Shown here: piece after piece, positions 1 through 64,000 of the stretch
Numbering within the stretch: position 1 is the first letter of the stretch
Layout of the letters: every line of letters starts with the position of its first letter
From: Escherichia phage saus132
Sequence record: NC_047884.1
Reading direction: 5' to 3' (one strand)
DNA: 64,000 nt
Translations under genes and position numbers: made by a program
The notes under the pieces: generated by a model
Told to the model about the DNA's origin: nothing
What the model saw: only the letters and a program-made list of their open reading frames with translations
Database searches by the model: none

Positions 1-8
1 TTTAATTG

Positions 9-743
9 TTAGGCAACTTTTAATTTATCAATGAATTGTTGCGGAGTGGTACTATATTCCGCGCGTTCTTCCTCGGTCATACCTTCCCAACACATTTTTA
101 AACGTTCGGCTAGGAATTGATAATCGTTATCATCATCAAGCGATTCATCAATAAAGGTTTCACCGATCAATGTTACGCCGATTGATAGGATATCATTAAC
201 GGCTTGAGCGTCCAGCGTTTTAAATCCAGCACTTGCCGCCGCCGATAATACACCTTTATGATCATCAATCATTGTAAAATCAGCGTTAGGATATAGCTGT
301 TTAAACAGTTCAAAGTAATAAGATTTATATACAGCGTCTTTGCTGTGATATATTTCGCTAACCTTATTTGCATCAAAGTATTTATGTAATGTATCGCGGG
401 AAAATACGCGAATATTACTATTTCCGCGCCCTCGCAAGCCTTGTTTACGCAAATAAAAGTAATCGCTTTTAGACATTAAGCGAGCGGTACAAATAATATT
501 TAAAGTATTTGCATCATTCATGCACTGGCGCATATATTCAACCAACGGCAATAAAGAATCCTGCATAATTAAATCATGTTTACAGGCTTCGCGGAAATAC
601 TTATTTAAATCTAAATTCCCGTTATCATCAAAGCAAGGCGCTACACGGTGGAAAGAATTAATGATAGTTCCGTCTAAGTCCCAAATCATAACGCGGGAAA
701 TATGCGGGAAAGTGCGGGTAATATTCATATTGACTTGATTCAT
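9..743 (-). CDS. dmp: 5'-deoxyribonucleotidase, HAD-family phosphatase (T5 Dmp-like)
   Basis: 244-aa ORF; HAD motif I DLDGT near N-terminus; first gene of the pre-early block. Confidence 0.75.
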   Translation of the reverse strand: MNQVNMNITRTFPHISRVMIWDLDGTIINSFHRVAPCFDDNGNLDLNKYFREACKHDLIMQDSLLPLVEYMRQCMNDANTLNIICTARLMSKSDYFYLRKQGLRGRGNSNIRVFSRDTLHKYFDANKVSEIYHSKDAVYKSYYFELFKQLYPNADFTMIDDHKGVLSAAASAGFKTLDAQAVNDILSIGVTLIGETFIDESLDDDNDYQFLAERLKMCWEGMTEEERAEYSTTPQQFIDKLKVA

Positions 744-830
744 TTGTTACATTCTCCATTTAAGGGATTTAGGTTAATTCAATCTTGCCAGCTAATTATA
801 TTAGATTAGCTGGCAATGTTCAATTAACTA

Positions 831-1223
831 TTAATTAGTGAGGCCATACGCTAGCGCGTCACCGATAAAGGAAAGATCTTCACCATGTACGCTAGAACGG
901 ATACCCGCGCAAGTGTAAACCATCGCGCTAGCTTCTGGATTGCAGACCGGACACGGCTTAACAACTGCAAACGCTAGACCGGATTTAAGCGCATCAATAA
1001 TAATTGTTTGCACTGTCAAAGTATCAGCGTAAACTCCTTTTGCTTTTGTATGGCTTGCCACTTTGCCGGTATCATAAGCAAAGGTAGTAACCTGCAAAGC
1101 GTCGTTATAATTCAGCAAATCGAAATTAACTTGCCCCGCCTCGACGTGATAACGTTCGCCATTAGAATAAACTAGAACGATGGAAGAAGTAGCACGATCA
1201 AAAGGAATGTTTTGGTTTTTCAT
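831..1223 (-). CDS. hypothetical pre-early protein
   Basis: 130-aa ORF co-directional with dmp and A1; no recognisable motif. Confidence 0.5.
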   Translation of the reverse strand: MKNQNIPFDRATSSIVLVYSNGERYHVEAGQVNFDLLNYNDALQVTTFAYDTGKVASHTKAKGVYADTLTVQTIIIDALKSGLAFAVVKPCPVCNPEASAMVYTCAGIRSSVHGEDLSFIGDALAYGLTN

Positions 1224-1255
1224 GTTTATGACTCCAGATTATTTAATTACGGGAT

Positions 1256-1534
1256 TTATTGAAAAAATACATTTAAAGATAAATCAGTTTTACGAAAATA
1301 TGTTTCGTCGCCGTCTTTCCTTTCTTGATTAAGGTAATCGCCTGTCATTACCTGAATAGAATCTTTTCCGAAAAAGATCATATTTTCGCCAATATTACTA
1401 TCCCATACGGCATACATTCCCGCGTACATTCCACGGGTAACTAAATAAACGCAACTATCAAAAGACATTTCAGACCATGCAATATCTTCTAAACAATTGC
1501 TATCAGGGATAGATATATTAATTTTACTAGCCAT
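1256..1534 (-). CDS. hypothetical pre-early protein
   Basis: 92-aa ORF, tight spacing in same operon. Confidence 0.45.
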   Translation of the reverse strand: MASKINISIPDSNCLEDIAWSEMSFDSCVYLVTRGMYAGMYAVWDSNIGENMIFFGKDSIQVMTGDYLNQERKDGDETYFRKTDLSLNVFFQ

Positions 1535-1586
1535 TTAATAAACCTTTTATTAATGGCGGTATATTTCAACCGCCGATTAAATTTAA

Positions 1587-3251
1587 TTATGCAAAGAATT
1601 TTCCATTCTTAAAGTCAATCAAAGTACGCTGCCCGTTTGCGTATGTAATTAAATGGGTTTGCGTCCAGCTACTAGCGCCAACGTTGTAACCCATATCGAG
1701 ACTACCAGCAACGCCAGCGGTATAAACGCCGCCATAAATACTAGCCGTGTGAGTGTGGCCAGTATTGAGGCGTCCCAACTTTTTGAACTGTTTTGGATTG
1801 CCCCGACTGCCATTAATGCCGTTGTGACCATGAACACCGCATTCAATTCCTGCAATCTTGAAAGATTGGTCAGTGGTTAGGAAAATGGCGTTAAATTCGC
1901 AACCTGCAACGTTTCTAAGCGCGTAATCCAATACGTTAAAGGTATCATCTTGTTTTGCAATAGCTGCATAAATCGCGGCGTTTAGGCTGTGATACAGTTC
2001 GGCGTTTGCGGGGTCGTCTTTAATGTTAGCGTTGCGATCATCAAGCCAACGGGATAACGCCAAATCATGATTGGATTCCACGATGATTGTTTGAGAAAAA
2101 TCGCGCTCCATTGACTCCAACACGCGACCGGTATCAATGAGATCGTCAATAACTTTGTCACGTCCGGCGGCGTACTGTTTAGCTAGGAATACACCAGAGG
2201 CACGATTATGATGATTGCGGGATGTAAAATCGTGTACGTCATGGATAAACTGATATTTCGGTTTAAGAATATCAAGCAAGCTATTTTCGCCCACCCATGA
2301 TGCAACGGCGCAATCATCATCTAATTTTTCGGCGTGAATATCGCCATATTGCAAGCCTAAAACATGATCAGATGTTTTGAAACATCCGGTGGGCACAGCG
2401 CAAACGTTCAAATCGTAGAACATCCCGCTTTCGTCCATAGTTTCAAGCTGGCGAACAAAAAATTCTCCGTCGTCGTCAAATTCTACCAGTAAAGCACCGA
2501 AATTATGCAGCGCCTCGGCCTTTTGTCCTGCCTTTTGCTGAATATAGTTTTTAAGTGTAGCCGTTCCGGTGGAGTACATACGGCGCACTACTTCACCTTT
2601 TAACGCTGGCACACTTTCAGCGGTAATTTTTGCGTGACCAATTGCCAGACCTTCGATGTTTAAAGCCGTTGCAGTTTCTGCGAATCCAGAAAGCGGATAA
2701 TCTGCCGTTGGTAATACATTAATTTCAGCCATGAAAGCAAAACGGCGATTATTCAAAAACACGTTTTTCTCACAAATATATTTATCAAATGCGGGATCAT
2801 ATTTGATTTTTTCGCCGCCTTCCCCGTTCTGAAATCCGTTTTTGTTGTAAATGAATTTGCTAACAAGTAATTCAGCGCCGTAATAACTAGCGTACTGCTC
2901 AAGCGCTTTCAAAAAGTTTTTATGCGGGAAAGTATTGTTTTGAATCGACGTTAGAATAAAACGGCGACCGGATTTAACTTCCCACTGTTCAACGGTGCTA
3001 GAAACAATCCCCGCCGCTTCTGGGCGATCATCGTTTTTAATGGCTTTTACTGCCTTCGCTGCCTTCGGTTTCGCTGGCTTATTTGCTTCCAACCAGTCAC
3101 AAATTGCCGTTGAATGTTTCGGCGTATCATAAACAGCTTTTGAAATATCGTCGCAAACTTCCAATTTAGTAGCGCGTAAACGCTTACCGTAGAAGTTAAA
3201 ATCTGCGGCCATTTTCAAAATTTGAGCTTGTTTTTCTGCGGAAATATTCAT
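1587..3251 (-). CDS. A1: A1-like pre-early protein with metallophosphatase-type motifs (putative nuclease/phosphoesterase)
   Basis: 554-aa ORF; GDIHAE, VHGHNG and GHTHTAS motifs resemble calcineurin-like phosphoesterase signatures; size and position fit T5 A1. Confidence 0.7.
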   Translation of the reverse strand: MNISAEKQAQILKMAADFNFYGKRLRATKLEVCDDISKAVYDTPKHSTAICDWLEANKPAKPKAAKAVKAIKNDDRPEAAGIVSSTVEQWEVKSGRRFILTSIQNNTFPHKNFLKALEQYASYYGAELLVSKFIYNKNGFQNGEGGEKIKYDPAFDKYICEKNVFLNNRRFAFMAEINVLPTADYPLSGFAETATALNIEGLAIGHAKITAESVPALKGEVVRRMYSTGTATLKNYIQQKAGQKAEALHNFGALLVEFDDDGEFFVRQLETMDESGMFYDLNVCAVPTGCFKTSDHVLGLQYGDIHAEKLDDDCAVASWVGENSLLDILKPKYQFIHDVHDFTSRNHHNRASGVFLAKQYAAGRDKVIDDLIDTGRVLESMERDFSQTIIVESNHDLALSRWLDDRNANIKDDPANAELYHSLNAAIYAAIAKQDDTFNVLDYALRNVAGCEFNAIFLTTDQSFKIAGIECGVHGHNGINGSRGNPKQFKKLGRLNTGHTHTASIYGGVYTAGVAGSLDMGYNVGASSWTQTHLITYANGQRTLIDFKNGKFFA

Positions 3252-3359
3252 AACTAAATCAACTCCTATAAAGGGATAAATATTAATACTGGCAATATTG
3301 CCAAATATAACGCCTTACCTGAAGTGAGGACAATTTAAAAGGCGTTATAATTTGCAATA

Positions 3360-3605
3360 TTATTCTAGAATTGGCATAAGACTAGAACTAAAACCGCAAC
3401 TAATAGCCAGCGTTAAAAATATAATCGCCAGATATTTTTGTTTATTAGCTTGACGTTTAAACATATCAGCGGCATAAGCTGAATTAATGCCGATAATAGA
3501 AATTATATATTTGCCGTAATTAAATATAAATATAGCGGCAACTATAAATAAACCTAAAATAAACGCTTCACTAGGGAAGAAGATCATTTTAATAACTCCG
3601 GTCAA
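3360..3605 (-). CDS. small membrane protein
   Basis: 81 aa with two hydrophobic segments. Confidence 0.45.
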   Translation of the reverse strand: MTGVIKMIFFPSEAFILGLFIVAAIFIFNYGKYIISIIGINSAYAADMFKRQANKQKYLAIIFLTLAISCGFSSSLMPILE

Positions 3606-3645
3606 AGGGAAATTATAGCGGGGAATAATCCCCGCTAATTAAAAT

Positions 3646-4062
3646 TTATTCACCTGCGGCCTGTTTTACTTCCTCCGCTACGCCTAACAATTGCGCTACG
3701 GCTTCCAGCGTTTCCAGTTTTGCACTTTCCAGACTTGCCAGATCATCAGCGTCTTTGATAACGCCAGCATCAATGGCATGTTTAGCCATAACGCGCACAT
3801 AGTGAGCTTTACGGACACTAGACCCGCCGCCAACTTTACGCGGTTTATCACTTTTCTGGTACGCTTTTGCGCTTGTCAGTTTAGAACGTACAGAAACAGG
3901 GCTTGCAGCGCCAACGGCGGCGGCAATTTCTTTCAGGCCGTCACTGTTAGCAAATTCAATTCCGCTTTTAGCGACCATTTCAGAATACATAGAAACAGCC
4001 TTTTCGGTGTTTTCTTCGTTCCAAGAGAATTTTGCGGTTTTTTCGGTTTTAACGTTAGACAT
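3646..4062 (-). CDS. A2: A2-like pre-early protein (putative DNA-binding)
   Basis: 138-aa ORF immediately upstream of A1 in transcription order, as in T5; Ala-rich. Confidence 0.5.
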   Translation of the reverse strand: MSNVKTEKTAKFSWNEENTEKAVSMYSEMVAKSGIEFANSDGLKEIAAAVGAASPVSVRSKLTSAKAYQKSDKPRKVGGGSSVRKAHYVRVMAKHAIDAGVIKDADDLASLESAKLETLEAVAQLLGVAEEVKQAAGE

Positions 4063-4348
4063 AATTTAATACTCCATTCAATTATTAATTAAGGGATTAT
4101 GATTAACTAAATGTTAATCGCTATATATTCTATTAGCTAGAATATATAACGGAAACATTTTATTTTTATTTCCAGTTTCAAGCGGTTTATTAATTCCCGA
4201 ATATATTTATATTCTCACCTTATCCGGCTTGCCAGAGAATTAATAAGGCAACATTGTATTTATACGCTGTTTATTATTCCGTTCACGCTAGGAATATTTC
4301 GAGTTATCTTTATTGCCTAACTAAGCATGATATGTAAGGCGCATTAAT

Positions 4349-4600
4349 TTATGCGATAGCTTGCCATTTATCATCTTTCTGAATGATTTTTACAACGTCG
4401 CCAGATTTAACACGGACGTTATAAATAGGCTTGCCGTGGTTACTGCGTTCCGTTTCCGCATAGACCGCTTCAATCTTATCAAAGGGATCAAGCGCCGCAC
4501 CTTTAATACGTTCGGCTTTTCCGGTTAATTCATCCGTTTTAGTTACAAAAGGAATGAATACAGATTGACCTACTTTCGGCGCGGTAATAACGTTTTGCAT
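4349..4600 (-). CDS. hypothetical protein
   Basis: 83-aa ORF in pre-early block. Confidence 0.45.
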   Translation of the reverse strand: MQNVITAPKVGQSVFIPFVTKTDELTGKAERIKGAALDPFDKIEAVYAETERSNHGKPIYNVRVKSGDVVKIIQKDDKWQAIA

Positions 4601-4764
4601 TTTTAATACTCCGGTTTATTGGGGATTATTCCACAATAGCGCCTCGATACTTTGAAACGCTATTAGATTATAATCCGCTAGGAGTTAGCCTAAACATTAC
4701 CGTTATCCAAATTGTTAAAGAGCAGTTACTACGGGGAACATCTTAAAACCTATCGGCTAGCGTG

Positions 4765-4974
4765 TCAAGCGTTTTTTAAACTTTTTTCGATTTGATGTGA
4801 GTTATATAAATCAATCATTATATTACGCCACACCATTTCCAGACCTTGCTGCTTACCTTTCTTGTATTGCTTGAATCTGTATTTTACAGATCTTTGCGCT
4901 ACTGTCAACAAATTTTTTGTTCTGCTATCAAGTGACTTGATAGGCTTGCCAGTGATCAAAAGCGTTTGTTTCAT
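4765..4974 (-). CDS. hypothetical basic protein
   Basis: 69-aa ORF. Confidence 0.4.
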   Translation of the reverse strand: MKQTLLITGKPIKSLDSRTKNLLTVAQRSVKYRFKQYKKGKQQGLEMVWRNIMIDLYNSHQIEKSLKNA

Positions 4975-5129
4975 TTGAGATCCTCCAAAGCATATAAACC
5001 ATCCCCATCATTGCAGATTATTACCGCTTCCGAATGATTAGCATAGTATTCATTTGCAGTCTTTACCCATTGTTCGATTTTTTCGATAGTGTCGTGGGTA
5101 GCTGGATGATCGTTAAATATTATTGTCAT
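4971..5129 (-). CDS. hypothetical small protein (52 aa)
   Basis: ATG ORF whose TGA overlaps the ATG of the downstream gene (ATGA); below the track size cutoff. Confidence 0.3.
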   Translation of the reverse strand: MTIIFNDHPATHDTIEKIEQWVKTANEYYANHSEAVIICNDGDGLYALEDLK

Positions 5130-5504
5130 ATCGTCGATTCCTTATAATGTATAAGTTTACCGCCGATAGGCTTTAAGATGTTCCCTAGTTTTTAAAGAGC
5201 ATGGCGGTAAACTTCCCCGCCGTGTAGTTCGTCATTGCCGCCCTACGTGATAAATATTAGGGGAATACCGAAAAGGGCGCAACCATATTTTTGTAAAGAA
5301 ACGTAAAGACAAACGCCACCGCACCACGTCCAGCGGCGCACTAAATTTAATGAAACGGGCGCGCGAATAACACCAAAACAACCATTTTAGCAAGTAATTT
5401 TTTCATTTATATCTGCTCTAGGGTACTTGACAAAATCTAAAATCCTCGTGGTGAGGTTTTCTCGGTGTGCCCCTTATGGTTGCCTATCTTTTCCTTTGAG
5501 GCGC

Positions 5505-5531
5505 TTAGAATGCGTTACAGAGCGTTTTAGA
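5505..5531. repeat. 27-bp perfect direct repeat, copy 1 (TTAGAATGCGTTACAGAGCGTTTTAGA)
   Basis: identical 27-mer recurs at 8081-8107 in the same orientation. Confidence 0.8.
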
Positions 5532-5854
5532 CCCTGTTAATAACTTATACAAAAAGCAAAAATGAAATTTAATGAGTTATCCACTTGATTTTTCAAAAAA
5601 GTATTTTCTGCTATTATTTTTCATTGACAAATAAGTTTAGACGTGCATTGATTGGTTAGCAGACTAACAATCGCTAGGATGATAATCACGCTGGTGGATT
5701 GTAACAGCTGAAACAGTTAGCAGACTATTAATACTCTAAAAACCTATTAGCCAACTAACTATTTCATATTATATAATATACTTATAAATTAAAGAGAAAT
5801 AATAACTATAAGAAACTATCGGCTAAGTGAGAACCACTATCATTTAGGTTATTC

Positions 5855-5960
5855 ACAAAGTTATCCACAGCACAAAATAACTTGACGCAATAGGCGACGT
5901 TTTGGCGACTTATCCACAGACTTATATACAGGTTATCCTACTGTATAAATATACAGGGTA
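5855..5960. promoter_or_regulatory. left arm of ~105-bp inverted repeat carrying two DnaA boxes and a LexA-type box
   Basis: TTATCCACA at 5861-5869 and 5910-5918; TACTGTATAAATATACAGGG at 5939-5958 (CTGT-N8-ACAG); reverse complement of 8135-8250 is about 75-90 percent identical. Confidence 0.6.
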
Positions 5961-6095
5961 GAATGGTAGCAGTAACAACCGCAATCAAATTTAAGCGGCC
6001 TAGAACACGCTATACGGCGTTTTCTCACTGCTACCCTTATTATAATAAAGCCTTGTGTACGCTTACAGAGAACTAGAAATAGAAAACGCGCGGCA

Positions 6096-6209
6096 ATGGA
6101 AGCGGCAATGTTGGAAATGGTACAAAGTTTCAATATTGCTGAAATGATCGATGAAATGGTAAAAGGTATTGACATTTCAACCTTTACCCAAAATGCTGAA
6201 AGCGAGTAA
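6096..6209 (+). CDS. hypothetical small protein (37 aa)
   Basis: ATG ORF followed by hairpin plus T-run; below the track size cutoff. Confidence 0.3.
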   Translation: MEAAMLEMVQSFNIAEMIDEMVKGIDISTFTQNAESE

Positions 6210-6237
6210 TAATTAGTCTAATGTAAAGTTTTGTAAA

Positions 6238-6263
6238 GGTCGCCCTAATCGGCGGCCTTTTTT
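6238..6263 (+). terminator. putative intrinsic terminator
   Basis: GGTCGCC-CTAATC-GGCGGCC hairpin followed by TTTTTT. Confidence 0.5.
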
Positions 6264-6271
6264 GTTATAAT
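6263..6271 (+). promoter_or_regulatory. extended -10 promoter element (TGTTATAAT)
   Basis: TGnTATAAT about 58 nt upstream of the 6329 ATG; -35 weak. Confidence 0.35.
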
Positions 6272-6328
6272 GCCTTTACACCGAAACGGTGGATTGAAAA
6301 TTTTCCCCTGATTTCTAGGAGGCGTTAA

Positions 6329-6556
6329 ATGGTACATTCATCATCTTCTGCAATTTTTAACGGTATGGAATGGGTATCCGTTCCCGCTATTGTCAGCGTT
6401 ATGGTTTCTGAGTTCGGCATAGGTAAAACTTATGTTACCATTCAGGGGCTTTACGACAATGACAAGATTGACCAGCAAACCGCCGGATTTTTGCTGGATG
6501 AATTGAAAGCTAACCATTGCACTAAAAAGCAAGCGGCAAAAATTGTTTTAATGTAA
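6329..6556 (+). CDS. hypothetical protein
   Basis: 75-aa ORF; AGGAGG RBS upstream of ATG; first gene of an opposite-strand cassette. Confidence 0.55.
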   Translation: MVHSSSSAIFNGMEWVSVPAIVSVMVSEFGIGKTYVTIQGLYDNDKIDQQTAGFLLDELKANHCTKKQAAKIVLM

Positions 6557-6602
6557 TTATTAAAGGGGATATATTATCCCCTAATTTCTAGGAGCTAATA
6601 AA

Positions 6603-6752
6603 ATGGTTATTTTTCGATCTATTCTGGCTAGTATCTTGGGCGCTATTTTATCGTTGTTTGCAATAGCTTTCGGTGTTCATGCCGTTATTATCGGAGCAGG
6701 TATCGCGGGGTTTTCTTACTTGTTAGGCTGTATGACTGGTAAAGGGGAATAA
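6603..6752 (+). CDS. small membrane protein (49 aa)
   Basis: AGGAG RBS; hydrophobic; stop 2 nt before next ATG. Confidence 0.4.
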   Translation: MVIFRSILASILGAILSLFAIAFGVHAVIIGAGIAGFSYLLGCMTGKGE

Positions 6753-6754
6753 AA

Positions 6755-6967
6755 ATGTTAAAGAATGTTTCCCTTGCCCGTTCCAAAGGTTTTAAGCTGG
6801 TGGATGTTAACACGTTCGAGCGTCCAGATTGTAAAATTGAATATGTAGCACGCAACAAAAACGCTTTCCGTGTCACTGAAAAGAAATTTGACAAGCGCGG
6901 CAATTTGGTAGCCGAAACGGTTAAACACTTTGCCACTTTTTACGCTGCATTTCGTGGGGTATTATGA
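6755..6967 (+). CDS. hypothetical protein
   Basis: 70-aa ORF in plus-strand cassette. Confidence 0.5.
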   Translation: MLKNVSLARSKGFKLVDVNTFERPDCKIEYVARNKNAFRVTEKKFDKRGNLVAETVKHFATFYAAFRGVL

Positions 6968-7104
6968 AAACTTTATTTTCTATTTTGCTCGGTGCTGCTG
7001 GTGGCTTTATTGCTACCTGCTTTAAAAGTGATCCTGCACTGTTAGGCGTTTATTCGATTTGTTTTGGCTATTTGCTAGGGAGGCTGGCAGATGGTTATTT
7101 ATGA
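6964..7104 (+). CDS. small membrane protein (46 aa)
   Basis: ATGA overlap with upstream stop; hydrophobic. Confidence 0.35.
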   Translation: MKTLFSILLGAAGGFIATCFKSDPALLGVYSICFGYLLGRLADGYL

Positions 7105-7435
7105 GGGCAATCGCTTTGTTACTAATTGCCGTCCGGCATTATTAGCAAACTATTTAAACCAGCTTTCACCAGTTTATAAAGGCGTAATTAATATCTATGA
7201 GGGCAAAGCACATTATAAGATTAATGCCATTGTTGCCCGTGAACTAGCGTTTCAATTTTTAACTTTTGGATCTTGTGACGTTCAGGTTATGGGGGAAGCG
7301 TTAATAGCAGAAAATGAAAATGAATTTATCGACATTTTCCGCAAAGTATGTACAGAGCGCCTGATTATGAAAGGCGCGTATATTCAATCAACCGCTGAAA
7401 GTATAGAAACAGCGTTTCGAAAGGTGGCGCAATGA
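7091..7435 (+). CDS. hypothetical protein
   Basis: 114-aa ORF. Confidence 0.5.
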   Translation: MVIYEGNRFVTNCRPALLANYLNQLSPVYKGVINIYEGKAHYKINAIVARELAFQFLTFGSCDVQVMGEALIAENENEFIDIFRKVCTERLIMKGAYIQSTAESIETAFRKVAQ

Positions 7436-7629
7436 CTAAAGATGAAGCACTAGAAAAAATGAAACAAGGTTTCAAAGTTCGTCAAGAATACTTCACTAGT
7501 GAGGAATTTTTGTACATGAAAAATGGCGTGATCATGTCAGAAGATGGATATACTTTTAATGACTGGTTTTTCAAGATTACCCCTGCTACACGTTGGAAGC
7601 TAGACGGTTGGAGCGTCTACCGTGAATAG
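7432..7629 (+). CDS. hypothetical protein
   Basis: 65-aa ORF, ATGA overlap with upstream gene. Confidence 0.5.
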   Translation: MTKDEALEKMKQGFKVRQEYFTSEEFLYMKNGVIMSEDGYTFNDWFFKITPATRWKLDGWSVYRE

Positions 7630-7752
7630 CTGGTGGCGAAAAACACAAAGCCATAAATCTAATAATACCGCTGGGAAACATTCCCAGCGTTTACGATTTA
7701 GTAGCGGGCTTGTAATGGTAATAATAATCATTCTCATTCTAGGAGCGATGGC

Positions 7753-7992
7753 ATGGCTGTAAGAATTTTACGATATGTGGAACGTAAAGAAACCGATATT
7801 ATGCAACATCATTTAACTGATGCGCAATACGCGCAATTTTTAGAAATGCAGAAAAGCGGAGCTGATACGGCAACGCTAGGAGCGTGGATCAACTCAGTTT
7901 CAACGTGTACGCATTTTGATTCATACGGGTATACGCCAGCCGAAACCGTCCAGATCTTTGATGACTACGAGAAAGAATACATAGCAGACTAA
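7753..7992 (+). CDS. hypothetical protein
   Basis: 79-aa ORF; GGAG RBS. Confidence 0.5.
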   Translation: MAVRILRYVERKETDIMQHHLTDAQYAQFLEMQKSGADTATLGAWINSVSTCTHFDSYGYTPAETVQIFDDYEKEYIAD

Positions 7993-8080
7993 TAATAACG
8001 GGGCGCAACTATCGGCCCCGCTTTTTCTGGCCTTCCTCAAATTTCCCCTTATTAAAATACCTCCTCCAAAAATAAACGCG

Positions 8081-8107
8081 TTAGAATGCGTTACAGAGCG
8101 TTTTAGA
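8081..8107. repeat. 27-bp perfect direct repeat, copy 2
   Basis: identical to 5505-5531. Confidence 0.8.
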
Positions 8108-8134
8108 GCTATATTAGAGTTATTCACTACGCAG

Positions 8135-8250
8135 GAATACTGTATAAATATACAGTAGAATAACCTGTTGATAAGTCTGTGGATAACGCCTCAAAATCGC
8201 TAGGATTTTGTCAAGTCAAATCGTGCTGTTAATAAACCGGTGGATAACTT
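8135..8250. promoter_or_regulatory. right arm of inverted repeat with LexA-type box and DnaA boxes (inverted)
   Basis: TACTGTATAAATATACAGTA at 8137-8156; TGTGGATAA at 8178-8186; GTGGATAA at 8240-8247. Confidence 0.6.
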
Positions 8251-8279
8251 AAATAACAGTGTTTCTCACTTCGCTTTGT

Positions 8280-8424
8280 AAATGCGAGTCACTCTCATTA
8301 TCATTCGCGTTTCCCTTCCTAAATGCAAATCATTCTCATTCGTATTCCGGTAGTCAAATGATAACTATTCTCATTCGCATTCAACTTCTCAAATGCGAAT
8401 CAATCTCATTATCATTTGCATTTC
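8280..8424. repeat. four tandem ~35-bp imperfectly palindromic direct repeats (AAATGCGA..TCTCATT..TCATTCGC-like)
   Basis: units beginning near 8280, 8321, 8356 and 8391. Confidence 0.7.
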
Positions 8425-8459
8425 GGCAGGCAGGGCATTTTCTATTTGCCCTGCGCTTT

Positions 8460-9061
8460 TGTGCAAATCCGACATTTGCCCCCACGGATTACGTGCCAGC
8501 GTGCATGTGCGAATCCGACAATTTTTGGTAGTGTGCAAATCCGATGGCAAATATTTTTTATATGTGCGAATCCGACAATGAATTTTCCTAAAAACTCCAG
8601 CAATCCGCAACTGCGATGCAATCCAGCTGGGTTTACTAGAGTATGTGCAAATTCGACAAGTGTTAAGGTGTGCGAATCCGACAAGATTTTTGTGACTTCG
8701 ATGAGAGGGTGTGTGATTGTGTGGGTTTGGGGAGAAGTGCGAATCCGATGAGATTTTGGGAGGAACTACGGAAGGAGCAGCGGTGATGGTGCTTTAGCAC
8801 CGGTTTGCTGCATTTTTGGGGATAATGCGGGATGTTTTGGATAGAATTGAGATTATGGGAGATAAAGCGAAATTTTATTAGCAAAATGGGGCAAAATAGC
8901 TTGACAGGTGAAAATTCCTGTGGCTCTAAAAACTCAGGCAAATATGGGCCTTCGGCCCGAAATAATGCTGCTATTTTCAGTGTTCCTAAAAACTTTGGAG
9001 ACTCCTATCAATGTGCAAATCCGACCATAAATTTCTAGAAACATAATGTGCAAATCCGACA
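8460..9061. repeat. array of nine same-orientation 15-bp repeats, consensus TGTGCRAATCCGAY
   Basis: copies at about 8460, 8506, 8532, 8563, 8644, 8669, 8737, 9012 and 9047; irregular spacing; no credible ORF. Confidence 0.75.
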
Positions 9062-9547
9062 GTAATTTCCAGACTGACAAGAGTCAATTATTTTTCCTAG
9101 AAATAACCGCCTCCCTATAACCGCCCTGTATAGGAAACCGCCCTAGGATATGTAACGTTGGAGAGAAACTGCCTTAGAATGCGTGAGTTTTCCTAGAAAC
9201 TTAGGAGTCTACTAGAAAGTGGTGTGCCATCCTAGCAGATGAGCGGCAACCGGTGTATCATCTTGAACACAAATATTGCCTTTAAATATTATAAGGTAAA
9301 TAAAAGTTAATATACCCCCATTTCATGAGAGTTAGTCCCTCTAGGCGCGTGCGATTTGATACATCCTCCTGAGTCTCGGGGAGGAAGAACAATTGACGAG
9401 AACCTGCAAGCAGAACCGTCATCAAGTATTTTCCTACGAGGAATGATGTAAATCTACGGCCTAGAGGTAAAAACAAGTTGATGTTTTTAATCTATGAGAT
9501 TATTATAACATGCAGCTCAAATAATGTCAAGAAGATTTTGCTAACGT

Positions 9548-10273
9548 TTATAGATCGTGATTGACTTTGAGTATGACTCCCCTCGATGCCATGAAAAGGA
9601 ATGTTGCTAGGTAAGATGACTCGGAATTTAGCGCAGAATAATCTACACTTCCTCTAGGTCTAGTTTCTTGTTTAGTGTCAAGAATTGTTTCGATATCAAA
9701 CTTAACAGATCTTGCAACTTTTCTAGCTTGTTCAGGATCACGTAAGATTTCAAAGTGAGCAGCATCTAGAATATGGTTAGATGATGTTGATTCGTCAACT
9801 ATACTTAGATGAACCTGCGCAAGTGTAGATACGATTCCTAGCTTTAATTCAGATAGAGAAGAATATGGTGGTTCTACTTTCTTTGTAAGTCTAGGGAGAT
9901 GATCGTATTTACATTGCTTTTGAGGAATCATCAGAATATTAGGATAACATTCTAAACATGACTTTGCATTTCCTTCTTTAAAATGCGGGAGTTCTTTATC
10001 TGCAAAGACGTGGAATGAATCTGCTGAAAATCCTTTAATAGTAGGATCAACAGCTTGAATCAGACGACGTAAACTAATATATGAAGGAGCTAATGTGACT
10101 TCTTCTGCATCTTTATTATATTTAGGTTGCCCACTAGCATTAATATATGCTGGATAAAACTCTGCACAAAATGCTACTGCATGAGCTTCTAACTCATTAA
10201 GTTCGGAAACATTCTTTCCATTACAAGCTCTAGCTAACTTAATAATCTCTGCTAAATTCTTTTTTATACTCAT
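9548..10273 (-). CDS. hypothetical protein
   Basis: 241-aa ORF, first gene after the repeat region. Confidence 0.55.
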   Translation of the reverse strand: MSIKKNLAEIIKLARACNGKNVSELNELEAHAVAFCAEFYPAYINASGQPKYNKDAEEVTLAPSYISLRRLIQAVDPTIKGFSADSFHVFADKELPHFKEGNAKSCLECYPNILMIPQKQCKYDHLPRLTKKVEPPYSSLSELKLGIVSTLAQVHLSIVDESTSSNHILDAAHFEILRDPEQARKVARSVKFDIETILDTKQETRPRGSVDYSALNSESSYLATFLFMASRGVILKVNHDL

Positions 10274-10578
10274 ATATAATCATCCGGTTTTGGTTTAGTT
10301 TTTGTTACTGATTTCACTGAAGGATCTAACTTAATCCACGTAAACCCTAGCTGCTCAGATAAGTGAGATATATTTCTAGGTGTTATTTTTATATTTGGAG
10401 GTAACTTAAATACTAGGTCTTTAAGTAACTTCATATCATCTGAACCAATGAAGAGAATATACTGCATATCTTCTTTTTGTTCATATTCGTTTTCAGATAA
10501 TGTACTAACTCCGACTGTATGTTTATTGAGTGTGGCCACCTTACAGCGGCCTACAGTAAACTGAGTAATTATATCCAT
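10270..10578 (-). CDS. hypothetical protein
   Basis: 102-aa ORF, overlapping stop/start with neighbours. Confidence 0.5.
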   Translation of the reverse strand: MDIITQFTVGRCKVATLNKHTVGVSTLSENEYEQKEDMQYILFIGSDDMKLLKDLVFKLPPNIKITPRNISHLSEQLGFTWIKLDPSVKSVTKTKPKPDDYI

Positions 10579-11189
10579 TAACGACCTCTAGCCTTATCTG
10601 CATCAATAGCTTCGAATACTTTCGTTAACATTTCTTCAAGCTCACCATCTTTGCTAGGATTGCTCAAATGGATAGTATAAGAGTTCCTAGAAACTACGGA
10701 GTCTTCCTGTGCTCCGCGATCTTTTGCAAAGCTCATCATTGTAACGCCAGCTTTATTCCACTCGTCTACACTAGATGCTTCCCCAAACTTATATGATTGC
10801 GTATTACTTATCACACCACCACAAGGAACATTGTGCATATCCGACATTAATCTTTTATCAGAATTATTCAACATTGCGATTGGCCCCGACTGCCACGGAT
10901 CTCGAATAGTCACTGGAGTACTCGGGCGGTTCACCTCAGTCTTCACGAGTTTGTATCCTGCATCGATTAGTGAATTAATCAGATTATCCGCCGGGATGCG
11001 AGCTGTGCCAAAGATCTTACGAGCATTCATGAGCTTAGCCTGAAACTCTTTGCAAGCCTGAAGATCAATGTGCAAAAACGACAGTTGCATAGATTTAAAC
11101 TGTACTGTAGCAGTCAGATCTTTAAAGCTGTAATCCCATGTGTCGAGTTCGTGGTCTGCAACTACTTTAATGGTTTGTTGTGTAAACAT
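10578..11189 (-). CDS. hypothetical protein
   Basis: 203-aa ORF. Confidence 0.55.
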   Translation of the reverse strand: MFTQQTIKVVADHELDTWDYSFKDLTATVQFKSMQLSFLHIDLQACKEFQAKLMNARKIFGTARIPADNLINSLIDAGYKLVKTEVNRPSTPVTIRDPWQSGPIAMLNNSDKRLMSDMHNVPCGGVISNTQSYKFGEASSVDEWNKAGVTMMSFAKDRGAQEDSVVSRNSYTIHLSNPSKDGELEEMLTKVFEAIDADKARGR

Positions 11190-11374
11190 TATCTATTCTC
11201 CAGTTTATCTAACAGCTTACGAGCTGCGATATTATGTTGTTTAATTTCTCTGTTAAGAATCTCGTTCTCACAGTTTAACTCTAGATTCTTAACATTGAGG
11301 CGACTACATACAATTATCAAGCCTAGAATAGTTAAGAGTGAGCCGCCTAGTAGTACAAGAAGTAATGTTTCCAT
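11189..11374 (-). CDS. small membrane protein
   Basis: 61 aa, hydrophobic N-terminus. Confidence 0.4.
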   Translation of the reverse strand: METLLLVLLGGSLLTILGLIIVCSRLNVKNLELNCENEILNREIKQHNIAARKLLDKLENR

Positions 11375-11607
11375 TATTTGATTCCCATGTAACGTTTAAG
11401 ATATACTATGAAGTCTTCTGCTGTATGTTCTAGGCTACCTTGGGCCACGAATAGCTTGAGAGATTCACGTTGTAATTTAAGAGTAGCCACCTCTCCACGT
11501 AACTTTGTTAGATCCTCTGCTAATTCTCTGGCTCTACGCATAATAACGAAAGATACGCGTATTACTATGAATAACATAACTACTAAGACGCTTGCTACAA
11601 TTTCCAT
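11374..11607 (-). CDS. small membrane protein
   Basis: 77 aa, hydrophobic N-terminus then charged helix. Confidence 0.4.
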   Translation of the reverse strand: MEIVASVLVVMLFIVIRVSFVIMRRARELAEDLTKLRGEVATLKLQRESLKLFVAQGSLEHTAEDFIVYLKRYMGIK

Positions 11608-11894
11608 TAGTTACTCCAAATTAACATCCAACTCTTATCAAAATTAGATGCTCTATTAATTAATTCGCCCATAGAAACATTATTGTCGTCTATGGCTTCT
11701 TGTACAAACTCTTTACCAAAATCATCTAATAAGTATTCTGTATCATTTATAATGATCTTATAGAGAGTTGGGACTAAAGGATGCTGATGATTAAGTGGAT
11801 TCTCGTTAACAGTTATCTCATGCCTCCCCCACGTCGTCTTGAATAGTTTGTGGGAGAGTAGAGCTAAGGGGTTTGACCAGACTACGTACTCCAT
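11607..11894 (-). CDS. hypothetical protein
   Basis: 95-aa ORF; N-terminus overlaps upstream ORF by 77 nt in another frame, start uncertain. Confidence 0.35.
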   Translation of the reverse strand: MEYVVWSNPLALLSHKLFKTTWGRHEITVNENPLNHQHPLVPTLYKIIINDTEYLLDDFGKEFVQEAIDDNNVSMGELINRASNFDKSWMLIWSN

Positions 11895-12360
11895 CTTTCT
11901 TTAACTCCTGTTTTAACTTTTGATCTTTATTATACCAAATTATGTGCTCACCGTCAACTACAAATTTGTGGAAAGATGCTGGTACGGTGTACACTCCATA
12001 TTCTGTTAAGCGTGTCACAACTTTATGGGCGCATAATCGGCAACCGTGTCCTTCTAAGTGAGACCGTGCAGTTTGCAAGAAGTAACCACCGTGATCTGGA
12101 CAATAGATTTCAACTTGCTGTTGCATCGTTCTATACTTAACTCTTTCATACCCAAAGAACTTACCATGTGCTTCTACAGCTCTTCTAATAAAGATAAGAT
12201 TAAGTGCATCTTGCTGAAAGTCTGGATGAAGTTGTTTGAGTTTAGTTCTATTAATAGATCCATCTGACTTAGTGAATCTATTTATGGGGAATTGTAGTGC
12301 TTCCTCATACAGTAATTCATTTATTTTATCACGCATAGTATACACGAAAGGCCAGAACAA
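11818..12360 (-). CDS. hypothetical protein with Cys/His zinc-ribbon-like motif
   Basis: 180 aa; CPDHGGYF...HLEGHGCRLC resembles the Zn-ribbon repeats in the 59519 ORF. Confidence 0.5.
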   Translation of the reverse strand: MFWPFVYTMRDKINELLYEEALQFPINRFTKSDGSINRTKLKQLHPDFQQDALNLIFIRRAVEAHGKFFGYERVKYRTMQQQVEIYCPDHGGYFLQTARSHLEGHGCRLCAHKVVTRLTEYGVYTVPASFHKFVVDGEHIIWYNKDQKLKQELKKDGVRSLVKPLSSTLPQTIQDDVGEA

Positions 12361-12381
12361 TTAAGTCCTGGCCTCTAGAAA

Positions 12382-12804
12382 TTAGGTAGCGTCAATGCTC
12401 ACTAAATCCGTTATAAATTCACCTGATTCCATAGGGATAGAGATCGCAGGGTCACATTCACAGGAGGTTATCCATTCGTCCCATTTACTATCAAGTAAAG
12501 AGATAAAGCTATTAGGACTTCCTCTTTCTTTATACCTAGCTAAATATTCTTCTTTTAGCTCTCGTTCTGGATAAAGCAGAATAAAATCTATTCCAGCAGC
12601 ATGAAGAGCATCTCGTACTTCTTTATGGCTAGAAACTAAGATCAGTTTACCCTCTTCTATAGCTTGTGAAATGTGCTCAATATAGTTCGCTGGAAAGTTA
12701 TCCTTCGGGAATTTAGAAGAATCCGAATCTAGTACACGTGGAAAACACTTAGTAAAGTAAGTCTTACCACACCCTGGAAAAGCAGATATAACATTAAATT
12801 GCAT
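12382..12804 (-). CDS. small P-loop NTPase (putative nucleotide kinase)
   Basis: Walker A GCGKT at residues 11-15; 140 aa. Confidence 0.5.
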   Translation of the reverse strand: MQFNVISAFPGCGKTYFTKCFPRVLDSDSSKFPKDNFPANYIEHISQAIEEGKLILVSSHKEVRDALHAAGIDFILLYPERELKEEYLARYKERGSPNSFISLLDSKWDEWITSCECDPAISIPMESGEFITDLVSIDAT

Positions 12805-12814
12805 AATTATTTCC

Positions 12815-13198
12815 TTAGTGAAGTTGCTTGCCGTTTAAGGTCATATCAGCTGTTTCCAGAAGAGATTCGGTAATCTCACGAGAAACTAGATATTCATCTA
12901 TTGAGTGGCGGCGTTTATAGGCATAAGCATTAACAATCAGATCTAGAGCACCAAGAACATCATGAACAGTTACTTCTCCATTATTATCTAGCTCTTCTTG
13001 TGTAATCTCAATTAACTGGCCAACTGCCATTAAAAGCCCAAGAATATCTGCTGTTTCGCCTGCCACCAGCGGATTAGCACATCCTACTGTAAGATCGAAA
13101 GCATGATTGACAATTGACTGCCCATCAACGCTTCCTTCCTCAATCTGCTTCTCCAACTGCTTCATCTGCTCTAGCACTGGATTTTTCTTTTGTGTCAT
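12815..13198 (-). CDS. hypothetical protein
   Basis: start trimmed to in-frame ATG (MTQKKNPV) with AGGAAA RBS; track start at 13264. Confidence 0.45.
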   Translation of the reverse strand: MTQKKNPVLEQMKQLEKQIEEGSVDGQSIVNHAFDLTVGCANPLVAGETADILGLLMAVGQLIEITQEELDNNGEVTVHDVLGALDLIVNAYAYKRRHSIDEYLVSREITESLLETADMTLNGKQLH

Positions 13199-13607
13199 GG
13201 TAAAGATTTCCTGTATCAGTTGGAAGGAATGCCGATTGTGCCTTCGGCGGATGTTGTTTAGCAATCCAGTTGAGGATCAGTACACGGCTAGGAACGATAT
13301 CGGTATTATACCAGAAATCATGAACCCAATGTCGTGCATTTTCAAACTTACCGAACTTATACGCTTTCTTGAACAGCTCAAAACCAAAACAGTCAGGTGC
13401 AAAATCTACATCACGATAAGGAATTACCTTAGATCCGGTGAGATCTTGAATCGCTGCGTTAATCTCTGTATGCGAGAACTTCGTTTCATGGAAAGTATTA
13501 AAGAAGCGGTAATTAAAACGTCCGTTCGTTTCGACAAACAACTGGATGAATAAATCATTAAATTGGCCATCAAACCAGTAATTCTGTAATCTTTGCAGTG
13601 CTGTCAT
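13140..13607 (-). CDS. hypothetical protein
   Basis: 155-aa ORF; 59-nt overlap with downstream gene. Confidence 0.45.
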   Translation of the reverse strand: MTALQRLQNYWFDGQFNDLFIQLFVETNGRFNYRFFNTFHETKFSHTEINAAIQDLTGSKVIPYRDVDFAPDCFGFELFKKAYKFGKFENARHWVHDFWYNTDIVPSRVLILNWIAKQHPPKAQSAFLPTDTGNLYHDTKEKSSARADEAVGEAD

Positions 13608-13804
13608 TTACGAACCCCATTTATTGCTGCGATAACGCCTTCATACATGAAAGGAAGAACTTGTGAAATGTGGAAATCTTGGACTGTCCAACCAGCTTCT
13701 TGATACATAATGTTAATGATTGCACAACTTAACATAAAAGCTGGTAGAATTATAAAGTAATCCCACGTTGCTTTCTGCAAGTTAGGGTTATAAAAATTAA
13801 TCAT
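13604..13804 (-). CDS. small membrane protein
   Basis: 66 aa, hydrophobic. Confidence 0.4.
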   Translation of the reverse strand: MINFYNPNLQKATWDYFIILPAFMLSCAIINIMYQEAGWTVQDFHISQVLPFMYEGVIAAINGVRK

Positions 13805-13904
13805 CTGTTTTTAAGTCTCCGTATTACTTTGGCCTGCTCAACGATTATGAAAACGGCAACCACTAAACCGAAGATTAGGATTGCCGTAACAGTTGTTAAA
13901 TCAA

Positions 13905-14237
13905 TCAAGGCAGACGCCAAATATAATGGGCTGTCCAAAGTGTTTCTGGTTCATCGTCATGATGCATCACTAGGGACTCTGGAGAATAACTATTAGCCAG
14001 TTCTTTACGAACCATCTCACGTTCTTCACCAGTTTCAATATTTTTAACAATCACTTTCATATTAAGAGGAGTTAGCTCAGAAAGTGGTCGCCATAAGTCT
14101 TCCAGATCTGTTTTAGTTTTATTCTGGATGGATTGCAAGACTTCTAGTGTCTGAGGATCTACATTAATAAACCCACGTTCAGTAACAAAACCTAGAAACT
14201 CGTCCAGCAGGGTTAATTCACTAAAATTAAGCTTCAT
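13905..14237 (-). CDS. hypothetical protein
   Basis: 110-aa ORF. Confidence 0.5.
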   Translation of the reverse strand: MKLNFSELTLLDEFLGFVTERGFINVDPQTLEVLQSIQNKTKTDLEDLWRPLSELTPLNMKVIVKNIETGEEREMVRKELANSYSPESLVMHHDDEPETLWTAHYIWRLP

Positions 14238-14472
14238 CTTTCAGAATATCCTCGATCATGTCAGAAGATTGCTGTAGTTCGTCTACAATGCGTTTAACGT
14301 CAGTTTTTGTCACTTTACCGGCCAACATCGTGAACAGCATTGCAACGATGATGATAGGAACTGGCAGAACAAACAGTGCTACTTTACCAACGTTCTTCGG
14401 GGTCCAGGTATGATACTTAGTAACCAGAACACCAACAATAACCAGATAAAAAGCTAAGATAATTAACATCAT
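14227..14472 (-). CDS. small membrane protein
   Basis: 81 aa, two TM-like segments. Confidence 0.45.
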   Translation of the reverse strand: MMLIILAFYLVIVGVLVTKYHTWTPKNVGKVALFVLPVPIIIVAMLFTMLAGKVTKTDVKRIVDELQQSSDMIEDILKDEA

Positions 14473-14750
14473 TTCTTAATCTCCGTGATTACCTGAGCGC
14501 GCAGGACTTTAATAGGAAGTTTAGTGTTACCAACAAGAGTTTCAATATTCATTAGCTTTTCTTTAAGGAGATCTGAACGTCTTTGGGCTAATTCGATATC
14601 TTCTTCCTGTTCGACAAGGCGTTTAACTAGCCCATCATTGGTGAGGCGCATCCTCTCCATATTTTTATTAGTATTAAGAATGCCAATGATTCCACCAATT
14701 GCTGCTAAAGTCGTGAGAACTAGCAATCCAATTAAAATTTCTGTAATCAT
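14469..14750 (-). CDS. small membrane protein
   Basis: 93 aa, N-terminal TM then coiled coil. Confidence 0.45.
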   Translation of the reverse strand: MITEILIGLLVLTTLAAIGGIIGILNTNKNMERMRLTNDGLVKRLVEQEEDIELAQRRSDLLKEKLMNIETLVGNTKLPIKVLRAQVITEIKK

Positions 14751-15163
14751 TAATCCGTTACTCCATTACTACATTTAATGTAGGGGCTTATAGTTTCATA
14801 AAACTTAATTTTTACTAAGGAGGAATCATTCATTTTACAGAATCTTTTACCCTCTTCAATTTGAAGCTTGACTTCAATTGAGTCTTCCATTTTGTAGGCA
14901 TCTACTACTTCAACCCCAGAATATTTCGATAACGCTTCATCTAATTCTGTTTGTTTAAGTGCAACGTTTGCTTCTGCGAGCACTCTATTACGTTCCGCTA
15001 TTGCTTGTACTTCAGGACTAGTATAAACGTATACTTCTTTAGTTACTGGTTTTGGTAAATCTGCATCTCTTTGACTAAGCATATAGCCCGTCGTGCCCAT
15101 CGAAATACAGAGTGAAACTAAGGCACCAAGCCCTAGTGAATAGAAGAATTGGCTGTAAGTCAT
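14750..15163 (-). CDS. hypothetical membrane-anchored protein
   Basis: 137 aa, N-terminal hydrophobic segment. Confidence 0.5.
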   Translation of the reverse strand: MTYSQFFYSLGLGALVSLCISMGTTGYMLSQRDADLPKPVTKEVYVYTSPEVQAIAERNRVLAEANVALKQTELDEALSKYSGVEVVDAYKMEDSIEVKLQIEEGKRFCKMNDSSLVKIKFYETISPYIKCSNGVTD

Positions 15164-15414
15164 TATTTCTTACCTTTTAGTTGCTTAACTTCACGCTCAA
15201 AAGATGCTGCACGACGTTCGGCAGTTGCTTGATGCTCTTTCGCAAAACGTGCTTCCTGTTTTGCGAGGTTGAATGCCATAGCATTCTTGTTCAGAGAATC
15301 GTACATCTTTTTCATTGCCGGAATAGACATCTTCATGAGCTGACCTTCAAACCCTTGCATGTCCAGCAGGATAGCCAATACGTTTGCCATTTCAGTTTTA
15401 GTCATGTTTTCCAT
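15163..15414 (-). CDS. hypothetical protein
   Basis: start set at ATG after GAGAGGAAG RBS in the conserved promoter leader; track start 15432 is inside the leader. Confidence 0.5.
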   Translation of the reverse strand: MENMTKTEMANVLAILLDMQGFEGQLMKMSIPAMKKMYDSLNKNAMAFNLAKQEARFAKEHQATAERRAASFEREVKQLKGKK

Positions 15415-15446
15415 TTGAACTTCCTCTCTCATTAATTTATAAATAT

Positions 15447-15475
15447 ATTATATAAGATTTCTGGACATTTAGCAA
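15447..15475 (-). promoter_or_regulatory. T5-type early promoter (-35 TTGCTA, 17-bp spacer, -10 TATAAT)
   Basis: minus-strand TATAAT at 15447-15452 and TTGCTA at 15470-15475, followed by the conserved AT-rich leader with GAGAGG RBS. Confidence 0.6.
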
Positions 15476-15480
15476 TTAAA

Positions 15481-16011
15481 TTATTTATTTAATTCTTCTA
15501 ATGCTGGAAGCAACCCGCGAAAGACTTCCTTAACTGCTAGCTCTCCGTGAAGCTCTTCTCTTAATGTATTAGCTGCTTCAACAGCTAAATTTAGATCTTG
15601 GTATCTAAAGTAGCCACCATGTACTGGAGTACTTTCAGAATTTCTGGCTTGGACTCTCCATTGCTGGCGATCTTTCTTCCAGCTAACCCCTAGATATCCA
15701 GAATTAGATTGTGCGACTTTATTACGATTATTTTCCTGAGATGTGGCATCCTTTAGATTACACCATCTGTTATCTTTTCTTATATTATTTAAGTGATGAA
15801 CTAAATCTGGAATATAACCTTCCATATACAGGAAGGCTAATCTATGGGCTGCATATCTTTTTCTGTTTATCCCGATAAATATATAGCCATCTTTATCGGG
15901 ACTGCCAGCGATAGTTCCAGCTTTGGCTCTACCCTTACTGACTTTCCTTATAAAGTCTCCTGTATCGGGATTATATTCAAATAGTTCTTTCAGTAGTTCT
16001 TGTGTTATCAT
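15481..16011 (-). CDS. HNH homing endonuclease
   Basis: 176 aa; N-terminal EYNPDTG motif and AHRLAFLYMEGY..HHLNN.R.DNR HNH-like core; one of four paralogs. Confidence 0.65.
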   Translation of the reverse strand: MITQELLKELFEYNPDTGDFIRKVSKGRAKAGTIAGSPDKDGYIFIGINRKRYAAHRLAFLYMEGYIPDLVHHLNNIRKDNRWCNLKDATSQENNRNKVAQSNSGYLGVSWKKDRQQWRVQARNSESTPVHGGYFRYQDLNLAVEAANTLREELHGELAVKEVFRGLLPALEELNK

Positions 16012-16443
16012 TTACCAATCGTTAACGAAACCTGAGAACTCCGAAGCAAATACTAACTCAAATTTCTCAGCAATTTCAGGATAATCCTTACAGATCAGTT
16101 CGATGCACTTCTCAGGTTCCATACCGTCTTCTTCAGGATCACCGTAATACTTATCCCAAAGATCATCAGGAATAACTTGCTCAGCTAGATCTTGGAAGTT
16201 CACTAACTGATAGCGTGGAGTATCCTCATTAATAAAGATCTCATGCAATTCCTCAGATACTTCTCCCTTATAATCGGAAATTAGCAGAGCATTGCAAGCA
16301 AAACATTCCCACATCATCAAACGCTCAGAAATAGGGTTCGATTTGTCTTGAACATAGGACTGAAAGACTGCCTTAAAAGTAGCTTTAACTTGCTCAAACT
16401 TATCAGCTGTTGCGATTAAGAGTGCTTTATCAATCTTTTGCAT
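16012..16443 (-). CDS. hypothetical acidic protein
   Basis: 143-aa ORF with promoter and RBS upstream. Confidence 0.5.
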   Translation of the reverse strand: MQKIDKALLIATADKFEQVKATFKAVFQSYVQDKSNPISERLMMWECFACNALLISDYKGEVSEELHEIFINEDTPRYQLVNFQDLAEQVIPDDLWDKYYGDPEEDGMEPEKCIELICKDYPEIAEKFELVFASEFSGFVNDW

Positions 16444-16473
16444 TTTGATTCCTTCTCATCAATTTATAAAGTA

Positions 16474-16502
16474 ATTATACAGAAAACTAAGCATTTTAGC
16501 AA
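16474..16502 (-). promoter_or_regulatory. T5-type early promoter
   Basis: TATAAT 16474-16479 and TTGCTA 16497-16502 on minus strand, 17-bp spacer. Confidence 0.55.
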
Positions 16503-16510
16503 ATGAAGTT

Positions 16511-16537
16511 TTAAAATAAAAGGCCTAAGCCTAGGCC
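16511..16537 (-). terminator. putative intrinsic terminator
   Basis: GGCCT..AGGCC hairpin with adjacent A/T run, downstream of the 16605 gene. Confidence 0.4.
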
Positions 16538-16604
16538 CGTAAAGAAAGAGATAAGAACTACTATCCCTATTGCTACAAATATCTCACGAGCCATGCCATC
16601 AAAA

Positions 16605-17072
16605 TCAAACATAATTCCACGTTCTTCCTGTCTTTATATTACTGATAGTAGACTGATCTACTTTATAGATTTTGGCAATTTCGGTATTAGATCTGCCTTG
16701 TATAAGCAGACTTCTAATTTCCCATACTTGTTCTACTGTAAGCGCATCTGTAGTTAACCCATTAATTCTAGCATGCCTATTATTTTCCAGTATAGTAGAC
16801 CATTCTACATTAGATTTATGGTTATTCTGCTTATCCCCATCCTTGTGATTAACAGGTAGGTTTTCCCAGTTATCTGGTAAATCTAGATGGTATTGCGCGA
16901 CTAATCTATGGGCTTTTAACTTTTTAGGTTTACCCTTATTATATAGTGTATAAATAACATATCCATCTCTATCTATATGGGGAGTTAAAAGTCTACCCCG
17001 TGATATATTCTTAACTTCCCCATCTTCTGATACAGCATAGTTAGGATATTCTGTAATTTGTATCCATATCAT
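16605..17072 (-). CDS. HNH endonuclease (distinct subfamily)
   Basis: 155 aa; HKDGDKQNNHKSNVEW HNH motif and C-terminal helix-turn-helix-like tail. Confidence 0.6.
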   Translation of the reverse strand: MIWIQITEYPNYAVSEDGEVKNISRGRLLTPHIDRDGYVIYTLYNKGKPKKLKAHRLVAQYHLDLPDNWENLPVNHKDGDKQNNHKSNVEWSTILENNRHARINGLTTDALTVEQVWEIRSLLIQGRSNTEIAKIYKVDQSTISNIKTGRTWNYV

Positions 17073-17587
17073 TCCAACATCCAGCTAGTTTTATCATGAG
17101 AAGTATACTTACCACTCATAATATCTTCTAATCGTACAGGCGACTTTGCATACTCAACACAAACGTTAATGTAACGTGGATCTCCCATTAATTCAAAGTG
17201 AGTATGCCCATGCAAATTCTTTTTACCCCTTAACTCTCCTGGGTGCACTGGGGCATGAGAAAGCCAGAAGTTCTTATATTTAACTAAAGACTGCACATTA
17301 TCTACTACACCTACTAAGTCTGTAAAAGATAAGCCTTCTCGTTCCAAATCGTGGTTTCCCAGAACTAGAGTAGTCCTAACATTGCTAAATAGTTTTTCAA
17401 ACTTCTCCAGACCCTTTCTAGATACAAATGCGTCCCCTAAAATGAAAAATACAGTACGTTTATCCTTCATAGACGTAATAGTATCCATGATAAATTCGTC
17501 GTGCTCTTCCATACTAGAGAACATAGTTCGAAACTTAGGGATATTAACATGCCCTAAGTGTAGGTCGCTCCAAAAATAAACTTTCAT
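17069..17587 (-). CDS. metallophosphoesterase
   Basis: 172 aa; WSDLHLGH, GDAF, GNHD and GHTH motifs. Confidence 0.65.
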   Translation of the reverse strand: MKVYFWSDLHLGHVNIPKFRTMFSSMEEHDEFIMDTITSMKDKRTVFFILGDAFVSRKGLEKFEKLFSNVRTTLVLGNHDLEREGLSFTDLVGVVDNVQSLVKYKNFWLSHAPVHPGELRGKKNLHGHTHFELMGDPRYINVCVEYAKSPVRLEDIMSGKYTSHDKTSWMLE

Positions 17588-17955
17588 TACAGAACTTCCT
17601 CCGCATATTTATTCCAACCTTGACAATAGCTGCTAATACCACGAAGTTTGAATATTTCATCATGAATCTCGTGATGTTCTTTTGCTTCTTGATATCCTTT
17701 GTCAAGTTCTTCCTGTCGTGCTTGCTCAAAATCAACACGATTCTCTAGCATTTTCCAGACTTCTTCATACTCTGGCCAGTCATGCTCTACCACAACGGTT
17801 TTGAGATCCTTTTTTCCACGTTGTGCTCGACTATACCAGAGCTTAGTTAGTATATGTTCCAAAGTGGTAAAGTTACTCTGAGTGATATGCCCTAATTCTA
17901 GGGCTTTCTCAATATCAGACAACTTTATTACTACATAACGTTCTTCACGTTCCAT
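17587..17955 (-). CDS. hypothetical protein
   Basis: 122-aa ORF. Confidence 0.5.
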   Translation of the reverse strand: MEREERYVVIKLSDIEKALELGHITQSNFTTLEHILTKLWYSRAQRGKKDLKTVVVEHDWPEYEEVWKMLENRVDFEQARQEELDKGYQEAKEHHEIHDEIFKLRGISSYCQGWNKYAEEVL

Positions 17956-18818
17956 TATAGAATCCTCTGCTCACCACAGCTATCATTTTTATCTGTGGTA
18001 AATGTCATGATTTTACCGGCTTCATCATTAACTTGCGCAACCGTCAACTGCCCGTTGAAAACACCGCCAGTATCAAGATAAACACGGTTCTTATATAGAA
18101 TCGGGTAAGGAACACCAGTGTGGCCGTGGAATACGAAATCCACACTTTCAACTTCTGGTACTTCCACCGTCAATTCATCTTTAAAGCCTGTATAACGCTG
18201 GAAATAAGGATGTTCTGCACCTTGCTTAGATAGATGAAAACCAATTTCCTGAATTACATCACGATCCCACAAATATGGTTCAATATAATAACTAGGATGG
18301 TCATTAGGATCATTTTCACTTGCAGCGATATGATCAATAATATCATCCCAGTTAGGTGTATGTACATCGAATCCAGCATCTTTATACTGGAACGGTATTC
18401 CACCATGAACAACACCATATTTCTTGCCACGATGGAGTACGGTCATGAATACCGGCATTTTAGCAGCCATATCTTCTGCGATACCTTTAATTGTATCGGT
18501 ATCCAGATCATTCATTGCCCACATTCCACCATTATACATCCAGTTGGCATAGTCACCAGCAATCATAAACTGATCATGGTTGCCACGAACGCTACGGAAG
18601 CGTGGGTTATATAAGAATTTGGCTAGAACCTGTAAGTTCTGCGGGCCACGGTCAATTAGGTCGCCAACACAGACAACATAGTCACGCTTTTCTTTATATC
18701 CTGCTAGTTTAAGAGCATCTTCCAGCATATCATTACAGCCGTGAATATCTCCTACGAAGAACAGGTTAACATCGTCTGGTACTACTAACATTTCGTGCAG
18801 GTTAAATTCTTTTTTCAT
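17955..18818 (-). CDS. serine/threonine protein phosphatase (lambda-PPase-like)
   Basis: 287 aa; GDIHGC, GDLIDRG, GNHD and GHTG motifs. Confidence 0.7.
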   Translation of the reverse strand: MKKEFNLHEMLVVPDDVNLFFVGDIHGCNDMLEDALKLAGYKEKRDYVVCVGDLIDRGPQNLQVLAKFLYNPRFRSVRGNHDQFMIAGDYANWMYNGGMWAMNDLDTDTIKGIAEDMAAKMPVFMTVLHRGKKYGVVHGGIPFQYKDAGFDVHTPNWDDIIDHIAASENDPNDHPSYYIEPYLWDRDVIQEIGFHLSKQGAEHPYFQRYTGFKDELTVEVPEVESVDFVFHGHTGVPYPILYKNRVYLDTGGVFNGQLTVAQVNDEAGKIMTFTTDKNDSCGEQRIL

Positions 18819-18849
18819 TATCTGGTTCCTTTCTCAAGTTTATAGGTAT

Positions 18850-18878
18850 ATTATATCAAAAATTTTAGCAGAAAGCAA
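18850..18878 (-). promoter_or_regulatory. T5-type early promoter
   Basis: TATAAT 18850-18855, TTGCTT 18873-18878, 17-bp spacer. Confidence 0.55.
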
Positions 18879-18885
18879 CTGAATT

Positions 18886-19407
18886 TTAGGGCTGTTCTTC
18901 ATATTTCTCATACAAAGCAAATTCGCCAAATAATTCAAATCTCAATTCATTGGCTGCCTCCACAGCATCTTTCTTATGAATAAAAGTGCCACCATAAATA
19001 GACTTGCCATCTTTTTGTACTGTTACTTGCCATTTCCCCGTACTTTTATCCCAAGAAACATTTTTATAACCAGAAGTATTATCAGACCGTTTAGTAATAT
19101 TGGCTATATTTTGGGATTGTGTACAAGATCTGAGATTGTCATAAATATTGTTATCTCTAACCCTATCTTTGTGGTCTACCCGTTTTGGTAGGTATCCTTC
19201 CATGTATAAGATAGCCAATCTATGAGCTTGTTGGGCTTTACCATTTACTCGTATATAGATATATCCATTCTGCTTACTACCTGCTTTATTACCCGCATTT
19301 TTCTTATTCCACGCTAGGGATGCATCTGCCCTCTCTTTCCATGTGAACTCTCCAGTGAGAGGATTGTAATCAAGTATTGATTTAATATATTCTTGTGTTA
19401 ATTCCAT
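18886..19407 (-). CDS. HNH homing endonuclease
   Basis: 173 aa; paralog of the 15481 and 19750 ORFs. Confidence 0.65.
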   Translation of the reverse strand: MELTQEYIKSILDYNPLTGEFTWKERADASLAWNKKNAGNKAGSKQNGYIYIRVNGKAQQAHRLAILYMEGYLPKRVDHKDRVRDNNIYDNLRSCTQSQNIANITKRSDNTSGYKNVSWDKSTGKWQVTVQKDGKSIYGGTFIHKKDAVEAANELRFELFGEFALYEKYEEQP

Positions 19408-19466
19408 AATTATTACTTGCCTTTATATAATAAAACCCAGATCAGCTAAGATCTGGGTTGGATTTA

Positions 19467-19757
19467 TTAATCTTCTGGATTATCTTCCAGGAAGTTTTTG
19501 ATTGCATCGTGCATAGTTTCTTTACGAAGCTGACGACCAATCAGAATGTGGTTGGCTTCCACACGACCATTAGGGAGACGATCTGCTAGAACTACTACAG
19601 GAACCTGACGAACGCCAAATTTCTGCATAAGTTCTGTGTTATCAGTCTCTTTATGAACTTCTAGACTGTAGTCCTGTACTACTTTATCGAATACAGGCTC
19701 GAACATTTTGCACGGATTGCAGGTAGATCCCTTTAATAGATATACTAATTTACTCAT
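19467..19757 (-). CDS. thioredoxin-like protein
   Basis: CxxC motif STCNPCK; start set to the in-frame ATG that avoids overlap with the upstream HNH gene. Confidence 0.45.
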   Translation of the reverse strand: MSKLVYLLKGSTCNPCKMFEPVFDKVVQDYSLEVHKETDNTELMQKFGVRQVPVVVLADRLPNGRVEANHILIGRQLRKETMHDAIKNFLEDNPED

Positions 19758-20277
19758 GTTTATCTCCTTTAAATGGTTCATATAGGGCAAATTCCCCAAA
19801 TAATTCAAATCTTAACTCATTGGCAGTTTCTACAGCATCTTTGAGGTTTGTGAAGTATCCTCCCGAGTAGGATTTACCATCTTTCATAACCTGTACTTGC
19901 CATTTACATGTTTTCTTTGTCCAATATACGTTCTTATATCCAGAACTATTGTTCGAATACTTTAACGCATTAGCACCATTTTGAGAGACTGTAGCTTCTC
20001 GTAGGTTAAGCCATTTATTATCAGACCTAACTCTGTTTTCGTGGTCTACTCTTGCAGGCATATAGCCTTCCATGTAAAGAAAGGCTAATCTATGTGCCCC
20101 ATGCACTTCAGAATCAACAGTAATATTGATATAACCGTTATTTTGAGGATTGCCAGCAATTTTTCCTGCAAATTGCTTGTTAAAACCACTTCTATCTACC
20201 TTTCGGCTCTTCCATATAAATATCCCTGTATCTGGATTGTACTCTAGAAGTTCCTTCAATCTTTCTTGGGTAATCAC
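19750..20277 (-). CDS. HNH homing endonuclease
   Basis: 175 aa; same N-terminal and HNH motifs. Confidence 0.65.
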   Translation of the reverse strand: MITQERLKELLEYNPDTGIFIWKSRKVDRSGFNKQFAGKIAGNPQNNGYINITVDSEVHGAHRLAFLYMEGYMPARVDHENRVRSDNKWLNLREATVSQNGANALKYSNNSSGYKNVYWTKKTCKWQVQVMKDGKSYSGGYFTNLKDAVETANELRFELFGEFALYEPFKGDKHE

Positions 20278-20681
20278 AATTTATTAACTGCCTCTAAAAA
20301 CGCACGCATCACTTTAACAGTTGCAGTGCTAAGATCTGCGGTAGCACCTAAGCACTCAGATACAGCAGCCTGATAAGGGGCTTTTAGCCTGCCTTCCGGT
20401 ACTTGTACTTTCTTATAGGTTTTCTTTTTGACTTTATCCAGCATCGTTTCAAGAACATTGAGAGGCAACTTCTGACCTTCAATATTCACGCCAAGCTCTT
20501 CCATTAGCATGGTATTTAAGTCAATACGAGTAAGTTTCTTGCCCTTGCTAGACATACGAATTCCCGCCTTTTTCTCAAGTTTTGCACGCTCTGGTGAATC
20601 GAGGTCACGTAATGCGATGTTCAATTCATACGGAGCCATATTGTAATGGTTAGCCATCTGAGTATAGTAACGATCTGACAT
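20274..20681 (-). CDS. hypothetical protein
   Basis: 135-aa ORF; GAGGAG RBS. Confidence 0.5.
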   Translation of the reverse strand: MSDRYYTQMANHYNMAPYELNIALRDLDSPERAKLEKKAGIRMSSKGKKLTRIDLNTMLMEELGVNIEGQKLPLNVLETMLDKVKKKTYKKVQVPEGRLKAPYQAAVSECLGATADLSTATVKVMRAFLEAVNKL

Positions 20682-20714
20682 TTGTGAAACTCCTCTGATT
20701 CAATTTATACAAAT

Positions 20715-20743
20715 ATTATATAAAAATTTCAGCGGAAAGTCAA
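20715..20743 (-). promoter_or_regulatory. T5-type early promoter
   Basis: TATAAT 20715-20720, TTGACT 20738-20743. Confidence 0.5.
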
Positions 20744-20751
20744 TTACTTTT

Positions 20752-21174
20752 TTATATTAGTGTGCTTGATGTGGGGAATCTCTTCCTAACTAAGTACATA
20801 GTTATTGGATATATTGAATACATAAGTATAGGGGAGAAAAGGGTGGAATAAGCCGTGACTCCCCCAGCTAACATTAGTGGTATCAATGCTAGAGTAAGGG
20901 CCATAAGAATCATACCGAATGTGACAGCCAGGGCTACTGTGATGCAGTTTTCTAACTCCATCCAAAGCCAACAATATTTCGTATTTCTCTGGCAGTTGCA
21001 TTTGCAAACGCCGAATGTGCCCATAATTATATACTCTAGCCCATGAACGACTTTCTTTAATGTATCATTTTGGGTAACTAGTGCGACAACAGTGAGAATT
21101 ATCATTAAGATGAAAACTACTAGACTTATTTTCCATACTCCTAGTAATATCATGGTGAATAGTTCTGCAAACAT
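20752..21174 (-). CDS. membrane protein
   Basis: 140 aa, several TM-like segments. Confidence 0.45.
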   Translation of the reverse strand: MFAELFTMILLGVWKISLVVFILMIILTVVALVTQNDTLKKVVHGLEYIIMGTFGVCKCNCQRNTKYCWLWMELENCITVALAVTFGMILMALTLALIPLMLAGGVTAYSTLFSPILMYSIYPITMYLVRKRFPTSSTLI

Positions 21175-21249
21175 GGCTTTCTCCTATCATTAAGTTTTTA
21201 AAGCCCCCTTTGCTTTAAAAGGCGGGAATTACCCCGCCTTGATTTATTA

Positions 21250-21663
21250 TCAGACTAATTCTACGTGACCACCGTCGTAAGTACCACGATCGATCTCATC
21301 ATGATAATCACCAGAACTATTCCAGTCGGCACCAAAACGAAGTTTGATACCAAGTTCCTTACCGGCTTGTTCAAAAGCCTTCTTAACAGCCCAAAATGCT
21401 TCCAGATCTTTCCAATCAATCTTACCATTAATATATGGTGCAAAATCTATAGCGTCTCCAGTTACATGCTTACTTTTGCTAGGGTCTTTCAAGAATGAAG
21501 TACCATTAGCAATATTTTGGGCACTTTGTGCTACTGTACGAATACCTTGTACGATTGTGAAATCGTATGGGGATAGTTCTAAAGCCCTACGAGCTACCTT
21601 TTGTAGCTCGGGCTTAACAGTTGCTAATTGTTTTTCGCTATTTTTACCAAATTTAAAACTCAT
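21250..21663 (-). CDS. lys: endolysin (L-alanyl-D-glutamate peptidase type)
   Basis: 137 aa; matches recalled T5 endolysin; SKHVTGDAIDF and GGHVEL metal-site-like motifs. Confidence 0.65.
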   Translation of the reverse strand: MSFKFGKNSEKQLATVKPELQKVARRALELSPYDFTIVQGIRTVAQSAQNIANGTSFLKDPSKSKHVTGDAIDFAPYINGKIDWKDLEAFWAVKKAFEQAGKELGIKLRFGADWNSSGDYHDEIDRGTYDGGHVELV

Positions 21664-22316
21664 ATAGATCTACCTAATGATCTCCGTTGTGGGGAACAGA
21701 GCTTTGCTAAGTACTCGTTAAATTGTTCCGAATCAGCTGTATCTACGGGTTTATCCTTCCATGCAATACCTATGTATCCAGCATAGATATTATTTAGGTT
21801 GAAATATGGACAAGTGTAGACGTAATTAAAAGTAATGTTCTTAAACGCTGGTATATTTGACCCCGTATATTTATTTACTTTTACACTTAAATCCGCAGCG
21901 TAGTTAAAGCCTTCCAGGTGACGTCTATAAAGTTCAGACGTCTTATTTACTGCTTTATCGGCCAAGTCAGCCCTATCCAATTGCGCATTGCTTTCCCATG
22001 CAATAATGTTTGAATAATCATTTATAGCATCTGGTTTATACTTTACTACAAAAACGGCATCCGCACCAGTCTGGGAGAAAAGAACCATACTCTTTTCTCG
22101 TGCTACATTAGGAAAGTTATCTATCCTTTGGGTTTGAACATCCTGTAAAACCGAAGACGTGGAGAAAGTCTTTAAAAATGACATCACCTCGCTAGTGTTA
22201 CTTACAAACAAGAAAATAATGACAGCAACTAAGATAGTTAGCAGACGTTTTAGTAGTGAAGCTGGATCTTTCGCTTCTTGTAGCAGTATCGTTAATAGTT
22301 GTATAAACTTTTCCAC
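21660..22316 (-). CDS. holin-like membrane protein
   Basis: 218 aa with N-terminal TM segment, immediately upstream of endolysin with overlapping stop/start. Confidence 0.4.
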   Translation of the reverse strand: MEKFIQLLTILLQEAKDPASLLKRLLTILVAVIIFLFVSNTSEVMSFLKTFSTSSVLQDVQTQRIDNFPNVAREKSMVLFSQTGADAVFVVKYKPDAINDYSNIIAWESNAQLDRADLADKAVNKTSELYRRHLEGFNYAADLSVKVNKYTGSNIPAFKNITFNYVYTCPYFNLNNIYAGYIGIAWKDKPVDTADSEQFNEYLAKLCSPQRRSLGRSI

Positions 22317-22430
22317 TTGTAACCTCCTCTAACCACTACCATTATACTAATTCTAGAGTAAAATTACAATGTGTTTTTTAAGATCACTTCTGGAGCACAA
22401 TTTTTTGTCGTTGTCAAGAAGAATTTTAGG

Positions 22431-22461
22431 CAAAAGAAAAGCCAGAGTCGTTAAACTCTGG
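22431..22461 (-). terminator. putative intrinsic terminator
   Basis: 8-bp stem GCCAGAGT..ACTCTGGC with A/T run, downstream of the ClpP-like gene. Confidence 0.5.
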
Positions 22462-22472
22462 CTTAAAACTAC

Positions 22473-23072
22473 TTACACTTCTCCATGTTCTTCTGGATGC
22501 GGGGCTTGAGCTTTACTACACTGCTCTTTACGATAATTCGCCAAAATTTCAATACGCTTATTGATTTCTTTGCTGTTGAGATAGATATTCTTATTCTCTT
22601 TTACCATGTCCTCGATTTCATCGACAGAGAAGAACGGAAAGTAAATATCTAGCATCATATCTTCTACAAACTGGTTGTAGGATTCATAGGCTTTCTTGAT
22701 TTCTTGACCTTTCTCGCAGAATCCGCCAGAGAACGTATGTCCCATAAGCGTAGCATGTGGATGTACAACCCAACCGTGGCAAGATAGGAAGATTGTGCAG
22801 TAAGCAGAAGCACTAGGACCGAGCAGGTGTCCAATAACCGTTCCACGACAGTTAGCGATTAGGTTAGATAGCTGTGCAGCAGTATCAACATAACCACCAG
22901 GCCCATTAATCATCAGATTAATTTCATCATCTTCACCAGCCTGCATCAGTATCATTGATAGATCACGATACTCATCCGGTGAGCCTAACTCTTCGTCAAA
23001 GAAAAAGGTATACTCATTAGATTGGCGAACAGTGTGAAATAGGTTAGTCTTTTCTTCTTTCTTATTAGTCAT
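22473..23072 (-). CDS. ClpP-family serine peptidase
   Basis: 199 aa; INGPGGYV and GPSASAY align with ClpP INxPGG and active-site Ser region. Confidence 0.55.
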   Translation of the reverse strand: MTNKKEEKTNLFHTVRQSNEYTFFFDEELGSPDEYRDLSMILMQAGEDDEINLMINGPGGYVDTAAQLSNLIANCRGTVIGHLLGPSASAYCTIFLSCHGWVVHPHATLMGHTFSGGFCEKGQEIKKAYESYNQFVEDMMLDIYFPFFSVDEIEDMVKENKNIYLNSKEINKRIEILANYRKEQCSKAQAPHPEEHGEV

Positions 23073-23084
23073 AGTGATCCTTAA

Positions 23085-23837
23085 TTATCCAACTAGTGGT
23101 TCTAGCTCTAAGTCACAGAAGTGGTACACATCGGTACGAAGTGCATCAAGTCCGTTGAAGGTATTCTCAAATTTATGAGAAATGTATTTTTCAGGAATAC
23201 CGCTTTCAGACGGATGATCTGTCTCGATGCGATACTTATTAGTAATACCAGATTCAACCTTAATAAGTATGGAATCCATATCTAGAGTATTGGATTCCAT
23301 GATTAGCTCTCCCTCATTTGGAAAACGCACATCGGTAACGATTGCGACGTCTGGGTCGTCTTTATCGATGGATTGCTCCAGAATTATGAGCCAAATGCGT
23401 TCATGCACCAGCTGCCTTCCTAACTCAGTACCTACAAGCTGTAGCATTTTTCTTGGGGAGATAAATACGCTATACAGCGCATCATCAGCTTGCCCAATTA
23501 ACTGCTGAGGATCAAGGTATTTTCCTTCAAAAATAGGCCAAACGTACGAGAAGTCCTCAAACTTATCGATACCATACTTAAACCATACGTCTCTAGCTCG
23601 CTCCAGCTGAGATTGTGTGACCGTAAACCATTGGTCAATCTCCTTTCCCCTGCGCTCTCCCAGAAACTCTGGAGTTACCCCGAGGATTACGGATGCAAGT
23701 TCGTAAACGGGTTTAGCAAAACTGTAACGACGGGATAAACACGTTGGGAACGTGTCATTACACCAGTCAATCATTAATTCTGCAACGGTATCTTTTCCCG
23801 CACCAGCCTCACCATGTAAACCGACTAATACTGACAT
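23085..23837 (-). CDS. dnk: deoxynucleoside monophosphate kinase
   Basis: 250 aa; Walker A GEAGAGKDT near N-terminus. Confidence 0.55.
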   Translation of the reverse strand: MSVLVGLHGEAGAGKDTVAELMIDWCNDTFPTCLSRRYSFAKPVYELASVILGVTPEFLGERRGKEIDQWFTVTQSQLERARDVWFKYGIDKFEDFSYVWPIFEGKYLDPQQLIGQADDALYSVFISPRKMLQLVGTELGRQLVHERIWLIILEQSIDKDDPDVAIVTDVRFPNEGELIMESNTLDMDSILIKVESGITNKYRIETDHPSESGIPEKYISHKFENTFNGLDALRTDVYHFCDLELEPLVG

Positions 23838-24190
23838 TAATCTTTCCTATTTGTAATGGGTGGATAGTAAACTAAGCAACGTTTTTCTTGTAAATCTTGA
23901 CGATAGAAGCAAACCATACCAGTCAGTCGTGAAATGTAAGAGTAAACTGCTTCCTCGCATTTTGCTTTTGCATTCCAATCTTTGTAAGGTACAACAACTA
24001 CTACGCCATCTTCACCATTTGTAGCTAATTTATTTTCGAATTTGAAATCAAAACTACACGGCTGAAGTCCTTTAGGCCAATCTACATGAGCTTGCTTTAA
24101 CTCATGGGATGGCTCCGGTTTTATTTCTTCTGCACAGCCTGTGATTGTGATTGCGGCTGCAAGCAGTACTCCAAGTTTCCAGTTAAACAC
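23837..24190 (-). CDS. lipoprotein (o-spanin-like)
   Basis: signal peptide with lipobox ITGC; 117 aa; 5' end overlaps the 3' end of upstream ORF in another frame. Confidence 0.4.
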   Translation of the reverse strand: MFNWKLGVLLAAAITITGCAEEIKPEPSHELKQAHVDWPKGLQPCSFDFKFENKLATNGEDGVVVVVPYKDWNAKAKCEEAVYSYISRLTGMVCFYRQDLQEKRCLVYYPPITNRKD

Positions 24191-24564
24191 GCTAATCTTT
24201 CCTCGAACTCTTTATTCTGCTTTTTAGCAATTAATGTTACCAATCCAGGCTTTGCAGCGATAATATCTTGACGACTAAGAGCTTTATCTAACTGCTTAAT
24301 CTTTTTGTCTAGATCTGCTTGCGAAATATTATTCATTGTGAAATACTGATTCATTCGAGTCTCACGAAGTTCACTCTCAGCTTTCACCTTATTAAGGGAG
24401 GTTTCTAGAGAAGAGATTTTTTTAGTAGCTACCGCAAGATCTCCCGCTAAAGTCTCCACTTTATCTACTAAGTGATAAGCACCGAATCCGATACCTATCG
24501 CAAGACCAGCTCCCAGGATATACCACTTACCTTGCCATAGAGAACTAATAAAGTTTTTTATCAT
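24121..24564 (-). CDS. membrane-anchored coiled-coil protein (i-spanin-like)
   Basis: 147 aa; N-terminal TM then helical region; overlaps the lipoprotein ORF. Confidence 0.4.
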   Translation of the reverse strand: MIKNFISSLWQGKWYILGAGLAIGIGFGAYHLVDKVETLAGDLAVATKKISSLETSLNKVKAESELRETRMNQYFTMNNISQADLDKKIKQLDKALSRQDIIAAKPGLVTLIAKKQNKEFEERLACLTGNLEYCLQPQSQSQAVQKK

Positions 24565-25241
24565 CTTTTCATATTCCTGAATGACGTAACCGTATCAAAT
24601 CCATGTGCTGCTAGGCGGTCTTTATCAGAAATGGTAATAATATCTGGTTCTCCTGTTCCAAGCACGCCCCAGATATATTGTTCAATTCTCTGGTGTAATC
24701 GATATAGGTTGCTTTCAATTTCCTGCCACGGAATACCTGATAGGTGTAGACGCGGATTAGTTATAACCTTGAAGTATTTATTGTTATCTTTATCATTTGG
24801 AACTAATGAATCTAGAACTGCTAACGGTACTCTTAGCTCAGATAAGGCTTCTTTAGCTTTCGGGGTAACTTCATCTTGCCATGATAAGATAGACTCTTTT
24901 GGCTTCCCTCTATTTATATCTAGTAGAGAAAATCCCGTTGACCATCCATTCTCTTTCAAAACTTCTAATGCTTTGTCTAGGTTGAAAGTTTTTACTTGGG
25001 TATCCAATACATCAATATGGTACATCCAGTAAATCTCTCCTGCTAGGAAAAACGGTAGAATTTTAAAGTAGCCTTTCTTTTCACCAACACGAGCAATCAT
25101 ACGTTCTTGCATAATCATGTAGTTGCCATCATCTGGAGCCTTTATTATTAGCTCTTCAGTTTTACGCTCCCAAGCACGATCGGGGTCAAACAAGCTGTTC
25201 TGCAAATCATATACATCTGCCCATTTACTAATAATTCTCAT
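24561..25241 (-). CDS. hypothetical protein
   Basis: 226-aa ORF with promoter leader and RBS. Confidence 0.5.
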   Translation of the reverse strand: MRIISKWADVYDLQNSLFDPDRAWERKTEELIIKAPDDGNYMIMQERMIARVGEKKGYFKILPFFLAGEIYWMYHIDVLDTQVKTFNLDKALEVLKENGWSTGFSLLDINRGKPKESILSWQDEVTPKAKEALSELRVPLAVLDSLVPNDKDNNKYFKVITNPRLHLSGIPWQEIESNLYRLHQRIEQYIWGVLGTGEPDIITISDKDRLAAHGFDTVTSFRNMKR

Positions 25242-25393
25242 ATTTAATCCTCTTGCCTCAATCTATAAACATATTATATAATACTTGTGGCATCTGAGCA
25301 ACTGAAATTTTATTACAAAAAATAGCCCAGTCGCAAAATTGCAGGCTGGGCTTTGTCATTATTATTCTTGCTAGGAGGTGATTATCATCACTC

Positions 25394-25735
25394 TTATTTA
25401 CTTAATTCTCTAGCACGACGTAGCGATCCAGCGGTTCTCCATAGTTTAATGTCGTCAATAACTTCTTTATAGGGCGCAATAGTAAGACCTAGCGGTCCTG
25501 CTACCAACAGTCCAAAGAAACCAATTACACGCATGTAGAGCAAGCATTCTTTGGGAGTCATTGACTGGACAGCCTGCCTTTCCTCATCACTGTCGAACTC
25601 GTATTCTTGATCGTCTAAACGTAGGTACTTAATAAACCATTCAGCAGAATATTCATCCAGATGACGAATAACTGCAATAGCATAGCCTAAACCAATAATA
25701 AACCATGCTGCTACAATGAATAAAATAAAGCTCAT
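25394..25735 (-). CDS. membrane protein
   Basis: 113 aa, two to three TM segments. Confidence 0.45.
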   Translation of the reverse strand: MSFILFIVAAWFIIGLGYAIAVIRHLDEYSAEWFIKYLRLDDQEYEFDSDEERQAVQSMTPKECLLYMRVIGFFGLLVAGPLGLTIAPYKEVIDDIKLWRTAGSLRRARELSK

Positions 25736-25851
25736 GATATCTCCAGTTAAAGTTTAGGTCCGCGACCAACTCACCACTTACCGCACTAAGGGGCACGACT
25801 CCCTTATCCGTAACAGTTGCAGGTGACGCAACTCGGTCCTACGCGAGTTCT

Positions 25852-26136
25852 TTACTTGCTCTGCATTTCAGCACGGAATTTTTTCATCTTACGAGTTTTA
25901 CGGAAGAAGAAATAAGTAGCTACTGGCCCGAACAAGGTGTCCATAATAAGCATACCTGACATAATGAATTTGAACATCTTTTCATCGTCAAATCCTGCTA
26001 ATTCTGGTGGACGATATTTGTTTATAACATAAAGAATAACATCTTTATTTTTAGAGATATACAGATCATCAATCAGACTGTAAATCGCGACAACTGCACC
26101 AATAACAAACCACAAAGCAAATGGAGAGATAATCAT
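25852..26136 (-). CDS. small membrane protein
   Basis: 94 aa. Confidence 0.45.
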   Translation of the reverse strand: MIISPFALWFVIGAVVAIYSLIDDLYISKNKDVILYVINKYRPPELAGFDDEKMFKFIMSGMLIMDTLFGPVATYFFFRKTRKMKKFRAEMQSK

Positions 26137-26429
26137 TTAAGATCCTTTTCGTCAATTAGAATAGTAACAAACAATGGTATACAACCTGGGCACAAATCTT
26201 TACCAAACTTTTCCATTACATCCCAAAGTGGTAAGGTAATCATACCATTTTTAACTCTAGGATCTATATACTCAGCTATTCGTTTATCCGCGAATGTTAT
26301 TGCACTAGAAGTTTCTTCGTACTGTTCTGCATAGTTAGTCCAGAACTTAATATGTTCCTGTTTGAGGAAGCCTAGTACAGCATCAGTTGCTGGAATCTGT
26401 ACTAGACTGTTGAGATTTAGCTCTTTCAC
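26133..26429 (-). CDS. hypothetical protein
   Basis: 98-aa ORF. Confidence 0.45.
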   Translation of the reverse strand: MKELNLNSLVQIPATDAVLGFLKQEHIKFWTNYAEQYEETSSAITFADKRIAEYIDPRVKNGMITLPLWDVMEKFGKDLCPGCIPLFVTILIDEKDLK

Positions 26430-26802
26430 GTTCTGCTCTCCGACGTTTGCGTTCTTTCATCATGTAAGCTGCTACAACTTCATGATAGTAGTCATTAATG
26501 TTATCTTCTGGCAAGAAATGTTTAATTGTTTCTAGCTGACAGATAACACGGTAAAGATGTTTATTTGGTAGACATAGTTTCATGCCCATAACAAATCCAG
26601 AGAAGCCTGGAACACTGAACATGGGTTGGGCTTCTACGGTACCCTCGGGATTGATACTAAGTTCAATCGAGATACCCATTTTCATGCTATAAAGCTGACA
26701 ACCTTCACCATTACCGAATTTTGACCAAACAGTGAAATCCTCATCGATTTGATCTTGGATTTCTTCGACTGCATGTTTAATTCTAGGGTCTAAATTACTC
26801 AT
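26383..26802 (-). CDS. hypothetical protein
   Basis: start trimmed to in-frame ATG with AAGGTG RBS; track start 26880. Confidence 0.45.
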   Translation of the reverse strand: MSNLDPRIKHAVEEIQDQIDEDFTVWSKFGNGEGCQLYSMKMGISIELSINPEGTVEAQPMFSVPGFSGFVMGMKLCLPNKHLYRVICQLETIKHFLPEDNINDYYHEVVAAYMMKERKRRRAERERAKSQQSSTDSSN

Positions 26803-27094
26803 CTTCACCTTCAAAGCCGCAGTCATAACGGCAAGTAAAAGAATCAGAACTATTAGTACGTTGAGTAGTGATTTCACCACGTTTACTAACAGTAATAGCC
26901 GGAGTAGAGAAGTTTTTATTAGTATATATTTCTACTTTGCCATTACGTTCTTTTACATCACGTACTTTACCATATTCGGTGGTAATGCCATTCTGCTGAA
27001 CTTTAACATTACCATTTTTCATAGAAACTTTGGTAGATGCCAGAGAACCGAAACTAACTGCTGAGATTACTAGAGCAATAATAAACTTATTCAT
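26795..27094 (-). CDS. secreted/periplasmic protein
   Basis: signal-peptide-like N-terminus MNKFIIALVISAVSFGSLAS; start trimmed. Confidence 0.45.
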   Translation of the reverse strand: MNKFIIALVISAVSFGSLASTKVSMKNGNVKVQQNGITTEYGKVRDVKERNGKVEIYTNKNFSTPAITVSKRGEITTQRTNSSDSFTCRYDCGFEGEDE

Positions 27095-27368
27095 CTTCAT
27101 CGTCCTCTTTACAGTCACGGCATACATCATAATCATTGAAAGAATGTTCGTGAGCTTCACACCACCAAGAACAAGAATCGCACAAGAAAATTTCTGTTTT
27201 CTCTATTGCCTGTCCAAGCAGTTCGTCTGCTTCATCTTCGGTGATTTTCAAACTACAAACATCAGCAACACGTTTAACAATCATTTTACCTGCTTCATGA
27301 TAAGACATACAAGTCCCAACAACATCATGCTCAAGTACGTGAACAGCACAGTCTAGGCGAGTTTTCAT
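27087..27368 (-). CDS. small Cys-rich protein
   Basis: 93 aa; CDSCSWWC and CRDC motifs; promoter leader upstream. Confidence 0.45.
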   Translation of the reverse strand: MKTRLDCAVHVLEHDVVGTCMSYHEAGKMIVKRVADVCSLKITEDEADELLGQAIEKTEIFLCDSCSWWCEAHEHSFNDYDVCRDCKEDDEDE

Positions 27369-27398
27369 TTCAAAGCCCTCTCATCAATTTATATAAAT

Positions 27399-27427
27399 AT
27401 TATATCAAAAGGAGAGGGTTTTAGCAA
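27399..27427 (-). promoter_or_regulatory. T5-type early promoter
   Basis: TATAAT 27399-27404, TTGCTA 27422-27427, 17-bp spacer. Confidence 0.55.
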
Positions 27428-27444
27428 ATGAATTATTTACGAAA

Positions 27445-27798
27445 TTAGTCGTAGCACCACCATAACCCACGCTTACGTAGGTCATGATCGCAGTTGTAGT
27501 CGTAATTTTCCGGATCTTGCATAACACGATGCAGTTCCATACGGTTTCCTTGACGAACCATTTTGTTAGAGTGCCACTTGACGGCTTGGCTGATAGAATC
27601 CCAGTTGTAACCATCCTTCTTCTCATATTTAATGATATCGTCTTGTAATTCCTTTTCAACTTCTTCTCTAGTATACGGGACTGCTGGCTCCTTCAAAGCA
27701 AAGAAACGACGATTGTACCCAAGAGTAAAGTTGAATTTAGAACGATGTGCATCACGCCAGTGACGATTTCCCGATTGTTTACGATATGTACGGCTCAT
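27445..27798 (-). CDS. hypothetical protein
   Basis: 117-aa ORF. Confidence 0.5.
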   Translation of the reverse strand: MSRTYRKQSGNRHWRDAHRSKFNFTLGYNRRFFALKEPAVPYTREEVEKELQDDIIKYEKKDGYNWDSISQAVKWHSNKMVRQGNRMELHRVMQDPENYDYNCDHDLRKRGLWWCYD

Positions 27799-27857
27799 AA
27801 TACCTCCATTAAGTCTGTTAAAGTAACTTAATGTGGTCTAACTTCAAAATATAACAT

Positions 27858-28043
27858 TTAGTAGTCTCCGTTATCGTTGTATACTACCCCACTGCTAGGG
27901 AGTTCTTCTGCTGTCACATTCTCGAATTCTATAGAACTTCTATGATTTCTAGCCAGTTCGATTGCTTCTTCCGCAGTTTCCGCAACAACAATAGCTGTAC
28001 CACCTAACCACAGGCCGCTATAGTTCACTTTAAAAATTTTCAT
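27858..28043 (-). CDS. hypothetical small protein
   Basis: 61-aa ORF. Confidence 0.4.
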   Translation of the reverse strand: MKIFKVNYSGLWLGGTAIVVAETAEEAIELARNHRSSIEFENVTAEELPSSGVVYNDNGDY

Positions 28044-28107
28044 TTCGAAAATCCTATATACAAGAAAACCCCAGACTACGTATTCAATAGCTGGGGTTTA
28101 TTATTAA

Positions 28108-28407
28108 TTAGATAATTTCGACAATATCCTGAGTTACAAAACCGTCGAATTCATCAGAGATACCACCTGTAAAGGTGATGCCCATAATCATTGCATCCAT
28201 CTTTTTAATCTCCGAGATTTTCATGCCTGCTTTACTATTCTTATAGTATTTGCGAGGATTCCCACACATCCAACAAGAACAGATGCAAGGAGTGGTAGTG
28301 ATAATGCCTAACCTCTTAGGGCTTTCTTCATGTGGGAAGACTGTCCAATACTTCTTGCGATTGTTTTTCACACGTTGCCGGTGATGGCGTCTTAATGCTC
28401 GATCCAC
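28108..28407 (-). CDS. small radical-SAM-like protein (NrdG-like glycyl-radical activase candidate)
   Basis: CICSCWMC gives C-x3-C-x2-C; GITFTGG resembles the NrdG ISLSGG region; only 99 aa, so tentative. Confidence 0.4.
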   Translation of the reverse strand: MDRALRRHHRQRVKNNRKKYWTVFPHEESPKRLGIITTTPCICSCWMCGNPRKYYKNSKAGMKISEIKKMDAMIMGITFTGGISDEFDGFVTQDIVEII

Positions 28408-28488
28408 ACATTTCTCCTAAAACTTGGGAGATAAATGGAGTTTGCTCGACTACCTTGCGTAGTTGGGAGAAATCGTATCCAAACCCCA

Positions 28489-28857
28489 TTATATCGCCTG
28501 AGTAAATGTACGACTAATAACGTCGTTCTGTTGTTCACGCGTCAATGCGTTAAATCGAACAGCATAGCCAGAGACACGGATGGTCAACTGAGGATATTTT
28601 TCAGGATGTTTCTGTGCATCCAAAAGCTGATCACGGCTTAACACATTGACATTTAGGTGCTGACCACCCTCGACTTGAGGAACCACTTCTACATCTACAA
28701 TGCGGAAGGCCTCAGGGTCAAAATGAGGTGTGATACCCTCTAGATCTTCAACTAGAACCTTTTGTTTAAGTTCACCATCTTTAGAATATAGCTGAATGAT
28801 CTGGTTATCATGAACAAGGTTAATTACGCCAGACTTAAGACTTTGATATGCTTTCAT
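28489..28857 (-). CDS. grcA: autonomous glycyl radical cofactor GrcA/YfiD homolog
   Basis: 122 aa; C-terminal [32 protein letters not shown] matches recalled E. coli GrcA including the RVSGY glycyl-radical motif. Confidence 0.75.
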
Positions 28858-29040
28858 TAGATCTCCCTGATGTTAGAATTTGGCTCAGCTTTTTGTTAAC
28901 CCAGAAGCAAGATAAAAACTGGGAGGCAGGCTGTTTATTAAGTGAATACCCGATAATCGCTCGTAGTCCGGCTTGTGGATTGATAGTCCCATTCAGTTTA
29001 ATAAACACAGAGATCTGGCACAAAGGCCTGATCTTATCTT

Positions 29041-29116
29041 TGGTAGTTAGTAGTGGAGTTGAACCACTGTAGTCGCTCCGTATGAAGGAGGTGCATAACC
29101 ACTCTGCCAACTAACT
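29041..29116 (-). tRNA. tRNA-Met-type (anticodon CAU; could be Met, fMet or Ile2)
   Basis: 76 nt with encoded CCA; acceptor AGTTAGT/ACTAACT; T-arm AGTGG-TTCAACT-CCACT; anticodon loop TTCATAC. Confidence 0.6.
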
Positions 29117-29122
29117 ATAATT

Positions 29123-29198
29123 TGGTACTCCGACTTGGGATCGAACCAAGATTTGACGATTATCGGTCGCCTGTTCTAACCTGTTGAACTATCAGAGC
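29123..29198 (-). tRNA. tRNA-Ile (anticodon GAU), non-canonical C33
   Basis: encoded CCA; T-arm CTTGG-TTCGATC-CCAAG; anticodon loop CCGATAA; acceptor with G-U pairs. Confidence 0.5.
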
Positions 29199-29199
29199 A

Positions 29200-29493
29200 T
29201 TACATCATTTCATCCAAGTAAGAAGTATACTGGTATTTAGCTTCCCCAGTTTTATCTACTTCGACTTCTGTTCTAGGTACTTTTCGTACCAGACCGTGAA
29301 TCATCTTGTACTGAATAGACTTAGATGGTTCGTGATCTTTTGGAAAGACTTGTTTAACCGTTACTACTTTGAAGCCTTCACGAGGTGTTAATACAACAAC
29401 TTGATCACCTTCTTTAATTTTCCAGGACTCAGGAAATTCATAAGTGTAGCGTTGACCACCAGTTTGGAACACGACAGAAAGATAACGTTTCAT
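29200..29493 (-). CDS. hypothetical protein
   Basis: 97-aa ORF; promoter leader with GAGAGGG RBS. Confidence 0.5.
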   Translation of the reverse strand: MKRYLSVVFQTGGQRYTYEFPESWKIKEGDQVVVLTPREGFKVVTVKQVFPKDHEPSKSIQYKMIHGLVRKVPRTEVEVDKTGEAKYQYTSYLDEMM

Positions 29494-29567
29494 TTGGTTT
29501 CCCTCTCATTAATTTATATAAATATTATAACAAGAAATAAGAGAGAAGGCAAATGAATTTTTAAATT

Positions 29568-29642
29568 TGGTGCTCCCACCAGGAGTCGAACCCAGTTCAG
29601 ATGCTTACAAGGCAACTGCATCGCCAGCAATGCTTTAGGAGC
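29568..29642 (-). tRNA. tRNA-Thr (anticodon UGU)
   Basis: encoded CCA; acceptor GCTCCTA/TGGGAGC; anticodon loop CTTGTAA; T-loop TTCGACT. Confidence 0.6.
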
Positions 29643-29652
29643 AATAAACCCG

Positions 29653-29817
29653 TCATTTCAACGGGATTTCTTTTTCAAATACAGGAGACTTATCAGACAT
29701 TACTGTCATCGCCAACTGCTGAAGAAACTCGAAGGATAGTGCTAGGCGTTCGTCACCAAGCTCAATCTCTACACGTTTCTTTTGTTTGTCAACCTTTAGT
29801 TTCAGGTTATCAGCCAT
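29653..29817 (-). CDS. hypothetical small protein (54 aa)
   Basis: ATG ORF between tRNA genes; below track size cutoff. Confidence 0.3.
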   Translation of the reverse strand: MADNLKLKVDKQKKRVEIELGDERLALSFEFLQQLAMTVMSDKSPVFEKEIPLK

Positions 29818-30031
29818 CTTCGGATTCTAGTTGCTCGGCTACTGCTAGCCAGTCTGGTAAAAGAAACTTAGTACGAAACTCTTCATAAGGTTCTTCTGGA
29901 TAAAAGCTAAAATTTGCTTTCTCATCATTCAAGATAACAGAGCCGTCAGTTTGTTCGTATGCTAGGTATGTTTCTCCAATAACAATAACTCGTTTATTGT
30001 TACTTTTATCACGAAACTCAAAAACGTGCAT
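29810..30031 (-). CDS. hypothetical protein
   Basis: 73-aa ORF. Confidence 0.45.
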   Translation of the reverse strand: MHVFEFRDKSNNKRVIVIGETYLAYEQTDGSVILNDEKANFSFYPEEPYEEFRTKFLLPDWLAVAEQLESEDG

Positions 30032-30048
30032 AAATGTTTCCTTAAAGT

Positions 30049-30124
30049 TGGAGCGGCTAGAGGGAATCGAACCCTACTCAGCGGGGCTTGGAAGGCCTGC
30101 GGCACAACCCGTGTGCTTAACCGC
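30049..30124 (-). tRNA. tRNA-like gene, isotype uncertain (possibly Gly UCC); weak anticodon stem
   Basis: 76 nt; good acceptor and T-arm (TTCGATT) with CCA; only a 3-bp anticodon stem around loop CTTCCAA. Confidence 0.35.
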
Positions 30125-30132
30125 TTATTGTT

Positions 30133-30210
30133 TGGCAGGGGATATTGGATTTGAACCAATGATCTCGACTTCAAAGGCCGAAGCTTTAGGCCAAGCTAAG
30201 CTAATCCCCA
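30133..30210 (-). tRNA. tRNA-Gln (anticodon UUG)
   Basis: T-arm ATTGG-TTCAAAT-CCAAT; anticodon arm TCGGC-CTTTGAA-GTCGA; CCA encoded. Confidence 0.55.
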
Positions 30211-30216
30211 ATTGTT

Positions 30217-30292
30217 TGGCTGGAATGTCTAGGATCGAACTAGAAACCTACGGTGTCAGAAACCGTCGCTCTGCCAGTTGAGCTACACTCCA
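30217..30292 (-). tRNA. tRNA-Gln (anticodon CUG)
   Basis: T-arm TCTAG-TTCGATC-CTAGA; anticodon arm ACGGT-TTCTGAC-ACCGT; D-stem GCTC/GAGC. Confidence 0.6.
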
Positions 30293-30300
30293 ATAATTTT

Positions 30301-30501
30301 TTATTCTACAGGAACCGTGGCGATTGGATCAGGCTCTTCTAGACGTTTACCATTATGATCAACACGGATAATGCCACAACCTTCACAGATTACAACAGCA
30401 CCATAGCCTTCTTTAACTTCGGCTTCTGTAATCAGACCAGAAAGATCACCAGTATCTCTTCCCCACATATCAATAGAGCATTCTTTGCAGAAATCAGCCA
30501 T
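30301..30501 (-). CDS. small Cys-containing protein
   Basis: 66-aa ORF; CKEC...CEGC. Confidence 0.45.
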   Translation of the reverse strand: MADFCKECSIDMWGRDTGDLSGLITEAEVKEGYGAVVICEGCGIIRVDHNGKRLEEPDPIATVPVE

Positions 30502-30525
30502 ATTTTATTTCCTGTTTAAGTTAAT

Positions 30526-30600
30526 TGGTGCATCCTCAGGGAATCGAACCCCGATCGTAAAGTTCGTAGCTTTACATTCTTTCCGTTGAAATAAGGACGC
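30526..30600 (-). tRNA. tRNA-Arg (anticodon ACG)
   Basis: T-loop TTCGATT; anticodon arm TAAAG-CTACGAA-CTTTA; CCA encoded. Confidence 0.55.
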
Positions 30601-30606
30601 AATATT

Positions 30607-30683
30607 TGGGGTGGCTAGTGGAATTCGAATCCACATAGGCCTGATTCACAATCAGGATCATTAACCAATTATGATATAGCCAC
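30607..30683 (-). tRNA. tRNA-His (anticodon GUG)
   Basis: perfect acceptor GTGGCTA/TAGCCAC; T-arm GTGGA-TTCGAAT-TCCAC; anticodon loop TTGTGAA; discriminator C. Confidence 0.65.
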
Positions 30684-31063
30684 AATTGAATACTATTAGG
30701 GGATGATCAGTCCTCCATTTGGCCGTCTAAGGTACCAAAGTTAGTCATTCTGCGCACAGGTTTTTCTCCTGATTCTTTCTTGCGAATGCTCTCTAGTAAT
30801 ACTCAATTGTGGCGGCTCTCCGAAACTCTTCTACTCTAGCCTTAGCAGCTTACTCCCGAACGCATGTCGGGAAAGTCTTACTAAGAACATCAAATAGCAC
30901 CGTTACACTTTGAGCCATTGAATATCAAGAAGCAGAAGGACTTGAACCTTCATGAGATAGACCATTTATCTCAGCCTCGTTTTCGGGTATCTTATGAGGA
31001 GTGGATGTTCCCCTTACGCCCTTTAGGAAGCCCCGTCTACCGATTCCGGCATACTTCAAGATT

Positions 31064-31153
31064 TGGCAGAAGATAATGGAGTCGAACCATCACCGTATCA
31101 CTACAGCGGGCCGGTTTTCAAGACCGGTTACGTACCACTACGTCCTATCTTCT
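31064..31153 (-). tRNA. tRNA-Ser (anticodon UGA), long variable arm
   Basis: 90 nt; anticodon arm CCGGT-CTTGAAA-ACCGG; about 19-nt variable arm; perfect acceptor. Confidence 0.65.
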
Positions 31154-31380
31154 AGTATTTGTTCTACTTCTTTTCGAAGATCTTCTGGATTATCATGATA
31201 GGTTGTTTGCCATACATAAATAACTCCAGCATCACATGCTTTATCAAATATTTCTCGCTCAGGAAGTTTCATGCCCATTGCGTACTTGATATGAAACTCT
31301 AAAGCTTGCTTACTAGGGAATGTATGACGCAAGAAAAACTTATCATTAGCTAAATCCAACATCATAATCTTGACTTTCAT
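31138..31380 (-). CDS. hypothetical protein
   Basis: 80-aa ORF; 3' end overlaps tRNA-Ser 5' end. Confidence 0.45.
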   Translation of the reverse strand: MKVKIMMLDLANDKFFLRHTFPSKQALEFHIKYAMGMKLPEREIFDKACDAGVIYVWQTTYHDNPEDLRKEVEQILEDRT

Positions 31381-31401
31381 TTATATTCCCTATTAGTTGT
31401 T

Positions 31402-31477
31402 TGGTGGAAGAAGAGAGATTCGAACTCTCAAGCCTGCTTTAACAAGTCAGCCACTTTCCAAGCGGTTTTCGTCACCT
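31402..31477 (-). tRNA. tRNA-like remnant (canonical 3' half, 5' half does not pair)
   Basis: CCA, acceptor 3' strand and T-arm GAGAG-TTCGAAT-CTCTC present; Asn-like loop TTGTTAA with weak stem; no complementary 5' acceptor strand. Confidence 0.3.
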
Positions 31478-31653
31478 AATCGATTTGCTCTTCCGTAGAT
31501 CTCAGGATTAAATCATAAACTTCATTAGCGGATACTGGAAGTATGAGATTATACATCTTTTGGTCATACCTCTGACCATACTCTATAAACACATACTCTT
31601 TAGTCAATGTATTAACAGCTAACCAGATATCAGTTATAGGAGTTTTCATCATG
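31476..31653 (-). CDS. hypothetical small protein (59 aa)
   Basis: ATG ORF overlapping the 5' side of the tRNA-like element. Confidence 0.3.
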
Positions 31654-31668
31654 AGTTAATCCAATGTT

Positions 31669-31749
31669 TGGTAGGGATGGAGGGACTCGAACCCACACCC
31701 GAAGACTAGAACCTAAATCTAGCGCGTCTGCCAATTTCGCCACATCCCC
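31669..31749 (-). tRNA. tRNA-Leu (anticodon UAG)
   Basis: anticodon arm CTAGA-TTTAGGT-TCTAG; 9-nt variable region; CCA encoded. Confidence 0.5.
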
Positions 31750-31756
31750 ATTTTAT

Positions 31757-31975
31757 TTAGTTAGAAATAAATAGTAACCCTGCAACAATGGAACCTATGC
31801 CACTGAATACCATTATCAGCATAGCTTCTAAGCTGATAAAGCGGACGTTATATGGAGCGCCCCAAGAATAATCAGTAAAGAAAGTTTTCTTTTCTTTAGC
31901 TAAATCTTTAATAGTTCTAAAATAGATAGCTAGTGCTAAAGCTGCAAGAACTACAGAGGCTGCTAAGAATACCAT
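31757..31975 (-). CDS. small membrane protein
   Basis: 72 aa, two TM segments. Confidence 0.45.
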   Translation of the reverse strand: MVFLAASVVLAALALAIYFRTIKDLAKEKKTFFTDYSWGAPYNVRFISLEAMLIMVFSGIGSIVAGLLFISN

Positions 31976-31994
31976 ATTATTTCCTTAATTTGTT

Positions 31995-32070
31995 TGGTGG
32001 AGTCACTCAGAATTGAACTGAGTTCCACTGCTTGCAAGGCAGTAAGTTTAACCAAATAACCTATGACCCC
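31995..32070 (-). tRNA. tRNA-Ala (anticodon UGC)
   Basis: G3-U70 wobble in acceptor (GGGGTCA/TGACTCC); anticodon arm ACTGC-CTTGCAA-GCAGT; CCA encoded. Confidence 0.65.
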
Positions 32071-32075
32071 GAATT

Positions 32076-32154
32076 TGGTGGAGAATAACGGAATCGAACC
32101 GTTCTGATGTCCTCGGTGCAAGCGAGGTGTCCACTCCATGCAGACCCATTCCCC
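32076..32154 (-). tRNA. tRNA-Ala (anticodon UGC), second divergent copy
   Basis: G3-U70 in acceptor (GGGGAAT/ATTCTCC); anticodon arm CCTCG-CTTGCAC-CGAGG; 7-nt variable loop. Confidence 0.55.
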
Positions 32155-32509
32155 AAAATCTTTAAGTTTACTAAGGCTATTAGCTCGGTGTGCGTATTAC
32201 CCTCAGACATTATCCAGTAGAGGATAACCGCTCTTCACAAACCCGATACACTATTCAGTTGCCGCTGAATCTAGTGGACTAATCTAGAACTTCTCCCGAG
32301 TCGTAGGGATCGTGCTTTTTGGCAGCCAGTCCTAGGTCGAGCTAATACCTTAGTGAACTAAATTGATGGATATCAGACTAATTTTGCTACGGCGTTTATC
32401 CTGAGGATCTCTTTTTCGGTAGCTCTGCTAGTGTAGACGTCATACACCTGATATCTAGGCAGCTATTTTCACATCAATTTATATAAATATTATAACAAGA
32501 AATTAAGCA

Positions 32510-32863
32510 TTAAGCAAGTACATTTTTAGCGATTTCTTGTAGTTCCTTAACGTCGCTAACGAAAAGGTAATCAGAGCTTCCAGAGTGCATACTCTGCATA
32601 ACCACACCACCATCCGGTGCATCTTCTTTCAAAGTAATACCTAACCAGAACTTGGCAAAACTAGGTGTTACCTCACCTTGACTTGCCTTGAACACATCGC
32701 CTTCTGTGATCTCTTGACCAGTGGAGAGTCCCATGTATGGTACGTTCAGATCAATATCTTTGTAGAACTCAGCTAGATCTTGCTCGAAATCCCAACCTTT
32801 AGAGATAGCGAACTCCATTGTTACATGACCGAAATAGCCTTGAACCTTGCTTGATAATTGCAT
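32510..32863 (-). CDS. hypothetical protein
   Basis: start moved to ATG after AAGGA RBS (track start is TTG). Confidence 0.5.
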   Translation of the reverse strand: MQLSSKVQGYFGHVTMEFAISKGWDFEQDLAEFYKDIDLNVPYMGLSTGQEITEGDVFKASQGEVTPSFAKFWLGITLKEDAPDGGVVMQSMHSGSSDYLFVSDVKELQEIAKNVLA

Positions 32864-32888
32864 TTGCAATTCCTTATTTTGAGTTAAT

Positions 32889-32962
32889 TGGTACTCGGTG
32901 ATAGAATCGAACTATCGCAACCGCCGTGTAAAGACGGGGTTCTCCCATTAAACTAACCGAGC
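32889..32962 (-). tRNA. tRNA-Val (anticodon UAC)
   Basis: T-arm GATAG-TTCGATT-CTATC; anticodon loop TTTACAC. Confidence 0.55.
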
Positions 32963-33095
32963 AAAAGACGTCCTATAATATAGGCTTCAACTACAAATTC
33001 ACAGAAACCTGCTAAAAACATACCTATTGTAAAATCGGCAGAGAATACATAGGAATCTTTTATTTTCTGCTTCATTAAGTAAAACCAGATAGTCA

Positions 33096-33413
33096 TTAAA
33101 ATCTCTCCATTCTAAAGCCAATGAAGTAAGGTGCATTACATGGAACATGCTTAAGATCTTTAAGAGTAATTTTACGTCCTAAGCGTCGTTCCATACAAGT
33201 GAAACATAGAACAATATCTTTGGGCTGCTCTTTTCTTATCTGATCCCAGACCCAATCTTCAACCATACACATTTCATGGTATTGTTCACAGTCTCGACAA
33301 TAGTGACACTGATGTTCTGGTACTTTTTGATTTTTAATACACAGTTCAGTAAAGCGTTTTCCGGCTCTGCCAGACATTTCTGATATTGTTTCTAGAACTT
33401 TGTTAATATTCAT
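33096..33413 (-). CDS. Cys-rich zinc-finger-like protein
   Basis: 105 aa; HQCHYCRDCEQYHEMC and CFTC motifs. Confidence 0.5.
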   Translation of the reverse strand: MNINKVLETISEMSGRAGKRFTELCIKNQKVPEHQCHYCRDCEQYHEMCMVEDWVWDQIRKEQPKDIVLCFTCMERRLGRKITLKDLKHVPCNAPYFIGFRMERF

Positions 33414-33430
33414 AACAAATTCCTTTAAAT

Positions 33431-33509
33431 TGGTAGACCGCCTGGGACTCGAACCCAGAACCTTCCGGTTAAAAGCCGGGTGCTGCTAAACCAATTGAGC
33501 TAGCGATCT
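33431..33509 (-). tRNA. tRNA-Lys (anticodon UUU)
   Basis: T-arm CTGGG-TTCGAGT-CCCAG; anticodon loop CTTTTAA. Confidence 0.55.
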
Positions 33510-33511
33510 AT

Positions 33512-33676
33512 TTAGTACATATATACTTCTTTAATAGAGTAGACTTTTAAGTAAGGATGATTAATACCAAATTCCGCCATCACTTCGTTTTCATCTTTAC
33601 CGTAATGGGCTAGTGGATACTTCTTACGATCTTTGCTAGAACGTAGATCACTTACTTTTAAGCGAAATAATTTCAT
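33512..33676 (-). CDS. hypothetical small protein (54 aa)
   Basis: ATG ORF between two tRNA genes. Confidence 0.3.
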   Translation of the reverse strand: MKLFRLKVSDLRSSKDRKKYPLAHYGKDENEVMAEFGINHPYLKVYSIKEVYMY

Positions 33677-33697
33677 TTCGAAATCCTTCTATTAAAT

Positions 33698-33775
33698 TGG
33701 AAGCGGGTGTAGGAATCGAACCTACCTCTTTCTAGCTTATGAGACTAGCGATCTCTACCAGAGATCTAACCCGCA
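33698..33775 (-). tRNA. tRNA-Met-type (anticodon CAU), mismatched 1-72 pair
   Basis: anticodon arm CTAGT-CTCATAA-GCTAG; T-loop TTCGATT; U1/U72 mismatch. Confidence 0.55.
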
Positions 33776-33781
33776 ATTGTT

Positions 33782-33859
33782 TGGTCTCCGTGGGAGGATT
33801 TGAACCCCCGACCCTACCGCCCCAAACGGAACGCTCTGGCCAAACTGAGCTACACGGAG
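33782..33859 (-). tRNA. tRNA-Pro (anticodon UGG)
   Basis: perfect acceptor CTCCGTG/CACGGAG; anticodon loop TTTGGGG; D-stem GCTC/GAGC. Confidence 0.6.
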
Positions 33860-34336
33860 AATATTATCTTTTTAACCATAGTAAGGTTATACCTAACATG
33901 GTAAATCCAGTACCCAGCCCAATACTTTTTTCTATGAAATTGAAGGTATCAGTATTGACTGCGGTAATTAGTATAGGTATAGACCATAGTACCATGAATA
34001 CTTGAGCTATCTTATATTTCACTTTGCTTTCCTTCTTAACATTTTATAAGATATATTATACAGAGAATTAAGCAAAGTAGCAAATGAATTTTTAATAAAT
34101 TTACTTATTGCGTAGGCCACCTGGAGGGTTCAAGCCCCACGGCTGACAAAGAAGTTTGCGAGACTTCTCTTAAACGCCAGAATAGACCCGCCGATCTATC
34201 GGAACCTACTCAATAAGTAAACTTTCATTTACTTACACCTACCTGGTCGGGAGGATTTTCAGCGACTAGAACCGGCCGGAAACTCATCGCCTTGTTTATC
34301 TAGGAGTCCGTTCTCTAGGAAGCAGAAACCTAAATT

Positions 34337-34410
34337 TGGTGCGGTCGGAGGGAATCGAACCCTCAACTTCTGGTTGGCAACCAAAAATTATACCTTTTAA
34401 CTACGAACGC
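34337..34410 (-). tRNA. tRNA-Gly (anticodon GCC)
   Basis: T-arm GAGGG-TTCGATT-CCCTC; anticodon arm TTTGG-TTGCCAA-CCAGA. Confidence 0.6.
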
Positions 34411-34608
34411 ATAATAAGTCAATCTAGGCAGGACTTGAACCTGCTATCACTTGTGCGGATTTACGAGAACCATTCTTTCACTCGAATCGAACGAGCTTCT
34501 ACCCTCGGCAAGCTGGTGTCCCCTCTCCACCACGCTAGAATGTTTGATAAAGAGTCCGGTGTAGCAATCCGTAAGGGTGCACCTACTGTAGCCTTTACTC
34601 TTTAAATT

Positions 34609-34684
34609 TGGTACACCCACTAGGACTTGAACCTAGAACCCTCCGCTTAAGAGGCGGTAGCTCTAACCATTGAGCTATGGATGT
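34609..34684 (-). tRNA. tRNA-Lys (anticodon CUU)
   Basis: T-arm CTAGG-TTCAAGT-CCTAG; anticodon loop CTCTTAA; D-stem GCTC/GAGC. Confidence 0.55.
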
Positions 34685-34690
34685 ATTATT

Positions 34691-34767
34691 TGGCGCGACC
34701 GATGGGATTCGAACCCACATTCTCTCCCGTGACAGGGGAGTACCATTACCAAGCCAGCCCCGATCGC
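34691..34767 (-). tRNA. tRNA-Asp (anticodon GUC)
   Basis: anticodon arm CTCCC-CTGTCAC-GGGAG; discriminator G; CCA encoded. Confidence 0.6.
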
Positions 34768-34776
34768 ATAATTTGT

Positions 34777-34962
34777 TTACTCAGCTTTGAGTTTTTCGAT
34801 AGCTTCCTCAACCTCTTTTAGAGCTTCACGACGTGCATTCTGTTGCTGCATATCTTGAATTAATGTCAGTTTTTGGTTTTCAATTTCTTGATCCCAAACC
34901 TTAATATTATTAATCAGACTATCACGATCAGCTTCTAGTCGAGCAATTGCACGAGTTGTCAT
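34777..34962 (-). CDS. hypothetical coiled-coil protein
   Basis: 61-aa ORF. Confidence 0.4.
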   Translation of the reverse strand: MTTRAIARLEADRDSLINNIKVWDQEIENQKLTLIQDMQQQNARREALKEVEEAIEKLKAE

Positions 34963-35065
34963 ATCTATTTCCTCAGTTGTTAATGAAAAATGGTATCTGT
35001 GACTGAATTCGATATCAGCAATGATAGCTGGTTGGCTACCGGTTTACTTAACTCTACACAGAATT

Positions 35066-35143
35066 TGGCGGTTCCTGCTGGATTCGAACCAGCAACCCTC
35101 AACTTAACAAGATGCCGCTCTAACCAATTAGAGCTAAGGAACC
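35066..35143 (-). tRNA. tRNA-Asn (anticodon GUU), weak anticodon stem
   Basis: perfect acceptor GGTTCCT/AGGAACC; T-arm GCTGG-TTCGAAT-CCAGC; loop TTGTTAA; two stem mismatches. Confidence 0.5.
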
Positions 35144-35638
35144 ATATAAGTCAGAACTAGAGTTAATACGTTCTAGATATTTACTAAGATCCCTAGAATT
35201 TATACTAAACCACTCATGTTCTTTTAAGTCTTTGAAATATTGGTGAATTTGTTTTTCACCTTTTCGTTTGTCAAACCAAAACGACCAATGCTCTAGTTTA
35301 TAGTCCCTATAAGGACTATAAGTTTGATACTGAGCTAATCTCTCTTTTGGATTTTGACTCATACCTATTTTATACTGGTTTTTCCATGCAGGATTACTGA
35401 TACAGTATACAAAACCTTCAGAAATAGGAAGCTTATTTTCCTGTTTAAACTTTATAAAGGAAAGTGCGGCAAGTTTCCTCGAATACAGAGTATTTGTATT
35501 CTTTTTGGTATTACCACTGGTTCCTGAAAGATTTATATACTCTTCCATAAATCTTTGGATTAGTTCTGTGGTTATGTAGAAAGGCTCATTAGTAACAATG
35601 CCTTTCTCTACCAAGCTGTCAAAAACTTTTGTATGCAC
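35120..35638 (-). CDS. T5orf172/GIY-YIG-like domain protein
   Basis: 172 aa; GFVYCISNP...YKIGMSQNPKERLAQY resembles the T5orf172 core. Confidence 0.5.
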   Translation of the reverse strand: MHTKVFDSLVEKGIVTNEPFYITTELIQRFMEEYINLSGTSGNTKKNTNTLYSRKLAALSFIKFKQENKLPISEGFVYCISNPAWKNQYKIGMSQNPKERLAQYQTYSPYRDYKLEHWSFWFDKRKGEKQIHQYFKDLKEHEWFSINSRDLSKYLERINSSSDLYGSLALIG

Positions 35639-35659
35639 TACTTCTTTCCTTTAGTAATT

Positions 35660-35734
35660 TGGAGCATCCTGTTGGAATTGAACCAACCTAGACGATTTTG
35701 CAGACCGTCACCTAAGCCACTCGGACAAGGATGC
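35660..35734 (-). tRNA. tRNA-Cys (anticodon GCA)
   Basis: perfect acceptor GCATCCT/AGGATGC; anticodon loop CTGCAAA; T-loop TTCAATT. Confidence 0.65.
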
Positions 35735-35737
35735 AAA

Positions 35738-36010
35738 TTAATCTACTTCACACATATCATCATAGCCACAAGTTGGGCATTCCCAATGACATTCGTCATG
35801 CTCACCGCATTGAGCACATTCATAAATCTTTGGCTTTTCAACTTCTTCTAGATTAATAAATTCTAGATCATCGAAGTTACCAATGGATCTGGCATAGTAA
35901 CCATCGCCTGCGTCATAACCTGATTTACCACACTCACACATCTTAAACTCACGCAGATGTGTGAAGATATGTTCAGAGCCACAACACTTAAATTTAACTA
36001 ACTTTTTCAT
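35738..36010 (-). CDS. zinc-ribbon protein
   Basis: 90 aa; several CxxC pairs. Confidence 0.5.
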   Translation of the reverse strand: MKKLVKFKCCGSEHIFTHLREFKMCECGKSGYDAGDGYYARSIGNFDDLEFINLEEVEKPKIYECAQCGEHDECHWECPTCGYDDMCEVD

Positions 36011-36059
36011 TTGCTTCTCCAGTTCAATTTATGTAATAATTATACAGAACTTTAAGCGG

Positions 36060-36347
36060 TTAAGCAACTACATTTTTCAGAAATATGATGCCTTTCTTTT
36101 TCTTCTTATACTTCCACGTTAACGGGTTCTGTCGATTATGAACGCTTGAGATCTTTGTCTCGTCAAAGTTCTTCAATACCATGTAATCACAGGCCAACTG
36201 TTCTAGTGGAATGTGATCTCCGTCAAAAGCGTAAACGTAAGGCTGTTGACTGGCACGATAATGATAGACTTTGTTAATTCTGCGTTTCAGTGACTTATCC
36301 GCACAGTAAATAAAGAAGTTTTCAGGATGCATCAGCATCTCCTTCAA
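36060..36347 (-). CDS. hypothetical protein
   Basis: 95-aa ORF; track start is TTG, a likelier ATG lies 9 nt in. Confidence 0.45.
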   Translation of the reverse strand: MKEMLMHPENFFIYCADKSLKRRINKVYHYRASQQPYVYAFDGDHIPLEQLACDYMVLKNFDETKISSVHNRQNPLTWKYKKKKKGIIFLKNVVA

Positions 36348-36349
36348 AT

Positions 36350-36424
36350 TGGTGCACCCTGTTCGAATTGAACGAACCTCTCAAGCTCTTCAGGCAAGCG
36401 CTAATCCATCTCAGCTAAAGGTGC
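36350..36424 (-). tRNA. tRNA-Phe (anticodon GAA), anticodon stem with two U-U mismatches
   Basis: T-arm GTTCG-TTCAATT-CGAAC; loop CTGAAGA; CCA encoded. Confidence 0.45.
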
Positions 36425-36430
36425 AAATAT

Positions 36431-36507
36431 TGGCAAACCTACTAGGACTCGAACCTAGACCGTACGGTTTTGGAGACCGACATGCTGTCCAGTAACACTC
36501 TAGGAAT
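36431..36507 (-). tRNA. tRNA-Trp (anticodon CCA)
   Basis: T-arm CTAGG-TTCGAGT-CCTAG; anticodon arm TCGGT-CTCCAAA-ACCGT; two U-U mismatches in acceptor. Confidence 0.5.
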
Positions 36508-36515
36508 GCAGAAAT

Positions 36516-36592
36516 TGGCGTCCTGTGCGGGGATCGAACCCGCAAATCCTACCTTGAAAGGGTAGTGACTTTACCAGTTTGTCTAACAGGAC
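36516..36592 (-). tRNA. tRNA-Glu (anticodon UUC)
   Basis: perfect acceptor; T-arm GCGGG-TTCGATC-CCCGC; anticodon arm CTACC-CTTTCAA-GGTAG. Confidence 0.65.
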
Positions 36593-36599
36593 TTAAATT

Positions 36600-36690
36600 T
36601 GGTGTTGGATGATGGAGTCGAACCACCCGAGACCCTTCCGAGTCGGCAGATTTACAGTCTACTTCGCTACCTCTACGATACTAATCCAAC
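36600..36690 (-). tRNA. tRNA-Tyr (anticodon GUA), long variable arm
   Basis: 91 nt; perfect acceptor GTTGGAT/ATCCAAC; anticodon loop CTGTAAA; about 18-nt variable arm. Confidence 0.6.
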
Positions 36691-36879
36691 ATATTTGAAT
36701 GAAAAGTAAGTCGGTTAAACTCAAGGTGGAATATTTCAGGATTTCCTGACTTTACCCCTAAAAGCAACTCGCTTAATTACTTCTCATTCAGATATGTTTC
36801 CAAATTAGATAAATATTATATCAAGTTTTAAGGCACTGAGCAAGTCAAATTTTAAAGAACTTGCTCAGTGCTGTATCAG

Positions 36880-37173
36880 TTAATCAAATGAAGGAGTGAC
36901 TTTCAAAGTGAATGGAAGTTCGAATACCTCTTCACCTTCATCAGTAACAGTGACTACTCGACCCTCTAGCTTATTCATGCTGATTTCAACATCAGCCGTA
37001 GCATCAGGAGCCATACCAGCCTCAATACATTGAGCTTTGATCTCTGGAAGAAGTTCTACATTGTAGAAATAAAGCCACTCGATCTCACCTTCCCAACCAC
37101 CCCAGGATTTACATACTGAGCTTTCAATACCAGTTGCTGCAAAACGTTTTAACATTCTGATTCCTCTCATCAA
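36880..37173 (-). CDS. hypothetical protein
   Basis: 97-aa ORF. Confidence 0.45.
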   Translation of the reverse strand: MMRGIRMLKRFAATGIESSVCKSWGGWEGEIEWLYFYNVELLPEIKAQCIEAGMAPDATADVEISMNKLEGRVVTVTDEGEEVFELPFTLKVTPSFD

Positions 37174-37244
37174 CTTATATAACTATTATAGCAGAAATCT
37201 TAAGCAAAAAGCAAGTACATTTTTAAAATTTCTGCTTGGAGGAG

Positions 37245-37517
37245 TTAAACTCCTGATTCTTCAGCCAGATCAAGCCCAACCAATGTGATTGCCATAATAG
37301 CCGCGCCATGTTCTTTCTCTCCTAGCTCTTTGGCTTGAGTGAGAATATTGAGGAATTGCTTTTGAAAATCTGCAACTTCTTCTGTCATGCCTGCTTCAGC
37401 AATAATTCCTTTCAGCATAAAGCGTTGTGCCGTAATTTCAGGATTAGCCATTTGTTTTCTCCAGTTATTTAGAATGTAAGCCAAACTTAGGATCATAGCG
37501 ATCGTAAGTAGTACCAT
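37245..37517 (-). CDS. hypothetical protein
   Basis: 90-aa ORF. Confidence 0.45.
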   Translation of the reverse strand: MVLLTIAMILSLAYILNNWRKQMANPEITAQRFMLKGIIAEAGMTEEVADFQKQFLNILTQAKELGEKEHGAAIMAITLVGLDLAEESGV

Positions 37518-37602
37518 TAGTTGAAGCCTTGATGCTATGAAAACGACAATACATAAATTTACGCAGTGCTTTCTTAATAGCTTTCATTTTATTTCCTTAA
37601 TT

Positions 37603-37679
37603 TGGTAGGGGTGGTGGGATTCGAACCCACAAAACCTGAATTTTAAGTCCAGTACCTATGCCAATTCGATTACACCCCC
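37603..37679 (-). tRNA. tRNA-Leu (anticodon UAA), short variable loop
   Basis: T-arm GTGGG-TTCGAAT-CCCAC; anticodon loop CTTAAAA; 77 nt. Confidence 0.45.
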
Positions 37680-37687
37680 ATGTAATC

Positions 37688-38041
37688 TTAGCGAATCTCT
37701 AAACCCTGGAAATATCGAGGGAATGGAGAGCCAACTTCAAAATTGATGCCCCAGTTAAGTTCAACGAGTTCAGATTTATTAAGATCTAGGCCATTACCTT
37801 CAAAGATATAGCCGTAAACCGCAGGGAACATAGCTGCTAGATCTTCCATATCGGAATGAGCATTGTGTTCTTCACGTAACTGCTCAAACTCTTCAAAGAA
37901 CTTTTCTAGGAAGAACTCAGGTACGATGAACGTTACCACATCAGTAGAATCATCAGTACGATACACCGTAGCTTGGAACAAGCCAACACCTAAAAGGTTT
38001 ATTGCCGGAGTAGTAAAAATATCCATCTTAACCTCGCTCAA
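37688..38041 (-). CDS. hypothetical protein
   Basis: 117-aa ORF. Confidence 0.5.
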   Translation of the reverse strand: MSEVKMDIFTTPAINLLGVGLFQATVYRTDDSTDVVTFIVPEFFLEKFFEEFEQLREEHNAHSDMEDLAAMFPAVYGYIFEGNGLDLNKSELVELNWGINFEVGSPFPRYFQGLEIR

Positions 38042-38213
38042 TGTCTAGAGAAATACCACATTCAGGATTAATACCAGAACCATTACAATATGTACAAACG
38101 TATGTATTATACCGTGTATCACCGGGTTCAGCATCGTTCCACTCACCTACTCCGAAGCATTTTGGGCAGGCACACTCTTCTAGCTCTTGCTTGAGTTCTT
38201 GAAATTTGGACAT
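38028..38213 (-). CDS. small zinc-finger protein
   Basis: 61 aa; CPKCFGVGEW and CTYCNGSG motifs. Confidence 0.4.
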   Translation of the reverse strand: MSKFQELKQELEECACPKCFGVGEWNDAEPGDTRYNTYVCTYCNGSGINPECGISLDIERG

Positions 38214-38221
38214 ATAGTCTC

Positions 38222-38410
38222 CTAGTTAATTACTTTTGAGGCTTCTAAAGCATTGACGTAGTAAACGTCTTCTACTTTATACATATAGTCTACTACTTTG
38301 TCCATAGCATGTAGTTCAGATGTAGCCTTTACTAGTCTGTACCCTTGTTTAAACTCGTCCGAATGTTCTCTATCTTGTGCAAATTTAACAGAAACTATGA
38401 ATAATTCCAT
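38222..38410 (-). CDS. hypothetical small protein
   Basis: 62-aa ORF. Confidence 0.4.
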   Translation of the reverse strand: MELFIVSVKFAQDREHSDEFKQGYRLVKATSELHAMDKVVDYMYKVEDVYYVNALEASKVIN

Positions 38411-38429
38411 TAGTTGTCCTTATTTAATT

Positions 38430-38507
38430 TGGTGGCTCCCGGAGGATTCGAACCTACCTACCTTTCGCTTATGAGGCGACGGCTCATACCAAATGAGCTT
38501 GAGAACC
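38430..38507 (-). tRNA. tRNA-Met-type (anticodon CAU), third CAU copy
   Basis: T-loop TTCGAAT; anticodon arm GTCGC-CTCATAA-GCGAA; CCA encoded. Confidence 0.5.
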
Positions 38508-38512
38508 AAATT

Positions 38513-38606
38513 TGGAGGAAGATGCCAGATTCGAACTGGCACACCGTGTCTCCACAGCTACTGGCTGTTTAGCAAACAGCTCCCTTACCTTTAGGGTTAA
38601 TCTTCC
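38513..38606 (-). tRNA. tRNA-Ser (anticodon GCU), long variable arm
   Basis: 94 nt; perfect acceptor GGAAGAT/ATCTTCC; anticodon arm GCTGT-TTGCTAA-ACAGC. Confidence 0.6.
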
Positions 38607-38626
38607 AAATTTATGAATATATTATA

Positions 38627-39028
38627 TTAGAAATTTAGCTTCATGGCAAGAAAATTTTTCAAGTTTTCTGTATTCATTTCATCTAAATCCATGAGGGAAG
38701 TAAACCCATTTAGTTTTTTAGCAAAATTCTCACCAGCAGAATCATTATCGCCTACGGCTACTACTTTAAAAGGTTGTAATTTTAGCTGCTTTAGCAATGC
38801 TTTGCTAGGGGAAGATCCTAGCATTGCTAGTGCGGGATATCCCGCGTTGTGTAGTGCCACAGCTTTAAATACAGATTCTGCAACTAATACTAGGTCTTCA
38901 TTACCTGTAAGAGTTTCTAAACCCCATAGACATTGAGTAGAAGAATGCGTAAAATATTTAGCTTCAGAAGGACATTTTCCATGACCTTTAGCTGCACTAG
39001 GGTTATATGTTTGATATCCACGTAACAT
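38627..39028 (-). CDS. Toprim-like small protein (possibly N-terminally disrupted)
   Basis: 133 aa; VVAVGDNDSAG acidic motif; short out-of-frame ATG ORF directly upstream. Confidence 0.35.
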   Translation of the reverse strand: MLRGYQTYNPSAAKGHGKCPSEAKYFTHSSTQCLWGLETLTGNEDLVLVAESVFKAVALHNAGYPALAMLGSSPSKALLKQLKLQPFKVVAVGDNDSAGENFAKKLNGFTSLMDLDEMNTENLKNFLAMKLNF

Positions 39029-39213
39029 GCCAGAGAAATCATACAGTGGAACTGTTAACCATCCATGTGGAGAGAGCCAACAGTGATACTTATCACTATC
39101 AAAGCCCCTAGATTAAAGATGTTGTTTTAACTCGTCAACAGTCATATATGACTCCTATCTATAATTTATAGAATATATTATATAGAAAATTTCGGCATTA
39201 AGCAAGTGAAATT

Positions 39214-39510
39214 TTACTGAACACTGCACTGATACACTTGTTTGATACGTGTCACTGACTTCTTAGTTGGATTGATAGAAGAACCTTGCCACCAACGTGA
39301 TTCTGAGCTGAGAACAGCACCAGGAACAGCTTGTTCTTTTGGCAGAACAATATCAAAACATTGCTCACCCATATTATCTTTAATGTGTGACCAAATATCC
39401 AAAGTAAATCGTTCTAGCTTATTACAAACTTGAACTTGACAAAGTTCCTGTTGTGGAGCAGCAAATACAGAAGTAGATACTAGAGTCAATGCAAGTACAA
39501 TGCGTTTCAT
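39214..39510 (-). CDS. secreted protein with signal peptide
   Basis: start set at ATG after GAGAGG RBS; MKRIVLALTLVSTSVFAAPQ signal sequence. Confidence 0.5.
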   Translation of the reverse strand: MKRIVLALTLVSTSVFAAPQQELCQVQVCNKLERFTLDIWSHIKDNMGEQCFDIVLPKEQAVPGAVLSSESRWWQGSSINPTKKSVTRIKQVYQCSVQ

Positions 39511-39540
39511 ATTTGATTCCTCTCTCAAATTTATAAATAT

Positions 39541-39569
39541 ATTATACAGAAATTTTCTATATTAAGCAA
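39541..39569 (-). promoter_or_regulatory. T5-type early promoter
   Basis: TATAAT 39541-39546, TTGCTT 39564-39569, 17-bp spacer, conserved leader. Confidence 0.6.
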
Positions 39570-39616
39570 GTGAAAATTTCTGTATAATAGCCCTCTAAGC
39601 GAGGGCTATAACTACT

Positions 39617-40309
39617 TTATTTGTTAACGCGTACAAAGTATCCTTTATAGGCTCCCATAATAGAGTTACCTAAGAATACTAGCCACATTGCTAGGATTGC
39701 ATAAGATGCACCTGTAGATTGAGCAGTTACAAGCCAAATGTATACAGTACCAATGTTAATAGCAATCCAGATCAGCCATTGTTCAGCATATTGTTTGACC
39801 ATAAGCCACATAGCAATCACACTACCAACCGCAGTAAATGCGTCAAGCATTGGGAATGGATCAGCGGTAGTAGCAAGGAAGCTGCCGTAACCTAAAGTAG
39901 CTACTGCTAGAATCCCTAGAGTCAGCAGAGCTTGGGCTTTAGTCAGAACCTTAGTTGGAACATCTGGCAGATTACTTGGCTTATTTTTATGCCATAAGTA
40001 CATTCCATAAAACTGCATAGGAACGTAGTATAGCAGGTTTAGTGCAGCGTTACCATAAAGATCTGCGTTTAAAGCTGTAATACCATATGTAAGAACACCC
40101 ACTAAGCCCCAAATATAGTTGGAAACACGTCCTTTTGCAACCAGAATAACACAAACCACATTGGTTATTGCAGTAGCCCAATCTAGAGCTGTACCATTAT
40201 AGTTTGCTAAACTAATGAAGACAACCGCTATGAACAGCCACAGATATTCCAGAGGTTTCCAGTTTTTAAAGTCATTTACGAGATAGTTAGTCATATTAAA
40301 ACTCTCCAA
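39617..40309 (-). CDS. pnuC: nicotinamide riboside transporter PnuC-like
   Basis: 230 aa polytopic membrane protein; SNYIWGLVGVLTYG and WHKN region resemble PnuC. Confidence 0.6.
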   Translation of the reverse strand: MESFNMTNYLVNDFKNWKPLEYLWLFIAVVFISLANYNGTALDWATAITNVVCVILVAKGRVSNYIWGLVGVLTYGITALNADLYGNAALNLLYYVPMQFYGMYLWHKNKPSNLPDVPTKVLTKAQALLTLGILAVATLGYGSFLATTADPFPMLDAFTAVGSVIAMWLMVKQYAEQWLIWIAINIGTVYIWLVTAQSTGASYAILAMWLVFLGNSIMGAYKGYFVRVNK

Positions 40310-41351
40310 CGTTAAAGTGATGAATCAGCCAGTCTACTGCGTTTACTGCTTCGTCCATACGAACTTTGTAGTCCGGGGAGTCGATGTAAACAGTACGCCC
40401 TTCAGGGAACTGATTTGGAAATTCTTTCTTCATCTGCTCGAACAGTTCAGAAGTAATTGAACGATCGGAGTTAATACGTAAACCATCATCTACCCACTTG
40501 ACAGTAGGCGCTAGAACAATTACTAAATCGTAATGTTCTTCTTTTGCAATTGCTGTAACCACAGGGTTCTTACTATGTTCATAAAGTCTGTGGTAGAACT
40601 CAGTAATAAAAGCATTTGTATCCACAAACATGATCTTATTTGCAGTACGTTCTGCTTCAAACTCTAGCTCTTTGTGTCTGAACGCAATTTTACTATAGTC
40701 TTCGCTGGTAAGCAGATTTTCGTTACCAACTAGATCAACTTCACAATACGTTCGGCCATATTCTTCTACCCACGAAGTGTTGTATAGCTTCGCAAGGTAT
40801 TTTGTTAAAGTAGTCTTTCCTGAGCTTTCAGTCCCAATGATTACAACCTTACGCACGTAATCTTTACGAACTACGCTAGGAAGAAACTCCCAATACTTCA
40901 TAAGATCATTACGAATCATTGTAGCTGAGATTGGAACACGAGTCCGATCAGAATCTACAATATAATGACCAAACTTCGGCAGATATTTCTTATATTCTGC
41001 ATCATAGTCTAGTTCGCTAGAGAAAATGGTGATCTCAGGCAAATGTCCGTAATTTTCATTAAGGATTCTAGCATATTCCGGCCAACCATTCGGATATTCA
41101 GGAATATCATCTTCAATAGTGTACTCTACCGAAATGTGCTCAATATCCGCGTAAGTTTGTTCTAACCAACGAAGTCGATTCTTTAACTGTAATACTTCCT
41201 GATCACGTGTGTTCTGCTTATCCAACCAACGATTATCATGACTAACTACAACAATAACTCGTTCACACATAGTTGCTGCTGTGTTTATTAGGTTAATATG
41301 ACCACGCGTTAATGGTGCGAACTTACCAATTACTAGACCAGTCTTAATCAT
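40296..41351 (-). CDS. nadR: NadR-like bifunctional NMN adenylyltransferase / ribosylnicotinamide kinase
   Basis: nucleotidyltransferase motif GKFAPLTRGH; Walker A GTESSGKTTL in C-terminal half; start set at ATG after GAGAGG RBS. Confidence 0.65.
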   Translation of the reverse strand: MIKTGLVIGKFAPLTRGHINLINTAATMCERVIVVVSHDNRWLDKQNTRDQEVLQLKNRLRWLEQTYADIEHISVEYTIEDDIPEYPNGWPEYARILNENYGHLPEITIFSSELDYDAEYKKYLPKFGHYIVDSDRTRVPISATMIRNDLMKYWEFLPSVVRKDYVRKVVIIGTESSGKTTLTKYLAKLYNTSWVEEYGRTYCEVDLVGNENLLTSEDYSKIAFRHKELEFEAERTANKIMFVDTNAFITEFYHRLYEHSKNPVVTAIAKEEHYDLVIVLAPTVKWVDDGLRINSDRSITSELFEQMKKEFPNQFPEGRTVYIDSPDYKVRMDEAVNAVDWLIHHFNVGEF

Positions 41352-41381
41352 ATTTGATTCCTCTCTCAAATTTATAAATAT

Positions 41382-41410
41382 ATTATACAGAGAATTTAGC
41401 ATTCAAGCAA
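41382..41410 (-). promoter_or_regulatory. T5-type early promoter
   Basis: TATAAT 41382-41387, TTGCTT 41405-41410, 17-bp spacer. Confidence 0.6.
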
Positions 41411-41623
41411 TCGAATTTTTTAACTTTTTAGTGGAAAAAATCTCAAGGCATTTAGTGGTAGCACGTTGTTGCTACAATAATAGTATATGATTCTAAAGAA
41501 TTAAAGAATTAAATACTAAAGACCTTAGTTGAATAACTTATGGGCTTTTCTTTTGCCTTAAATACAGAAAAGCCCGCGCTCTCGGAGGAAACGCGGGCTT
41601 ATTTCGAAGATTACGTGTAACTA

Positions 41624-42568
41624 TTACTTATTACGCATATCCATAATCATCTGGCCATCATAACCAGTACCTACAACAGTCTGAGGAACGCCACCCTGAT
41701 ATTTTTCAGCGCGTTTCATATCAACTTCCAGCTGTTTCCAGCGAATCATCTCTGGAGTGATGGTACGCTGCAGAGCGGTGTTAGCTTCAGCTTCTTTCTT
41801 AGCCGCATACAGTTTAGCATCTGCGTCACGTTCGTTAGCTACTGCCATATTTTCACGAGCAGAACGATCAGCCTCAGCTTGCTTAACTTTCTGCTGTGCT
41901 TCTTGTTCAACACGAGCTAGTTCAGCTTTTGCAGCGTTAACTTGTTCTTCACGAACTTTGGTGTTTTGTACCTGTTCCATGATTACCGGTGGCAGAGTAA
42001 TATCCTGAAGGAATACTTGCTTAACGGTGTAGCCATAAGGACGCGCATACTCTTCTACTTCTTGCTGAATAGCGGTTTGCAGTTGAGCCTGAATCTTAGC
42101 GTCGAACAGATCTTGTGCTTTTGGTACAGACTTACCAAACTCACGAATCGTAGACAGCATCTTCTCTTCAACGTACTTGTTCAGAGCTTGATCCTGAGTA
42201 CCTGCGTTAACACGGTTCATAGGAGCTTTAGCACCATCAAACTGCAACATAACGGTAATGTCAACTGTAGACTTAAACTTATCCTGGCTAGGAACCTGAA
42301 GTTTATCCAGTTTCATAGAAATATCTTTCGTACTAAAAGTATCAAAAGAGGCGAATGGGTTGACAATATGGAACCCCGGCAATACAGGATTAGGACTAAC
42401 TTTACCCAGGAAAGTCTGAGTTTTAACCGTACCGTCCTGAACAACTGTATAGGAATTGAGAGCCAGAATAAGAGCGCCAAGACCAACTACAGCACCAACA
42501 CCCCAACGTTTAATAGTACGAATTACTTTTTGATCGGAAGTCAGTTCTTTAGTGTTTTTAGTAAACAT
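41624..42568 (-). CDS. SPFH/band-7 (prohibitin/HflC-like) membrane protein
   Basis: 314 aa; N-terminal TM; FLQDITLPPVIMEQV motif and long coiled coil. Confidence 0.55.
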   Translation of the reverse strand: MFTKNTKELTSDQKVIRTIKRWGVGAVVGLGALILALNSYTVVQDGTVKTQTFLGKVSPNPVLPGFHIVNPFASFDTFSTKDISMKLDKLQVPSQDKFKSTVDITVMLQFDGAKAPMNRVNAGTQDQALNKYVEEKMLSTIREFGKSVPKAQDLFDAKIQAQLQTAIQQEVEEYARPYGYTVKQVFLQDITLPPVIMEQVQNTKVREEQVNAAKAELARVEQEAQQKVKQAEADRSARENMAVANERDADAKLYAAKKEAEANTALQRTITPEMIRWKQLEVDMKRAEKYQGGVPQTVVGTGYDGQMIMDMRNK

Positions 42569-42579
42569 ATATTTCCTTA

Positions 42580-42780
42580 TTATTTAGAAGAGTTAGCTAC
42601 TACAGTTACTTTAGTTGCAGAAATAAACAGGCTAGCATCCACAGCAAATTCAGGAGCTTTGATATCTCCGTTATGAAATATGACTATACCGGAGACTACT
42701 TCAAATGCTAGCGCTGTAACATCGGTGGTATTTACTTGTGAATGTTCACCTACTACTTTTACTATATATCGTGTTTTCAC
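42580..42780 (-). CDS. hypothetical small protein
   Basis: 66 aa, GTG start with AGGAAA RBS, downstream of SPFH gene. Confidence 0.4.
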   Translation of the reverse strand: MKTRYIVKVVGEHSQVNTTDVTALAFEVVSGIVIFHNGDIKAPEFAVDASLFISATKVTVVANSSK

Positions 42781-42806
42781 TTTATTTTCCTAGCAGTTAA
42801 TAAAAT

Positions 42807-42881
42807 TGGCCGAGGTGACAGGATTCGAACCTGCATAAAGGAATTTAGAAGACTCCTGCCTATCCCTTAGACTACACCCCG
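42807..42881 (-). tRNA. tRNA-Arg (anticodon UCU)
   Basis: T-arm GCAGG-TTCGAAT-CCTGT; anticodon arm GGAGT-CTTCTAA-ATTCC; CCA encoded. Confidence 0.6.
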
Positions 42882-43777
42882 TTTAGGTATTTTTAAGAAC
42901 TCTTATAAAAGCTCTTAAAGATACCCGACGGTAGGTAGGGTCAGCCCCCTCAGATTAAGCTCTGCAGCCCTTCCGTCAGACAATATCTTCCAGTTTAAGT
43001 CAGGGTGACTTTGTGGTTATGTTCTCCGTATGTGAAGAACTCGGTTAGGCTTAGGTCATGACTCCCAGCCTACTGCTGCCGCTCAACAGGAATTATCGCG
43101 AATTACCTGTACTATTGGGCACCATTAGTGACATCTCTCATGTCAGCGTTTCCCACTCTCATATTCACGCGGTCTGTTAGAATCGCACCTCCGATTTTCG
43201 ATGCGAAGCTGGATGCCTAGTCTCAGGTTAAACGGGGCACACACTAGGCAGTGATCCCGAGTTCCGAGTTTGGTTGAGGCCGTCAGGTTTCCTCGTGGTT
43301 TAGCTGTTTCGATTCTAACCTAATACTGATCAGGTGGCGTACCTCCTGAACTGTCATAGTATGTACTCCAGCAGCGAATGCTTATCCGGTATAAGCCCGA
43401 GTTATCTGATTCTTTCCGACCGCAGGATTCGAACCTGCATCTTCCACCAGTTACGGTTTGATATTACCGTTTATACTAGGACGGCAGTGTTATCACATAA
43501 GTCAGTTCGACACCCCACTAACATAAACTAGAGAAGAGTTTACGAGATTTCGGGACAGCTCCCGAGTTTTCCGCAGATTTTCAGTTCCCTATCAATAGCA
43601 ATAAGCGTTAGCTCGTAGCCTCTCTCAGAGTACTTACTAGTCTCCAACTCACCGACTCTATTCAGTGGAATAGCTATCCTAGTAGGAATCACTAAACTCA
43701 CTCAGCGTAATCGGCTCGCTGTTCTCTAATTTATGAATCTATTATACAGAATTTTGAGGCGTTTAGCAAATCAATTT

Positions 43778-44221
43778 TTAATTAAATTCGCCAGCAACCT
43801 GAGCAGCAATGCCACCGTCGTAACGACCAGGAAACTCTTCCTTAATCGCTTTCATCAGCATACCTTTTGTAATCCCAGGGTTCAACTTAACTAATTCTGC
43901 AAAGTATTTGCGAATCTCAGAATCAGATAACTGAGGCGGCAGATACTGTTGTAGCCATTTGTTCAGTATATACTCATACTGAGCAGACTGCAAGCTATAA
44001 TTATCAAGGTCTTGACCGTGAAGTTTAGCTTTCGTCTGATTAATGCTTTTCAGTTGAGCTTTTAGATAAGATACAAACTGTTCAGAAGTAATGAAGTCTT
44101 TATCAACACGCTGAAGATCTCCGATTATGGTCTGGTAGCTTTTAGCTACTTCTTTATCAGAACCATCAACCTTAGATTCCTGCAAAGCCCTACGCAAAAC
44201 ATCTAGAATATTCTCTTCCAT
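43778..44221 (-). CDS. GatB/YqeY-domain-like protein
   Basis: 147 aa; C-terminal MKAIKEEFPGRYDGGIAAQV resembles YqeY tail. Confidence 0.4.
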   Translation of the reverse strand: MEENILDVLRRALQESKVDGSDKEVAKSYQTIIGDLQRVDKDFITSEQFVSYLKAQLKSINQTKAKLHGQDLDNYSLQSAQYEYILNKWLQQYLPPQLSDSEIRKYFAELVKLNPGITKGMLMKAIKEEFPGRYDGGIAAQVAGEFN

Positions 44222-44391
44222 TATTTAATTCCCAGTGCTTGGTTAAAAGATTGTTCTGTCATAACTGCCGAGACTTTAGCGAAATCAAACTTCTTAGGGT
44301 TTGTAGTAATTTCAGCAACGTTAGTAGTTTTAACTGTTTTCGTAGTACGGATACCACGAGTATTAACACCAATAATTACAACTGATTTCAT
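44221..44391 (-). CDS. hypothetical small protein (56 aa)
   Basis: ATG ORF; TAATG overlap with downstream gene. Confidence 0.3.
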   Translation of the reverse strand: MKSVVIIGVNTRGIRTTKTVKTTNVAEITTNPKKFDFAKVSAVMTEQSFNQALGIK

Positions 44392-44459
44392 ATTTCGCTT
44401 CCTCTCATTAATTTATGAAAGTATTATACAGAAATTTAAGGCTTTAAGCAATCGAATTT

Positions 44460-44909
44460 TTAAGTTTTCTTAACCACAGGCTTGTAGAATGTATGGCCTT
44501 GAATCTTCGTTGTTTTCTTAAACTTCTTTGTCCAGTACGGTTTATCTTTACCACTATGGAAGTATAACGCTCCATGTGTTGGATCTTGTGGTAAATCAAC
44601 GTAGTATATCACTCTAGCTAAATTCTTAGCAACTTGCCAAGCCTCATCGGTTTTATCAACTTTTGGTCTCCTGGCCACCCAAGAGAACTGGTTAGACTGA
44701 TATACTACTTTACAGTAAGAATCAGGAAAAGTACCAGAGTTAACACGGTTTTTAGTAACCTGTGCAACTGCGATCATTCCTTTAGTGCCCTCACCTCGTG
44801 CTTCGAAGTAGATATTTTTTGCAATGCAATCAATCTGCTTTGAGTCGTAGGTCGCATGACTATTGAAGCTATAGGTTAGGGCAGCTATTAAAAGCAAAGC
44901 TGCCTTCAT
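44460..44909 (-). CDS. cell-wall hydrolase (SleB/Hydrolase_2-like) with signal peptide
   Basis: NIYFEARGE...GMIAVAQVTKNRV motif; start set to ATG after GGAG RBS. Confidence 0.5.
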   Translation of the reverse strand: MKAALLLIAALTYSFNSHATYDSKQIDCIAKNIYFEARGEGTKGMIAVAQVTKNRVNSGTFPDSYCKVVYQSNQFSWVARRPKVDKTDEAWQVAKNLARVIYYVDLPQDPTHGALYFHSGKDKPYWTKKFKKTTKIQGHTFYKPVVKKT

Positions 44910-44914
44910 TTTAT

Positions 44915-45232
44915 TTACTCCGGCCAATCGTACTCAATACGATTAGGGCTTTCTTGATACCCTTCGTCTAAGAGATCATTACGCATGGTCTCTTTAGCTA
45001 CTGGGTTCGAGGTTACTAGTACCACTTTCTTGGGTCTCTGACCAAATTCTAGGAGTAAACGAAGAATTTGATAACCTTCCATACCATCTACAGCCAGATC
45101 GTTATCCATATAAACGAAATGACCTGTGGTATCGGTTTTATTCAGAAACTCAACAGCGGCTTCGGGGGTTCGAATGATAATGTCCATTCCATGAAGGTTA
45201 CGCACATCATCAATCAGAATATGAAAAATCAT
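44915..45232 (-). CDS. hypothetical protein
   Basis: 105-aa ORF. Confidence 0.45.
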   Translation of the reverse strand: MIFHILIDDVRNLHGMDIIIRTPEAAVEFLNKTDTTGHFVYMDNDLAVDGMEGYQILRLLLEFGQRPKKVVLVTSNPVAKETMRNDLLDEGYQESPNRIEYDWPE

Positions 45233-45675
45233 AATAGCCTCGTCTCATCAATTTAAAAATATATTATACAGAAAACTAAACTAATTAGCAAATACATTTT
45301 TAAATTGAGAGACTAGTAAACCGATAAACAGCCTAGAGGCGCCACAGGCCATATCTTATGAGCCATGTACCTTTGATCTAGGGTTTGAATCATCAACGAA
45401 TACTTTGCATCTTTTAGCTTTAGAAGGTTAGAAGTTTGAGTGCTTTTAACTTTTCAGCTTTCATACTTGAGCGTTGATCTTTGAAGTTGTGTTGGTACTA
45501 CCAACGACCTTTTGTTTTTACGTGTCAGATTAAATGTCTGATGTAATAAACATAATCTCCAATAGATTATACTTTATAGTATGGTCAGCGGTCTTATTTA
45601 ACCTCGTATTTCAACCGCTGCTGCGAGGTAAGATGCTTGGGCTTTCGTCTACCGATTTACTAGTCTTTTAAATTA

Positions 45676-46314
45676 TTACTCTACTTCGATAAAAGTAGAG
45701 GCGTTGGACTCAGACAGAACAAAGTCAACGTTAGTTGCAAAGTCCTGGTATTCTTCGTCGTGTTGCTTGATCAGCTTTTCCAGCTCCAGCGGATCGATCA
45801 GGAACGGAGTGTTCTTGAGTTCCAGCAGGTTAAGCTGCATCTTAACTTCATCCTCGGAAGTCTTCTTGTCGCGGGTAGCCATGGTATCCTGCAAACGCTC
45901 ATACTTGGCATCAAACTGAGCCTTCTGAGTGTTAAACTTAACAGTAGCAGCATGGAACTGCTTACGCATGTTAGCCAGCAACTGAGCCTTGAGTTCCATA
46001 GAACGCTTAGCTTCGATTGCTTCCGCAACAGTCATAGAGCGAGAGCCGATCTCTACAACAGTTTCAGCATTGCTCTTGATCAGCGCAGCTTTCAGACGAT
46101 CACGCTGGGACATCATATCCAGCAGAGACTGGAAATCAGTCTTAATACGAGTAGACAGAGCATCTACTTCGATTGCAGCGCCAACTACAACTTGGTTCTT
46201 GTCCTTACCTTCACCAACAGCAATCAAAAGCTGTTGTTCAGTAGCTTTACGGATTTTAGCTTCCAGAGACTTGATAGTTGCCAGAGCACGAGTTTTAGAG
46301 ATACGAGTAGTCAT
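45676..46314 (-). CDS. coiled-coil protein, GC-rich gene
   Basis: 212 aa; AAGGAAG RBS; codon usage markedly more GC-rich than neighbours. Confidence 0.5.
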   Translation of the reverse strand: MTTRISKTRALATIKSLEAKIRKATEQQLLIAVGEGKDKNQVVVGAAIEVDALSTRIKTDFQSLLDMMSQRDRLKAALIKSNAETVVEIGSRSMTVAEAIEAKRSMELKAQLLANMRKQFHAATVKFNTQKAQFDAKYERLQDTMATRDKKTSEDEVKMQLNLLELKNTPFLIDPLELEKLIKQHDEEYQDFATNVDFVLSESNASTFIEVE

Positions 46315-46367
46315 TATTTGCTTCCTTATATGAAGTTTGAGATTTGAATTTGTTTTAAAATGGTCTA

Positions 46368-46550
46368 TTACAGACCGATTGCCAGCAGAGTGCGCAGAAC
46401 AGTATCAGAACTGTTATCAATATTCGGATTAGCGCGATTCAGCACGTTAAAGATTTTCTGGATGCCGGACTGACGCTCAGCCATACGACGCAGACCCAGG
46501 TTACGTTTTGCTACTTTACCATTTTTACGGACGTTTTTAGATACTGGCAT
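46368..46550 (-). CDS. hypothetical small basic protein
   Basis: 60-aa ORF. Confidence 0.35.
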   Translation of the reverse strand: MPVSKNVRKNGKVAKRNLGLRRMAERQSGIQKIFNVLNRANPNIDNSSDTVLRTLLAIGL

Positions 46551-46620
46551 AATTATTTTCCTTTTGTTGTTCTCTCAAATTTATGAATATATTATACAGA
46601 ATTTTGGAGCTGAAAGCAAA

Positions 46621-47322
46621 TCAAATTTTGATTTTTTCGATCATGATGGCTACACAATAACTTTCAACTAAAGCATCGAATGCTGGATCATGCTTCACGG
46701 GATAGATTCCATAACGAATGGTGTCCATCTTTTCCATTTTAGCTTTTGCCCAGCTAGCACCTTCGGCTTCTAGATCTTTATAACTATAACCAGCTTGCAT
46801 CCACTGATTACGGAAAGATCGAACGTTACCTAAGTTCCAGAATTTCCACGGAACTATTTCTTCATGGGTTCCGGCATGGAACGTATTTGCAGAGTAGATA
46901 GTCATATCAAACTCTGGGCCATTGCCGTAATACAGAGCATTATCTCCTAGAGACAATTCCATAATGTTCTGAGCCATAGAGAAGGCAGCGTAATTAGAAC
47001 CTACATCATTAGTGCAGTGATGCTTACCATCACGGAAGGCAATCAGTTTCGGATTGCGATTAGTCAATGCTTCTACTATATGGCAAGCTGAAGTACTCAG
47101 TCTAGCTTGTTCCATCCAGAATGCAATAGTAGAGGCAGTTACCTTAGCACCCGCATTAAGCTGATCCTGAACGTCTAGAGTAACGAAAACCAGATCAGGA
47201 TCTTTATCAATTCCGTGCATCGCTACAAAAGCGAAAGAAGGCATTGCGATATGAGTAGTACCGCAATTTCCTGGAGTACCTAGAGATTCAATGTCCAGCA
47301 TACCAAAGGGCTTGAATTTCAT
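46621..47322 (-). CDS. exonuclease (DexA-like)
   Basis: 233 aa; LDIESLG and KFWNLGNVR motifs resemble T4 DexA. Confidence 0.4.
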   Translation of the reverse strand: MKFKPFGMLDIESLGTPGNCGTTHIAMPSFAFVAMHGIDKDPDLVFVTLDVQDQLNAGAKVTASTIAFWMEQARLSTSACHIVEALTNRNPKLIAFRDGKHHCTNDVGSNYAAFSMAQNIMELSLGDNALYYGNGPEFDMTIYSANTFHAGTHEEIVPWKFWNLGNVRSFRNQWMQAGYSYKDLEAEGASWAKAKMEKMDTIRYGIYPVKHDPAFDALVESYCVAIMIEKIKI

Positions 47323-47352
47323 AATTATGTCCTTTATTGTTGTAGAAAACTA

Positions 47353-47565
47353 TTAAAGAGCTGTCTCTTTAATAGACTCCCACTGTTTGGGGTCTTTCAG
47401 AGGAATTTCCTCTTCTTCAAACAGGTCTGTTCCATTTTCGTTAACATCCCAGTTTTCTTCCATGATTTCTTCTAGAAGCTCATGTTTAGAAAGACGAGTG
47501 TAGTCTCTAGCAGACTTATGAGTGCTAGCACGGTTAAAATCATTCTTTGCAACGAAGTTACGCAT
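47353..47565 (-). CDS. hypothetical acidic protein
   Basis: 70-aa ORF. Confidence 0.4.
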   Translation of the reverse strand: MRNFVAKNDFNRASTHKSARDYTRLSKHELLEEIMEENWDVNENGTDLFEEEEIPLKDPKQWESIKETAL

Positions 47566-47570
47566 AGTTT

Positions 47571-47596
47571 CTCCAAATAAGAGGGGCTTTCGCCCC
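47571..47596 (-). terminator. putative intrinsic terminator (GGGGCTTTCGCCCC hairpin)
   Basis: hairpin recurs near 47861 and 53728. Confidence 0.45.
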
Positions 47597-47606
47597 CTGA
47601 TTTAAA

Positions 47607-47822
47607 TTACTTGCCCAGTAGTTTAAGGATATTTTCCTTAATAGTTTGAGCAGATTTTTCACTCTTATTGGTTTCAGCCAGTTTCAGAGCGAGTTCTTCC
47701 TGCTGTTTCTGAATATCAGCAGCAGTTTTCTGGTCAGCTTCAATACGAGCTTGAAGTTCATCAGTAATAGTGGTAAAGGAAGCAACGATTTCAGTAACGG
47801 AACGTGGTTTCTTAGAGAACAT
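47607..47822 (-). CDS. hypothetical coiled-coil protein
   Basis: 71-aa ORF. Confidence 0.4.
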   Translation of the reverse strand: MFSKKPRSVTEIVASFTTITDELQARIEADQKTAADIQKQQEELALKLAETNKSEKSAQTIKENILKLLGK

Positions 47823-47860
47823 AAAAATATCCTTAATTAGTCAGAGAAAGAGTTAATATA

Positions 47861-47876
47861 TGGGGCTTTCGCCCCA
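47861..47876 (-). terminator. putative intrinsic terminator (GGGGCTTTCGCCCC hairpin)
   Basis: same hairpin core. Confidence 0.45.
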
Positions 47877-47883
47877 TCAATCA

Positions 47884-48399
47884 TTACTTCGCTTTACGCT
47901 TACGAGCAGGTTTAGCGGATTTACGATCAGAAGCACCAGTAAACTTAATACCGATACCATAGCACAGAGCGCGAACGTTGTCACGGCTGTACTCTACACC
48001 GAAGATATTCGGTTTAACGGAGCCAAACTGTCCACGCGATTCACGCATTACGTCAGCCATTGGCTTACGCTTCTGATTGACTGCTTTTTCGTAGTCTTTC
48101 AGAGCCATACCGTTGCGGGCGAACATTTCAGCACCGCCGTTAAAGCTCAGAGTTACCGGTACAGACTTATGACCTTCACCCTTGATGAACACAACCTGCT
48201 TAGCAGTTGCGCGAGTAGAGTTCTTGGCCTTCGGCTTCTGGCGAACCGGAGCCGGAGACTTCAGGGCAGTCTGAGCCTGAGCATCAGTAGGATGCTTACG
48301 CAGATGACGTTCCAGACGAGCCTTACGATTGGCTTCGGTCTGAGCGAAAGTTTTAACTGCCGGAGCTGCCTGAGTTTTTGCGTTTTTCTGCTTAGCCAT
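47884..48399 (-). CDS. basic Lys/Ala-rich protein (putative nucleic-acid binding), GC-rich gene
   Basis: 171 aa with K/R/A-rich termini; elevated GC. Confidence 0.5.
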   Translation of the reverse strand: MAKQKNAKTQAAPAVKTFAQTEANRKARLERHLRKHPTDAQAQTALKSPAPVRQKPKAKNSTRATAKQVVFIKGEGHKSVPVTLSFNGGAEMFARNGMALKDYEKAVNQKRKPMADVMRESRGQFGSVKPNIFGVEYSRDNVRALCYGIGIKFTGASDRKSAKPARKRKAK

Positions 48400-48482
48400 T
48401 ATTTGTTTTCCTTTTTGTTGATCAATTTATGAGATATATTATACGAAATTTTGAAGCGTTTAGCAAATGAATTTTTTAAAAA

Positions 48483-48761
48483 TTATCTGCCAATCATCTT
48501 AGCTTGTTCCTCACTGGAAACGTACTGATAACCACCCTTGTTATACGCAGGAGCAGTACACAGTTTCTTGCGCTCAATTTCTTCTTGAGCTTTGCGTTCC
48601 CTTTCGGCTAATTCTTCGTCTAGGTAAACTAGACGTTGCTCCGGAGGTGGTGGAAGCCTAGTTTCTGGCTCACCAATATTTGCCTTTCTGATCTGACGCG
48701 GAGGTTGTGCGCGTTTTCTCAAAGGTTTAAATCCTAATGAATTTGAGTTGTAAATTCGCAT
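48483..48761 (-). CDS. hypothetical protein
   Basis: 92-aa ORF. Confidence 0.4.
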   Translation of the reverse strand: MRIYNSNSLGFKPLRKRAQPPRQIRKANIGEPETRLPPPPEQRLVYLDEELAERERKAQEEIERKKLCTAPAYNKGGYQYVSSEEQAKMIGR

Positions 48762-48837
48762 AAAGCCCTCCTCACTTTCAATACGAATATTATACTAAAT
48801 TCGAGGGCTTTAAGCAAGTGAATTTTTAATTTATTTA

Positions 48838-49326
48838 TTACATCTCAGCAAGTTCTTGCTCAGTAATTACAGTATTGCATAGAGCATCAACTTCTTCGTT
48901 ACCACGAATACCTGAGTGACCTTTAACCTTAACAAAGGTTGGGTTAGTATCATGGAAATTAATATACTGTTGAGTTAGTTTAAACGCTTCTTGCCAGAGT
49001 TCTAGATTAAGAGGAGTTTCACCATCTCCTTTCTTCCATCCTTTCTTCTGCCAAGACCACATCCAGCTTTCCATACCATTTTTGCAGTAAGCAGAATCAG
49101 TGTATATAATTACTGGACGATTATCTTTCTTAGTAGACCAACGAAGAACTTCAACAATTGCAGTGAGTTCCATTTCATTGTTAGTAGTTTTAGGACTGAA
49201 GCCAGATTTAGAGCCAATACGATCATCATTATCATTATAGACAACGAATCCCCACGCACCTAAACCAGGATTGCCTTTACATGCACCATCTGTATATATG
49301 TGGAAAACCGACATTATTTGCTCCAA
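48838..49326 (-). CDS. rnh: ribonuclease H
   Basis: HIYTDGACKGNPG and YTDSAY motifs of RNase HI; real start may be the second ATG. Confidence 0.7.
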   Translation of the reverse strand: MEQIMSVFHIYTDGACKGNPGLGAWGFVVYNDNDDRIGSKSGFSPKTTNNEMELTAIVEVLRWSTKKDNRPVIIYTDSAYCKNGMESWMWSWQKKGWKKGDGETPLNLELWQEAFKLTQQYINFHDTNPTFVKVKGHSGIRGNEEVDALCNTVITEQELAEM

Positions 49327-49583
49327 TCAATTTCAAGCCAAAAACCTTCACGCTGTTCATACTTAGCTTCCACAACATAACCTAGTTTGCTAAGTTTTTG
49401 CATAACGCTATTTCTAGCGTTTTCTGAGTATTCAGTCAATCCCTGGATGTGACAGTTAAATTCTTTATCTTTGATAGCTTTGTCAATCTCTACGGCAATA
49501 AGTGATTCTAAATCAAGTACTTCCTTTTTAATACTAGCAATAGTATTTTGTTTTGCTTCTAAAGCAGATAAAAGAATAGACAT
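49314..49583 (-). CDS. hypothetical protein
   Basis: 89-aa ORF. Confidence 0.4.
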   Translation of the reverse strand: MSILLSALEAKQNTIASIKKEVLDLESLIAVEIDKAIKDKEFNCHIQGLTEYSENARNSVMQKLSKLGYVVEAKYEQREGFWLEIDWSK

Positions 49584-49585
49584 AT

Positions 49586-50164
49586 TTATTCTCCAATTAC
49601 TAAAACATCATGTTGAGAAGATACACCACACATATAATCTGCACAATGCGTAAAAGCCAGATCAATGATTTCAAATATATCATCTACATCTAAATCTGTG
49701 GCTCGACAATCCGCAATAGCTAAACCTGTACGAATACTGGAAAGTACATCTTCTCCTCCACAGCCTACACCGGCATATTCAACTTCTAGGATAGAAGCAT
49801 TAGATTGGAAAATAAAGATTCTTCCTTTGTAGAGCATAATAAATTGTCCCAGATTAGGTTCAGCATATTTTTCATTTTTCTTTTCGCCAAAATCTTTCTG
49901 GTTAAACATATCACGTAATTTAGGTACTATTTCCGTATATAAATATTTATCATCGGAAATATCTGCTAAACGTGGTGGTATAGTAAAGCTATGCTCTAGT
50001 AATTGTCCCATGTAGAAGGAACTAGTGTATCCGAAGTACAAATCATCGGAGATTTTGAATACTTTCGGATTTTTAACCAGCAGTTTCGTATAGCCATTAG
50101 AACCCATACGATCACCAGCTAAGTATACTTTATCTTTATATTTAAATGCTACTATGGCTGTCAT
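49586..50164 (-). CDS. HslV/proteasome-like Ntn-hydrolase
   Basis: N-terminal MTAIVAFKYKDKVYLAGD resembles HslV MTTIVSVRRNGHVVIAGD; GVGCGGED. Confidence 0.4.
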   Translation of the reverse strand: MTAIVAFKYKDKVYLAGDRMGSNGYTKLLVKNPKVFKISDDLYFGYTSSFYMGQLLEHSFTIPPRLADISDDKYLYTEIVPKLRDMFNQKDFGEKKNEKYAEPNLGQFIMLYKGRIFIFQSNASILEVEYAGVGCGGEDVLSSIRTGLAIADCRATDLDVDDIFEIIDLAFTHCADYMCGVSSQHDVLVIGE

Positions 50165-50262
50165 TATTAAATCCTTCTGTCAAATTAGAAGTATATTATA
50201 TTTGAATTTCACTAAGTAAGCAAATGAAATTTAAATATAATAGCCCCGAAGGGCTATTTGAA

Positions 50263-50616
50263 TTAGATTATAATCAAGATTATTAGGGCGTATGTCAGAT
50301 AATGCAGTAACTGATCAAATCCTAAAGCTATCCAAAACTTAGCATCGCTTATAGCATATTTACAGCGTTGTGCTTTCCAATAATCTATAATAAAGTGTAG
50401 AATTAATTCCATAATAGCTAAAGCTATAGACATTCCTGGTGATGTGAATAGGATTAGAATTGCAAATGTTAACCCAGCATGTACTAGCGAATGGGTTAAT
50501 AATGGAAGTTTCCACCCTATTTTATGCGTCTTTCTTAGCATATATGGTGTTTGGAGTGGATAATCGGCCATAAAATGTTTTAGAAAGAATATGACAAATA
50601 ATAGTATAATTAACAT
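50263..50616 (-). CDS. membrane protein
   Basis: 117 aa, three to four TM segments. Confidence 0.4.
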   Translation of the reverse strand: MLIILLFVIFFLKHFMADYPLQTPYMLRKTHKIGWKLPLLTHSLVHAGLTFAILILFTSPGMSIALAIMELILHFIIDYWKAQRCKYAISDAKFWIALGFDQLLHYLTYALIILIII

Positions 50617-50619
50617 ATG

Positions 50620-51474
50620 TTACACCGTAAATGGATATGCAATAGCAGGATGGTGTTCATAGCCATGAACAGTAAAATCATCCTTACTTACCCACGTTAA
50701 TACATCATCCAAAGTTCTAATATTTGGATTGATTTCTAAAGTAGGAGGTGCAAAAGGTTCACGATCGAATTGCTTGTGCTCCATCAGAACATTATACTGA
50801 TCTTCATAGATATGAAGATTGATAATCTTTTGACGAGCAATACCTGGCTTAAGACCTGTAATCTGTGCCATAATAGCTAGAAGTGCATAGCATTGTACCA
50901 TATTAAATACTTGGCCCAGCAAGAAATCATTAGACCTCTGGAAAGAGTTTAGGTATAGTGTATCACCTAAAATAGAGAATTGATGGGTATGCATACACGG
51001 ACGTAGGCATCCTTTACGAAATTCCCCAGGGTTCCAAAAAGTTAAAATTTCTCCACGATCGTCAATCCCTCTTTTCAAATTATGATAGACTTTGGCTAAC
51101 TGATCAAATACCATACCATCAGAATTAGTCCAATGACGTCCTTGAACACCATAGACTCGTCCCATATCATCCTCGCCTTTACGGAATGGATTACCTAGCC
51201 AGGCAATATTTTCATTTGCATTAGCATTCCATGTATTAACACCAATAGCGCGGAATTGTGCTGCTGAGTCGTACCCACGGAGATATCCGATCATTTCCAT
51301 TATTGCTTGTTTAGCAAATGCTTTACGAGTAGTTACTAGCGGCAGTTCTCCTGCTCCTACGTTAAAGGTAAAGTCTGCATCAATAATGGTTAGGCAACGA
51401 ACCCCTGTTCTAGGATTCGTTACCCATACACCCTCTTCAATAATACGTTTTCCAGTTTCAATATATTGGCGCAT
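50620..51474 (-). CDS. thyA: thymidylate synthase
   Basis: 284 aa; [10 protein letters not shown] and [22 protein letters not shown] align with ThyA catalytic Cys and folate-binding regions. Confidence 0.75.
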
Positions 51475-52001
51475 TAATAAGTCACCAGTTCTTGTACAAA
51501 AGATAAACTTTTGTCTGCATTATGCCCTACTGCATAGTCCATCCTAGTTGCTGTTGAATTAGTCATAGTAATATGATGGTGAAGATGTACATCAGCAGAT
51601 AATGGTGTAACTGAATTAATAGTAGATACATACGCCATATCTAGATGATTATTGACGTACATTTCAAGAAGCAGAGTTGCTCCTCCTAATACTACAGTTA
51701 CTTCTTCCTTGAGGAAATCAGGCAGACTGTACCCAATATTACTTATGCGTGTGGCTGATCCTACAGAGTTCGGTAGTGGTCTATTTGCATAAATAAATAG
51801 GTCAGAATCCCCTAGTATTCTTTTTTGCAGAGTCTCAGGGAATGCTAACCAAGTTCCTGCTCCTACAATAATATTGTCAGGTGCTAGAGAATCCAAAGTA
51901 GCATAGAAGATATCTAGTTCTTCTTTGAAAGAACCCCAAGGGAGTTTACCATTGAGGCCGAACTCCCCATTCGGCCCAGTTGCATAGATTGCTGCTATCA
52001 T
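51474..52001 (-). CDS. frd: dihydrofolate reductase
   Basis: 175 aa; N-terminal [22 protein letters not shown]; ATGA-coupled to thyA. Confidence 0.7.
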
Positions 52002-53146
52002 TAGAACATACCCTCAAATTCGTTGCCAAGATCTTTCAGAGTATCCATAGATGTTTCTGTGACTTGACCTACACGATATGCTGCGCCAATCTGAATCTCT
52101 TGCGGAGCAGGTTGTAAAGATGTAGTATCCAACCAGTTCATGATCCACGGAATAGGGTTCTTAGTAATTACAGGTAAGTGGCTTGGCCATTCTACACCAA
52201 TGTGCATAAATGCGTTACGTCCTACAAAGTAAAGGTATTCTTCAAGCAGTTCTGCGTTCAAACCAATCAGACTACGGCCTTTAAAGATAAAGTGACCCCA
52301 TTCAATCTCAGTTTTCAGAGTTTTTAGGAGTTGTGTTGGTGCTTTAGCTAATGCTTCATCTACCAGATCTTTATCAAATTGCTGAAACATAATCTGGATG
52401 ATAGCTTTAGACATTTGAGTATGTAGAGCTTCATCTTTAGCGATTAATTGCAGGTTCTTAGCAATACCTTGCAGAATATCGTTCTCTGCTAGAGCAAAGG
52501 TACATGCAAAGGATGCGTAGAACTGCATTGCTTCCAGACCGTAGATTGCAAAGTAAGCATCTAACAGCTTAGCCTGAGTTTCACGTTTAACTTCAGGGAA
52601 CTCAGTTTCTGGATAAGTATTATCACCACGATGATCACGTACTGCAAGGAAATACTGACCTAACAGATACAATTCATCAAACAGTTCAACAGAATCTGCG
52701 ATACGTGCAAATGCTTCTTGGTTTTTAGTTACAGAATCAATAAATTCTGCTGGATCAGTCAGAACGTTACGAATAATATTACTATACGCACGGCTGTGCA
52801 GATCTTCGAAGTAGCTCCACTGCTTGAGCATACCCTCCAATTCAGGACGGCTTACAAGCGGCATAATAGCTGCTTCAGGAGCACGGCTAATGAAAGAATC
52901 TGTTTGGGTCTGCCATGCTAAGTTCAGGAGAGTAATTTCCTGAATATCACGCGGAAGGTTTGGCCATTGTTTCTTATCGGCTTCCAGACTGATTTCAGTT
53001 TCAGTCCAAAATTGAGAACGTTGCAGAAGTGCTAGACGCTCAAGTTCAGGATGTGCTACACGAACGTAATCTGCGATACCAAGAGAATCGCCCAGGAAAA
53101 GGTCAGCGTTAGTATGATCCCAATTCAGGTTTAGTAAAGTAGTCAT
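52001..53146 (-). CDS. nrdB: ribonucleotide reductase small subunit
   Basis: 381 aa; di-iron helix motifs; overlapping stop/start with frd. Confidence 0.8.
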   Translation of the reverse strand: MTTLLNLNWDHTNADLFLGDSLGIADYVRVAHPELERLALLQRSQFWTETEISLEADKKQWPNLPRDIQEITLLNLAWQTQTDSFISRAPEAAIMPLVSRPELEGMLKQWSYFEDLHSRAYSNIIRNVLTDPAEFIDSVTKNQEAFARIADSVELFDELYLLGQYFLAVRDHRGDNTYPETEFPEVKRETQAKLLDAYFAIYGLEAMQFYASFACTFALAENDILQGIAKNLQLIAKDEALHTQMSKAIIQIMFQQFDKDLVDEALAKAPTQLLKTLKTEIEWGHFIFKGRSLIGLNAELLEEYLYFVGRNAFMHIGVEWPSHLPVITKNPIPWIMNWLDTTSLQPAPQEIQIGAAYRVGQVTETSMDTLKDLGNEFEGMF

Positions 53147-53212
53147 TGATTTTCCTCTTTCTCACTATTTCAGGAATATTATAGCAAATCTGGTAGCGAT
53201 TAGCAAGTAAAA

Positions 53213-53695
53213 TTATAAACTATCAAGCTCCAATAGTTTAGCATCGCGCCATTCTATAGCATCCTCTAATTCTTTAAATGTTTTAGTATGTTTTACACCT
53301 TTCCTAGCTATTTGGACTTGATAAGATCCACTTGCTTTTTGGTGTATATTTTTAATACCTAACTTATTGTCCTTATGTGCTCCAACGTTCTTTCCATTAC
53401 TAAATCTGTTAGAGGCTAGTAAATTAATTGCTCTATTATCATGACGTATTCTATTATCATGATCTACTTCTTTTGGGATGTACCCATGCGTAATATAGAA
53501 TGCTAGGATATGTGCGTAGTATTTTGTACCTCTTACCTGCATTACTATGTATCCTGAGCATTTTTCCAAAGAGCCTGCCTCTTTGCCTGCAAACTTAGTA
53601 TTAAATGATTTATCTTCTCTAGGTTTGTGGGTAAAGATTCCGGTTTCTGGATTATAGTCAAATAACTCAGCTATTTCTTTGTATTTTTCTTCCAT
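53213..53695 (-). CDS. HNH homing endonuclease between nrdA and nrdB
   Basis: 160 aa; EYNPETG and AHILAFYITHGY..DHDNRIRHDNR motifs. Confidence 0.6.
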   Translation of the reverse strand: MEEKYKEIAELFDYNPETGIFTHKPREDKSFNTKFAGKEAGSLEKCSGYIVMQVRGTKYYAHILAFYITHGYIPKEVDHDNRIRHDNRAINLLASNRFSNGKNVGAHKDNKLGIKNIHQKASGSYQVQIARKGVKHTKTFKELEDAIEWRDAKLLELDSL

Positions 53696-53727
53696 AATCT
53701 AAAATTACAGCCATTATAGGCCTAATA

Positions 53728-53745
53728 AAGGGGCTTTCGCCCCTT
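53728..53745 (-). terminator. putative intrinsic terminator (GGGGCTTTCGCCCC hairpin)
   Basis: third copy of the hairpin, downstream of nrdA. Confidence 0.45.
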
Positions 53746-53750
53746 ATTTA

Positions 53751-56084
53751 TTATAATTGACAACCACCAGATGCGCATCCAGCAGCAGCTTCCTCTCCTG
53801 CACCTCCACCATTTTCAGTGTTGAAGTTTGCATAATAAAAGGTTTTCCAACCGTACTTAACAGCAGTCATAAAGTCACGAACTACTACTGGGCCGGGAAT
53901 GATTTCATTCTCGAACTTGGTGTAGTCATAGTACATATTCGTACTGATAGACTGGCTGAAGAATTTCTGCATGGTTGCTACCCATTTGATCCACTCGATA
54001 CGATCTACATCATAAGCCAGTTTATAGCTCATTAATGTATCCCAATCAGTTGCACCTGGAGCAATTGCAATTACTTTATTCACTGCACTACCCTTGATAG
54101 ATACGATCTTACGGGGCGGTTCGATAGAGTTAGTAACACCTAGCAGTACAGAGGAACTTTCACCTGGCATCTGAGCAGTCAGAACAGAGTTGCGCATACC
54201 ATATTTCAGAATATCTGCACGCAGAGATTCCCAATCCATTTCTAGACCTACAGTTACCAGTTCATCAACAGTTTTCTTGTACGTGTCGATTACCAGAGTT
54301 CCTTGCGAAGGCTTAGTACGATTAAACCAGTCACATGCACCTTGTTCTTTAGCCAGACGTACAGAGGCTTTATGTAGGAAGTAGGACAGCTTTTCAGCTT
54401 CACGGTGAATCCAGTTACGTGCTTCAACACCTTCGTAAGCCAAACCTTCTGCTGCCATTGCACCTGCTGCGTTCATCAGACCAATACCAACGTTACGACG
54501 TTTCTTAGCCGTGTATTCCATAGTTGGGAATGGATAATCCTGAATCTCGATGATTGTATCAACGAATTTCAGAAGGATGTAGCAAGTTTTCTCCCATTCA
54601 GCCAGAGATTCCATGCGGCCTAGTACAACACCACCTAAGTTACACAGAGATACTTCACCAATATCTTCTGGACGCATATCGTCTAACTGATCTTGGGTTT
54701 TATACAGTTCCGTAACGTGATGGAATGGACGGGTTGGCTGAGTAATTTCAACACAAAGGTTGGTCATACGAATCGGGTCAAGGAAGTTACCATGACGGTT
54801 AGATTCACCAATGTGATGAGCATACATACGCCCTGTTTCCATACGGATACGTAACCAAGTATCTAGGATTTCTTTTGCAGAGATTCTAGGAGCTGCTGGA
54901 ATTGTTTTTCCTTCGTGGTCGATCTTTGTAAGAGATGCCACACGTTTCTCCGCTGCCACGTAGATTTCTTCAAACTTAGCCTCATCTTCACCATAAAACG
55001 CTTCATGAACTTCTGGTGCGTAGAAGTAGGACATTAGCGTAATATCTTCGTTTTTCAGGTAACGTTTTAACAGAAGGTTGTTAAAGCTCAGAGAATAATC
55101 CATCTTATCGATTTTATTCTCGTCTGTAGCACGTTGCTGCTTAACCTGCATCAACTGAATGATTTCAGGATCGAAGTATGGATAAGACACAGTAGCAGAA
55201 CCGCCACGGGTTTGCTGAGTGTTAGCTTTTACTGAACGGTCAATGTGTCGATAATATGGCAGTTTTCCGGAATGCGGGAATGCCCCATTTCGCACCGGAT
55301 CAGCAATTGATCGGCTTTCAAGATGATACCCGATTCCCGCTCTGGCTGCGACCATTTTGAAGACGATATGCTCGGCTGTGTCGATTGAATCCAGCGTGTC
55401 AGTGGAATCCACGAGGCAACAACTAGCAAATCCACGGTCACTAGAGCGCAGGCCAACCAGTGGCGGCGTAGGAACGTTGATTTTGTGGAGCGACATTGCA
55501 TTGTAGAGGTCGATTGCATCTAGAATTGTCCAGTTAGGTTGAGATAACATCGCCATTGCCATACCCATGTAGGCAAACTGCGGGGTTTCATAAATTTCAC
55601 CAGTTGCAATATTACGACGAGAATACTTGTCGAAGAACTGTTTCAGTCCACCACTGGTGAATAAACGATCGCGATCATGATCAATAACTTGGTTCAGAGC
55701 GTCAAACTGATCATCGCTAATCCATGCACTCATGTCTTCCCAAGCGCCAACACGAACCATATGATCGTGGAAGAAACGCAGAGAAGGTGGTTCGAAGGAA
55801 TCATATAGGCGTTTACGCATCTGCGCAAGACGTAATTCCTTTGCTGGCACATCGTATGCTGGGTTATCTTTGATAAGACCTTCAGCGGCTTTAATTAACG
55901 CATCCATTAGGGTATCGGAATCTACAACACCTTTAGGTAGAGTTTTTTGAGCAGACATAGTGATGGCTGACCAGCTCACATCAACTGTTTTGCAGCCATA
56001 TACTGCCCAACCATTGAGTTTTTCAGGAGCAAAGTCTTCTACAGTACCGTCACGTTTAATTACTTTTGTAATTCTAAAGTCCAT
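53751..56084 (-). CDS. nrdA: ribonucleotide reductase large subunit
   Basis: ATP-cone VIKRDG near N-terminus and class I RNR catalytic core; start set at ATG after AAGGAA RBS (track start 56144). Confidence 0.8.
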   Translation of the reverse strand: MDFRITKVIKRDGTVEDFAPEKLNGWAVYGCKTVDVSWSAITMSAQKTLPKGVVDSDTLMDALIKAAEGLIKDNPAYDVPAKELRLAQMRKRLYDSFEPPSLRFFHDHMVRVGAWEDMSAWISDDQFDALNQVIDHDRDRLFTSGGLKQFFDKYSRRNIATGEIYETPQFAYMGMAMAMLSQPNWTILDAIDLYNAMSLHKINVPTPPLVGLRSSDRGFASCCLVDSTDTLDSIDTAEHIVFKMVAARAGIGYHLESRSIADPVRNGAFPHSGKLPYYRHIDRSVKANTQQTRGGSATVSYPYFDPEIIQLMQVKQQRATDENKIDKMDYSLSFNNLLLKRYLKNEDITLMSYFYAPEVHEAFYGEDEAKFEEIYVAAEKRVASLTKIDHEGKTIPAAPRISAKEILDTWLRIRMETGRMYAHHIGESNRHGNFLDPIRMTNLCVEITQPTRPFHHVTELYKTQDQLDDMRPEDIGEVSLCNLGGVVLGRMESLAEWEKTCYILLKFVDTIIEIQDYPFPTMEYTAKKRRNVGIGLMNAAGAMAAEGLAYEGVEARNWIHREAEKLSYFLHKASVRLAKEQGACDWFNRTKPSQGTLVIDTYKKTVDELVTVGLEMDWESLRADILKYGMRNSVLTAQMPGESSSVLLGVTNSIEPPRKIVSIKGSAVNKVIAIAPGATDWDTLMSYKLAYDVDRIEWIKWVATMQKFFSQSISTNMYYDYTKFENEIIPGPVVVRDFMTAVKYGWKTFYYANFNTENGGGAGEEAAAGCASGGCQL

Positions 56085-56207
56085 TGCGGTTTCCTTTTTA
56101 TAGTTCTCAGGATTTAGATAGTATTCTACTTTGTTTTGAGTCATTATGCAAGTACAATTTTTCAGATAAAAAGAGCCCGGATATTTTCATACCCAGGCTC
56201 GTCTGTC

Positions 56208-56450
56208 TTACCATTTAAGTTTATCGGCTTGATCAAGTAACTGCTGTTGTATTTCTCGGTTAAAGAGAATATCTACAGAAGTACTTAGTTCATTATAGTT
56301 GAAAGGCCGATTTGGATTAGAGGCTACAATTTTCCACGCTAGGGTAGTCTTAGGACTTTCTTCTCCTTCCTTACGTGTAATCATATTAGCAGCACTCAAT
56401 GAAGTACGGTGGATCTTAGTTTTGCGGTGCAGATGTACGACGTTTCCCAT
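56208..56450 (-). CDS. hypothetical protein
   Basis: 80-aa ORF between phoH and nrdA. Confidence 0.4.
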   Translation of the reverse strand: MGNVVHLHRKTKIHRTSLSAANMITRKEGEESPKTTLAWKIVASNPNRPFNYNELSTSVDILFNREIQQQLLDQADKLKW

Positions 56451-56451
56451 A

Positions 56452-57204
56452 TTACACCTTCCCCATATCCTTAAAGATATCGTAGAATGCTTTAGACTCT
56501 GGTGAGCGAACGTTGTCGATCAGTTCGATCATAGAGAAAGGAGAGTTTTCGTACTTCTCATAGACTTCCATAAGAAGTGCTAGACCTGAATCACCCTTGA
56601 TGTCTTTCTGAGCTATATCTCCACAGATAATTAGACGACAATCTTGTCCGACACGAGTCAAGAGACAGATCATTGCTTCAACGGAGATATTCTGAGCTTC
56701 ATCGACAATTACATAGGAGTTGTTGAAAGTTCGGCCACGGGCATGTTCGATAGCCAGGAATTTGATTTTCTGACGTTCGACATATCCTTTGTAGGCGTGA
56801 TCACCGATTGCCCATTTCATGCCATCGGCTATTGGTTCCAACCAAGGCTCTAGCTTTTCTGCTAGATCACCTGGGAGCATACCAAGAGATTTACCTAGAG
56901 GTTCGTTCGGACGCACGAGGATCACTTGCTCAATATCTGAGTGAATGTCTACGAGTTCCTGAGCTGCAAGAACGGACGGAATAAAGGTTTTACCAGTACC
57001 TGGTTCACCGATACCCACAGTCACTGTGTTGTTCTTGATCATATTGATATATGATTTTTGCTCACGGTTTTTACCAACTAGGGATTTAGCAACTGGATTG
57101 GCGTAATCACCAGAGAAATCTGCTTGAATTACGTTACTCTCATACTTGTTGCCACGCTTTCTTGAACCATTGCGGTTCTCTCTTTTTTGACGTGCTTTTC
57201 CCAT
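56452..57204 (-). CDS. phoH: PhoH-like ATPase
   Basis: Walker A GEPGTGKTF; start set at ATG after AGGAG RBS (track start is GTG at 57213). Confidence 0.75.
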   Translation of the reverse strand: MGKARQKRENRNGSRKRGNKYESNVIQADFSGDYANPVAKSLVGKNREQKSYINMIKNNTVTVGIGEPGTGKTFIPSVLAAQELVDIHSDIEQVILVRPNEPLGKSLGMLPGDLAEKLEPWLEPIADGMKWAIGDHAYKGYVERQKIKFLAIEHARGRTFNNSYVIVDEAQNISVEAMICLLTRVGQDCRLIICGDIAQKDIKGDSGLALLMEVYEKYENSPFSMIELIDNVRSPESKAFYDIFKDMGKV

Positions 57205-57277
57205 AAATAACACTCCTATAGTGTACTTCGCTAACAGAGGATCAACAAAAAGATCTTGTTTATCAACTTACAAATAT

Positions 57278-57306
57278 ATTATACCAATATATGCGGGAGA
57301 AAGCAA
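57278..57306 (-). promoter_or_regulatory. T5-type early promoter for phoH
   Basis: TATAAT 57278-57283, TTGCTT 57301-57306, 17-bp spacer. Confidence 0.5.
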
Positions 57307-57498
57307 CTACAATTTTAAATAAGCCTATGATATTGCATTTAAATAAAAAATTTGCTTGCTTTTATTGGGAGATGTATGGTACTAGATAATCATTTTATAT
57401 CGCGTACACGGGCGCGTGATTATACTATTTTTAATAGAGGTTGGCAAATAAAATTTTTTGACTCAGATCATGTTACAGAACTTTATAGTAAAATATTG

Positions 57499-57527
57499 TT
57501 GACATCCGCCTTCGAATGAGTTATAAT
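57499..57527 (+). promoter_or_regulatory. consensus sigma70 promoter for nrdD (TTGACA-17-TATAAT)
   Basis: TTGACA 57499-57504, 17-bp spacer, TATAAT 57522-57527; GAAGGAGGG RBS before ATG 57557. Confidence 0.65.
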
Positions 57528-57556
57528 AGTAGTCTTAGTTAGAGAAGGAGGGTATA

Positions 57557-59431
57557 ATGAATCGCAATGAAGAACTAAAATATAAAGGAATGCAGTCCTT
57601 AATTCGAAACTGCAAAGAAATTATCGAAGGTTCAGCAGATGAAGAGCTGCTGTTTAATAATGCCAATAAGCCCTCAGAACGTTTCCCTACACAAAGGGAT
57701 ATGCTTGCAGGGGAATTGAGTAAATATCTGATTCTGGAAGAAATGCCAATCCAGATTCGAAATGCTCACATGATTGGTGATATTCACTTCCATGATGCTG
57801 ATTACGCTGCGTTAGGTATGACTAACTGTTGCCTGGTTGCTTTGGAAGATATGTTGAAGAATGGTATGAAGGTTGGTAATGCTGAAATCAGTACGCCAAA
57901 CTCCATTACTACTGCGGCTGCTATTACAGCTCAGATTATCACTCAGGTTAGCTCACACCAATATGGTGGTACTTCTGTAGACCGATTAGATGAAGTATTG
58001 GCTCCTTATGTTCGTAAGTCTTACGATAAGAATCATGCGTTTGCAAAACGTTGGACTAAGGATGAAGCCAAAGCATCTGTAATGGCTACGGAAATGACTG
58101 AGAAAGAAGTTTACGATGCCTGTCAAGGTCTAGAGTATGAAATCAATACGATGTTCAACTCTAATGGTCAGAGTCCATTTATTACCTTTGGTTTTGGTCT
58201 AGGAACTTCCTGGGAAGCACGTCTTGTACAGAAAGCAATCTTAGAAGTGCGTATGGATGGTTTGGGTATCAATAAACGTACAGCTATCTTCCCTAAACTG
58301 GTATTTGTTTTGCGTGATGGCGTAAATATGAAACCTGGTGATGTTAACTATGATATCAAGAAGTTAGCTATGAAATGTACTGCTGAACGTATGTATCCTG
58401 ACTACATCAGTTATGATAAGGTTGTAGAAGTTACGGGAGACTACAAAGTCTCTATGGGCTGTCGTTCATTCCTGGCTGCTGCGGAAGATGGTGAAACTTC
58501 TGGTCGTAACAACTTAGGCGTTGTTTCCGTAAACCTTCCTCGAATCGCTATCGAAGCGGAAGGAAATATTGATCTATTCTTCGATCTGCTTGAGCTGCGT
58601 GTGGATACCGCGTTAAAAGCATTGGAGTGGAGGGTTGATCGCTTAAAATACATCCAAGCTAAAGCTGCGCCCATCCTCTATATGTCAGGAGCCTTTGGAT
58701 TACGTCTGGGGCCAGATGAATATGTGTTTGATCATTTCTACAAGCGTGCTTCTGTATCTCTAGGATATATTGGTTGCCACGAAATGTTGCAGCTCATGTT
58801 TGGTAAAGATGTAGATACAATGTCTGAGTCTTGTATCAAGTTCGTTCAACGTGTGCTACAATACATGCGTGATCGTGCTGATCAGAAGAAGGAAGAGACT
58901 CAATTAGGGTATAGTCTGTATGCTACACCATCTGAATCTCTATGTGATCGCTTCTGTCGTCTAGATCGTGAGTATTTCCCAGAGCATGAAGATATTCTGG
59001 CTAAAGGATATTACACTAACTCTCATCACCTTGATGTGGAGCGTAAGGTTGCTCCGAACGTGAAGTTCGATTATGAGTCTAACTTTACCCCAATTGCTTC
59101 TGGTGGGTGCATTTCCTATGTGGAATTGCCTGATATGAAACGATTCCCAGATGCGCTGGAGTGGGTTATTAACTATGCTGCAAGTAAAGTTCATTACTTC
59201 GGTATTAATACTCCAGTAGACTCTTGTGGGGAATGTGGATTCTTGGGTGAAACTATAGCTTCTGAGGATGGTTTCAAATGCCCAATTTGTGGCAACCATG
59301 ATCCTGAGACTCTTGAGGTAACTCGTCGAGTTTGCGGATATCTTGGAAATCCAGGTGCTCGTCCATTTAACCCAGGTAAACAACATGAGGTTATGGGTCG
59401 AGTGAAACATCAGGACATTCGCGCTAAATAA
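57557..59431 (+). CDS. nrdD: anaerobic ribonucleoside-triphosphate reductase (class III RNR)
   Basis: 624 aa; C-terminal CPICG zinc site and TRRVCGYLG glycyl-radical motif. Confidence 0.8.
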   Translation: MNRNEELKYKGMQSLIRNCKEIIEGSADEELLFNNANKPSERFPTQRDMLAGELSKYLILEEMPIQIRNAHMIGDIHFHDADYAALGMTNCCLVALEDMLKNGMKVGNAEISTPNSITTAAAITAQIITQVSSHQYGGTSVDRLDEVLAPYVRKSYDKNHAFAKRWTKDEAKASVMATEMTEKEVYDACQGLEYEINTMFNSNGQSPFITFGFGLGTSWEARLVQKAILEVRMDGLGINKRTAIFPKLVFVLRDGVNMKPGDVNYDIKKLAMKCTAERMYPDYISYDKVVEVTGDYKVSMGCRSFLAAAEDGETSGRNNLGVVSVNLPRIAIEAEGNIDLFFDLLELRVDTALKALEWRVDRLKYIQAKAAPILYMSGAFGLRLGPDEYVFDHFYKRASVSLGYIGCHEMLQLMFGKDVDTMSESCIKFVQRVLQYMRDRADQKKEETQLGYSLYATPSESLCDRFCRLDREYFPEHEDILAKGYYTNSHHLDVERKVAPNVKFDYESNFTPIASGGCISYVELPDMKRFPDALEWVINYAASKVHYFGINTPVDSCGECGFLGETIASEDGFKCPICGNHDPETLEVTRRVCGYLGNPGARPFNPGKQHEVMGRVKHQDIRAK

Positions 59432-59518
59432 TGAATCAGCCAGGTTGCTAGTCGACCTGGCTTTTATTTTATTTGCTTTCGAGCTAAAACTTAGGTATAA
59501 TTGTACAAGGAGGGCTAA

Positions 59519-60205
59519 ATGGTACGAAGGAAGTTAGATAAAGACACTATCAATAAAGATTTAGAGCCTAGAAGAATTAAGCTAATAAGTGAGTATTCTG
59601 GAATCCTTAATAAAGGCACATTCATATGTAGTGTAGGTCATACATGGGAAGCTACTGTTAATAATGTAAGGAATAGCAAATCTGGCTGTCCAATATGCGC
59701 AGGTACTTTTAAACTTACTAAAGATTCGGTAAATGAAGGGTTACGTAGTAGGGGTATTACTCTTATTGGAGAGTATAAAAATAATGCTACTAAAACTCTT
59801 TTTGAATGTGAGCATGGGCATAGGTGGGAAGCCACAGTAGGCAATGTAAAGAATAAAAATTCTGGGTGTCCTGTGTGCGATACTGATTGGAATACCCCTG
59901 GTTTTATATACATTATGTGTAGTAGTATGGGAACTAAAATAGGAATTAGTATCTCTCCTGAAAGACGGTGGAAAGAGATAGTTAAAAGCTCCAATATACT
60001 AGATTTATATATTTTTGGTGTCTATTCAATAGATTCTGGTACCAAATCTAAAAGTAGGTCTATCGAGAAACAGACTCATGAATATTTTTCAGAATATAGA
60101 TTAAAGTATACAGGATTTGCTGGATGTACTGAATTCTTTGATATATCTCCCATAGCCGTAGAAAAGCACTTAATTAATAATGGGTGTATAAAGGTAGAAA
60201 AATAA
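59519..60205 (+). CDS. T5orf172-domain protein with two zinc-ribbon repeats
   Basis: two repeats GH(T/R)WEATV.NV.N..SGCP.C, then GFIYIMCSSMGTKIGISISPERRWKEI core. Confidence 0.55.
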   Translation: MVRRKLDKDTINKDLEPRRIKLISEYSGILNKGTFICSVGHTWEATVNNVRNSKSGCPICAGTFKLTKDSVNEGLRSRGITLIGEYKNNATKTLFECEHGHRWEATVGNVKNKNSGCPVCDTDWNTPGFIYIMCSSMGTKIGISISPERRWKEIVKSSNILDLYIFGVYSIDSGTKSKSRSIEKQTHEYFSEYRLKYTGFAGCTEFFDISPIAVEKHLINNGCIKVEK

Positions 60206-60270
60206 ATAAAGTACTTGCTTATATTACTTTTATTTGATATTATATTATTATAAATTAGAGAGGAGGGTGT

Positions 60271-60630
60271 ATGAAATTAAAACCATTTATTGTTGTATCT
60301 AAACTAGGGCATTATCACGTAGGAGTAGATACAATTCAGGAAGCTATTTTTGCTGCTACAGGTGATTACTCATTACTAGAAGGTATTGGGTATCCTACAT
60401 TACTAGGAGACTTCGTAGAGCAAGAACTAGATATTACTGTCTATAATCCTATATATGAAGAACCTGAAGACTTAAAAGAGACTCTAGAATTTGTATACTG
60501 GAACCACTTACAAGTATTTAATGTTACCTCTAATGGCACAGAGGATTTCTCTTCTGCTATTAAGTATTATATTAAACAAGTTTACTATGATTATTTCTAT
60601 GAGGATATTGGAGCGGAGCTAAAAGTATGA
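60271..60630 (+). CDS. hypothetical acidic protein
   Basis: 119-aa ORF; GAGGAGGG RBS. Confidence 0.5.
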   Translation: MKLKPFIVVSKLGHYHVGVDTIQEAIFAATGDYSLLEGIGYPTLLGDFVEQELDITVYNPIYEEPEDLKETLEFVYWNHLQVFNVTSNGTEDFSSAIKYYIKQVYYDYFYEDIGAELKV

Positions 60631-60830
60631 AAAACGTAAAACATCTTAAGTATCGCTTAATTTACAACGGACGTATGGAAATAGAAGATCTAGCTCAGCT
60701 AGCGATCAATTCAGATGAAGTTACAGTTCGTGCTTTGTCCATCGAGAAGCTGCGTGCTTCTTACGAAAATCGTATTATGGAATTAGAGGAGAAACTTTAT
60801 GGCATTCTCGAGTCAGAAGCTACCAGGTGA
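60627..60830 (+). CDS. hypothetical protein
   Basis: 67-aa ORF, ATGA overlap. Confidence 0.4.
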   Translation: MKNVKHLKYRLIYNGRMEIEDLAQLAINSDEVTVRALSIEKLRASYENRIMELEEKLYGILESEATR

Positions 60831-61044
60831 AAATGTTAGTCTTATTGATCTGAATAAGCTCAATCAAGAGTTTCAGGGAGTTTTAATGAAGCACTGGGAA
60901 ACTGGTTATAAGGATGGTGTTGAATCCTGTGCTACTATGCTAGAAGTTCTTGCTGATAACCTAGTGGAGAAAGGCAATAAAGAATTAGCTGAGCTGTTAG
61001 ACAGTATTGGGCAAAACTTTAGAGAACAGGTGAAAAATGCGTAG
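60799..61044 (+). CDS. hypothetical protein
   Basis: 81-aa ORF; start uncertain. Confidence 0.4.
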   Translation: MAFSSQKLPGENVSLIDLNKLNQEFQGVLMKHWETGYKDGVESCATMLEVLADNLVEKGNKELAELLDSIGQNFREQVKNA

Positions 61045-61888
61045 ACTAATCGTTGTTAGTGGTGCAGGTTTGAGTGTAGATAGTGGTGTTCGTGCTTTCC
61101 GTACTGATACTGCTAGTGGGAAATCCTTGTGGGATGAGTACGATCTAGAGGAAGTATGTAGCTTGCCTAACTTTGAAGCTGGCTTCCGTCGCTTCTGTGG
61201 TGAAGATGATCCTAACTACTTCAGTGCTCGTTTCCCTGGCATTGATGAAGATGGTAACGATCTGTATCTCAAGACTCATGAGTTCTACAACATGCGTCGT
61301 CAGGAATTACAGACTGTTGAGCCTAACATTGCCCATCTGCGAATTGCAGAATGGTTCCAGCGTTATGGTGCGGATAGCGTGAAGAACTTCACTACTAACG
61401 TTGATGACCTTCTGGAGCGCGCTGGTATCCCTCGTGATGAAATCATCCATGCTCACGGATACTTGAAAGAGGTGATCTATCGTCGGGGTCGCAATCAAAT
61501 CATCGAAGATGTTGGATACACTGCAATTGTTCCTGAAGATTACGAATGGGTAAAACCAAACGTGGTGTTCTTTGGTGAAACAGCTCCGTGGTACATGGGT
61601 CAGATCAACCTGTTTGATACGCTTACTAGCAATGATATGGTTATTGTGGTGGGTTGTAGCAACCAAGTTATCAACTTCAACTGGGAATTATTCCCTGCTG
61701 TATGTCGTGGAACTAAGATGATGGTTGTTAACCCTCAAGTTCGTTATGATGAACAGCTTGAGTATGAGAAACGTGGTGTTACTGTATGGCGGGCTGGAGC
61801 TGCCGAAGTTTTTGGTAACAAGAATTTCATTGGTCAAGTAGAAGCCTTTATGGAAGGAACTATTTATGCACCGCAAGAGCATGTGTGA
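61037..61888 (+). CDS. Sir2-family NAD-dependent protein (deacylase/ADP-ribosyltransferase-like)
   Basis: GAGLSVDSGVRAFR NAD-binding motif, TTNVDDL, HAHG catalytic His, FFGE and VVGCS motifs; no CxxC zinc module. Confidence 0.65.
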   Translation: MRRLIVVSGAGLSVDSGVRAFRTDTASGKSLWDEYDLEEVCSLPNFEAGFRRFCGEDDPNYFSARFPGIDEDGNDLYLKTHEFYNMRRQELQTVEPNIAHLRIAEWFQRYGADSVKNFTTNVDDLLERAGIPRDEIIHAHGYLKEVIYRRGRNQIIEDVGYTAIVPEDYEWVKPNVVFFGETAPWYMGQINLFDTLTSNDMVIVVGCSNQVINFNWELFPAVCRGTKMMVVNPQVRYDEQLEYEKRGVTVWRAGAAEVFGNKNFIGQVEAFMEGTIYAPQEHV

Positions 61889-62048
61889 TCTTTTAGTATG
61901 GCCGGACGGTAGTTGGTGCTACCGTTTCGAATTTGCTACCGATGACTTCTCATGGAAGAGTGATGATTTCTGCGTTATCTATGAGGATACAGCAGAATGG
62001 AAAGAGTTCCTTATTAAGGAGGGAGAATATGGTGAAGAAGATTTTTAA
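61866..62048 (+). CDS. hypothetical small protein
   Basis: 60-aa ORF. Confidence 0.35.
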   Translation: MHRKSMCDLLVWPDGSWCYRFEFATDDFSWKSDDFCVIYEDTAEWKEFLIKEGEYGEEDF

Positions 62049-62214
62049 GGGTATCTGGAAGGGTCTAGTATGGTTTGTCAACCTAATTGGTATGATTACC
62101 ATTTATTCTCTGTTCCTATCTGTTATGTGGGGTAAAGGTGAGCTGAAGGTTCCGGTTCCTTTTACTGATGAAGTTAAAGTCTGGACGTGGGATGCTACTG
62201 GTGGAAATAAGTAA
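62029..62214 (+). CDS. small membrane protein
   Basis: start at ATG after AGGAGGGAG RBS; hydrophobic core. Confidence 0.4.
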   Translation: MVKKIFKGIWKGLVWFVNLIGMITIYSLFLSVMWGKGELKVPVPFTDEVKVWTWDATGGNK

Positions 62215-62707
62215 TACTCCTGTGATTTTCCTGGATATTGATGGGGTACTCAATTCGAGCATCTCTCACCATCATGCTCTAGACAGTGAAAAGCTGTTCT
62301 TTGGCAGTGATTGGGTTTATAAGCCATTACTCCAGGTTTTTCAGAACTTTCTTAAACCCTCCCCAATAATGATTGTTGGGGTCTCTTCATGGTTTTCTGT
62401 ACGAAATGAAATGGAGAACGTTCAGATTATGACCGGACTCGGTTTGATCGATCGTTTCCTTGGTACAACAGATTTTACTGGAGGTGGTTTATATCGGGGT
62501 AATTCTGTTTTACGTTTCGTCGAAAAACATAAGCTCAAGCATTGGTGTGTCTTAGACGATGCTGGTGCTATGATGTATCAATTTCCTACTGTTATTGTAA
62601 ATGGCAGGACTGGAGTAAACCTTCAAGATTTAAATGCTATAAGCTATATGCTGGAATTTAGTCCAGATCTTGAAATGTGTAAGGCTCTTCAGAAACTTAA
62701 GGTATAA
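62192..62707 (+). CDS. HAD-like hydrolase (putative phosphatase)
   Basis: FLDIDGVLN HAD motif I near N-terminus; start set to in-frame ATG. Confidence 0.5.
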   Translation: MLLVEISNTPVIFLDIDGVLNSSISHHHALDSEKLFFGSDWVYKPLLQVFQNFLKPSPIMIVGVSSWFSVRNEMENVQIMTGLGLIDRFLGTTDFTGGGLYRGNSVLRFVEKHKLKHWCVLDDAGAMMYQFPTVIVNGRTGVNLQDLNAISYMLEFSPDLEMCKALQKLKV

Positions 62708-62709
62708 GC

Positions 62710-63138
62710 ATGTTCAATAATATTTTCATGAAAGAGGTAAATCCTATGCTCCTCAACTTCTGGCGTTCTCTCCCTAATGGTATGTATAATGAAACCATCA
62801 ATCTGCTTAAGATTTGGTGTGAGAATAATGATATCTTCTTATCCTTTAAAGGCCCACTAGAGGAAGCTCCATGTATTGGAGTTAGTGTGGATTTAGGTGA
62901 GGGAGTAGAAGAGATTGTAGACTGGAAAGAACTCGATGAAATGGGTCTGGTTTTTGCCTTAAATCATAAGCTGTTTATGCCTGCAAATCACCGTCTTATT
63001 GTAAATTATCGCACTGGTGAAGCTCCTGCTTTCCAGGTAAATGAACGTGAGGGCTGGTCATATTCGCCCGAGGAAGTAAATGAGGGGATTCAGAAACTTC
63101 GTCGTTTCGGGTATATGATCCCAGGTTTAACTGCTTAA
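62710..63138 (+). CDS. hypothetical protein, paralog A
   Basis: 142 aa; AAGGAGG-type RBS; similar in sequence to the next ORF. Confidence 0.5.
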   Translation: MFNNIFMKEVNPMLLNFWRSLPNGMYNETINLLKIWCENNDIFLSFKGPLEEAPCIGVSVDLGEGVEEIVDWKELDEMGLVFALNHKLFMPANHRLIVNYRTGEAPAFQVNEREGWSYSPEEVNEGIQKLRRFGYMIPGLTA

Positions 63139-63147
63139 GGAGGCAGA

Positions 63148-63543
63148 ATGGAACAAGTATTTTGGCGTCAGATAGATCCTAGTTTGGTAGAGCGTGCTGA
63201 GGGGCTCCTTGCACGTTGGTTGGGGGTTGACAAGGTTAGTGTAACATTTCCGTTTACTTCTGTAACAGACCCTAGTGTAGGTGTCTTTGTGGACGAAGAT
63301 GAAGATGATGGTTGGGAAGCTGACTGGAATGAATTGTCCAGTATGGGCTTGATTGTTGCCCTCAACTTCTCTATATTCCATCCACGTGGCTTAGCCATTA
63401 CACGTGACCCCGAAACTGGTGAATCCCCTTATCTTTTGCAAGTAGAAGATGATATTTGGGAGTACACCGAAGATATTCTCGAAGAAGCTAAAGGTCAATT
63501 AAATCGCATTGGGATCTATGTTCCAGGCCTAAATGATGATTGA
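63148..63543 (+). CDS. hypothetical protein, paralog B
   Basis: 131 aa; shares WxELxxMGL(V/I)xALN and C-terminal IxVPGLxxx pattern with 62710 ORF. Confidence 0.5.
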   Translation: MEQVFWRQIDPSLVERAEGLLARWLGVDKVSVTFPFTSVTDPSVGVFVDEDEDDGWEADWNELSSMGLIVALNFSIFHPRGLAITRDPETGESPYLLQVEDDIWEYTEDILEEAKGQLNRIGIYVPGLNDD

Positions 63544-63567
63544 TTTTCATTAGTCCAATCCTGATTA

Positions 63568-63596
63568 CCGAGTCATTTTGGCTCGGTTTTCTCTGT
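63568..63596 (+). terminator. putative intrinsic terminator
   Basis: ACCGAGTCATTTTGGCTCGGT hairpin followed by TTTTCTCTG. Confidence 0.5.
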
Positions 63597-63633
63597 GCTC
63601 AAAGACACTGATAGCACCTTCGGAAAAATTTTA

Positions 63634-63662
63634 CTTGCAGGATGCTCAAAATCTTGATATAA
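63634..63662 (+). promoter_or_regulatory. T5-type promoter on the plus strand (TTGCAG-17-TATAAT)
   Basis: same -10 plus leader motif (TATAATATTTATATTGAATTGAGAGAC) as the minus-strand promoters, oriented rightwards. Confidence 0.5.
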
Positions 63663-64000
63663 TATTTATATTGAATTGAGAGACATTAGTAAAAATTGAT
63701 TTTGCTAATTTTTCTTGTTTACAATCCGCAATACGGAACAGTTAGGCTGCCCCATTAAGGGTTGTTTTAACTATTACTAGTGTTTATACTGCATTAGTTA
63801 ATTATCAATTAAGTGATCTGCGTACCCTGAATTCGGAAAGGTAAATCCAAACCGTGCATATTTAGCTCGTTATATAGGCAGAGCTTTATATGGGGGTGCG
63901 AACGAAAAGAGCAGCGAATGGTGACACGTCCAGTAGCCACCTACCAATAGGATAGTGAGGGCAATCAGAATCGGCTTAGCGGCCAATGACCTAGGTTCTG

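Follow-up and report, generated by a model that had tools for sequence, protein, structure and literature searches.

Classical members of both the ClpP and the proteasome fold families need an unfoldase. In ClpP, docking of the unfoldase depends on both an N-terminal axial loop and a hydrophobic patch, the latter formed in E. coli ClpP by Y60/Y62/F82 of the mature protein (Y74/Y76/F96 of the precursor) and accommodating the IGF/LGF loops (PMC4416901). ClpP1 of Listeria monocytogenes (LmClpP1) is a cellular paralogue whose Ser-His-Asn triad is inactive until its ring stacks on ClpP2 (PMC9257651). For BPH (PDB 5OVS, 5OVT, 5OVU), which has the proteasome fold, no unfoldase is known (PMC5777263), and the newer group-I proteasome homologues PPH, AAH and CPH (Fuchs, Alva and Lupas 2021), encoded by tailed phages and scattered bacterial genomes, are likewise without a co-occurring AAA+ gene, AAH being found in phages, Alphaproteobacteria, Actinobacteria and Firmicutes (PMC8665760).

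The window analyzed here, a stretch of 64,000 nt, corresponds to bases 1-64000 of a T5-like Epseptimavirus genome of 121,986 bp and is 100% identical to MF431738.1; a T5-like phage of Salmonella/E. coli carries one gene of each fold. Both open reading frames lie where the earlier note had placed them (table 1), on the minus strand, but they are unlinked, and the interval 22473-50164 merely measures the 27 kb between them, which hold ~90 unrelated genes and 30 tRNAs. The two genes are unrelated and inherited independently: T5 has kept the ClpP-like gene and is missing the proteasome-like one, which was evidently deleted, as T5 still has the last 12 codons of the 89-aa ORF that adjoins it. Both families are already annotated in public records and named in databases and the literature. 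We lean, with moderate confidence, towards the reading that the two proteins represent divergent, phage-specific branches of chambered proteases, both likely to be active, free of an unfoldase and devoted to accessory early functions. One would be a ClpP-fold serine peptidase (T5.042/phrog_1827 clade) and the other a proteasome-fold threonine peptidase, each a divergent branch of its superfamily.

Table 1. Features of the two peptidase loci (positions in the window).
Feature	Position	Strand	Remarks
Intrinsic-terminator-like hairpin, 11-bp stem then T run	22439..22464	-	directly past the ClpP-like stop codon
ClpP-fold serine peptidase gene, 199 aa	22473..23072	-	T5.042 orthologue, 88% identical
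Upstream genes	23085..24564	-	same early operon; context only
dNMP kinase (dnk)	23085-23837	-	early operon, upstream of ClpP-like gene
o-spanin lipoprotein	23837-24190	-	early operon, upstream of ClpP-like gene
i-spanin	24121-24564	-	early operon, upstream of ClpP-like gene
89-aa ORF, phrog_13270	49314..49583	-	starts 2 nt past the proteasome-like stop codon; overlaps rnh start
Proteasome-like N-terminal-nucleophile peptidase gene, 192 aa	49586..50164	-	
Promoter region (predicted)	50189..50265	-	upstream of proteasome-like gene; 81% identical to annotated T5 early promoter
117-aa DUF3307 membrane protein	50263..50616	-	between thyA and promoter; missing from T5; neighbour only

The assignment of the first protein as a ClpP-like peptidase, made in the earlier note, is borne out by Pfam CLP_protease (PF00574; 31.1 bits against a cut-off of 20.2, E 2.6e-7), by phrog_1827 "ATP-dependent protease" (E 2e-88) and by an AlphaFold model (pLDDT 81.5) that Foldseek aligns with many ClpP structures (TM ~0.65, rmsd 2.5 A, ~160 residues); phage-clade models in BFVD fit it better still (TM ~0.8). 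With E. coli ClpP (MEROPS S14) it shares the alpha/beta fold, a handle helix (residues 123-144 of the predicted model), the Ser-His pair and the oxyanion Gly. However, it shares only ~15-20% of its residues with cellular ClpPs, E. coli ClpP included, has a long C-terminal helix and falls far short of the ClpP equivalog model (NCBIfam TIGR00493; 15.2 bits against a cut-off of 308.6). The T5.042/phrog_1827 clade is indeed discrete, its members scoring at least 121 bits and true ClpPs at most 57 bits with the family profile.

Outside its own PHROG, the closest profiles are those of ClpP-related phage head-maturation proteases: the best NCBIfam match is Clp_rel_HeadMat (NF045542), and several PHROGs with that annotation match (among these families are phrog_1684, at E 1e-20, and phrog_94). 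These matches, the phage origin that the two groups have in common and the low-level signal of the BF23 orthologue in purified virions (PMC10644984), a hint of some other role, would suit a virion-associated or morphogenetic protease derived from ClpP-related prohead proteases. We nevertheless regard this as very unlikely. The Clp_rel_HeadMat score (41.2 bits) is well below its cut-off of 120, and the gene lies far from the head genes, as the last in an early operon (T5.047-like gene, spanins, dnk, clp) that ends in a hairpin at the same place as an annotated T5 terminator. At 105478-106110 in full-genome coordinates there is a separate gene annotated as "capsid and scaffold protein", flanked by those for the portal and the major capsid protein; a prohead protease would be expected at this position. 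BF23 has a separate prohead protease (ORF164), whose signal in its virions exceeds that of the ClpP-like protein ~25-fold; dihydrofolate reductase is found there too (PMC10644984). Additionally, knock-down of T5.042 was scored "Not Fit" (fitness -4.47, p 0.90; PMC11879866 supplement), so that the T5 orthologue is dispensable at no laboratory fitness cost in a screen that used one laboratory host, from which a conditional role, such as one against a defence system, would escape.

The catalytic machinery of the ClpP-like protein is conserved in part: Ser89 and His112, along with the oxyanion Gly60, are retained in all 40 aligned relatives. The position of the triad Asp (Asp171 of E. coli ClpP) is nonetheless occupied by Asn162, a substitution confined to the Tequintavirus/Epseptimavirus clade, most ClpP-like relatives having Asp. 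By analogy with LmClpP1, which is inactive unstacked, the enzyme of the T5 clade might by itself have no activity. The triad Asn and the want of chaperone docking sites, two oddities that LmClpP1 has as well (PMC9257651), together with the handle helix, suggest a further reading, in which a ClpP-like heptamer stacks on the host ClpP heptamer, as Listeria ClpP1 does on ClpP2, and alters or poisons ClpXP/ClpAP from the far side. This we consider highly improbable, given how little sequence the protein shares with E. coli ClpP and that most members of its clade keep Asp and infect other hosts.

The determinants by which ClpP docks its unfoldases are absent from the phage protein. Y60/Y62/F82 align to Asn52/Met54/Asn74, leaving no aromatic patch, and two further pocket positions are polar, I90 being replaced by His82, which all 16 aligned relatives share, and L114 by His104, found in 13 of the 16. 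Residues 1-19 are predicted to be disordered (pLDDT 42-60), with neither helix A nor a hairpin, and among relatives the N-terminal segment varies from 1 to 50 residues and is unconserved, in place of an axial loop. The earlier note's suggestion that this protein may use host ClpX/ClpA thus finds no support in the sequence, although a non-canonical contact with host unfoldases may occur despite the lost canonical residues.

The second protein had been described in the earlier note as HslV/proteasome-like with an N-terminal Thr. The proteasome fold and the Met-Thr start are confirmed, whereas "HslV" proves too specific. Pfam Proteasome (PF00227) matches over the full length (38.3 bits against a cut-off of 22.4), which with the PF00574 result answers the earlier call for a profile HMM check, both Pfam models being above threshold; phrog_1040 "peptidase HslV family" also matches. 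The NCBIfam search (E <= 1), by contrast, returned no HslV equivalog and only weak proteasome beta models (E 0.02 and 0.11). The structural model (pLDDT 91) matches HslV, BPH and beta subunits with a Foldseek probability of 1.0, BPH (TM 0.71-0.72) ranking above HslV (TM 0.63-0.65). Its family, with 6,681 cluster representatives, is large and mostly viral; those of its members to which a name is attached come from phages.

The ORF begins at the first possible start codon, preceded by a GAAGGA ribosome-binding site 8 nt upstream, which gives a Met-Thr-Ala-Ile-Val N-terminus and leaves no room for a propeptide. The nucleophile would be exposed simply on removal of the initiator Met, upon which Thr2, Asp18 and Lys34 become Thr1/Asp17/Lys33. 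These three residues and the oxyanion Gly45 are invariant in all 149 diverse relatives, and a Met-Thr start is found in 141 of 148. Where Gly-Ser-Gly is expected the protein has Gly134-Cys135-Gly136; position 135 is Cys in 86 relatives and Ser in 52. The T5 counterpart of the upstream early promoter sits directly upstream of rnh. The 89-aa ORF is probably cotranscribed with the proteasome-like gene, given the 2-nt gap and the overlap with the rnh start; in three other phages, the small ORFs next to the corresponding gene had no detectable BLASTP similarity to the 89-aa ORF.

Loss of catalytic residues, which the earlier note had named as evidence against its proposal, is therefore found in part for the ClpP-like protein (the triad Asp replaced by Asn), while those of the proteasome-like protein are all kept. 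That Asn, the Cys in place of a conserved Ser, and the dispensability or loss of both genes in relatives could be taken to mean that at least one of the two proteins has lost catalysis and persists as a relic or scaffold. We find this decidedly unlikely: in both families neither the nucleophile nor the general base varies, however deeply the members diverge, and the exchange of Cys and Ser at position 135 is what a functional hydroxyl or thiol predicts.

Among proteasome relatives, HslV (ClpQ) resembles the phage protein in Thr1/Asp17/Lys33, maturation by Met removal, a length of ~180 aa and four flanking helices, and lends its name to the PHROG, but the two are only ~16% identical, Gly-Cys-Gly replaces Gly-Ser-Gly and there is no hslU gene. 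HslV has a short basic linker at the pore (Arg86/Arg89/Lys90; PMC5777263), whereas the phage protein has a loop of 18 residues between helix 2 and strand 7 (90-107; family mean 16), in a region where sequence alignment to HslV is unreliable. BPH offers the closest likeness, being the best structural match, without a propeptide or partner unfoldase and with an elongated pore loop. That loop is strongly acidic in BPH, a heptameric double ring, whereas the phage loop (QKDFGEKKNEKYAEPNLG) is of mixed charge (Lys/Glu); the phage protein, moreover, belongs to a mainly viral family. The phage protein also resembles PPH, AAH and CPH as a group-I homologue of tailed phages and scattered bacteria lacking an AAA+ gene. 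It is not a PPH (~140 aa, without helix 2), having 192 aa and a helix 2 at residues 71-89 of the predicted model; its family turns up here and there in Alphaproteobacteria, Actinobacteria and Firmicutes, a distribution consistent with the published description of AAH.

The absence of an ATPase partner gene, which the earlier note had reported, holds for the whole genome: tblastn with E. coli ClpX, ClpA and HslU yielded only a Walker-A-sized match, to a NadR-like ORF, and the annotation contains no ClpX/ClpA/HslU-like gene. Nor was such a gene found within 2.5-10 kb of any of 92 proteasome-like loci (5 phage or metagenome, 23 bacterial and 64 viral). Given that the host has ClpX, ClpA and HslU and that classical members of both families depend on such partners, the lack of a phage-encoded AAA+ unfoldase could mean, as the earlier note had proposed, that the phage peptidases borrow these host ATPases to unfold and degrade host or defence proteins. 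We judge this unlikely. Neither the docking patch nor the N-loop of ClpP is conserved (PMC4416901), both proteins fail the equivalog models, and tblastn with E. coli ClpP and HslV does not detect the phage genes even at E 10; the proteasome-like protein, for which host HslU had been suggested, sits closer to BPH, which lacks a partner, and its pore loop is long (PMC5777263). Furthermore, phages that infect widely differing hosts carry members of these families, so that host-specific docking would need to have re-evolved repeatedly.

We therefore return to two phage-specific, divergent peptidases as the preferred reading. Both proteins most likely keep their peptidase chemistry and would work as assembled rings independently of ATP and of any unfolding ATPase, phage or host, in accessory and dispensable roles; in early infection they could plausibly cleave peptides, proteins that lack structure or a small set of specific targets. 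A bolder alternative builds on the Ser-His-Asn triad and missing docking sites, as in Listeria ClpP1: the ClpP-like protein could act as a second, viral ring on top of a host ClpP heptamer and reprogram or disable host ClpXP/ClpAP during infection, alongside a BPH-type, ATP-independent chamber that could remove particular host or defence proteins. We give this little credence; if true, the second ring, the BPH-type chamber and their recurrence in unrelated large phages would amount to a phage proteolysis toolkit. Both kinds of gene do recur in 121Q, Alteromonas V22 and three IMG/VR contigs, and one or both are present in hundreds of sequenced virulent phages. Our contribution is modest: a case against a borrowed unfoldase, the separation of the two genes, and the recognition of Listeria ClpP1-like traits in the T5-clade enzyme. 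Whether phages deploy ATP-independent chambered peptidases of their own or plug into host proteolysis bears on host takeover, on counter-defence and on the evolution of proteasome relatives.

Both reading frames that the earlier note had singled out as protease candidates were correctly observed and its family-level reading is right, and both genes are already catalogued in public records, where the ClpP-like gene is named 'ATP-dependent Clp protease proteolytic subunit' and, in some RefSeq records, the proteasome-like gene 'peptidase HslV family'. By megablast, both gene regions are 100% identical to five 'Bacteriophage T5-like' records at the same coordinates (e.g., MF431738.1; 121,986 bp, Epseptimavirus, Demerecviridae) and match more than 400 further related T5-like genomes; this identity at equal coordinates places the window at the left end of such a phage genome, its 64 kb comprising a terminal repeat with the pre-early genes and then the early region. 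Three small early-region ORFs carry the names 'capsid and scaffold protein', 'tail fiber protein' and 'tail length tape-measure protein', which look like annotation transfer errors, and the annotated 'metallopeptidase' was rejected as a third protease on account of its Pfam domain.

Features of the window discussed in the text or reannotated here
Feature	Coordinates	Strand	Remarks
Small ORF with structural name	12815-13066	-	record annotation
Terminator hairpin, strong	22464-22439	-	after ClpP-like gene
ClpP-like gene	22473-23072	-	199 aa
T5.047 orthologue	24561-25241	-	phrog_4243; first gene of operon ending in ClpP-like gene
SPFH lipoprotein gene	41624-42568	-	314 aa; 'hypothetical protein' (T5.080 'lipoprotein'); SPFH/Band 7 (stomatin/HflK-like), Pfam E 8e-20
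Small ORF with structural name	45676-46314	-	record annotation
'Metallopeptidase' ('exonuclease' in T5)	46621-47322	-	Pfam: Rv2179c-like 3'-5' exoribonuclease domain
Small ORF with structural name	47607-47822	-	record annotation
89-aa ORF	49314-49583	-	directly after proteasome-like gene
Proteasome-like gene	49586-50164	-	192 aa
PhoH-like ATPase	56452-57204		helicase type, not unfoldase
'Hypothetical protein'	59519-60205	+	treble-clef zinc finger (DUF4379), CapR-homology domain and T5orf172/MUG113 (GIY-YIG-like) domain combined

Profile searches, which the earlier note had proposed as a check, bear out both assignments at the level of the Pfam family, with CLP_protease above threshold for the ClpP-like protein and Proteasome matched over the full length of the other. 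The ClpP-like protein also has a very strong match to phrog_1827 ('ATP-dependent protease') and a weak one to NCBIfam Clp_rel_HeadMat, and its confident AlphaFold model (pLDDT 81.5) superposes on ClpP structures with a TM score of about 0.65 and an rmsd of 2.5 Å. Alignment to Escherichia coli ClpP places Ser89 and His112 at the catalytic serine and histidine and Gly60 at the oxyanion glycine, but the triad Asp171 is opposite Asn162. The serine and histidine are unchanged in 40 of 40 relatives; most of them carry Asp at the third position, PAK_P1 has Glu and the Barba phages have Gln, with Asn confined to the Tequintavirus/Epseptimavirus clade that includes the T5 orthologue, T5.042. Listeria ClpP1 likewise has a Ser-His-Asn triad and lacks chaperone sites, and forms an inactive heptamer until stacked on ClpP2 (PMC9257651); the ClpP-like protein shares both traits, a resemblance that is not evidence of the same behaviour.

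The ClpP-like family is a discrete phage clade: its profile scores members at 121 bits or more and genuine ClpPs at 57 bits or fewer, and viral structure models from the clade match the protein at a TM score of about 0.8, long C-terminal helix included. By tblastn, the family occurs in 1,315 phage records, from T5-like phages and phages of Vibrio, Pseudomonas, Rheinheimera, Klebsiella and other hosts. One protein 92% identical to ours (P0001) is filed in NCBI under 'Brucella melitensis', on a 115-kb contig that most likely represents a T5-like phage within that assembly.

The proteasome-like product begins Met-Thr, since the ORF opens at the first available start codon, and methionine aminopeptidase would, as with E. 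coli HslV, cleave off the methionine to leave Thr1 at the N-terminus. Among 1.84 billion representatives, a profile search identified 6,681 relatives (821 at E ≤ 1e-30), nearly all about 180 aa long, and 141 of the 148 best share the Met-Thr start. Across 149 of 149 sequences Thr2, Asp18, Lys34, Gly45, Gly134 and Gly136 are invariant, and the position between the last two glycines, equivalent to proteasome Ser129, is occupied by Cys in 86 and by Ser in 52. These equivalences were confirmed by aligning the profile to solved structures. The catalytic residues Thr2, Asp18 and Lys34 are all kept.

Membership of the proteasome family stands, and the HslV part of the earlier assignment is too narrow: the protein matches phrog_1040 'peptidase HslV family' but not the NCBIfam HslV model. 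Its AlphaFold model (pLDDT 91) superposes better on the partner-less bacterial proteasome homologue BPH (TM 0.71–0.72) than on HslV (0.63–0.65). The loop after helix 2 is a short linker in HslU-dependent HslV and long in BPH (PMC5777263); in the phage protein it comprises 18 residues.

The earlier note had further supposed that these peptidases, lacking an obvious phage ATPase partner, use host ClpX/ClpA or HslU to degrade host or defence proteins. The first premise holds: no AAA+ unfoldase is annotated anywhere in the genome, and a tblastn search of the full 121,986 bases with E. coli ClpX, ClpA and HslU found no such gene, the sole match being a 45-residue Walker-A stretch in a NadR-like gene. 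Recruitment of host unfoldases by the ClpP-like protein is not supported. At the positions of E. coli ClpP Y60, Y62 and F82, the patch on which the IGF/LGF loop docks, it has Asn52, Met54 and Asn74, and what we take to be further pocket positions, after ADEP-ClpP structures, are polar (His82 in 16 of 16 aligned relatives, His104 in 13 of 16). Its first 19 residues are predicted to be disordered, and the equivalent segment is unconserved among relatives, ranging from 1 to 50 residues; in ClpP, the N-terminal loop and the patch are both required for docking (PMC4416901). Recruitment by the proteasome-like protein is unlikely, given the missing HslV model match, the closer structural match to BPH and the 18-residue loop. 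A tie to known defence systems was also rejected, as PADLOC gave no meaningful match.

Phage-borne proteasome homologues (PPH, AAH and CPH) have already been described, likewise without AAA+ co-occurrence (Fuchs, Alva and Lupas 2021, PMC8665760). All four flanking helices are present in the proteasome-like protein, which is therefore not a PPH; compared by described distribution only, the family fits AAH. Its named members come from phages and its contexts are phage-like; it is found sporadically in bacterial genomes from many phyla and on 64 IMG/VR contigs, and no ClpX-, HslU- or ClpA-like gene lies within 2.5–10 kb at any of 92 loci. A conserved small partner ORF beside the gene was considered and rejected: the neighbouring small ORFs of this window, Erwinia phage KEY, Aeromonas phage 2L372D and phage 121Q share no detectable similarity. 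In 2L372D, gp210 and gp211 (L008 2501-3954) are two different proteasome-like genes in tandem, one a 183-aa member of the family studied here and the other encoding 294 aa with Thr1, Asp, Lys, Gly-Ser-Gly and an acidic C-terminal extension.

The ClpP-like gene is the last of an early operon ordered, as in T5, T5.047-like gene, i-spanin, o-spanin, dnk and clp; beyond the terminator hairpin lies the promoter of the holin-endolysin pair. Its position, flanked by the spanins and by that pair, suggested a role in lysis, and in a Vibrio phage the gene of a 320-aa homologue adjoins an endolysin gene. This role was rejected: the homologues of PAK_P1 and Barba phages are outside any lysis context, and the extra C-terminal part of the Vibrio phage homologue is an acidic disordered tail rather than a holin. 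Cellular SPFH proteins pair with ClpP-fold NfeD proteases or FtsH. A partnership with the SPFH lipoprotein on the NfeD-stomatin model was rejected as well, NfeD1b_N scoring a weak 17 bits where the cut-off is 40 and the SPFH gene, found in T5-like and many T4-like phages, not tracking the ClpP-like family.

Besides the statement 'function currently unknown', the only literature we found on the function of either gene is a dCas13d knock-down screen across the T5 genome, in which T5.042 scored 'Not Fit' (fitness -4.47, p 0.90; PMC11879866 supplement), which makes it dispensable on a laboratory host. T5.047, whose orthologue here has no Pfam domain, scored 'Fit', that is, important for the phage (PMC11879866). 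The BF23 orthologue of the ClpP-like protein was detected at low intensity in purified virions, as was dihydrofolate reductase (PMC10644984).

The two genes do not form one system. They belong to separate operons with 27 kb between them, tblastn detects the proteasome-like gene in only 196 phage records and the ClpP-like gene in 1,315, and T5 has the ClpP-like gene but rnh directly after thy. In a DNA comparison, the stretch immediately before the proteasome-like gene (window 50189-50265) corresponds to the T5 early promoter before rnh, and the final 12 codons of the 89-aa ORF survive in T5 (window 49355-50188 vs. T5, L006 26892-27025). These remnants suggest that T5 lost the proteasome-like gene and most of the 89-aa ORF by deletion, rather than Epseptimavirus having gained that gene. 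Direct linkage was suggested by 121Q (L009 1565-3097, genes 473-475), where the proteasome-like gene is preceded, two genes upstream, by a ClpP-like gene, and was rejected: the 121Q protein is a different, secreted one, with a signal peptide and no BLAST similarity to T5.042. Proteasome-like and ClpP-type genes occur close together or within one genome in 121Q, Alteromonas phage V22 (PMC7289586), L080 (10001-11109) and L099 (10001-12407), and 3 of 64 viral contigs with the proteasome-like gene have a true ClpP within 10 kb; this recurrence may be no more than chance. PhoH, Sir2 and nucleotide-metabolism genes are frequent neighbours of such pairs in unrelated large phages.

On the best reading, the ClpP-like and proteasome-like proteins would be two independent accessory peptidases, both probably ATP-independent.

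What the first reader, a model, noticed from the sequence alone, without database searches (positions are those of the whole stretch)
23837..24564. Overlapping membrane-protein and lipoprotein ORFs resembling an i-spanin/o-spanin pair
A 147-aa N-terminally anchored coiled-coil protein overlaps by 70 nt, in a different frame, a 117-aa lipoprotein with lipobox ITGC. This is the classic overlapped spanin architecture, although it is about 2 kb from the holin-endolysin pair.
Basis: inference. Interest (0 to 1): 0.35.

Follow-up and report, generated by a model that had tools for sequence, protein, structure and literature searches.

The report
Known T5-type overlapped spanin gene pair
These two overlapping genes are the already catalogued outer-membrane-breaking "spanin" pair of T5-like phages, so the finding is correct but ordinary; the only practical point is that the lipoprotein gene is missing from the source GenBank record.

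Summary
On the minus strand, a 147-aa ORF (24121..24564) overlaps a 117-aa ORF (23837..24190, GTG start) by 70 nt in another frame.

The window is the first 64 kb of Bacteriophage T5-like chee130_1 (MF431736.1, Epseptimavirus). The two proteins are 88% and 90% identical to T5 T5.045 and T5.044. Kongari et al. 2018 list these as the "T5" i-spanin and o-spanin families, overlapped by 70 bp. Both hit PHROG "Rz-like spanin" families, and RefSeq relatives annotate both as spanins.

Every sequence criterion I could test is met:
- The first protein has an N-in single transmembrane domain and a helical periplasmic domain.
- The second has lipobox ITGC with Ala at +2.
- Both carry periplasmic cysteines.
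- dN/dS is 0.01-0.19 in both frames.
- Both ORFs are present in more than 500 phage genomes.

Both proteins are also distant homologues of T4 PseT.3/PseT.2, which complement lambda Rz/Rz1. The two cysteines essential in T4 PseT.2 are conserved here.

Function in this phage is inferred, not shown. I found no direct experiment on a T5-type spanin.

Verdict: already known, low interest. The o-spanin CDS is absent from the source record, and the i-spanin is labelled "hypothetical protein".

The parts
24121..24564 (-). i-spanin gene (147 aa). Inner-membrane subunit, homologue of T5 T5.045 and of T4 PseT.3.
   Evidence: ORF. PHROG 739 'Rz-like spanin', E 1.5e-37. 88% identity to T5.045. BLASTP against T4 PseT.3, E 5e-6. 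dN/dS 0.01-0.19.
24466..24522 (-). Transmembrane domain of the i-spanin (residues 15-33). The predicted topology is N-in/C-out.
   Evidence: Kyte-Doolittle maximum 1.55 over 19 residues. Two Lys and no acidic residue in the N-terminal flank.
24190..24465 (-). Periplasmic helical, coiled-coil-like domain of the i-spanin (residues 34-125), including the family-invariant K105-P106-x-L108 motif.
   Evidence: Heptad score 7.5 of 8 at residues 36-63, reached by 0.25% of shuffles. AlphaFold helices at 25-77, 82-97 and 106-127. Invariant columns in the family alignment.
24163..24189 (-). C-x7-C motif of the i-spanin (Cys126, Cys134), encoded inside the overlap.
   Evidence: Cys positions. Conserved in all seven Demerecviridae i-spanins aligned and absent from the T4-type PseT.3 proteins.
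23837..24190 (-). o-spanin gene (117 aa precursor, 99 aa mature). Outer-membrane lipoprotein subunit, homologue of T5 T5.044 and of T4 PseT.2. It is not annotated in the source record.
   Evidence: ORF. PHROG 812 'Rz-like spanin', E 5.3e-30. 90% identity to T5.044. BLASTP against T4 PseT.2, E 2e-7. dN/dS 0.07-0.16. No CDS at this position in MF431736.1.
24134..24190 (-). [quoted passage not shown] Cys19 would be the lipidated first residue of the mature protein, and +2 is Ala.
   Evidence: Lipobox and PROSITE-like pattern match. G18-C19 invariant in 9 family members, none with Asp at +2.
24121..24190 (-). 70-nt dual-coding overlap. It encodes i-spanin residues 126-147 plus the stop, and o-spanin residues 1-23. 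It contains a 30-nt block (24131..24160) that is invariant among 8 phages.
   Evidence: Kongari et al. give the same 70-bp overlap for T5.
24200..24204 (-). Shine-Dalgarno sequence GAGGA, 9 nt upstream of the o-spanin GTG start. It lies inside the i-spanin coding sequence.
   Evidence: Conserved in all 8 aligned phages; the start codon is GTG in three of them and ATG in the other five.
24561..25241 (-). Context: conserved 226-aa gene of unknown function (T5.047 homologue). It is the first gene of the transcription unit, and its TGA stop overlaps the i-spanin ATG (ATGA).
   Evidence: PHROG 4243, unknown function. Syntenic in T5, Shivani, Sugarland and Kamaji.
25273..25354 (-). Context: terminator-like stem-loop (25317..25354), then a promoter-like site (-35 TTGCTC at 25296..25301, -10 TATAAT at 25273..25278) upstream of the 226-aa gene.
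   Evidence: The aligned stretch is 91% identical to the T5 stretch annotated as terminator plus promoter before T5.047. These are predictions, not mapped transcript ends.
22439..22464 (-). Context: terminator-like hairpin after the Clp-protease gene. It would end the unit orf226 - i-spanin - o-spanin - dnk - clp. A separate promoter-like site (22341..22369) precedes the holin gene.
   Evidence: Aligned to the terminator and promoter annotated in T5.

Best explanation
This is the two-component spanin of a T5-like phage (Epseptimavirus).

The mechanism below is inferred from homology and from the established spanin model. The upstream gene would make a type II inner-membrane protein with a long helical periplasmic domain (the i-spanin). 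The downstream gene starts inside it in another frame, with its own ribosome-binding site. It would make a lipoprotein that signal peptidase II cleaves at Cys19 and that the Lol pathway sends to the outer membrane, because +2 is Ala (the o-spanin). The two subunits would bind through their periplasmic C-terminal parts and span the periplasm through the peptidoglycan mesh. They would be stabilised by disulfide bonds: Cys126 and Cys134 in the i-spanin, and Cys45, 78, 94 and 105 in the o-spanin. Once the T-type holin and the M15 endolysin encoded about 1.5 kb downstream destroy the cell wall, the complexes would be freed. They would then fuse the inner and outer membranes, which is the last step of lysis.

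The genes appear to sit in a separate transcription unit with dNMP kinase and a Clp-like protease, as in T5. This fits the model, in which spanins can accumulate harmlessly before the wall is degraded.

Shown here: gene structure, sorting signals, selection in both frames, and family membership. Inferred: localisation, complex formation, membrane fusion and timing.
For: - Exact ORF geometry and sorting signals.
- PHROG 739 and 812 'Rz-like spanin', E 1.5e-37 and 5.3e-30.
- Window identical to MF431736.1. Relatives are annotated i-spanin/o-spanin or 'Rz-like spanin' x2.
- 88% and 90% identity to T5 T5.045 and T5.044. Kongari et al. 2018 list these as the T5 spanin families with a 70-bp overlap.
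- Homology to T4 PseT.3 and PseT.2. tblastn also hits T4-like spanin genes, annotated pseT.2 in PEi26 and 'Rz-like spanin' in phiP4-3, and the T5 record says the same.
- T4 pseT.3/pseT.2 complement lambda RzamRz1am, and C87 and C98 of PseT.2 are essential (PMC6139136). These cysteines align with the invariant C94 and C105 here.
- Purifying selection in both frames, and both ORFs intact in 8 of 8 aligned phages.
- Holin (PF11031, E 8e-111) and M15 endolysin nearby on the same strand.
Against: - I found no direct experiment on any T5-family spanin in the held literature. Function rests on roughly 28% identity to the T4 proteins and on architecture.
- There is no Pfam, NCBIfam or PDB match.
- The single-sequence structure model of the o-spanin is low confidence (pLDDT 54).
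- Coiled-coil character is strong only for residues about 36-63.
- The genes are not contiguous with the holin-endolysin pair.
Confidence: 0.93

Rival explanations
1. The lipoprotein is not a spanin subunit but an early lipoprotein with another role, such as receptor blocking or superinfection exclusion like T5 Llp or the Cor proteins. The upstream bitopic protein would then be an unrelated membrane protein.
For: T5-like phages are known to make an early receptor-blocking lipoprotein, Llp (cited in PMC4342426). The pair lies with dNMP kinase in what appears, by comparison with predicted T5 signals, to be a separate transcription unit from the holin and endolysin genes.
Against: The only PHROG hit at E<=0.01 is spanin family 812. 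The protein is homologous to T4 PseT.2, including the two functionally essential cysteines. The i- and o-genes stay paired in every Demerecviridae genome examined, even where a homing endonuclease gene splits them. I did not compare the protein with Llp directly; as I recall, Llp is a different gene near the receptor-binding protein gene.
Confidence: 0.03
2. The pair descends from spanins but contributes little to lysis in this phage. Outer-membrane disruption would be achieved otherwise, for example by a disruptin-like peptide or by shear.
For: No T5-type spanin has been tested directly. Spanin defects in lambda show up only with added divalent cations (conditions described in PMC6139136).
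Against: dN/dS of 0.01-0.19 in both genes and retention in more than 500 genomes argue for a maintained function. Lipobox, TMD, cysteines and the KPxL motif are all intact.
Confidence: 0.03
3. The 117-aa ORF is a chance open frame and is not translated. Only the 147-aa gene would be real, as the source GenBank record implies.
For: MF431736.1 and many other records annotate no CDS there. The start codon is GTG.
Against: The frame stays open in only 3 of 5000 shuffles. A Shine-Dalgarno GAGGA lies at -9. The ORF exactly fills the gap up to the dnk start (TAATG junction). dN/dS is 0.07-0.16, with variable sites at 44 third versus 13 first and 9 second codon positions. The start is ATG at the same position in T5 and four other aligned phages. 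tblastn covers at least 80% of the ORF in 550 records.
Confidence: 0.01

Closest known systems
Phage T5 spanins T5.045 (i-spanin) and T5.044 (o-spanin): the 'T5' i- and o-spanin families of Kongari et al. 2018
   Same: 88% and 90% amino-acid identity. Same lengths (147 and 117 aa), same 70-nt overlap, same flanking genes (T5.047 homologue upstream, dnk and clp downstream), and the same lipobox ITGC.
   Different: The o-spanin start is GTG here and ATG in T5. T5 has the homing endonuclease gene hegF between T5.047 and the i-spanin, which is absent here. Nothing differs in function as far as the sequence shows.
Phage T4 PseT.3 / PseT.2 (separated two-component spanin, shown to complement lambda Rz/Rz1)
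   Same: Detectable homology of both subunits (28-29% identity, E 5e-6 and 2e-7). The KPGLV motif of the i-spanin and the C-terminal Cys pair of the o-spanin are shared. Both pairs lie away from the holin and endolysin genes, and both phage groups use a T-type holin.
   Different: The T4 genes count as separated, whereas these overlap by 70 nt. [quoted passage not shown] This o-spanin has two extra cysteines (C45, C78) and a 12-residue C-terminal extension.
Phage lambda Rz / Rz1 (prototype two-component spanin)
   Same: The same two-protein logic: a type II inner-membrane protein with a helical periplasmic domain plus an outer-membrane lipoprotein encoded out of frame in shared DNA. Periplasmic cysteines are present in both subunits.
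   Different: No sequence similarity was detected, and there is no Pfam match at all. Rz1 is fully embedded in Rz, and its mature form is 40 aa and proline-rich. Here the o-spanin is only overlapped, its mature form is 99 aa, and it is predicted to have strands and a helix. The lambda genes sit in the lysis cassette.
Salmonella phage Shivani / phiR201 spanins (the same family in separated architecture)
   Same: Homologous i- and o-spanins (90% and 86% identity) in the same genomic neighbourhood.
   Different: In Shivani, a roughly 700-bp endonuclease gene lies between the two genes. Its i-spanin C-terminal tail and the first residues of its o-spanin signal peptide differ from those here. phiR201 was not fetched here; it is listed on the authority of Kongari et al..

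Membership tests
Two-component spanin (class as defined by Summer et al. 2007 and Kongari et al. 2018) | i-spanin: a single N-terminal transmembrane domain (N-in, C-out) followed by a largely alpha-helical periplasmic domain | tested here: met
   TMD at residues 15-33 with a positive N-terminal flank. Heptad pattern. AlphaFold helices at 25-77, 82-97 and 106-127 (moderate confidence).
Two-component spanin (class as defined by Summer et al. 2007 and Kongari et al. 2018) | o-spanin: signal peptidase II signal sequence with a lipobox and an invariant Cys | tested here: met
   MFNWKLGVLLAAAITITGC. Lipobox regex and PROSITE-like pattern match. G-C invariant in 9 homologues.
Two-component spanin (class as defined by Summer et al. 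2007 and Kongari et al. 2018) | Outer-membrane sorting: no Asp at +2 after the lipidated Cys | tested here: met
   +2 is Ala here. In 9 homologues +2 is A, N or S, never D. Actual localisation was not tested.
Two-component spanin (class as defined by Summer et al. 2007 and Kongari et al. 2018) | o-spanin gene embedded in, overlapping, or immediately downstream of the i-spanin gene on the same strand | tested here: met
   70-nt overlap, same strand, different frame.
Two-component spanin (class as defined by Summer et al. 2007 and Kongari et al. 2018) | At least one periplasmic cysteine in the complex (507 of 528 known pairs) | tested here: met
   Two Cys in the i-spanin and four in the mature o-spanin besides the lipidated Cys19. 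Statistic from PMC6139136.
Two-component spanin (class as defined by Summer et al. 2007 and Kongari et al. 2018) | Encoded by a phage of a Gram-negative host that also has a holin and an endolysin | tested here: met
   T5-like phage whose near-identical relatives infect Salmonella and E. coli. Holin PF11031 and an M15 peptidase endolysin at 21250..22316.
Two-component spanin (class as defined by Summer et al. 2007 and Kongari et al. 2018) | Required for outer-membrane disruption; complements lambda Rz/Rz1 nonsense mutants | not testable with these tools
   Needs genetics. Shown only for the T4 homologues (PMC6139136).
Two-component spanin (class as defined by Summer et al. 2007 and Kongari et al. 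2018) | Physical complex of the two subunits through their periplasmic C-terminal regions | not testable with these tools
   No complex prediction or biochemistry is available here.
T5 i-spanin and o-spanin families (Kongari et al. 2018: at least 40% identity over at least 40% of the length) | Identity to a family member above the threshold, for both subunits | tested here: met
   88% to T5.045 and 90% to T5.044 over the full length. Family definition and member list.
T5 i-spanin and o-spanin families (Kongari et al. 2018: at least 40% identity over at least 40% of the length) | Overlapped architecture with a 70-bp overlap (7 of the 9 listed members are overlapped) | tested here: met
   70 nt here and in the seven other overlapped relatives examined. 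The paper states 70 bp for T5.
PHROG 739 and PHROG 812 ('Rz-like spanin') | Significant profile match over most of the profile | tested here: met
   E 1.5e-37 (profile positions 5-122 of 122) and E 5.3e-30 (1-100 of 102).
T4 PseT.3/PseT.2 spanin family | Sequence homology of both subunits, with conservation of the Cys pair essential in PseT.2 | tested here: met
   BLASTP E 5e-6 and 2e-7. C94 and C105 align with T4 C87 and C98. Identity of about 28% is below Kongari's 40% family threshold, so this is the same superfamily but not the same family.
T4 PseT.3/PseT.2 spanin family | Separated gene architecture and a cysteine-free i-spanin | tested here: not met
   Overlapped here, and the i-spanin has C126 and C134.
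Lambda Rz/Rz1 family | Sequence match to the lambda-type Rz and Rz1 families; o-spanin fully embedded | tested here: not met
   No Pfam family reached its cut-off for either protein. The architecture is overlapped, not embedded. It works like Rz/Rz1 but is not a member of that family.
Receptor-blocking or superinfection-exclusion lipoproteins (T5 Llp, Cor) | Sequence match to such a family | tested here: not met
   The PHROG scan at E<=0.01 returned only spanin family 812. No direct comparison with the Llp sequence was made.

The most novel reading that the evidence does not exclude
The most novel reading still open has two parts. First, the Demerecviridae spanin may use a different covalent architecture from both lambda and T4. 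It has a conserved C-x7-C at the i-spanin C-terminus, encoded inside the overlap, and four cysteines in a larger, apparently folded o-spanin domain. Second, the conserved 226-aa gene that is translationally coupled upstream (T5.047 homologue) may be an accessory factor of this spanin. Nothing here tests either idea. Both rest only on conservation and synteny.
Probability: 0.07. Interest if true: 0.3.

Novelty: already known. Interest (0 to 1): 0.06.

Why it matters
It matters little for discovery. The T5 spanin pair, its 70-bp overlap and its relation to the T4 spanins are all in the literature and in RefSeq annotation.

The practical value is in annotation:
- The o-spanin CDS is missing from MF431736.1 and from many sibling records.
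- The i-spanin is labelled 'hypothetical protein' there.
- Some records mislabel neighbouring genes, for example as 'putative terminase', or call the T5.047 homologue 'i-spanin'.

T5-like Salmonella and E. coli phages are widely proposed for food biocontrol, so a complete lysis-gene annotation is useful. The T5-type spanin also remains untested experimentally.

Tried and rejected
- Pfam and NCBIfam scans gave nothing above cut-off for either protein. There were only weak coiled-coil-type hits such as FtsL (20 bits against a cut-off of 50), which I read as shared bitopic coiled-coil architecture rather than homology.
- PDB sequence searches found no relative for either spanin or for orf226.
- The single-sequence AlphaFold model of the o-spanin had pLDDT 54. 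I judged it too poor for a fold search, so I ran none. The i-spanin model (pLDDT 62) was used only for secondary structure.
- My first guess for the T4 pseT region (147-153 kb) was wrong. The correct region was fetched.
- The sigma-70 consensus scan did not exceed shuffles (9 sites found, 12.9 expected) and missed the T5-type promoter. I used alignment to the features annotated in T5 instead.
- Literature searches found no direct experiment on T5-family spanins.
- I deliberately did not run the billion-sequence protein searches or the metagenome scans. The phage collection already answered the question.
- The chance-ORF and Llp-like readings were considered and rejected, as set out under the rival explanations.

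Full report
**Observation.** The six-frame ORF list and the sequence itself show two minus-strand ORFs at exactly the reported coordinates. One runs 24121..24564 (ATG, 147 aa) and the other 23837..24190 (GTG, 117 aa). They share 24121..24190, which is 70 nt, in different frames.

- The 147-aa protein has one hydrophobic segment at residues 15-33, with two lysines and no acidic residue before it. This predicts an N-in/C-out orientation.
- Its periplasmic part is rich in K, L, A, Q and E. A heptad a/d pattern at residues 36-63 is reached by 0.25% of shuffles.
- A single-sequence AlphaFold model (mean pLDDT 62) gives a helix at 25-77, with pLDDT 83-90 over residues 41-70, and further helices up to residue 127.
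- The 117-aa protein begins MFNWKLGVLLAAAITITGC|AEE. This is a signal peptidase II signal with lipobox ITGC and Ala at +2.
- A GAGGA lies 9 nt upstream of its GTG.
- The upstream gene's TGA stop overlaps the i-spanin ATG (ATGA). The o-spanin TAA overlaps the dNMP kinase ATG (TAATG).

**Is it more than chance?** Yes.

- With 39% G+C, 117 open codons have a probability of about 3e-4. The frame stays open from the i-spanin stop to the dnk start in 3 of 5000 shuffles.
- In eight Markadamsvirinae phages both ORFs are intact with identical 728-nt geometry and no indels. The o-spanin start is ATG or GTG at the same position, and that change is synonymous in the i-spanin frame.
- Outside the overlap, dN/dS against the window is 0.01-0.19 for the i-gene and 0.07-0.16 for the o-gene.
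- Variable sites by codon position 1/2/3 number 22/11/51 in the i-frame and 13/9/44 in the o-frame.
- Inside the overlap, a 30-nt block (24131..24160) is invariant. It encodes the lipobox region in one frame and the i-spanin tail in the other.
- tblastn finds the o-ORF in 555 phage records (550 with at least 80% coverage) and the i-ORF in 538.

**Identity of the sequence.** The region is 100% identical, at the same coordinates, to Bacteriophage T5-like chee130_1 (MF431736.1; Demerecviridae, Markadamsvirinae, Epseptimavirus). The window is therefore the first 64 kb of that genome. In that record the 147-aa gene is a 'hypothetical protein' and the 117-aa gene is not annotated at all. RefSeq Salmonella phage S114 (99.4% identical) annotates both as 'Rz-like spanin' and cross-references T5p044 and T5p043. 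Several other relatives use 'i-spanin' and 'o-spanin'.

**Family evidence.**

- PHROG profiles 739 and 812, both named 'Rz-like spanin', match at E 1.5e-37 and 5.3e-30 over nearly the full profile length.
- The proteins are 88% and 90% identical to T5 T5.045 and T5.044.
- Kongari et al. 2018 (PMC6139136) list a 'T5' i-spanin family and a 'T5' o-spanin family (T5, EPS7, Stitch, SPC35, AKFV33, FFH1, DT57C and others).
- They state that seven members are overlapped and that 'the T5 spanins overlap by 70 bp'. They also state that Shivani and phiR201 have the same genes split by a roughly 700-bp homing-endonuclease gene. I confirmed the Shivani arrangement and found the same in LmqsSP1.
- More distant Demerecviridae keep the pair next to dnk and clp: Sugarland, Kamaji, Stubb and PR1.

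**Link to an experimentally tested system.**

- The T5 GenBank record already notes similarity of T5.045 and T5.044 to T4 PseT.3 and PseT.2.
- I confirmed this directly. The o-spanin against T4 PseT.2 gives 29% identity, E 2e-7. The i-spanin against PseT.3 gives 28% identity, E 5e-6.
- At database level, tblastn with the o-spanin also reaches the T4-like phages phiP4-3 (7e-8) and PEi26 pseT.2 (4e-4).
- In the nine-member alignments the invariant positions of the o-spanin are the lipobox G-C, P39, C94, Y96, E102 and C105. Those of the i-spanin are K105, P106 and L108.
- Kongari et al. showed that T4 pseT.3/pseT.2 complement the lambda RzamRz1am lysis defect and that PseT.2 C87 and C98 are both essential. 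These two cysteines align with C94 and C105 here.
- Differences from T4: all seven Demerecviridae i-spanins aligned carry a C-terminal C-x7-C (C126, C134) that the T4-type proteins lack. Most Demerecviridae o-spanins have two further cysteines (C45, C78).

**Context.** All genes from 25241 down to 21250 are on the minus strand. In order they are orf226 (PHROG 4243, unknown function), i-spanin, o-spanin, dNMP kinase, a Clp-like protease, holin (PF11031 T-holin, E 8e-111) and an M15 peptidase endolysin. By alignment to the features annotated in T5, a terminator plus promoter precede orf226. A terminator (22439..22464) and a separate promoter (22341..22369) lie between clp and the holin gene. The spanins therefore appear to be transcribed with dnk rather than with the holin and endolysin. 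These signals are predictions only. Separation from the holin-endolysin pair is normal in this family, and T4 spanins are also unlinked from genes t and e.

**Mechanism (inferred).**

1. The i-spanin would insert in the inner membrane.
2. The o-spanin would be lipidated at Cys19 and sent by Lol to the outer membrane, following the +2 rule (established knowledge).
3. The two would bind through their periplasmic C-terminal regions and be stabilised by disulfide bonds.
4. After the holin and endolysin remove the peptidoglycan, the complexes would fuse the inner and outer membranes. This is the spanin model summarised in PMC6139136.

None of these steps has been tested for a T5-type pair in the papers I could search.

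**Rivals.**

- A chance ORF is excluded by the selection and conservation data.
- A different role for the lipoprotein (Llp- or Cor-like) is unsupported. The only profile hit is the spanin family, and the homology is to PseT.2.
- A spanin relic with little function cannot be excluded without genetics, but it is unlikely given the purifying selection.

**Comparison and verdict.** The pair works like lambda Rz/Rz1 but is not a member of that sequence family: there is no Pfam match and the architecture is overlapped rather than embedded. It is a member of the published T5 spanin families and a distant homologue of the T4 spanins. The feature is already known. Interest is low, apart from the annotation gap in the source record and the fact that T5-type spanins remain experimentally untested.

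Noticed in passing
window 23837..24190 (-) and 24121..24564 (-): The source record MF431736.1 has no CDS for the o-spanin and calls the i-spanin 'hypothetical protein'. Many sibling records show 'none', 'hypothetical protein' or even 'putative terminase' under the o-spanin match.
   Followed up: yes
window 24561..25241 (-): A conserved 226-aa gene (T5.047 homologue, PHROG 4243, unknown function). It has no Pfam, NCBIfam or PDB match and, by eye, no obvious transmembrane segment. It is translationally coupled (ATGA) to the i-spanin and is the first gene of the same predicted transcription unit. It is syntenic in T5, Shivani, Sugarland and Kamaji. Two records under the i-spanin match list a 'DNA polymerase III subunit epsilon' next to it, which may be this gene, and LmqsSP1 mislabels it 'i-spanin'.
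   Followed up: partly
L003:3004-3501 (T5 hegF); L004:1315-2013 (Shivani); L015:1304-1801 and 2207-2905 (LmqsSP1): Homing-endonuclease genes insert on either side of the i-spanin gene in relatives. One site is between the T5.047 homologue and the i-spanin. The other is between the i- and o-spanin, which converts the overlapped pair into a separated one. This window has neither insertion.
   Followed up: partly
window 24131..24160: A 30-nt block inside the dual-coding overlap is invariant among 8 phages whose flanking synonymous divergence from the window (dS) is 0.3-1.3 for all but the near-identical S114. It encodes the o-spanin LAAAITITGC and the i-spanin QPQSQSQAV tail.
   Followed up: partly
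window 20752..21174 (-): A 140-aa ORF just downstream of the endolysin gene that looks strongly hydrophobic. It lies at the position of T5.039, which the T5 record says contains four transmembrane domains. S114 annotates it, but the source record does not.
   Followed up: no
window 25394..25735 (-) and 25852..26136 (-): Two small ORFs (113 and 94 aa) upstream of the spanin unit, at the positions of T5.048 and T5.049, which the T5 record says contain two transmembrane domains each. Function unknown.
   Followed up: no
L008:1082-1576 (Serratia phage Kamaji): An unannotated i-spanin homologue (164 aa) overlaps the annotated 'outer lipoprotein subunit' by 76 nt.
   Followed up: yes
window 19750..20277 (-): A 175-aa ORF from a GTG start. 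The source record annotates only its C-terminal 103 aa (19750..20061) as 'homing endonuclease', so the annotated start may be too short.
   Followed up: no
window 21250..22316 (-) compared with 23837..24564 (-): The holin and both spanin subunits of this T5-like phage are homologues of T4 proteins (T, PseT.3, PseT.2). The endolysin is an unrelated M15 peptidase rather than a T4-type lysozyme.
   Followed up: partly

What the first reader, a model, noticed from the sequence alone, without database searches (positions are those of the whole stretch)
28108..28857. GrcA-like spare glycyl-radical protein next to a small radical-SAM-like ORF
28489-28857 encodes a protein whose C-terminal half closely matches E. 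coli GrcA/YfiD, including RVSGY. The adjacent 99-aa ORF carries a C-x3-C-x2-C motif and an NrdG-like GG motif. A phage carrying its own glycyl-radical repair module, 29 kb from nrdD, is unusual and may protect host pyruvate formate-lyase or phage NrdD during anaerobic or microaerobic infection.
Basis: partly seen in the sequence, partly recalled or inferred. Interest (0 to 1): 0.7.

Follow-up and report, generated by a model that had tools for sequence, protein, structure and literature searches.

The report
Phage GrcA spare part; neighbour unrelated
This T5-like phage carries a small "spare part" protein that can replace the oxygen-damaged radical-bearing tail of the host's pyruvate formate-lyase, a gene already proven in phage T4 and present in over 1,500 phage genomes. 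The small gene next to it is not a radical-SAM activating enzyme.

Summary
The window is the left 64 kb of a T5-like phage (Epseptimavirus; identical to MF431736.1). ORF 28489-28857 (minus strand, 122 aa) is a real GrcA/YfiD-type autonomous glycyl-radical cofactor. It hits Pfam Gly_radical at 4.7e-18 and E. coli GrcA (PDB 6OWR) at 2.4e-29. Its last 61 residues are 80% identical to GrcA and 77% to PflB. It has the PFL-type loop RVSG97YAV.

It is a full-length homologue (51% identity, E 7e-38, same phrog_1209) of T4 vs.6, which T4's RefSeq record annotates as GrcA. T4's spare-part protein Y06I was shown in 2001 to be activated by PFL activase and to rescue oxygen-cleaved PFL. I equate Y06I with vs.6 from memory. 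tblastn finds this gene in 1,582 phage records, many already annotated as GrcA or PFL, so it is neither unusual nor new.

The adjacent 99-aa ORF (28108-28407, minus strand) is real and conserved, but it is not radical SAM. The C-x3-C-x2-C reading needs C41, which is Cys in only 13 of 41 family representatives. The "GG" lies in an indel absent from 17 of 20 close homologues. All relatives are short. No Radical_SAM hit was found, and hhalign against NrdG gives 0.1% probability. The ORF never sits beside GrcA outside GrcA-carrying T5-like phages. The phage encodes no activase, so host PflA must activate the GrcA homologue.

The parts
28489..28857 (-). CDS of 122 aa: phage GrcA-type autonomous glycyl-radical cofactor, a homologue of T4 vs.6. 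Residues 1-~55 form a phage-type N-terminal half. Residues ~61-122 form a PFL-type glycyl radical domain.
   Evidence: Pfam PF01228 at 4.7e-18. phrog_1209 full length at 7.5e-47. PDB 6OWR GrcA at 2.4e-29 and PflB at 1.7e-26. 51% identity, E 7e-38, full length to T4 vs.6. Annotated 'pyruvate formate-lyase' in MF431736.1 and Seafire.
28564..28578 (-). Codons for R94-V-S-G97-Y98. G97 (GGC, 28567-28569) is the predicted radical glycine, equivalent to G734 of PflB.
   Evidence: Read directly from the sequence, the alignments, and the position computed.
28863..28868 (-). Shine-Dalgarno-like GGGAG, 5 nt upstream of the GrcA ATG.
   Evidence: Sequence. An RBS is annotated at the equivalent position in phage Seafire.
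28108..28407 (-). CDS of 99 aa with a GTG start (T5 ORF053/T5.055 family, phrog_4499). It has an arginine/histidine-rich N-terminal helix, an invariant TP-x-C-S-C-x-M-C-G-N-P-R knuckle and a variable acidic tail. It is not radical SAM, and no link to GrcA was found beyond adjacency.
   Evidence: phrog_4499 at 2.7e-39. 88 close homologues. 2,142 50%-identity clusters at E<=0.001; the 150 best listed are 69-183 aa. Column counts. No Pfam, PDB or NrdG relationship.
28264..28287 (-). Only C43, C45 and C48 are invariant in the family.
28162..28182 (-). It lies in a lineage-specific insertion within the acidic tail.
   Evidence: Columns are gaps in 17/20 close homologues and unconserved in the 41-member set.
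28414..28418 (-). Shine-Dalgarno AGGAG, 6 nt upstream of the GTG start of the 99-aa ORF.
   Evidence: Sequence. An RBS is annotated at the equivalent position in Seafire.
28058..28099 (-). Intrinsic-terminator-like hairpin followed by a U-tract, just after the 99-aa ORF. GrcA and the 99-aa ORF may therefore share a transcript that ends here.
   Evidence: RNA fold -17.5 kcal/mol, z = -3.5, 0/200 shuffles as stable. The simple scanner missed it.

Best explanation
The 122-aa ORF is the T5-like version of the phage GrcA 'spare part' protein.

Mechanism. Steps 1-3 are established for E. coli YfiD and T4 Y06I. They are inferred here by homology.
1. Active pyruvate formate-lyase carries a glycyl radical at G734, and traces of O2 cut the chain at that residue.
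2. Host PFL activase (PflA, a radical-SAM enzyme) installs a glycyl radical on the RVSGYAV loop of the small protein, here G97.
3. The small protein's C-terminal domain docks into cleaved PFL in place of the lost C-terminus and restores pyruvate -> acetyl-CoA + formate.

Why a phage would carry it (inferred). T5-type infection shuts down and degrades the host genome, so the cell cannot replace PflB or its own GrcA. A phage-encoded copy keeps fermentative ATP and acetyl-CoA supply going in microaerobic, gut-like conditions. It also keeps up the supply of formate, the known reductant of the E. coli class III ribonucleotide reductase; the phage encodes a homologue.

The phage has no activase of its own, so both its GrcA and its NrdD must depend on host PflA and NrdG.

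The adjacent 99-aa ORF is a separate gene. It belongs to a large family of short phage and mobile-element proteins with a basic Arg/His helix and an invariant C-x-C-x2-C knuckle. It is most likely a small metal-binding (His + Cys3, probably zinc) nucleic-acid-binding protein of unknown role. Its position next to GrcA reflects lineage synteny rather than a shared function.
For: GrcA identity:
- Searches give Gly_radical, phrog_1209, GrcA/GrcA2/GrcA3 models and 6OWR.
- The last 61 residues are 49/61 identical to E. coli GrcA and 47/61 to PflB.
- The protein is full-length homologous to T4 vs.6, which RefSeq annotates as GrcA and which shares phrog_1209.
- T4 Y06I and E. coli YfiD are the two biochemically validated spare parts (PMC8683613; PMC13450708).
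- PflA accepts the RVSGYAV peptide but not RVCGYLG (PMC13450708). The window GrcA has RVSGYAV and the window NrdD has RVCGYLG.
- The gene is conserved in 1,582 phage records.

No phage activase: tblastn with NrdG and PflA finds nothing in 113 kb, and none is annotated.

Small ORF is not radical SAM.

The two genes are independent:
- GrcA occurs without the small ORF in T4, RB32, PX29 and Providencia phage PR1.
- The small ORF occurs without GrcA in 12 other places held as 14 loci, including two T5-like relatives that keep the small-ORF/orf61/DUF7295 synteny.

Formate link: Aeromonas phage PX29 has nrdD-nrdG-vs.6-nrdC-nrdH as one block. Formate is the reductant of E. coli class III RNR (Mulliez et al. 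1995, listed in PMC13450708).
Against: - No experiment exists on the T5-like protein.
- It scores below NCBI's equivalog cutoff for GrcA (118 vs 170 bits), because its N-terminal half differs from the bacterial one.
- Its C-terminal domain has 12 substitutions relative to E. coli GrcA, whereas T4's is almost identical.
- The N-terminal half matters for activation and for binding cleaved PFL in YfiD, so divergence there could change the partner or the efficiency.
- The benefit to the phage and the formate-to-NrdD link are inferences. I did not measure grcA/nrdD co-occurrence across phages.
- For the small ORF, metal binding and nucleic-acid binding are inferred from sequence only. The AlphaFold model is of low confidence (pLDDT 67.6).
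- GrcA and the small ORF may be co-transcribed: the gap is 81 nt and the terminator follows the second gene. A lineage-specific functional link is therefore not strictly excluded.
- Flanks of only 2-5 kb were examined for co-occurrence.
Confidence: 0.85

Rival explanations
1. Two-gene phage 'glycyl-radical repair module'. The 99-aa ORF would be a miniature radical-SAM activase, or an Fe-S helper, that installs the radical on the phage GrcA.
For: - A literal C41-x3-C45-x2-C48 and a GG 32 residues downstream are present.
- There are very weak hits to radical-SAM or Fe-S models: HxsC at E 0.014 for the window protein; 2/41 members hit HxsC, 1/41 NrdG3 at E 0.03, and 2/41 ferredoxin-type models.
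- The ORF is adjacent to GrcA and possibly co-transcribed with it.
Against: - C41 is Cys in only 13/41 family representatives, and the GG is missing from 17/20 close homologues.
- The 150 best family representatives are 69-183 aa (median of the 41 aligned: 87). That is too short for even the smallest activase I examined, 166 aa.
- No Radical_SAM or Fer4 Pfam hit was found in 41 members.
- A profile search against PDB finds nothing.
- hhalign against NrdG gives probability 0.1% and does not align the Cys motifs.
- The AlphaFold model is all-helical with no beta/alpha core.
- The weak hits score 14 bits against cutoffs above 260, and their number is about what 41 searches at E<=0.1 would give by chance.
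- The family never sits beside GrcA outside GrcA-carrying T5-like phages.
Confidence: 0.03
2. The GrcA homologue is a spare part for the phage's own anaerobic ribonucleotide reductase NrdD rather than for host PFL.
For: - The phage encodes NrdD.
- In Aeromonas phage PX29 the homologue sits inside the nrdD-nrdG-nrdC-nrdH block and overlaps nrdG.
- All glycyl radical enzymes suffer the same O2 cleavage (PMC8683613).
Against: - There is no detectable similarity between the two window proteins (E = 17).
- The domain is 77% identical to the PflB C-terminus.
- The Gly loops differ: RVSGYAV against RVCGYLG.
- Activases discriminate between these loops (PMC13450708).
- Spare parts are known only for formate-lyases.
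Confidence: 0.04
3. The protein is a decoy or modulator rather than a repair part. By soaking up PflA activity or binding PFL, it would redirect or dampen host fermentation for the phage's benefit.
For: The N-terminal half differs from the bacterial one. In YfiD that half governs binding to cleaved PFL and activation efficiency.
Against: T4 Y06I restores PFL activity in vitro. The catalytic-site-forming C-terminal domain is under strong conservation in 1,582 phage records, which a mere decoy would not need.
Confidence: 0.06
4. It is a non-functional fragment of a captured host pflB or grcA 3' end.
For: The C-terminal domain is very host-like.
Against: The ORF is intact with an RBS. It is conserved full-length between T5-like and T4-like phages at 51% identity, including a phage-specific N-terminus beginning MKAYQ. 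It is present in 1,582 phage records.
Confidence: 0.02

Closest known systems
Bacteriophage T4 vs.6 (annotated as GrcA in RefSeq; I equate it from memory with Y06I, the biochemically characterised T4 autonomous glycyl radical cofactor)
   Same: Full-length homologue: 51% identity over 122/120 aa, E 7e-38. Same PHROG (phrog_1209). Same MKAYQ start, same RVSGYAV loop and the same small standalone architecture. Y06I is activated by PFL activase and rescues O2-cleaved PFL.
   Different: It sits in a siphovirus of the Demerecviridae at the edge of the tRNA cluster, not in the T4 regB-denV region. The N-terminal half is only loosely similar. The C-terminal domain carries 12 differences from E. coli GrcA over 61 residues, whereas T4's differs at about 2. 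Unlike T4, this phage has no NrdG of its own.
E. coli GrcA/YfiD (PDB 6OWR; TIGR04365)
   Same: The C-terminal glycyl radical domain is 80% identical (49/61), and the radical glycine and flanking residues are identical.
   Different: The N-terminal ~55 residues do not match the bacterial model. The score of 118 bits is below the equivalog cutoff of 170.
C-terminal glycyl radical domain of pyruvate formate-lyase PflB (PDB 1H16, residues 698-758)
   Same: 77% identical (47/61). Several positions follow PflB rather than GrcA, for example LLDA and TFTQ.
   Different: Only the last ~60 residues of a 759-residue enzyme are represented. GenBank's product name 'pyruvate formate-lyase' for this ORF is therefore misleading.
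Glycyl-radical-enzyme activases NrdG / PflA (radical SAM), compared with the 99-aa ORF
   Same: Only a literal C-x3-C-x2-C string and a downstream GG in this one sequence.
   Different: There is no homology. The motif residues are not conserved in the family. The protein is about half the size of the smallest activase I examined and is predicted all-helical.

Membership tests
[quoted passage not shown] | Small standalone protein (~120-130 aa) whose C-terminal ~60 residues form a PFL-type glycyl radical domain (Pfam PF01228 above the gathering score) | tested here: met
   122 aa. PF01228 scores 66.1 bits against a cutoff of 22.2, covering residues 62-103. 6OWR matches at 2.4e-29.
[quoted passage not shown] | Radical glycine within the PFL-type loop RVSGYAV, the sequence PflA recognises | tested here: met
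   R94-V-S-G97-Y-A-V is present and aligned to the GrcA/PflB loop. Peptide specificity comes from PMC13450708.
[quoted passage not shown] | Reaches NCBIfam's curated equivalog cutoff for bacterial GrcA (TIGR04365), GrcA2 or GrcA3 | tested here: not met
   118.3 bits against 170; 115.6 against 158; 90.1 against 145. Only residues 54-122 match. The shortfall comes from the phage-type N-terminal half, so this protein belongs to the phage (vs.6) branch, not the bacterial equivalog.
[quoted passage not shown] | Full-length homology to the T4 member (vs.6) | tested here: met
   51% identity, E 7e-38, residues 1-122 against 1-120. Both match phrog_1209 end to end.
[quoted passage not shown] | Radical installed by PFL activase, and activity restored to O2-cleaved PFL | not testable with these tools
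   Biochemistry exists only for YfiD and Y06I.
Radical SAM / glycyl-radical-enzyme activase (for the 99-aa ORF) | C-x3-C-x2-C with all three cluster cysteines conserved | tested here: not met
   C41 is Cys in 13/41 representatives and otherwise A, K, T, Q, N, R or H. The invariant set is C43, C45 and C48.
Radical SAM / glycyl-radical-enzyme activase (for the 99-aa ORF) | Radical_SAM domain (PF04055 or related) or a significant match to an activase profile or structure | tested here: not met
   No Pfam hit for the ORF or for any of 41 family members. A PDB profile search returned no radical-SAM chain. hhalign against NrdG gives 0.1%. The best NCBIfam hit scores 14 bits against a cutoff of 268.
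Radical SAM / glycyl-radical-enzyme activase (for the 99-aa ORF) | Conserved glycine-rich SAM-binding motif (GGE/GGD) after beta2 | tested here: not met
   GG81-82 lies in an insertion absent from 17/20 close homologues.
Radical SAM / glycyl-radical-enzyme activase (for the 99-aa ORF) | Partial or full (beta/alpha) TIM-barrel core of at least ~150 residues | tested here: not met
   The 150 best family representatives are 69-183 aa, and the 41 aligned have a median of 87. The AlphaFold model is all-helical, though of low confidence. Foldseek against PDB returned nothing.
Functional two-gene module (GrcA + neighbour) | Co-occurrence or adjacency of the two families beyond one closely related phage lineage | tested here: not met
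   Four loci have GrcA without the small ORF (T4, RB32, PX29, PR1). Fourteen loci (12 distinct places) have the small ORF without GrcA in the 2-5 kb flanks, including T5-like relatives L014 and L023.

The most novel reading that the evidence does not exclude
Two readings remain that the evidence does not exclude.

(a) The T5-like GrcA may matter chiefly because PFL makes formate, the reductant of the E. coli class III ribonucleotide reductase. On this reading the spare part would be an accessory to phage anaerobic dNTP synthesis, in a phage that carries NrdD but no activase. The nrdD-nrdG-vs.6-nrdC-nrdH block in Aeromonas phage PX29 hints at this.

(b) The co-transcribed 99-aa neighbour belongs to an uncharacterised family of more than 2,000 sequence clusters. 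Its members share an Arg/His-rich helix and an invariant C-x-C-x2-C knuckle, and their function in phages and mobile elements is unknown.
Probability: 0.15. Interest if true: 0.4.

Novelty: already known. Interest (0 to 1): 0.12.

Why it matters
It matters little as a discovery. Phage-encoded GrcA has been known biochemically since 2001 (T4 Y06I). It is routinely annotated, and it occurs in more than 1,500 sequenced phages, including hundreds of T5-like ones.

The useful outcomes here are corrective:
1. The product name 'pyruvate formate-lyase' or '2-ketobutyrate formate-lyase' used in many T5-like records should read 'autonomous glycyl radical cofactor (GrcA-like)'.
2. The neighbouring ORF is not an activase, so the phage depends on host PflA and NrdG.
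3. The reference record under-calls the 99-aa ORF as 38 aa.

The biological rationale is to keep host fermentation and formate supply alive after host shut-off in low-oxygen niches. That idea is reasonable, but it remains untested for any T5-like phage.

Tried and rejected
- Radical-SAM identity of the 99-aa ORF. I tried Pfam, NCBIfam, PHROGs, PDB sequence and profile searches, hhalign against a real NrdG (Aeromonas phage PX29), two AlphaFold models and Foldseek against PDB. All were negative or uninformative.
- A phage-encoded activase elsewhere. The 228-aa ORF right after nrdD is a DUF4379 zinc-finger / T5orf172 protein, not an activase.
- GrcA as a spare part for NrdD. No similarity was found.
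- A frameshifted, longer activase pseudogene. The 99-aa ORF is followed at once by a terminator hairpin and the next gene, so there is no room.
- orf61 (27858-28043) as a HicB-like partner of the small ORF. This was prompted by one bacterial contig where a family member abuts hicB. BLASTP and PDB searches gave no support, and the HicB adjacency did not recur in other contexts.
- Other features in the interval. Rfam and tRNA scans found only the upstream tRNA genes, and promoter-like matches were at chance level.
- Literature. There were no papers on T5 or T5-like phages with glycyl radical or formate-lyase, and none containing the knuckle motif.

Full report
**Source and layout.** A 3-kb stretch around the finding is 100% identical, at the same coordinates, to MF431736.1 (Bacteriophage T5-like chee130_1; Demerecviridae, Markadamsvirinae, Epseptimavirus) and to several Salmonella phages. 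The window is therefore the left 64 kb of a T5-like phage genome: the terminal repeat, early genes, a large tRNA cluster and nucleotide-metabolism genes. Both ORFs in the finding lie on the minus strand. The order on the coding strand is:
- tRNA-Ile, then tRNA-Met
- a 122-aa ORF at 28857->28489
- an 81-nt gap
- a 99-aa ORF at 28407->28108 with a GTG start
- a terminator-like hairpin
- a 61-aa ORF, then a DUF7295 ORF

**The 122-aa ORF is a GrcA-type protein.**
- It matches Pfam Gly_radical at 66.1 bits against a gathering score of 22.2 (E 4.7e-18).
- It matches the solution structure of E. coli GrcA (6OWR) at E 2.4e-29 over residues 50-121, and the C-terminus of PflB (1H16, residues 698-758) at E 1.7e-26.
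- Over the last 61 aligned residues it is 49/61 identical to GrcA and 47/61 to PflB.
- The loop R-V-S-G97-Y-A-V is intact.
- The NCBIfam bacterial GrcA equivalog model matches only residues 54-121 and scores 118 bits, below its cutoff of 170. The N-terminal half is not of the bacterial type.
- That half is of the phage type. The whole protein aligns end to end with T4 vs.6 (51% identity, E 7e-38, both starting MKAYQ). Both proteins, and the homologue from Aeromonas phage PX29, match phrog_1209 over their full length; Providencia phage PR1's longer 163-aa homologue matches it over profile positions 40-121.

[quoted passage not shown] T4's ~14-kDa spare-part protein Y06I is, with E. coli YfiD, one of the two biochemically validated 'spare part' proteins. 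PFL activase installs the glycyl radical on it, and it then complexes with oxygen-cleaved PFL and restores activity (Wagner et al. 2001, as summarised in PMC8683613; also PMC13450708). That Y06I is the vs.6 product rests on my memory of the Swiss-Prot naming; no tool result states it. A tblastn search with the window protein finds homologues in 1,582 phage records, and 1,431 of them cover at least 80% of the protein. These include T5-like, T4-like and jumbo Erwinia phages, and many are annotated 'autonomous glycyl radical cofactor', 'glycine radical' or 'pyruvate formate-lyase'. In T5-like genomes the gene is routinely annotated. The claim that a phage carrying this gene is unusual does not hold.

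**It is not a spare part for NrdD.**
- The phage NrdD (57557-59431, 840 bits to the NrdD equivalog model) shares no detectable similarity with the 122-aa protein (E = 17).
- NrdD has the class III loop RVCGYLG.
- E. coli PflA installs a radical on an RVSGYAV peptide but not on RVCGYLG (PMC13450708).
- The small protein is therefore a PFL-type substrate for host PflA.

**The 99-aa ORF is real, but it is not radical SAM.**
- It has an AGGAG ribosome-binding site 6 nt before a GTG start. Phage Seafire annotates it in full, and it corresponds to T5 ORF053/T5.055 and phrog_4499.
- A profile search of 1.84 billion representative proteins found 2,142 clusters at E<=0.001. The 150 best are 69-183 aa, and the 41 I aligned have a median length of 87 aa.
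- In a 41-member alignment the invariant positions are R12, R17, T39, C43, C45 and C48. H9 (40/41), H8 (37/41), S44, N50, R52 and E66 are nearly invariant.
- C41, which the C-x3-C-x2-C reading requires, is Cys in only 13/41. The real motif is TP-x-C-S-C-W-M-C-G-N-P-R.
- The 'GG' at residues 81-82 sits in an insertion within a variable acidic tail, and 17 of 20 close T5-like homologues lack it.
- No member hits Radical_SAM or any Fe-S Pfam family. Sequence and profile searches of PDB find no radical-SAM chain.
- hhalign of the family profile against a real NrdG gives 0.1% probability and does not align the cysteines.
- AlphaFold with the 41-sequence alignment predicts only helices, at low confidence (pLDDT 67.6). 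Foldseek finds nothing.
- The only hints are 14-bit matches to HxsC, NrdG3 and ferredoxin models in 5 of 41 members. They fall far below the cutoffs, and their number is about what chance predicts for 41 searches at E<=0.1. They reflect a Cys-rich knuckle, not homology.
- My reading, which is inferred, is a small basic protein (residues 1-60 have pI 10.4). A His/Cys3 site would tie an arginine-rich helix to the knuckle, making it most likely a zinc-stabilised nucleic-acid-binding protein.

**The two genes are not a module.** GrcA homologues in T4, RB32, Aeromonas phage PX29 and the Demerecviridae phage Providencia PR1 have no small-ORF homologue nearby. In PR1 a terminator directly follows GrcA. 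Small-ORF homologues occur without GrcA in the flanks in each of these contexts:
- an Erwinia jumbo phage, a Rhizobium phage (inside its tRNA cluster) and a Vibrio phage
- a T4-like metagenomic contig
- a contig carrying a mycobacteriophage-type (L5 gp82) domain, and a phage with an Arc repressor
- bacterial contigs, one next to hsdM and one next to hicB

Two T5-like relatives (Enterobacter phage KKP_3711 and metagenomic contig L023) keep the small-ORF/orf61/DUF7295 trio but have no GrcA within 2-3 kb. The neighbour therefore travels with its downstream genes, not with GrcA. Only the flanks were examined, not whole genomes.

**There is no phage activase.** No activase is annotated. The ORF after nrdD is a DUF4379 / T5orf172 protein. 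Both phage glycyl-radical proteins must therefore be activated by host enzymes. This is an inference.

**Most likely mechanism.**
1. Oxygen cleaves radical-bearing host PFL at G734.
2. Host PflA puts a radical on G97 of the phage protein.
3. The phage protein's C-terminal domain replaces the lost PFL C-terminus.
4. Acetyl-CoA and formate production resumes.

These steps are shown for YfiD and Y06I and inferred here. The rationale for phage carriage is also inferred. After host shut-off the cell cannot resupply PflB or GrcA. PFL also supplies formate, which is the reductant of the E. coli class III RNR (Mulliez 1995, cited in PMC13450708). The PX29 block nrdD-nrdG-vs.6-nrdC-nrdH fits such a link.

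**Verdict.** The homology observation is correct and strong, but the thing observed is a well-known, widely annotated phage gene. Novelty: already known. Interest: low.

Noticed in passing
window 28108-28407 (-) vs MF431736.1 CDS P1301_0049 (28108-28224): The matching GenBank record annotates only a 38-aa ORF here. The conserved gene is 99 aa with a GTG start and an AGGAG RBS, as annotated in phage Seafire and supported by more than 2,000 homologous clusters.
   Followed up: yes
window 57557-59431 (+) and the whole phage (L010): The phage encodes a class III ribonucleotide reductase NrdD (Gly loop RVCGYLG). tblastn finds no NrdG or PflA-like activase anywhere in the 113-kb unique genome. T4-like phages, by contrast, carry nrdG. 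The phage NrdD presumably relies on host NrdG.
   Followed up: partly
window 59519-60205 (+): The 228-aa ORF just downstream of nrdD has two DUF4379 treble-clef zinc fingers, a CapR homology domain and a T5orf172/MUG113 domain. It looks like a mobile, homing-endonuclease-related gene, not an activase.
   Followed up: partly
L009 (Aeromonas phage PX29) 359-3947: The gene order is nrdD-nrdG-vs.6(GrcA-like)-nrdC-nrdH, with vs.6 overlapping the end of nrdG by 23 nt. In this T4-like phage the PFL spare part sits inside the anaerobic nucleotide-reduction block. That fits a PFL-formate-NrdD connection.
   Followed up: no
L017 4001-4722 and L018 978-1699 (bacterial metagenome contigs): A 133-aa member of the small-ORF family sits directly upstream of a HicB antitoxin gene (its last base is the first base of hicB), in the position a HicA toxin usually occupies. 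It has no HicA domain hit. This was seen in two near-identical contigs and did not recur in eight other contexts.
   Followed up: partly
window 27445-28407 (-); L014 1989-2808; L023 3001-3968: The small ORF, a 61-aa ORF (phrog_1235) and a DUF7295 protein with an arginine-rich N-terminus form a trio that stays syntenic in divergent T5-like phages even where GrcA is absent nearby.
   Followed up: partly
L007 (Rhizobium phage RHph_TM30) 2492-2773; window 29041-38606: In a distant Rhizobium phage, as in the T5-like phages, the small-ORF homologue lies within or at the edge of a large tRNA gene cluster interspersed with homing endonucleases. In an Erwinia jumbo phage it lies two small ORFs downstream of an RNA 2'-phosphotransferase gene. 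This may hint at an RNA-related role, or it may be coincidence.
   Followed up: no
L015 5558-5920 (T4 vs.6) vs window 28489-28857: T4's GrcA C-terminal domain is almost identical to E. coli GrcA, with about 2 differences in 60 residues. The T5-like one has 12 differences and mixes GrcA-like and PflB-like residues. This suggests separate or older acquisition, or adaptation to Salmonella and other hosts.
   Followed up: no
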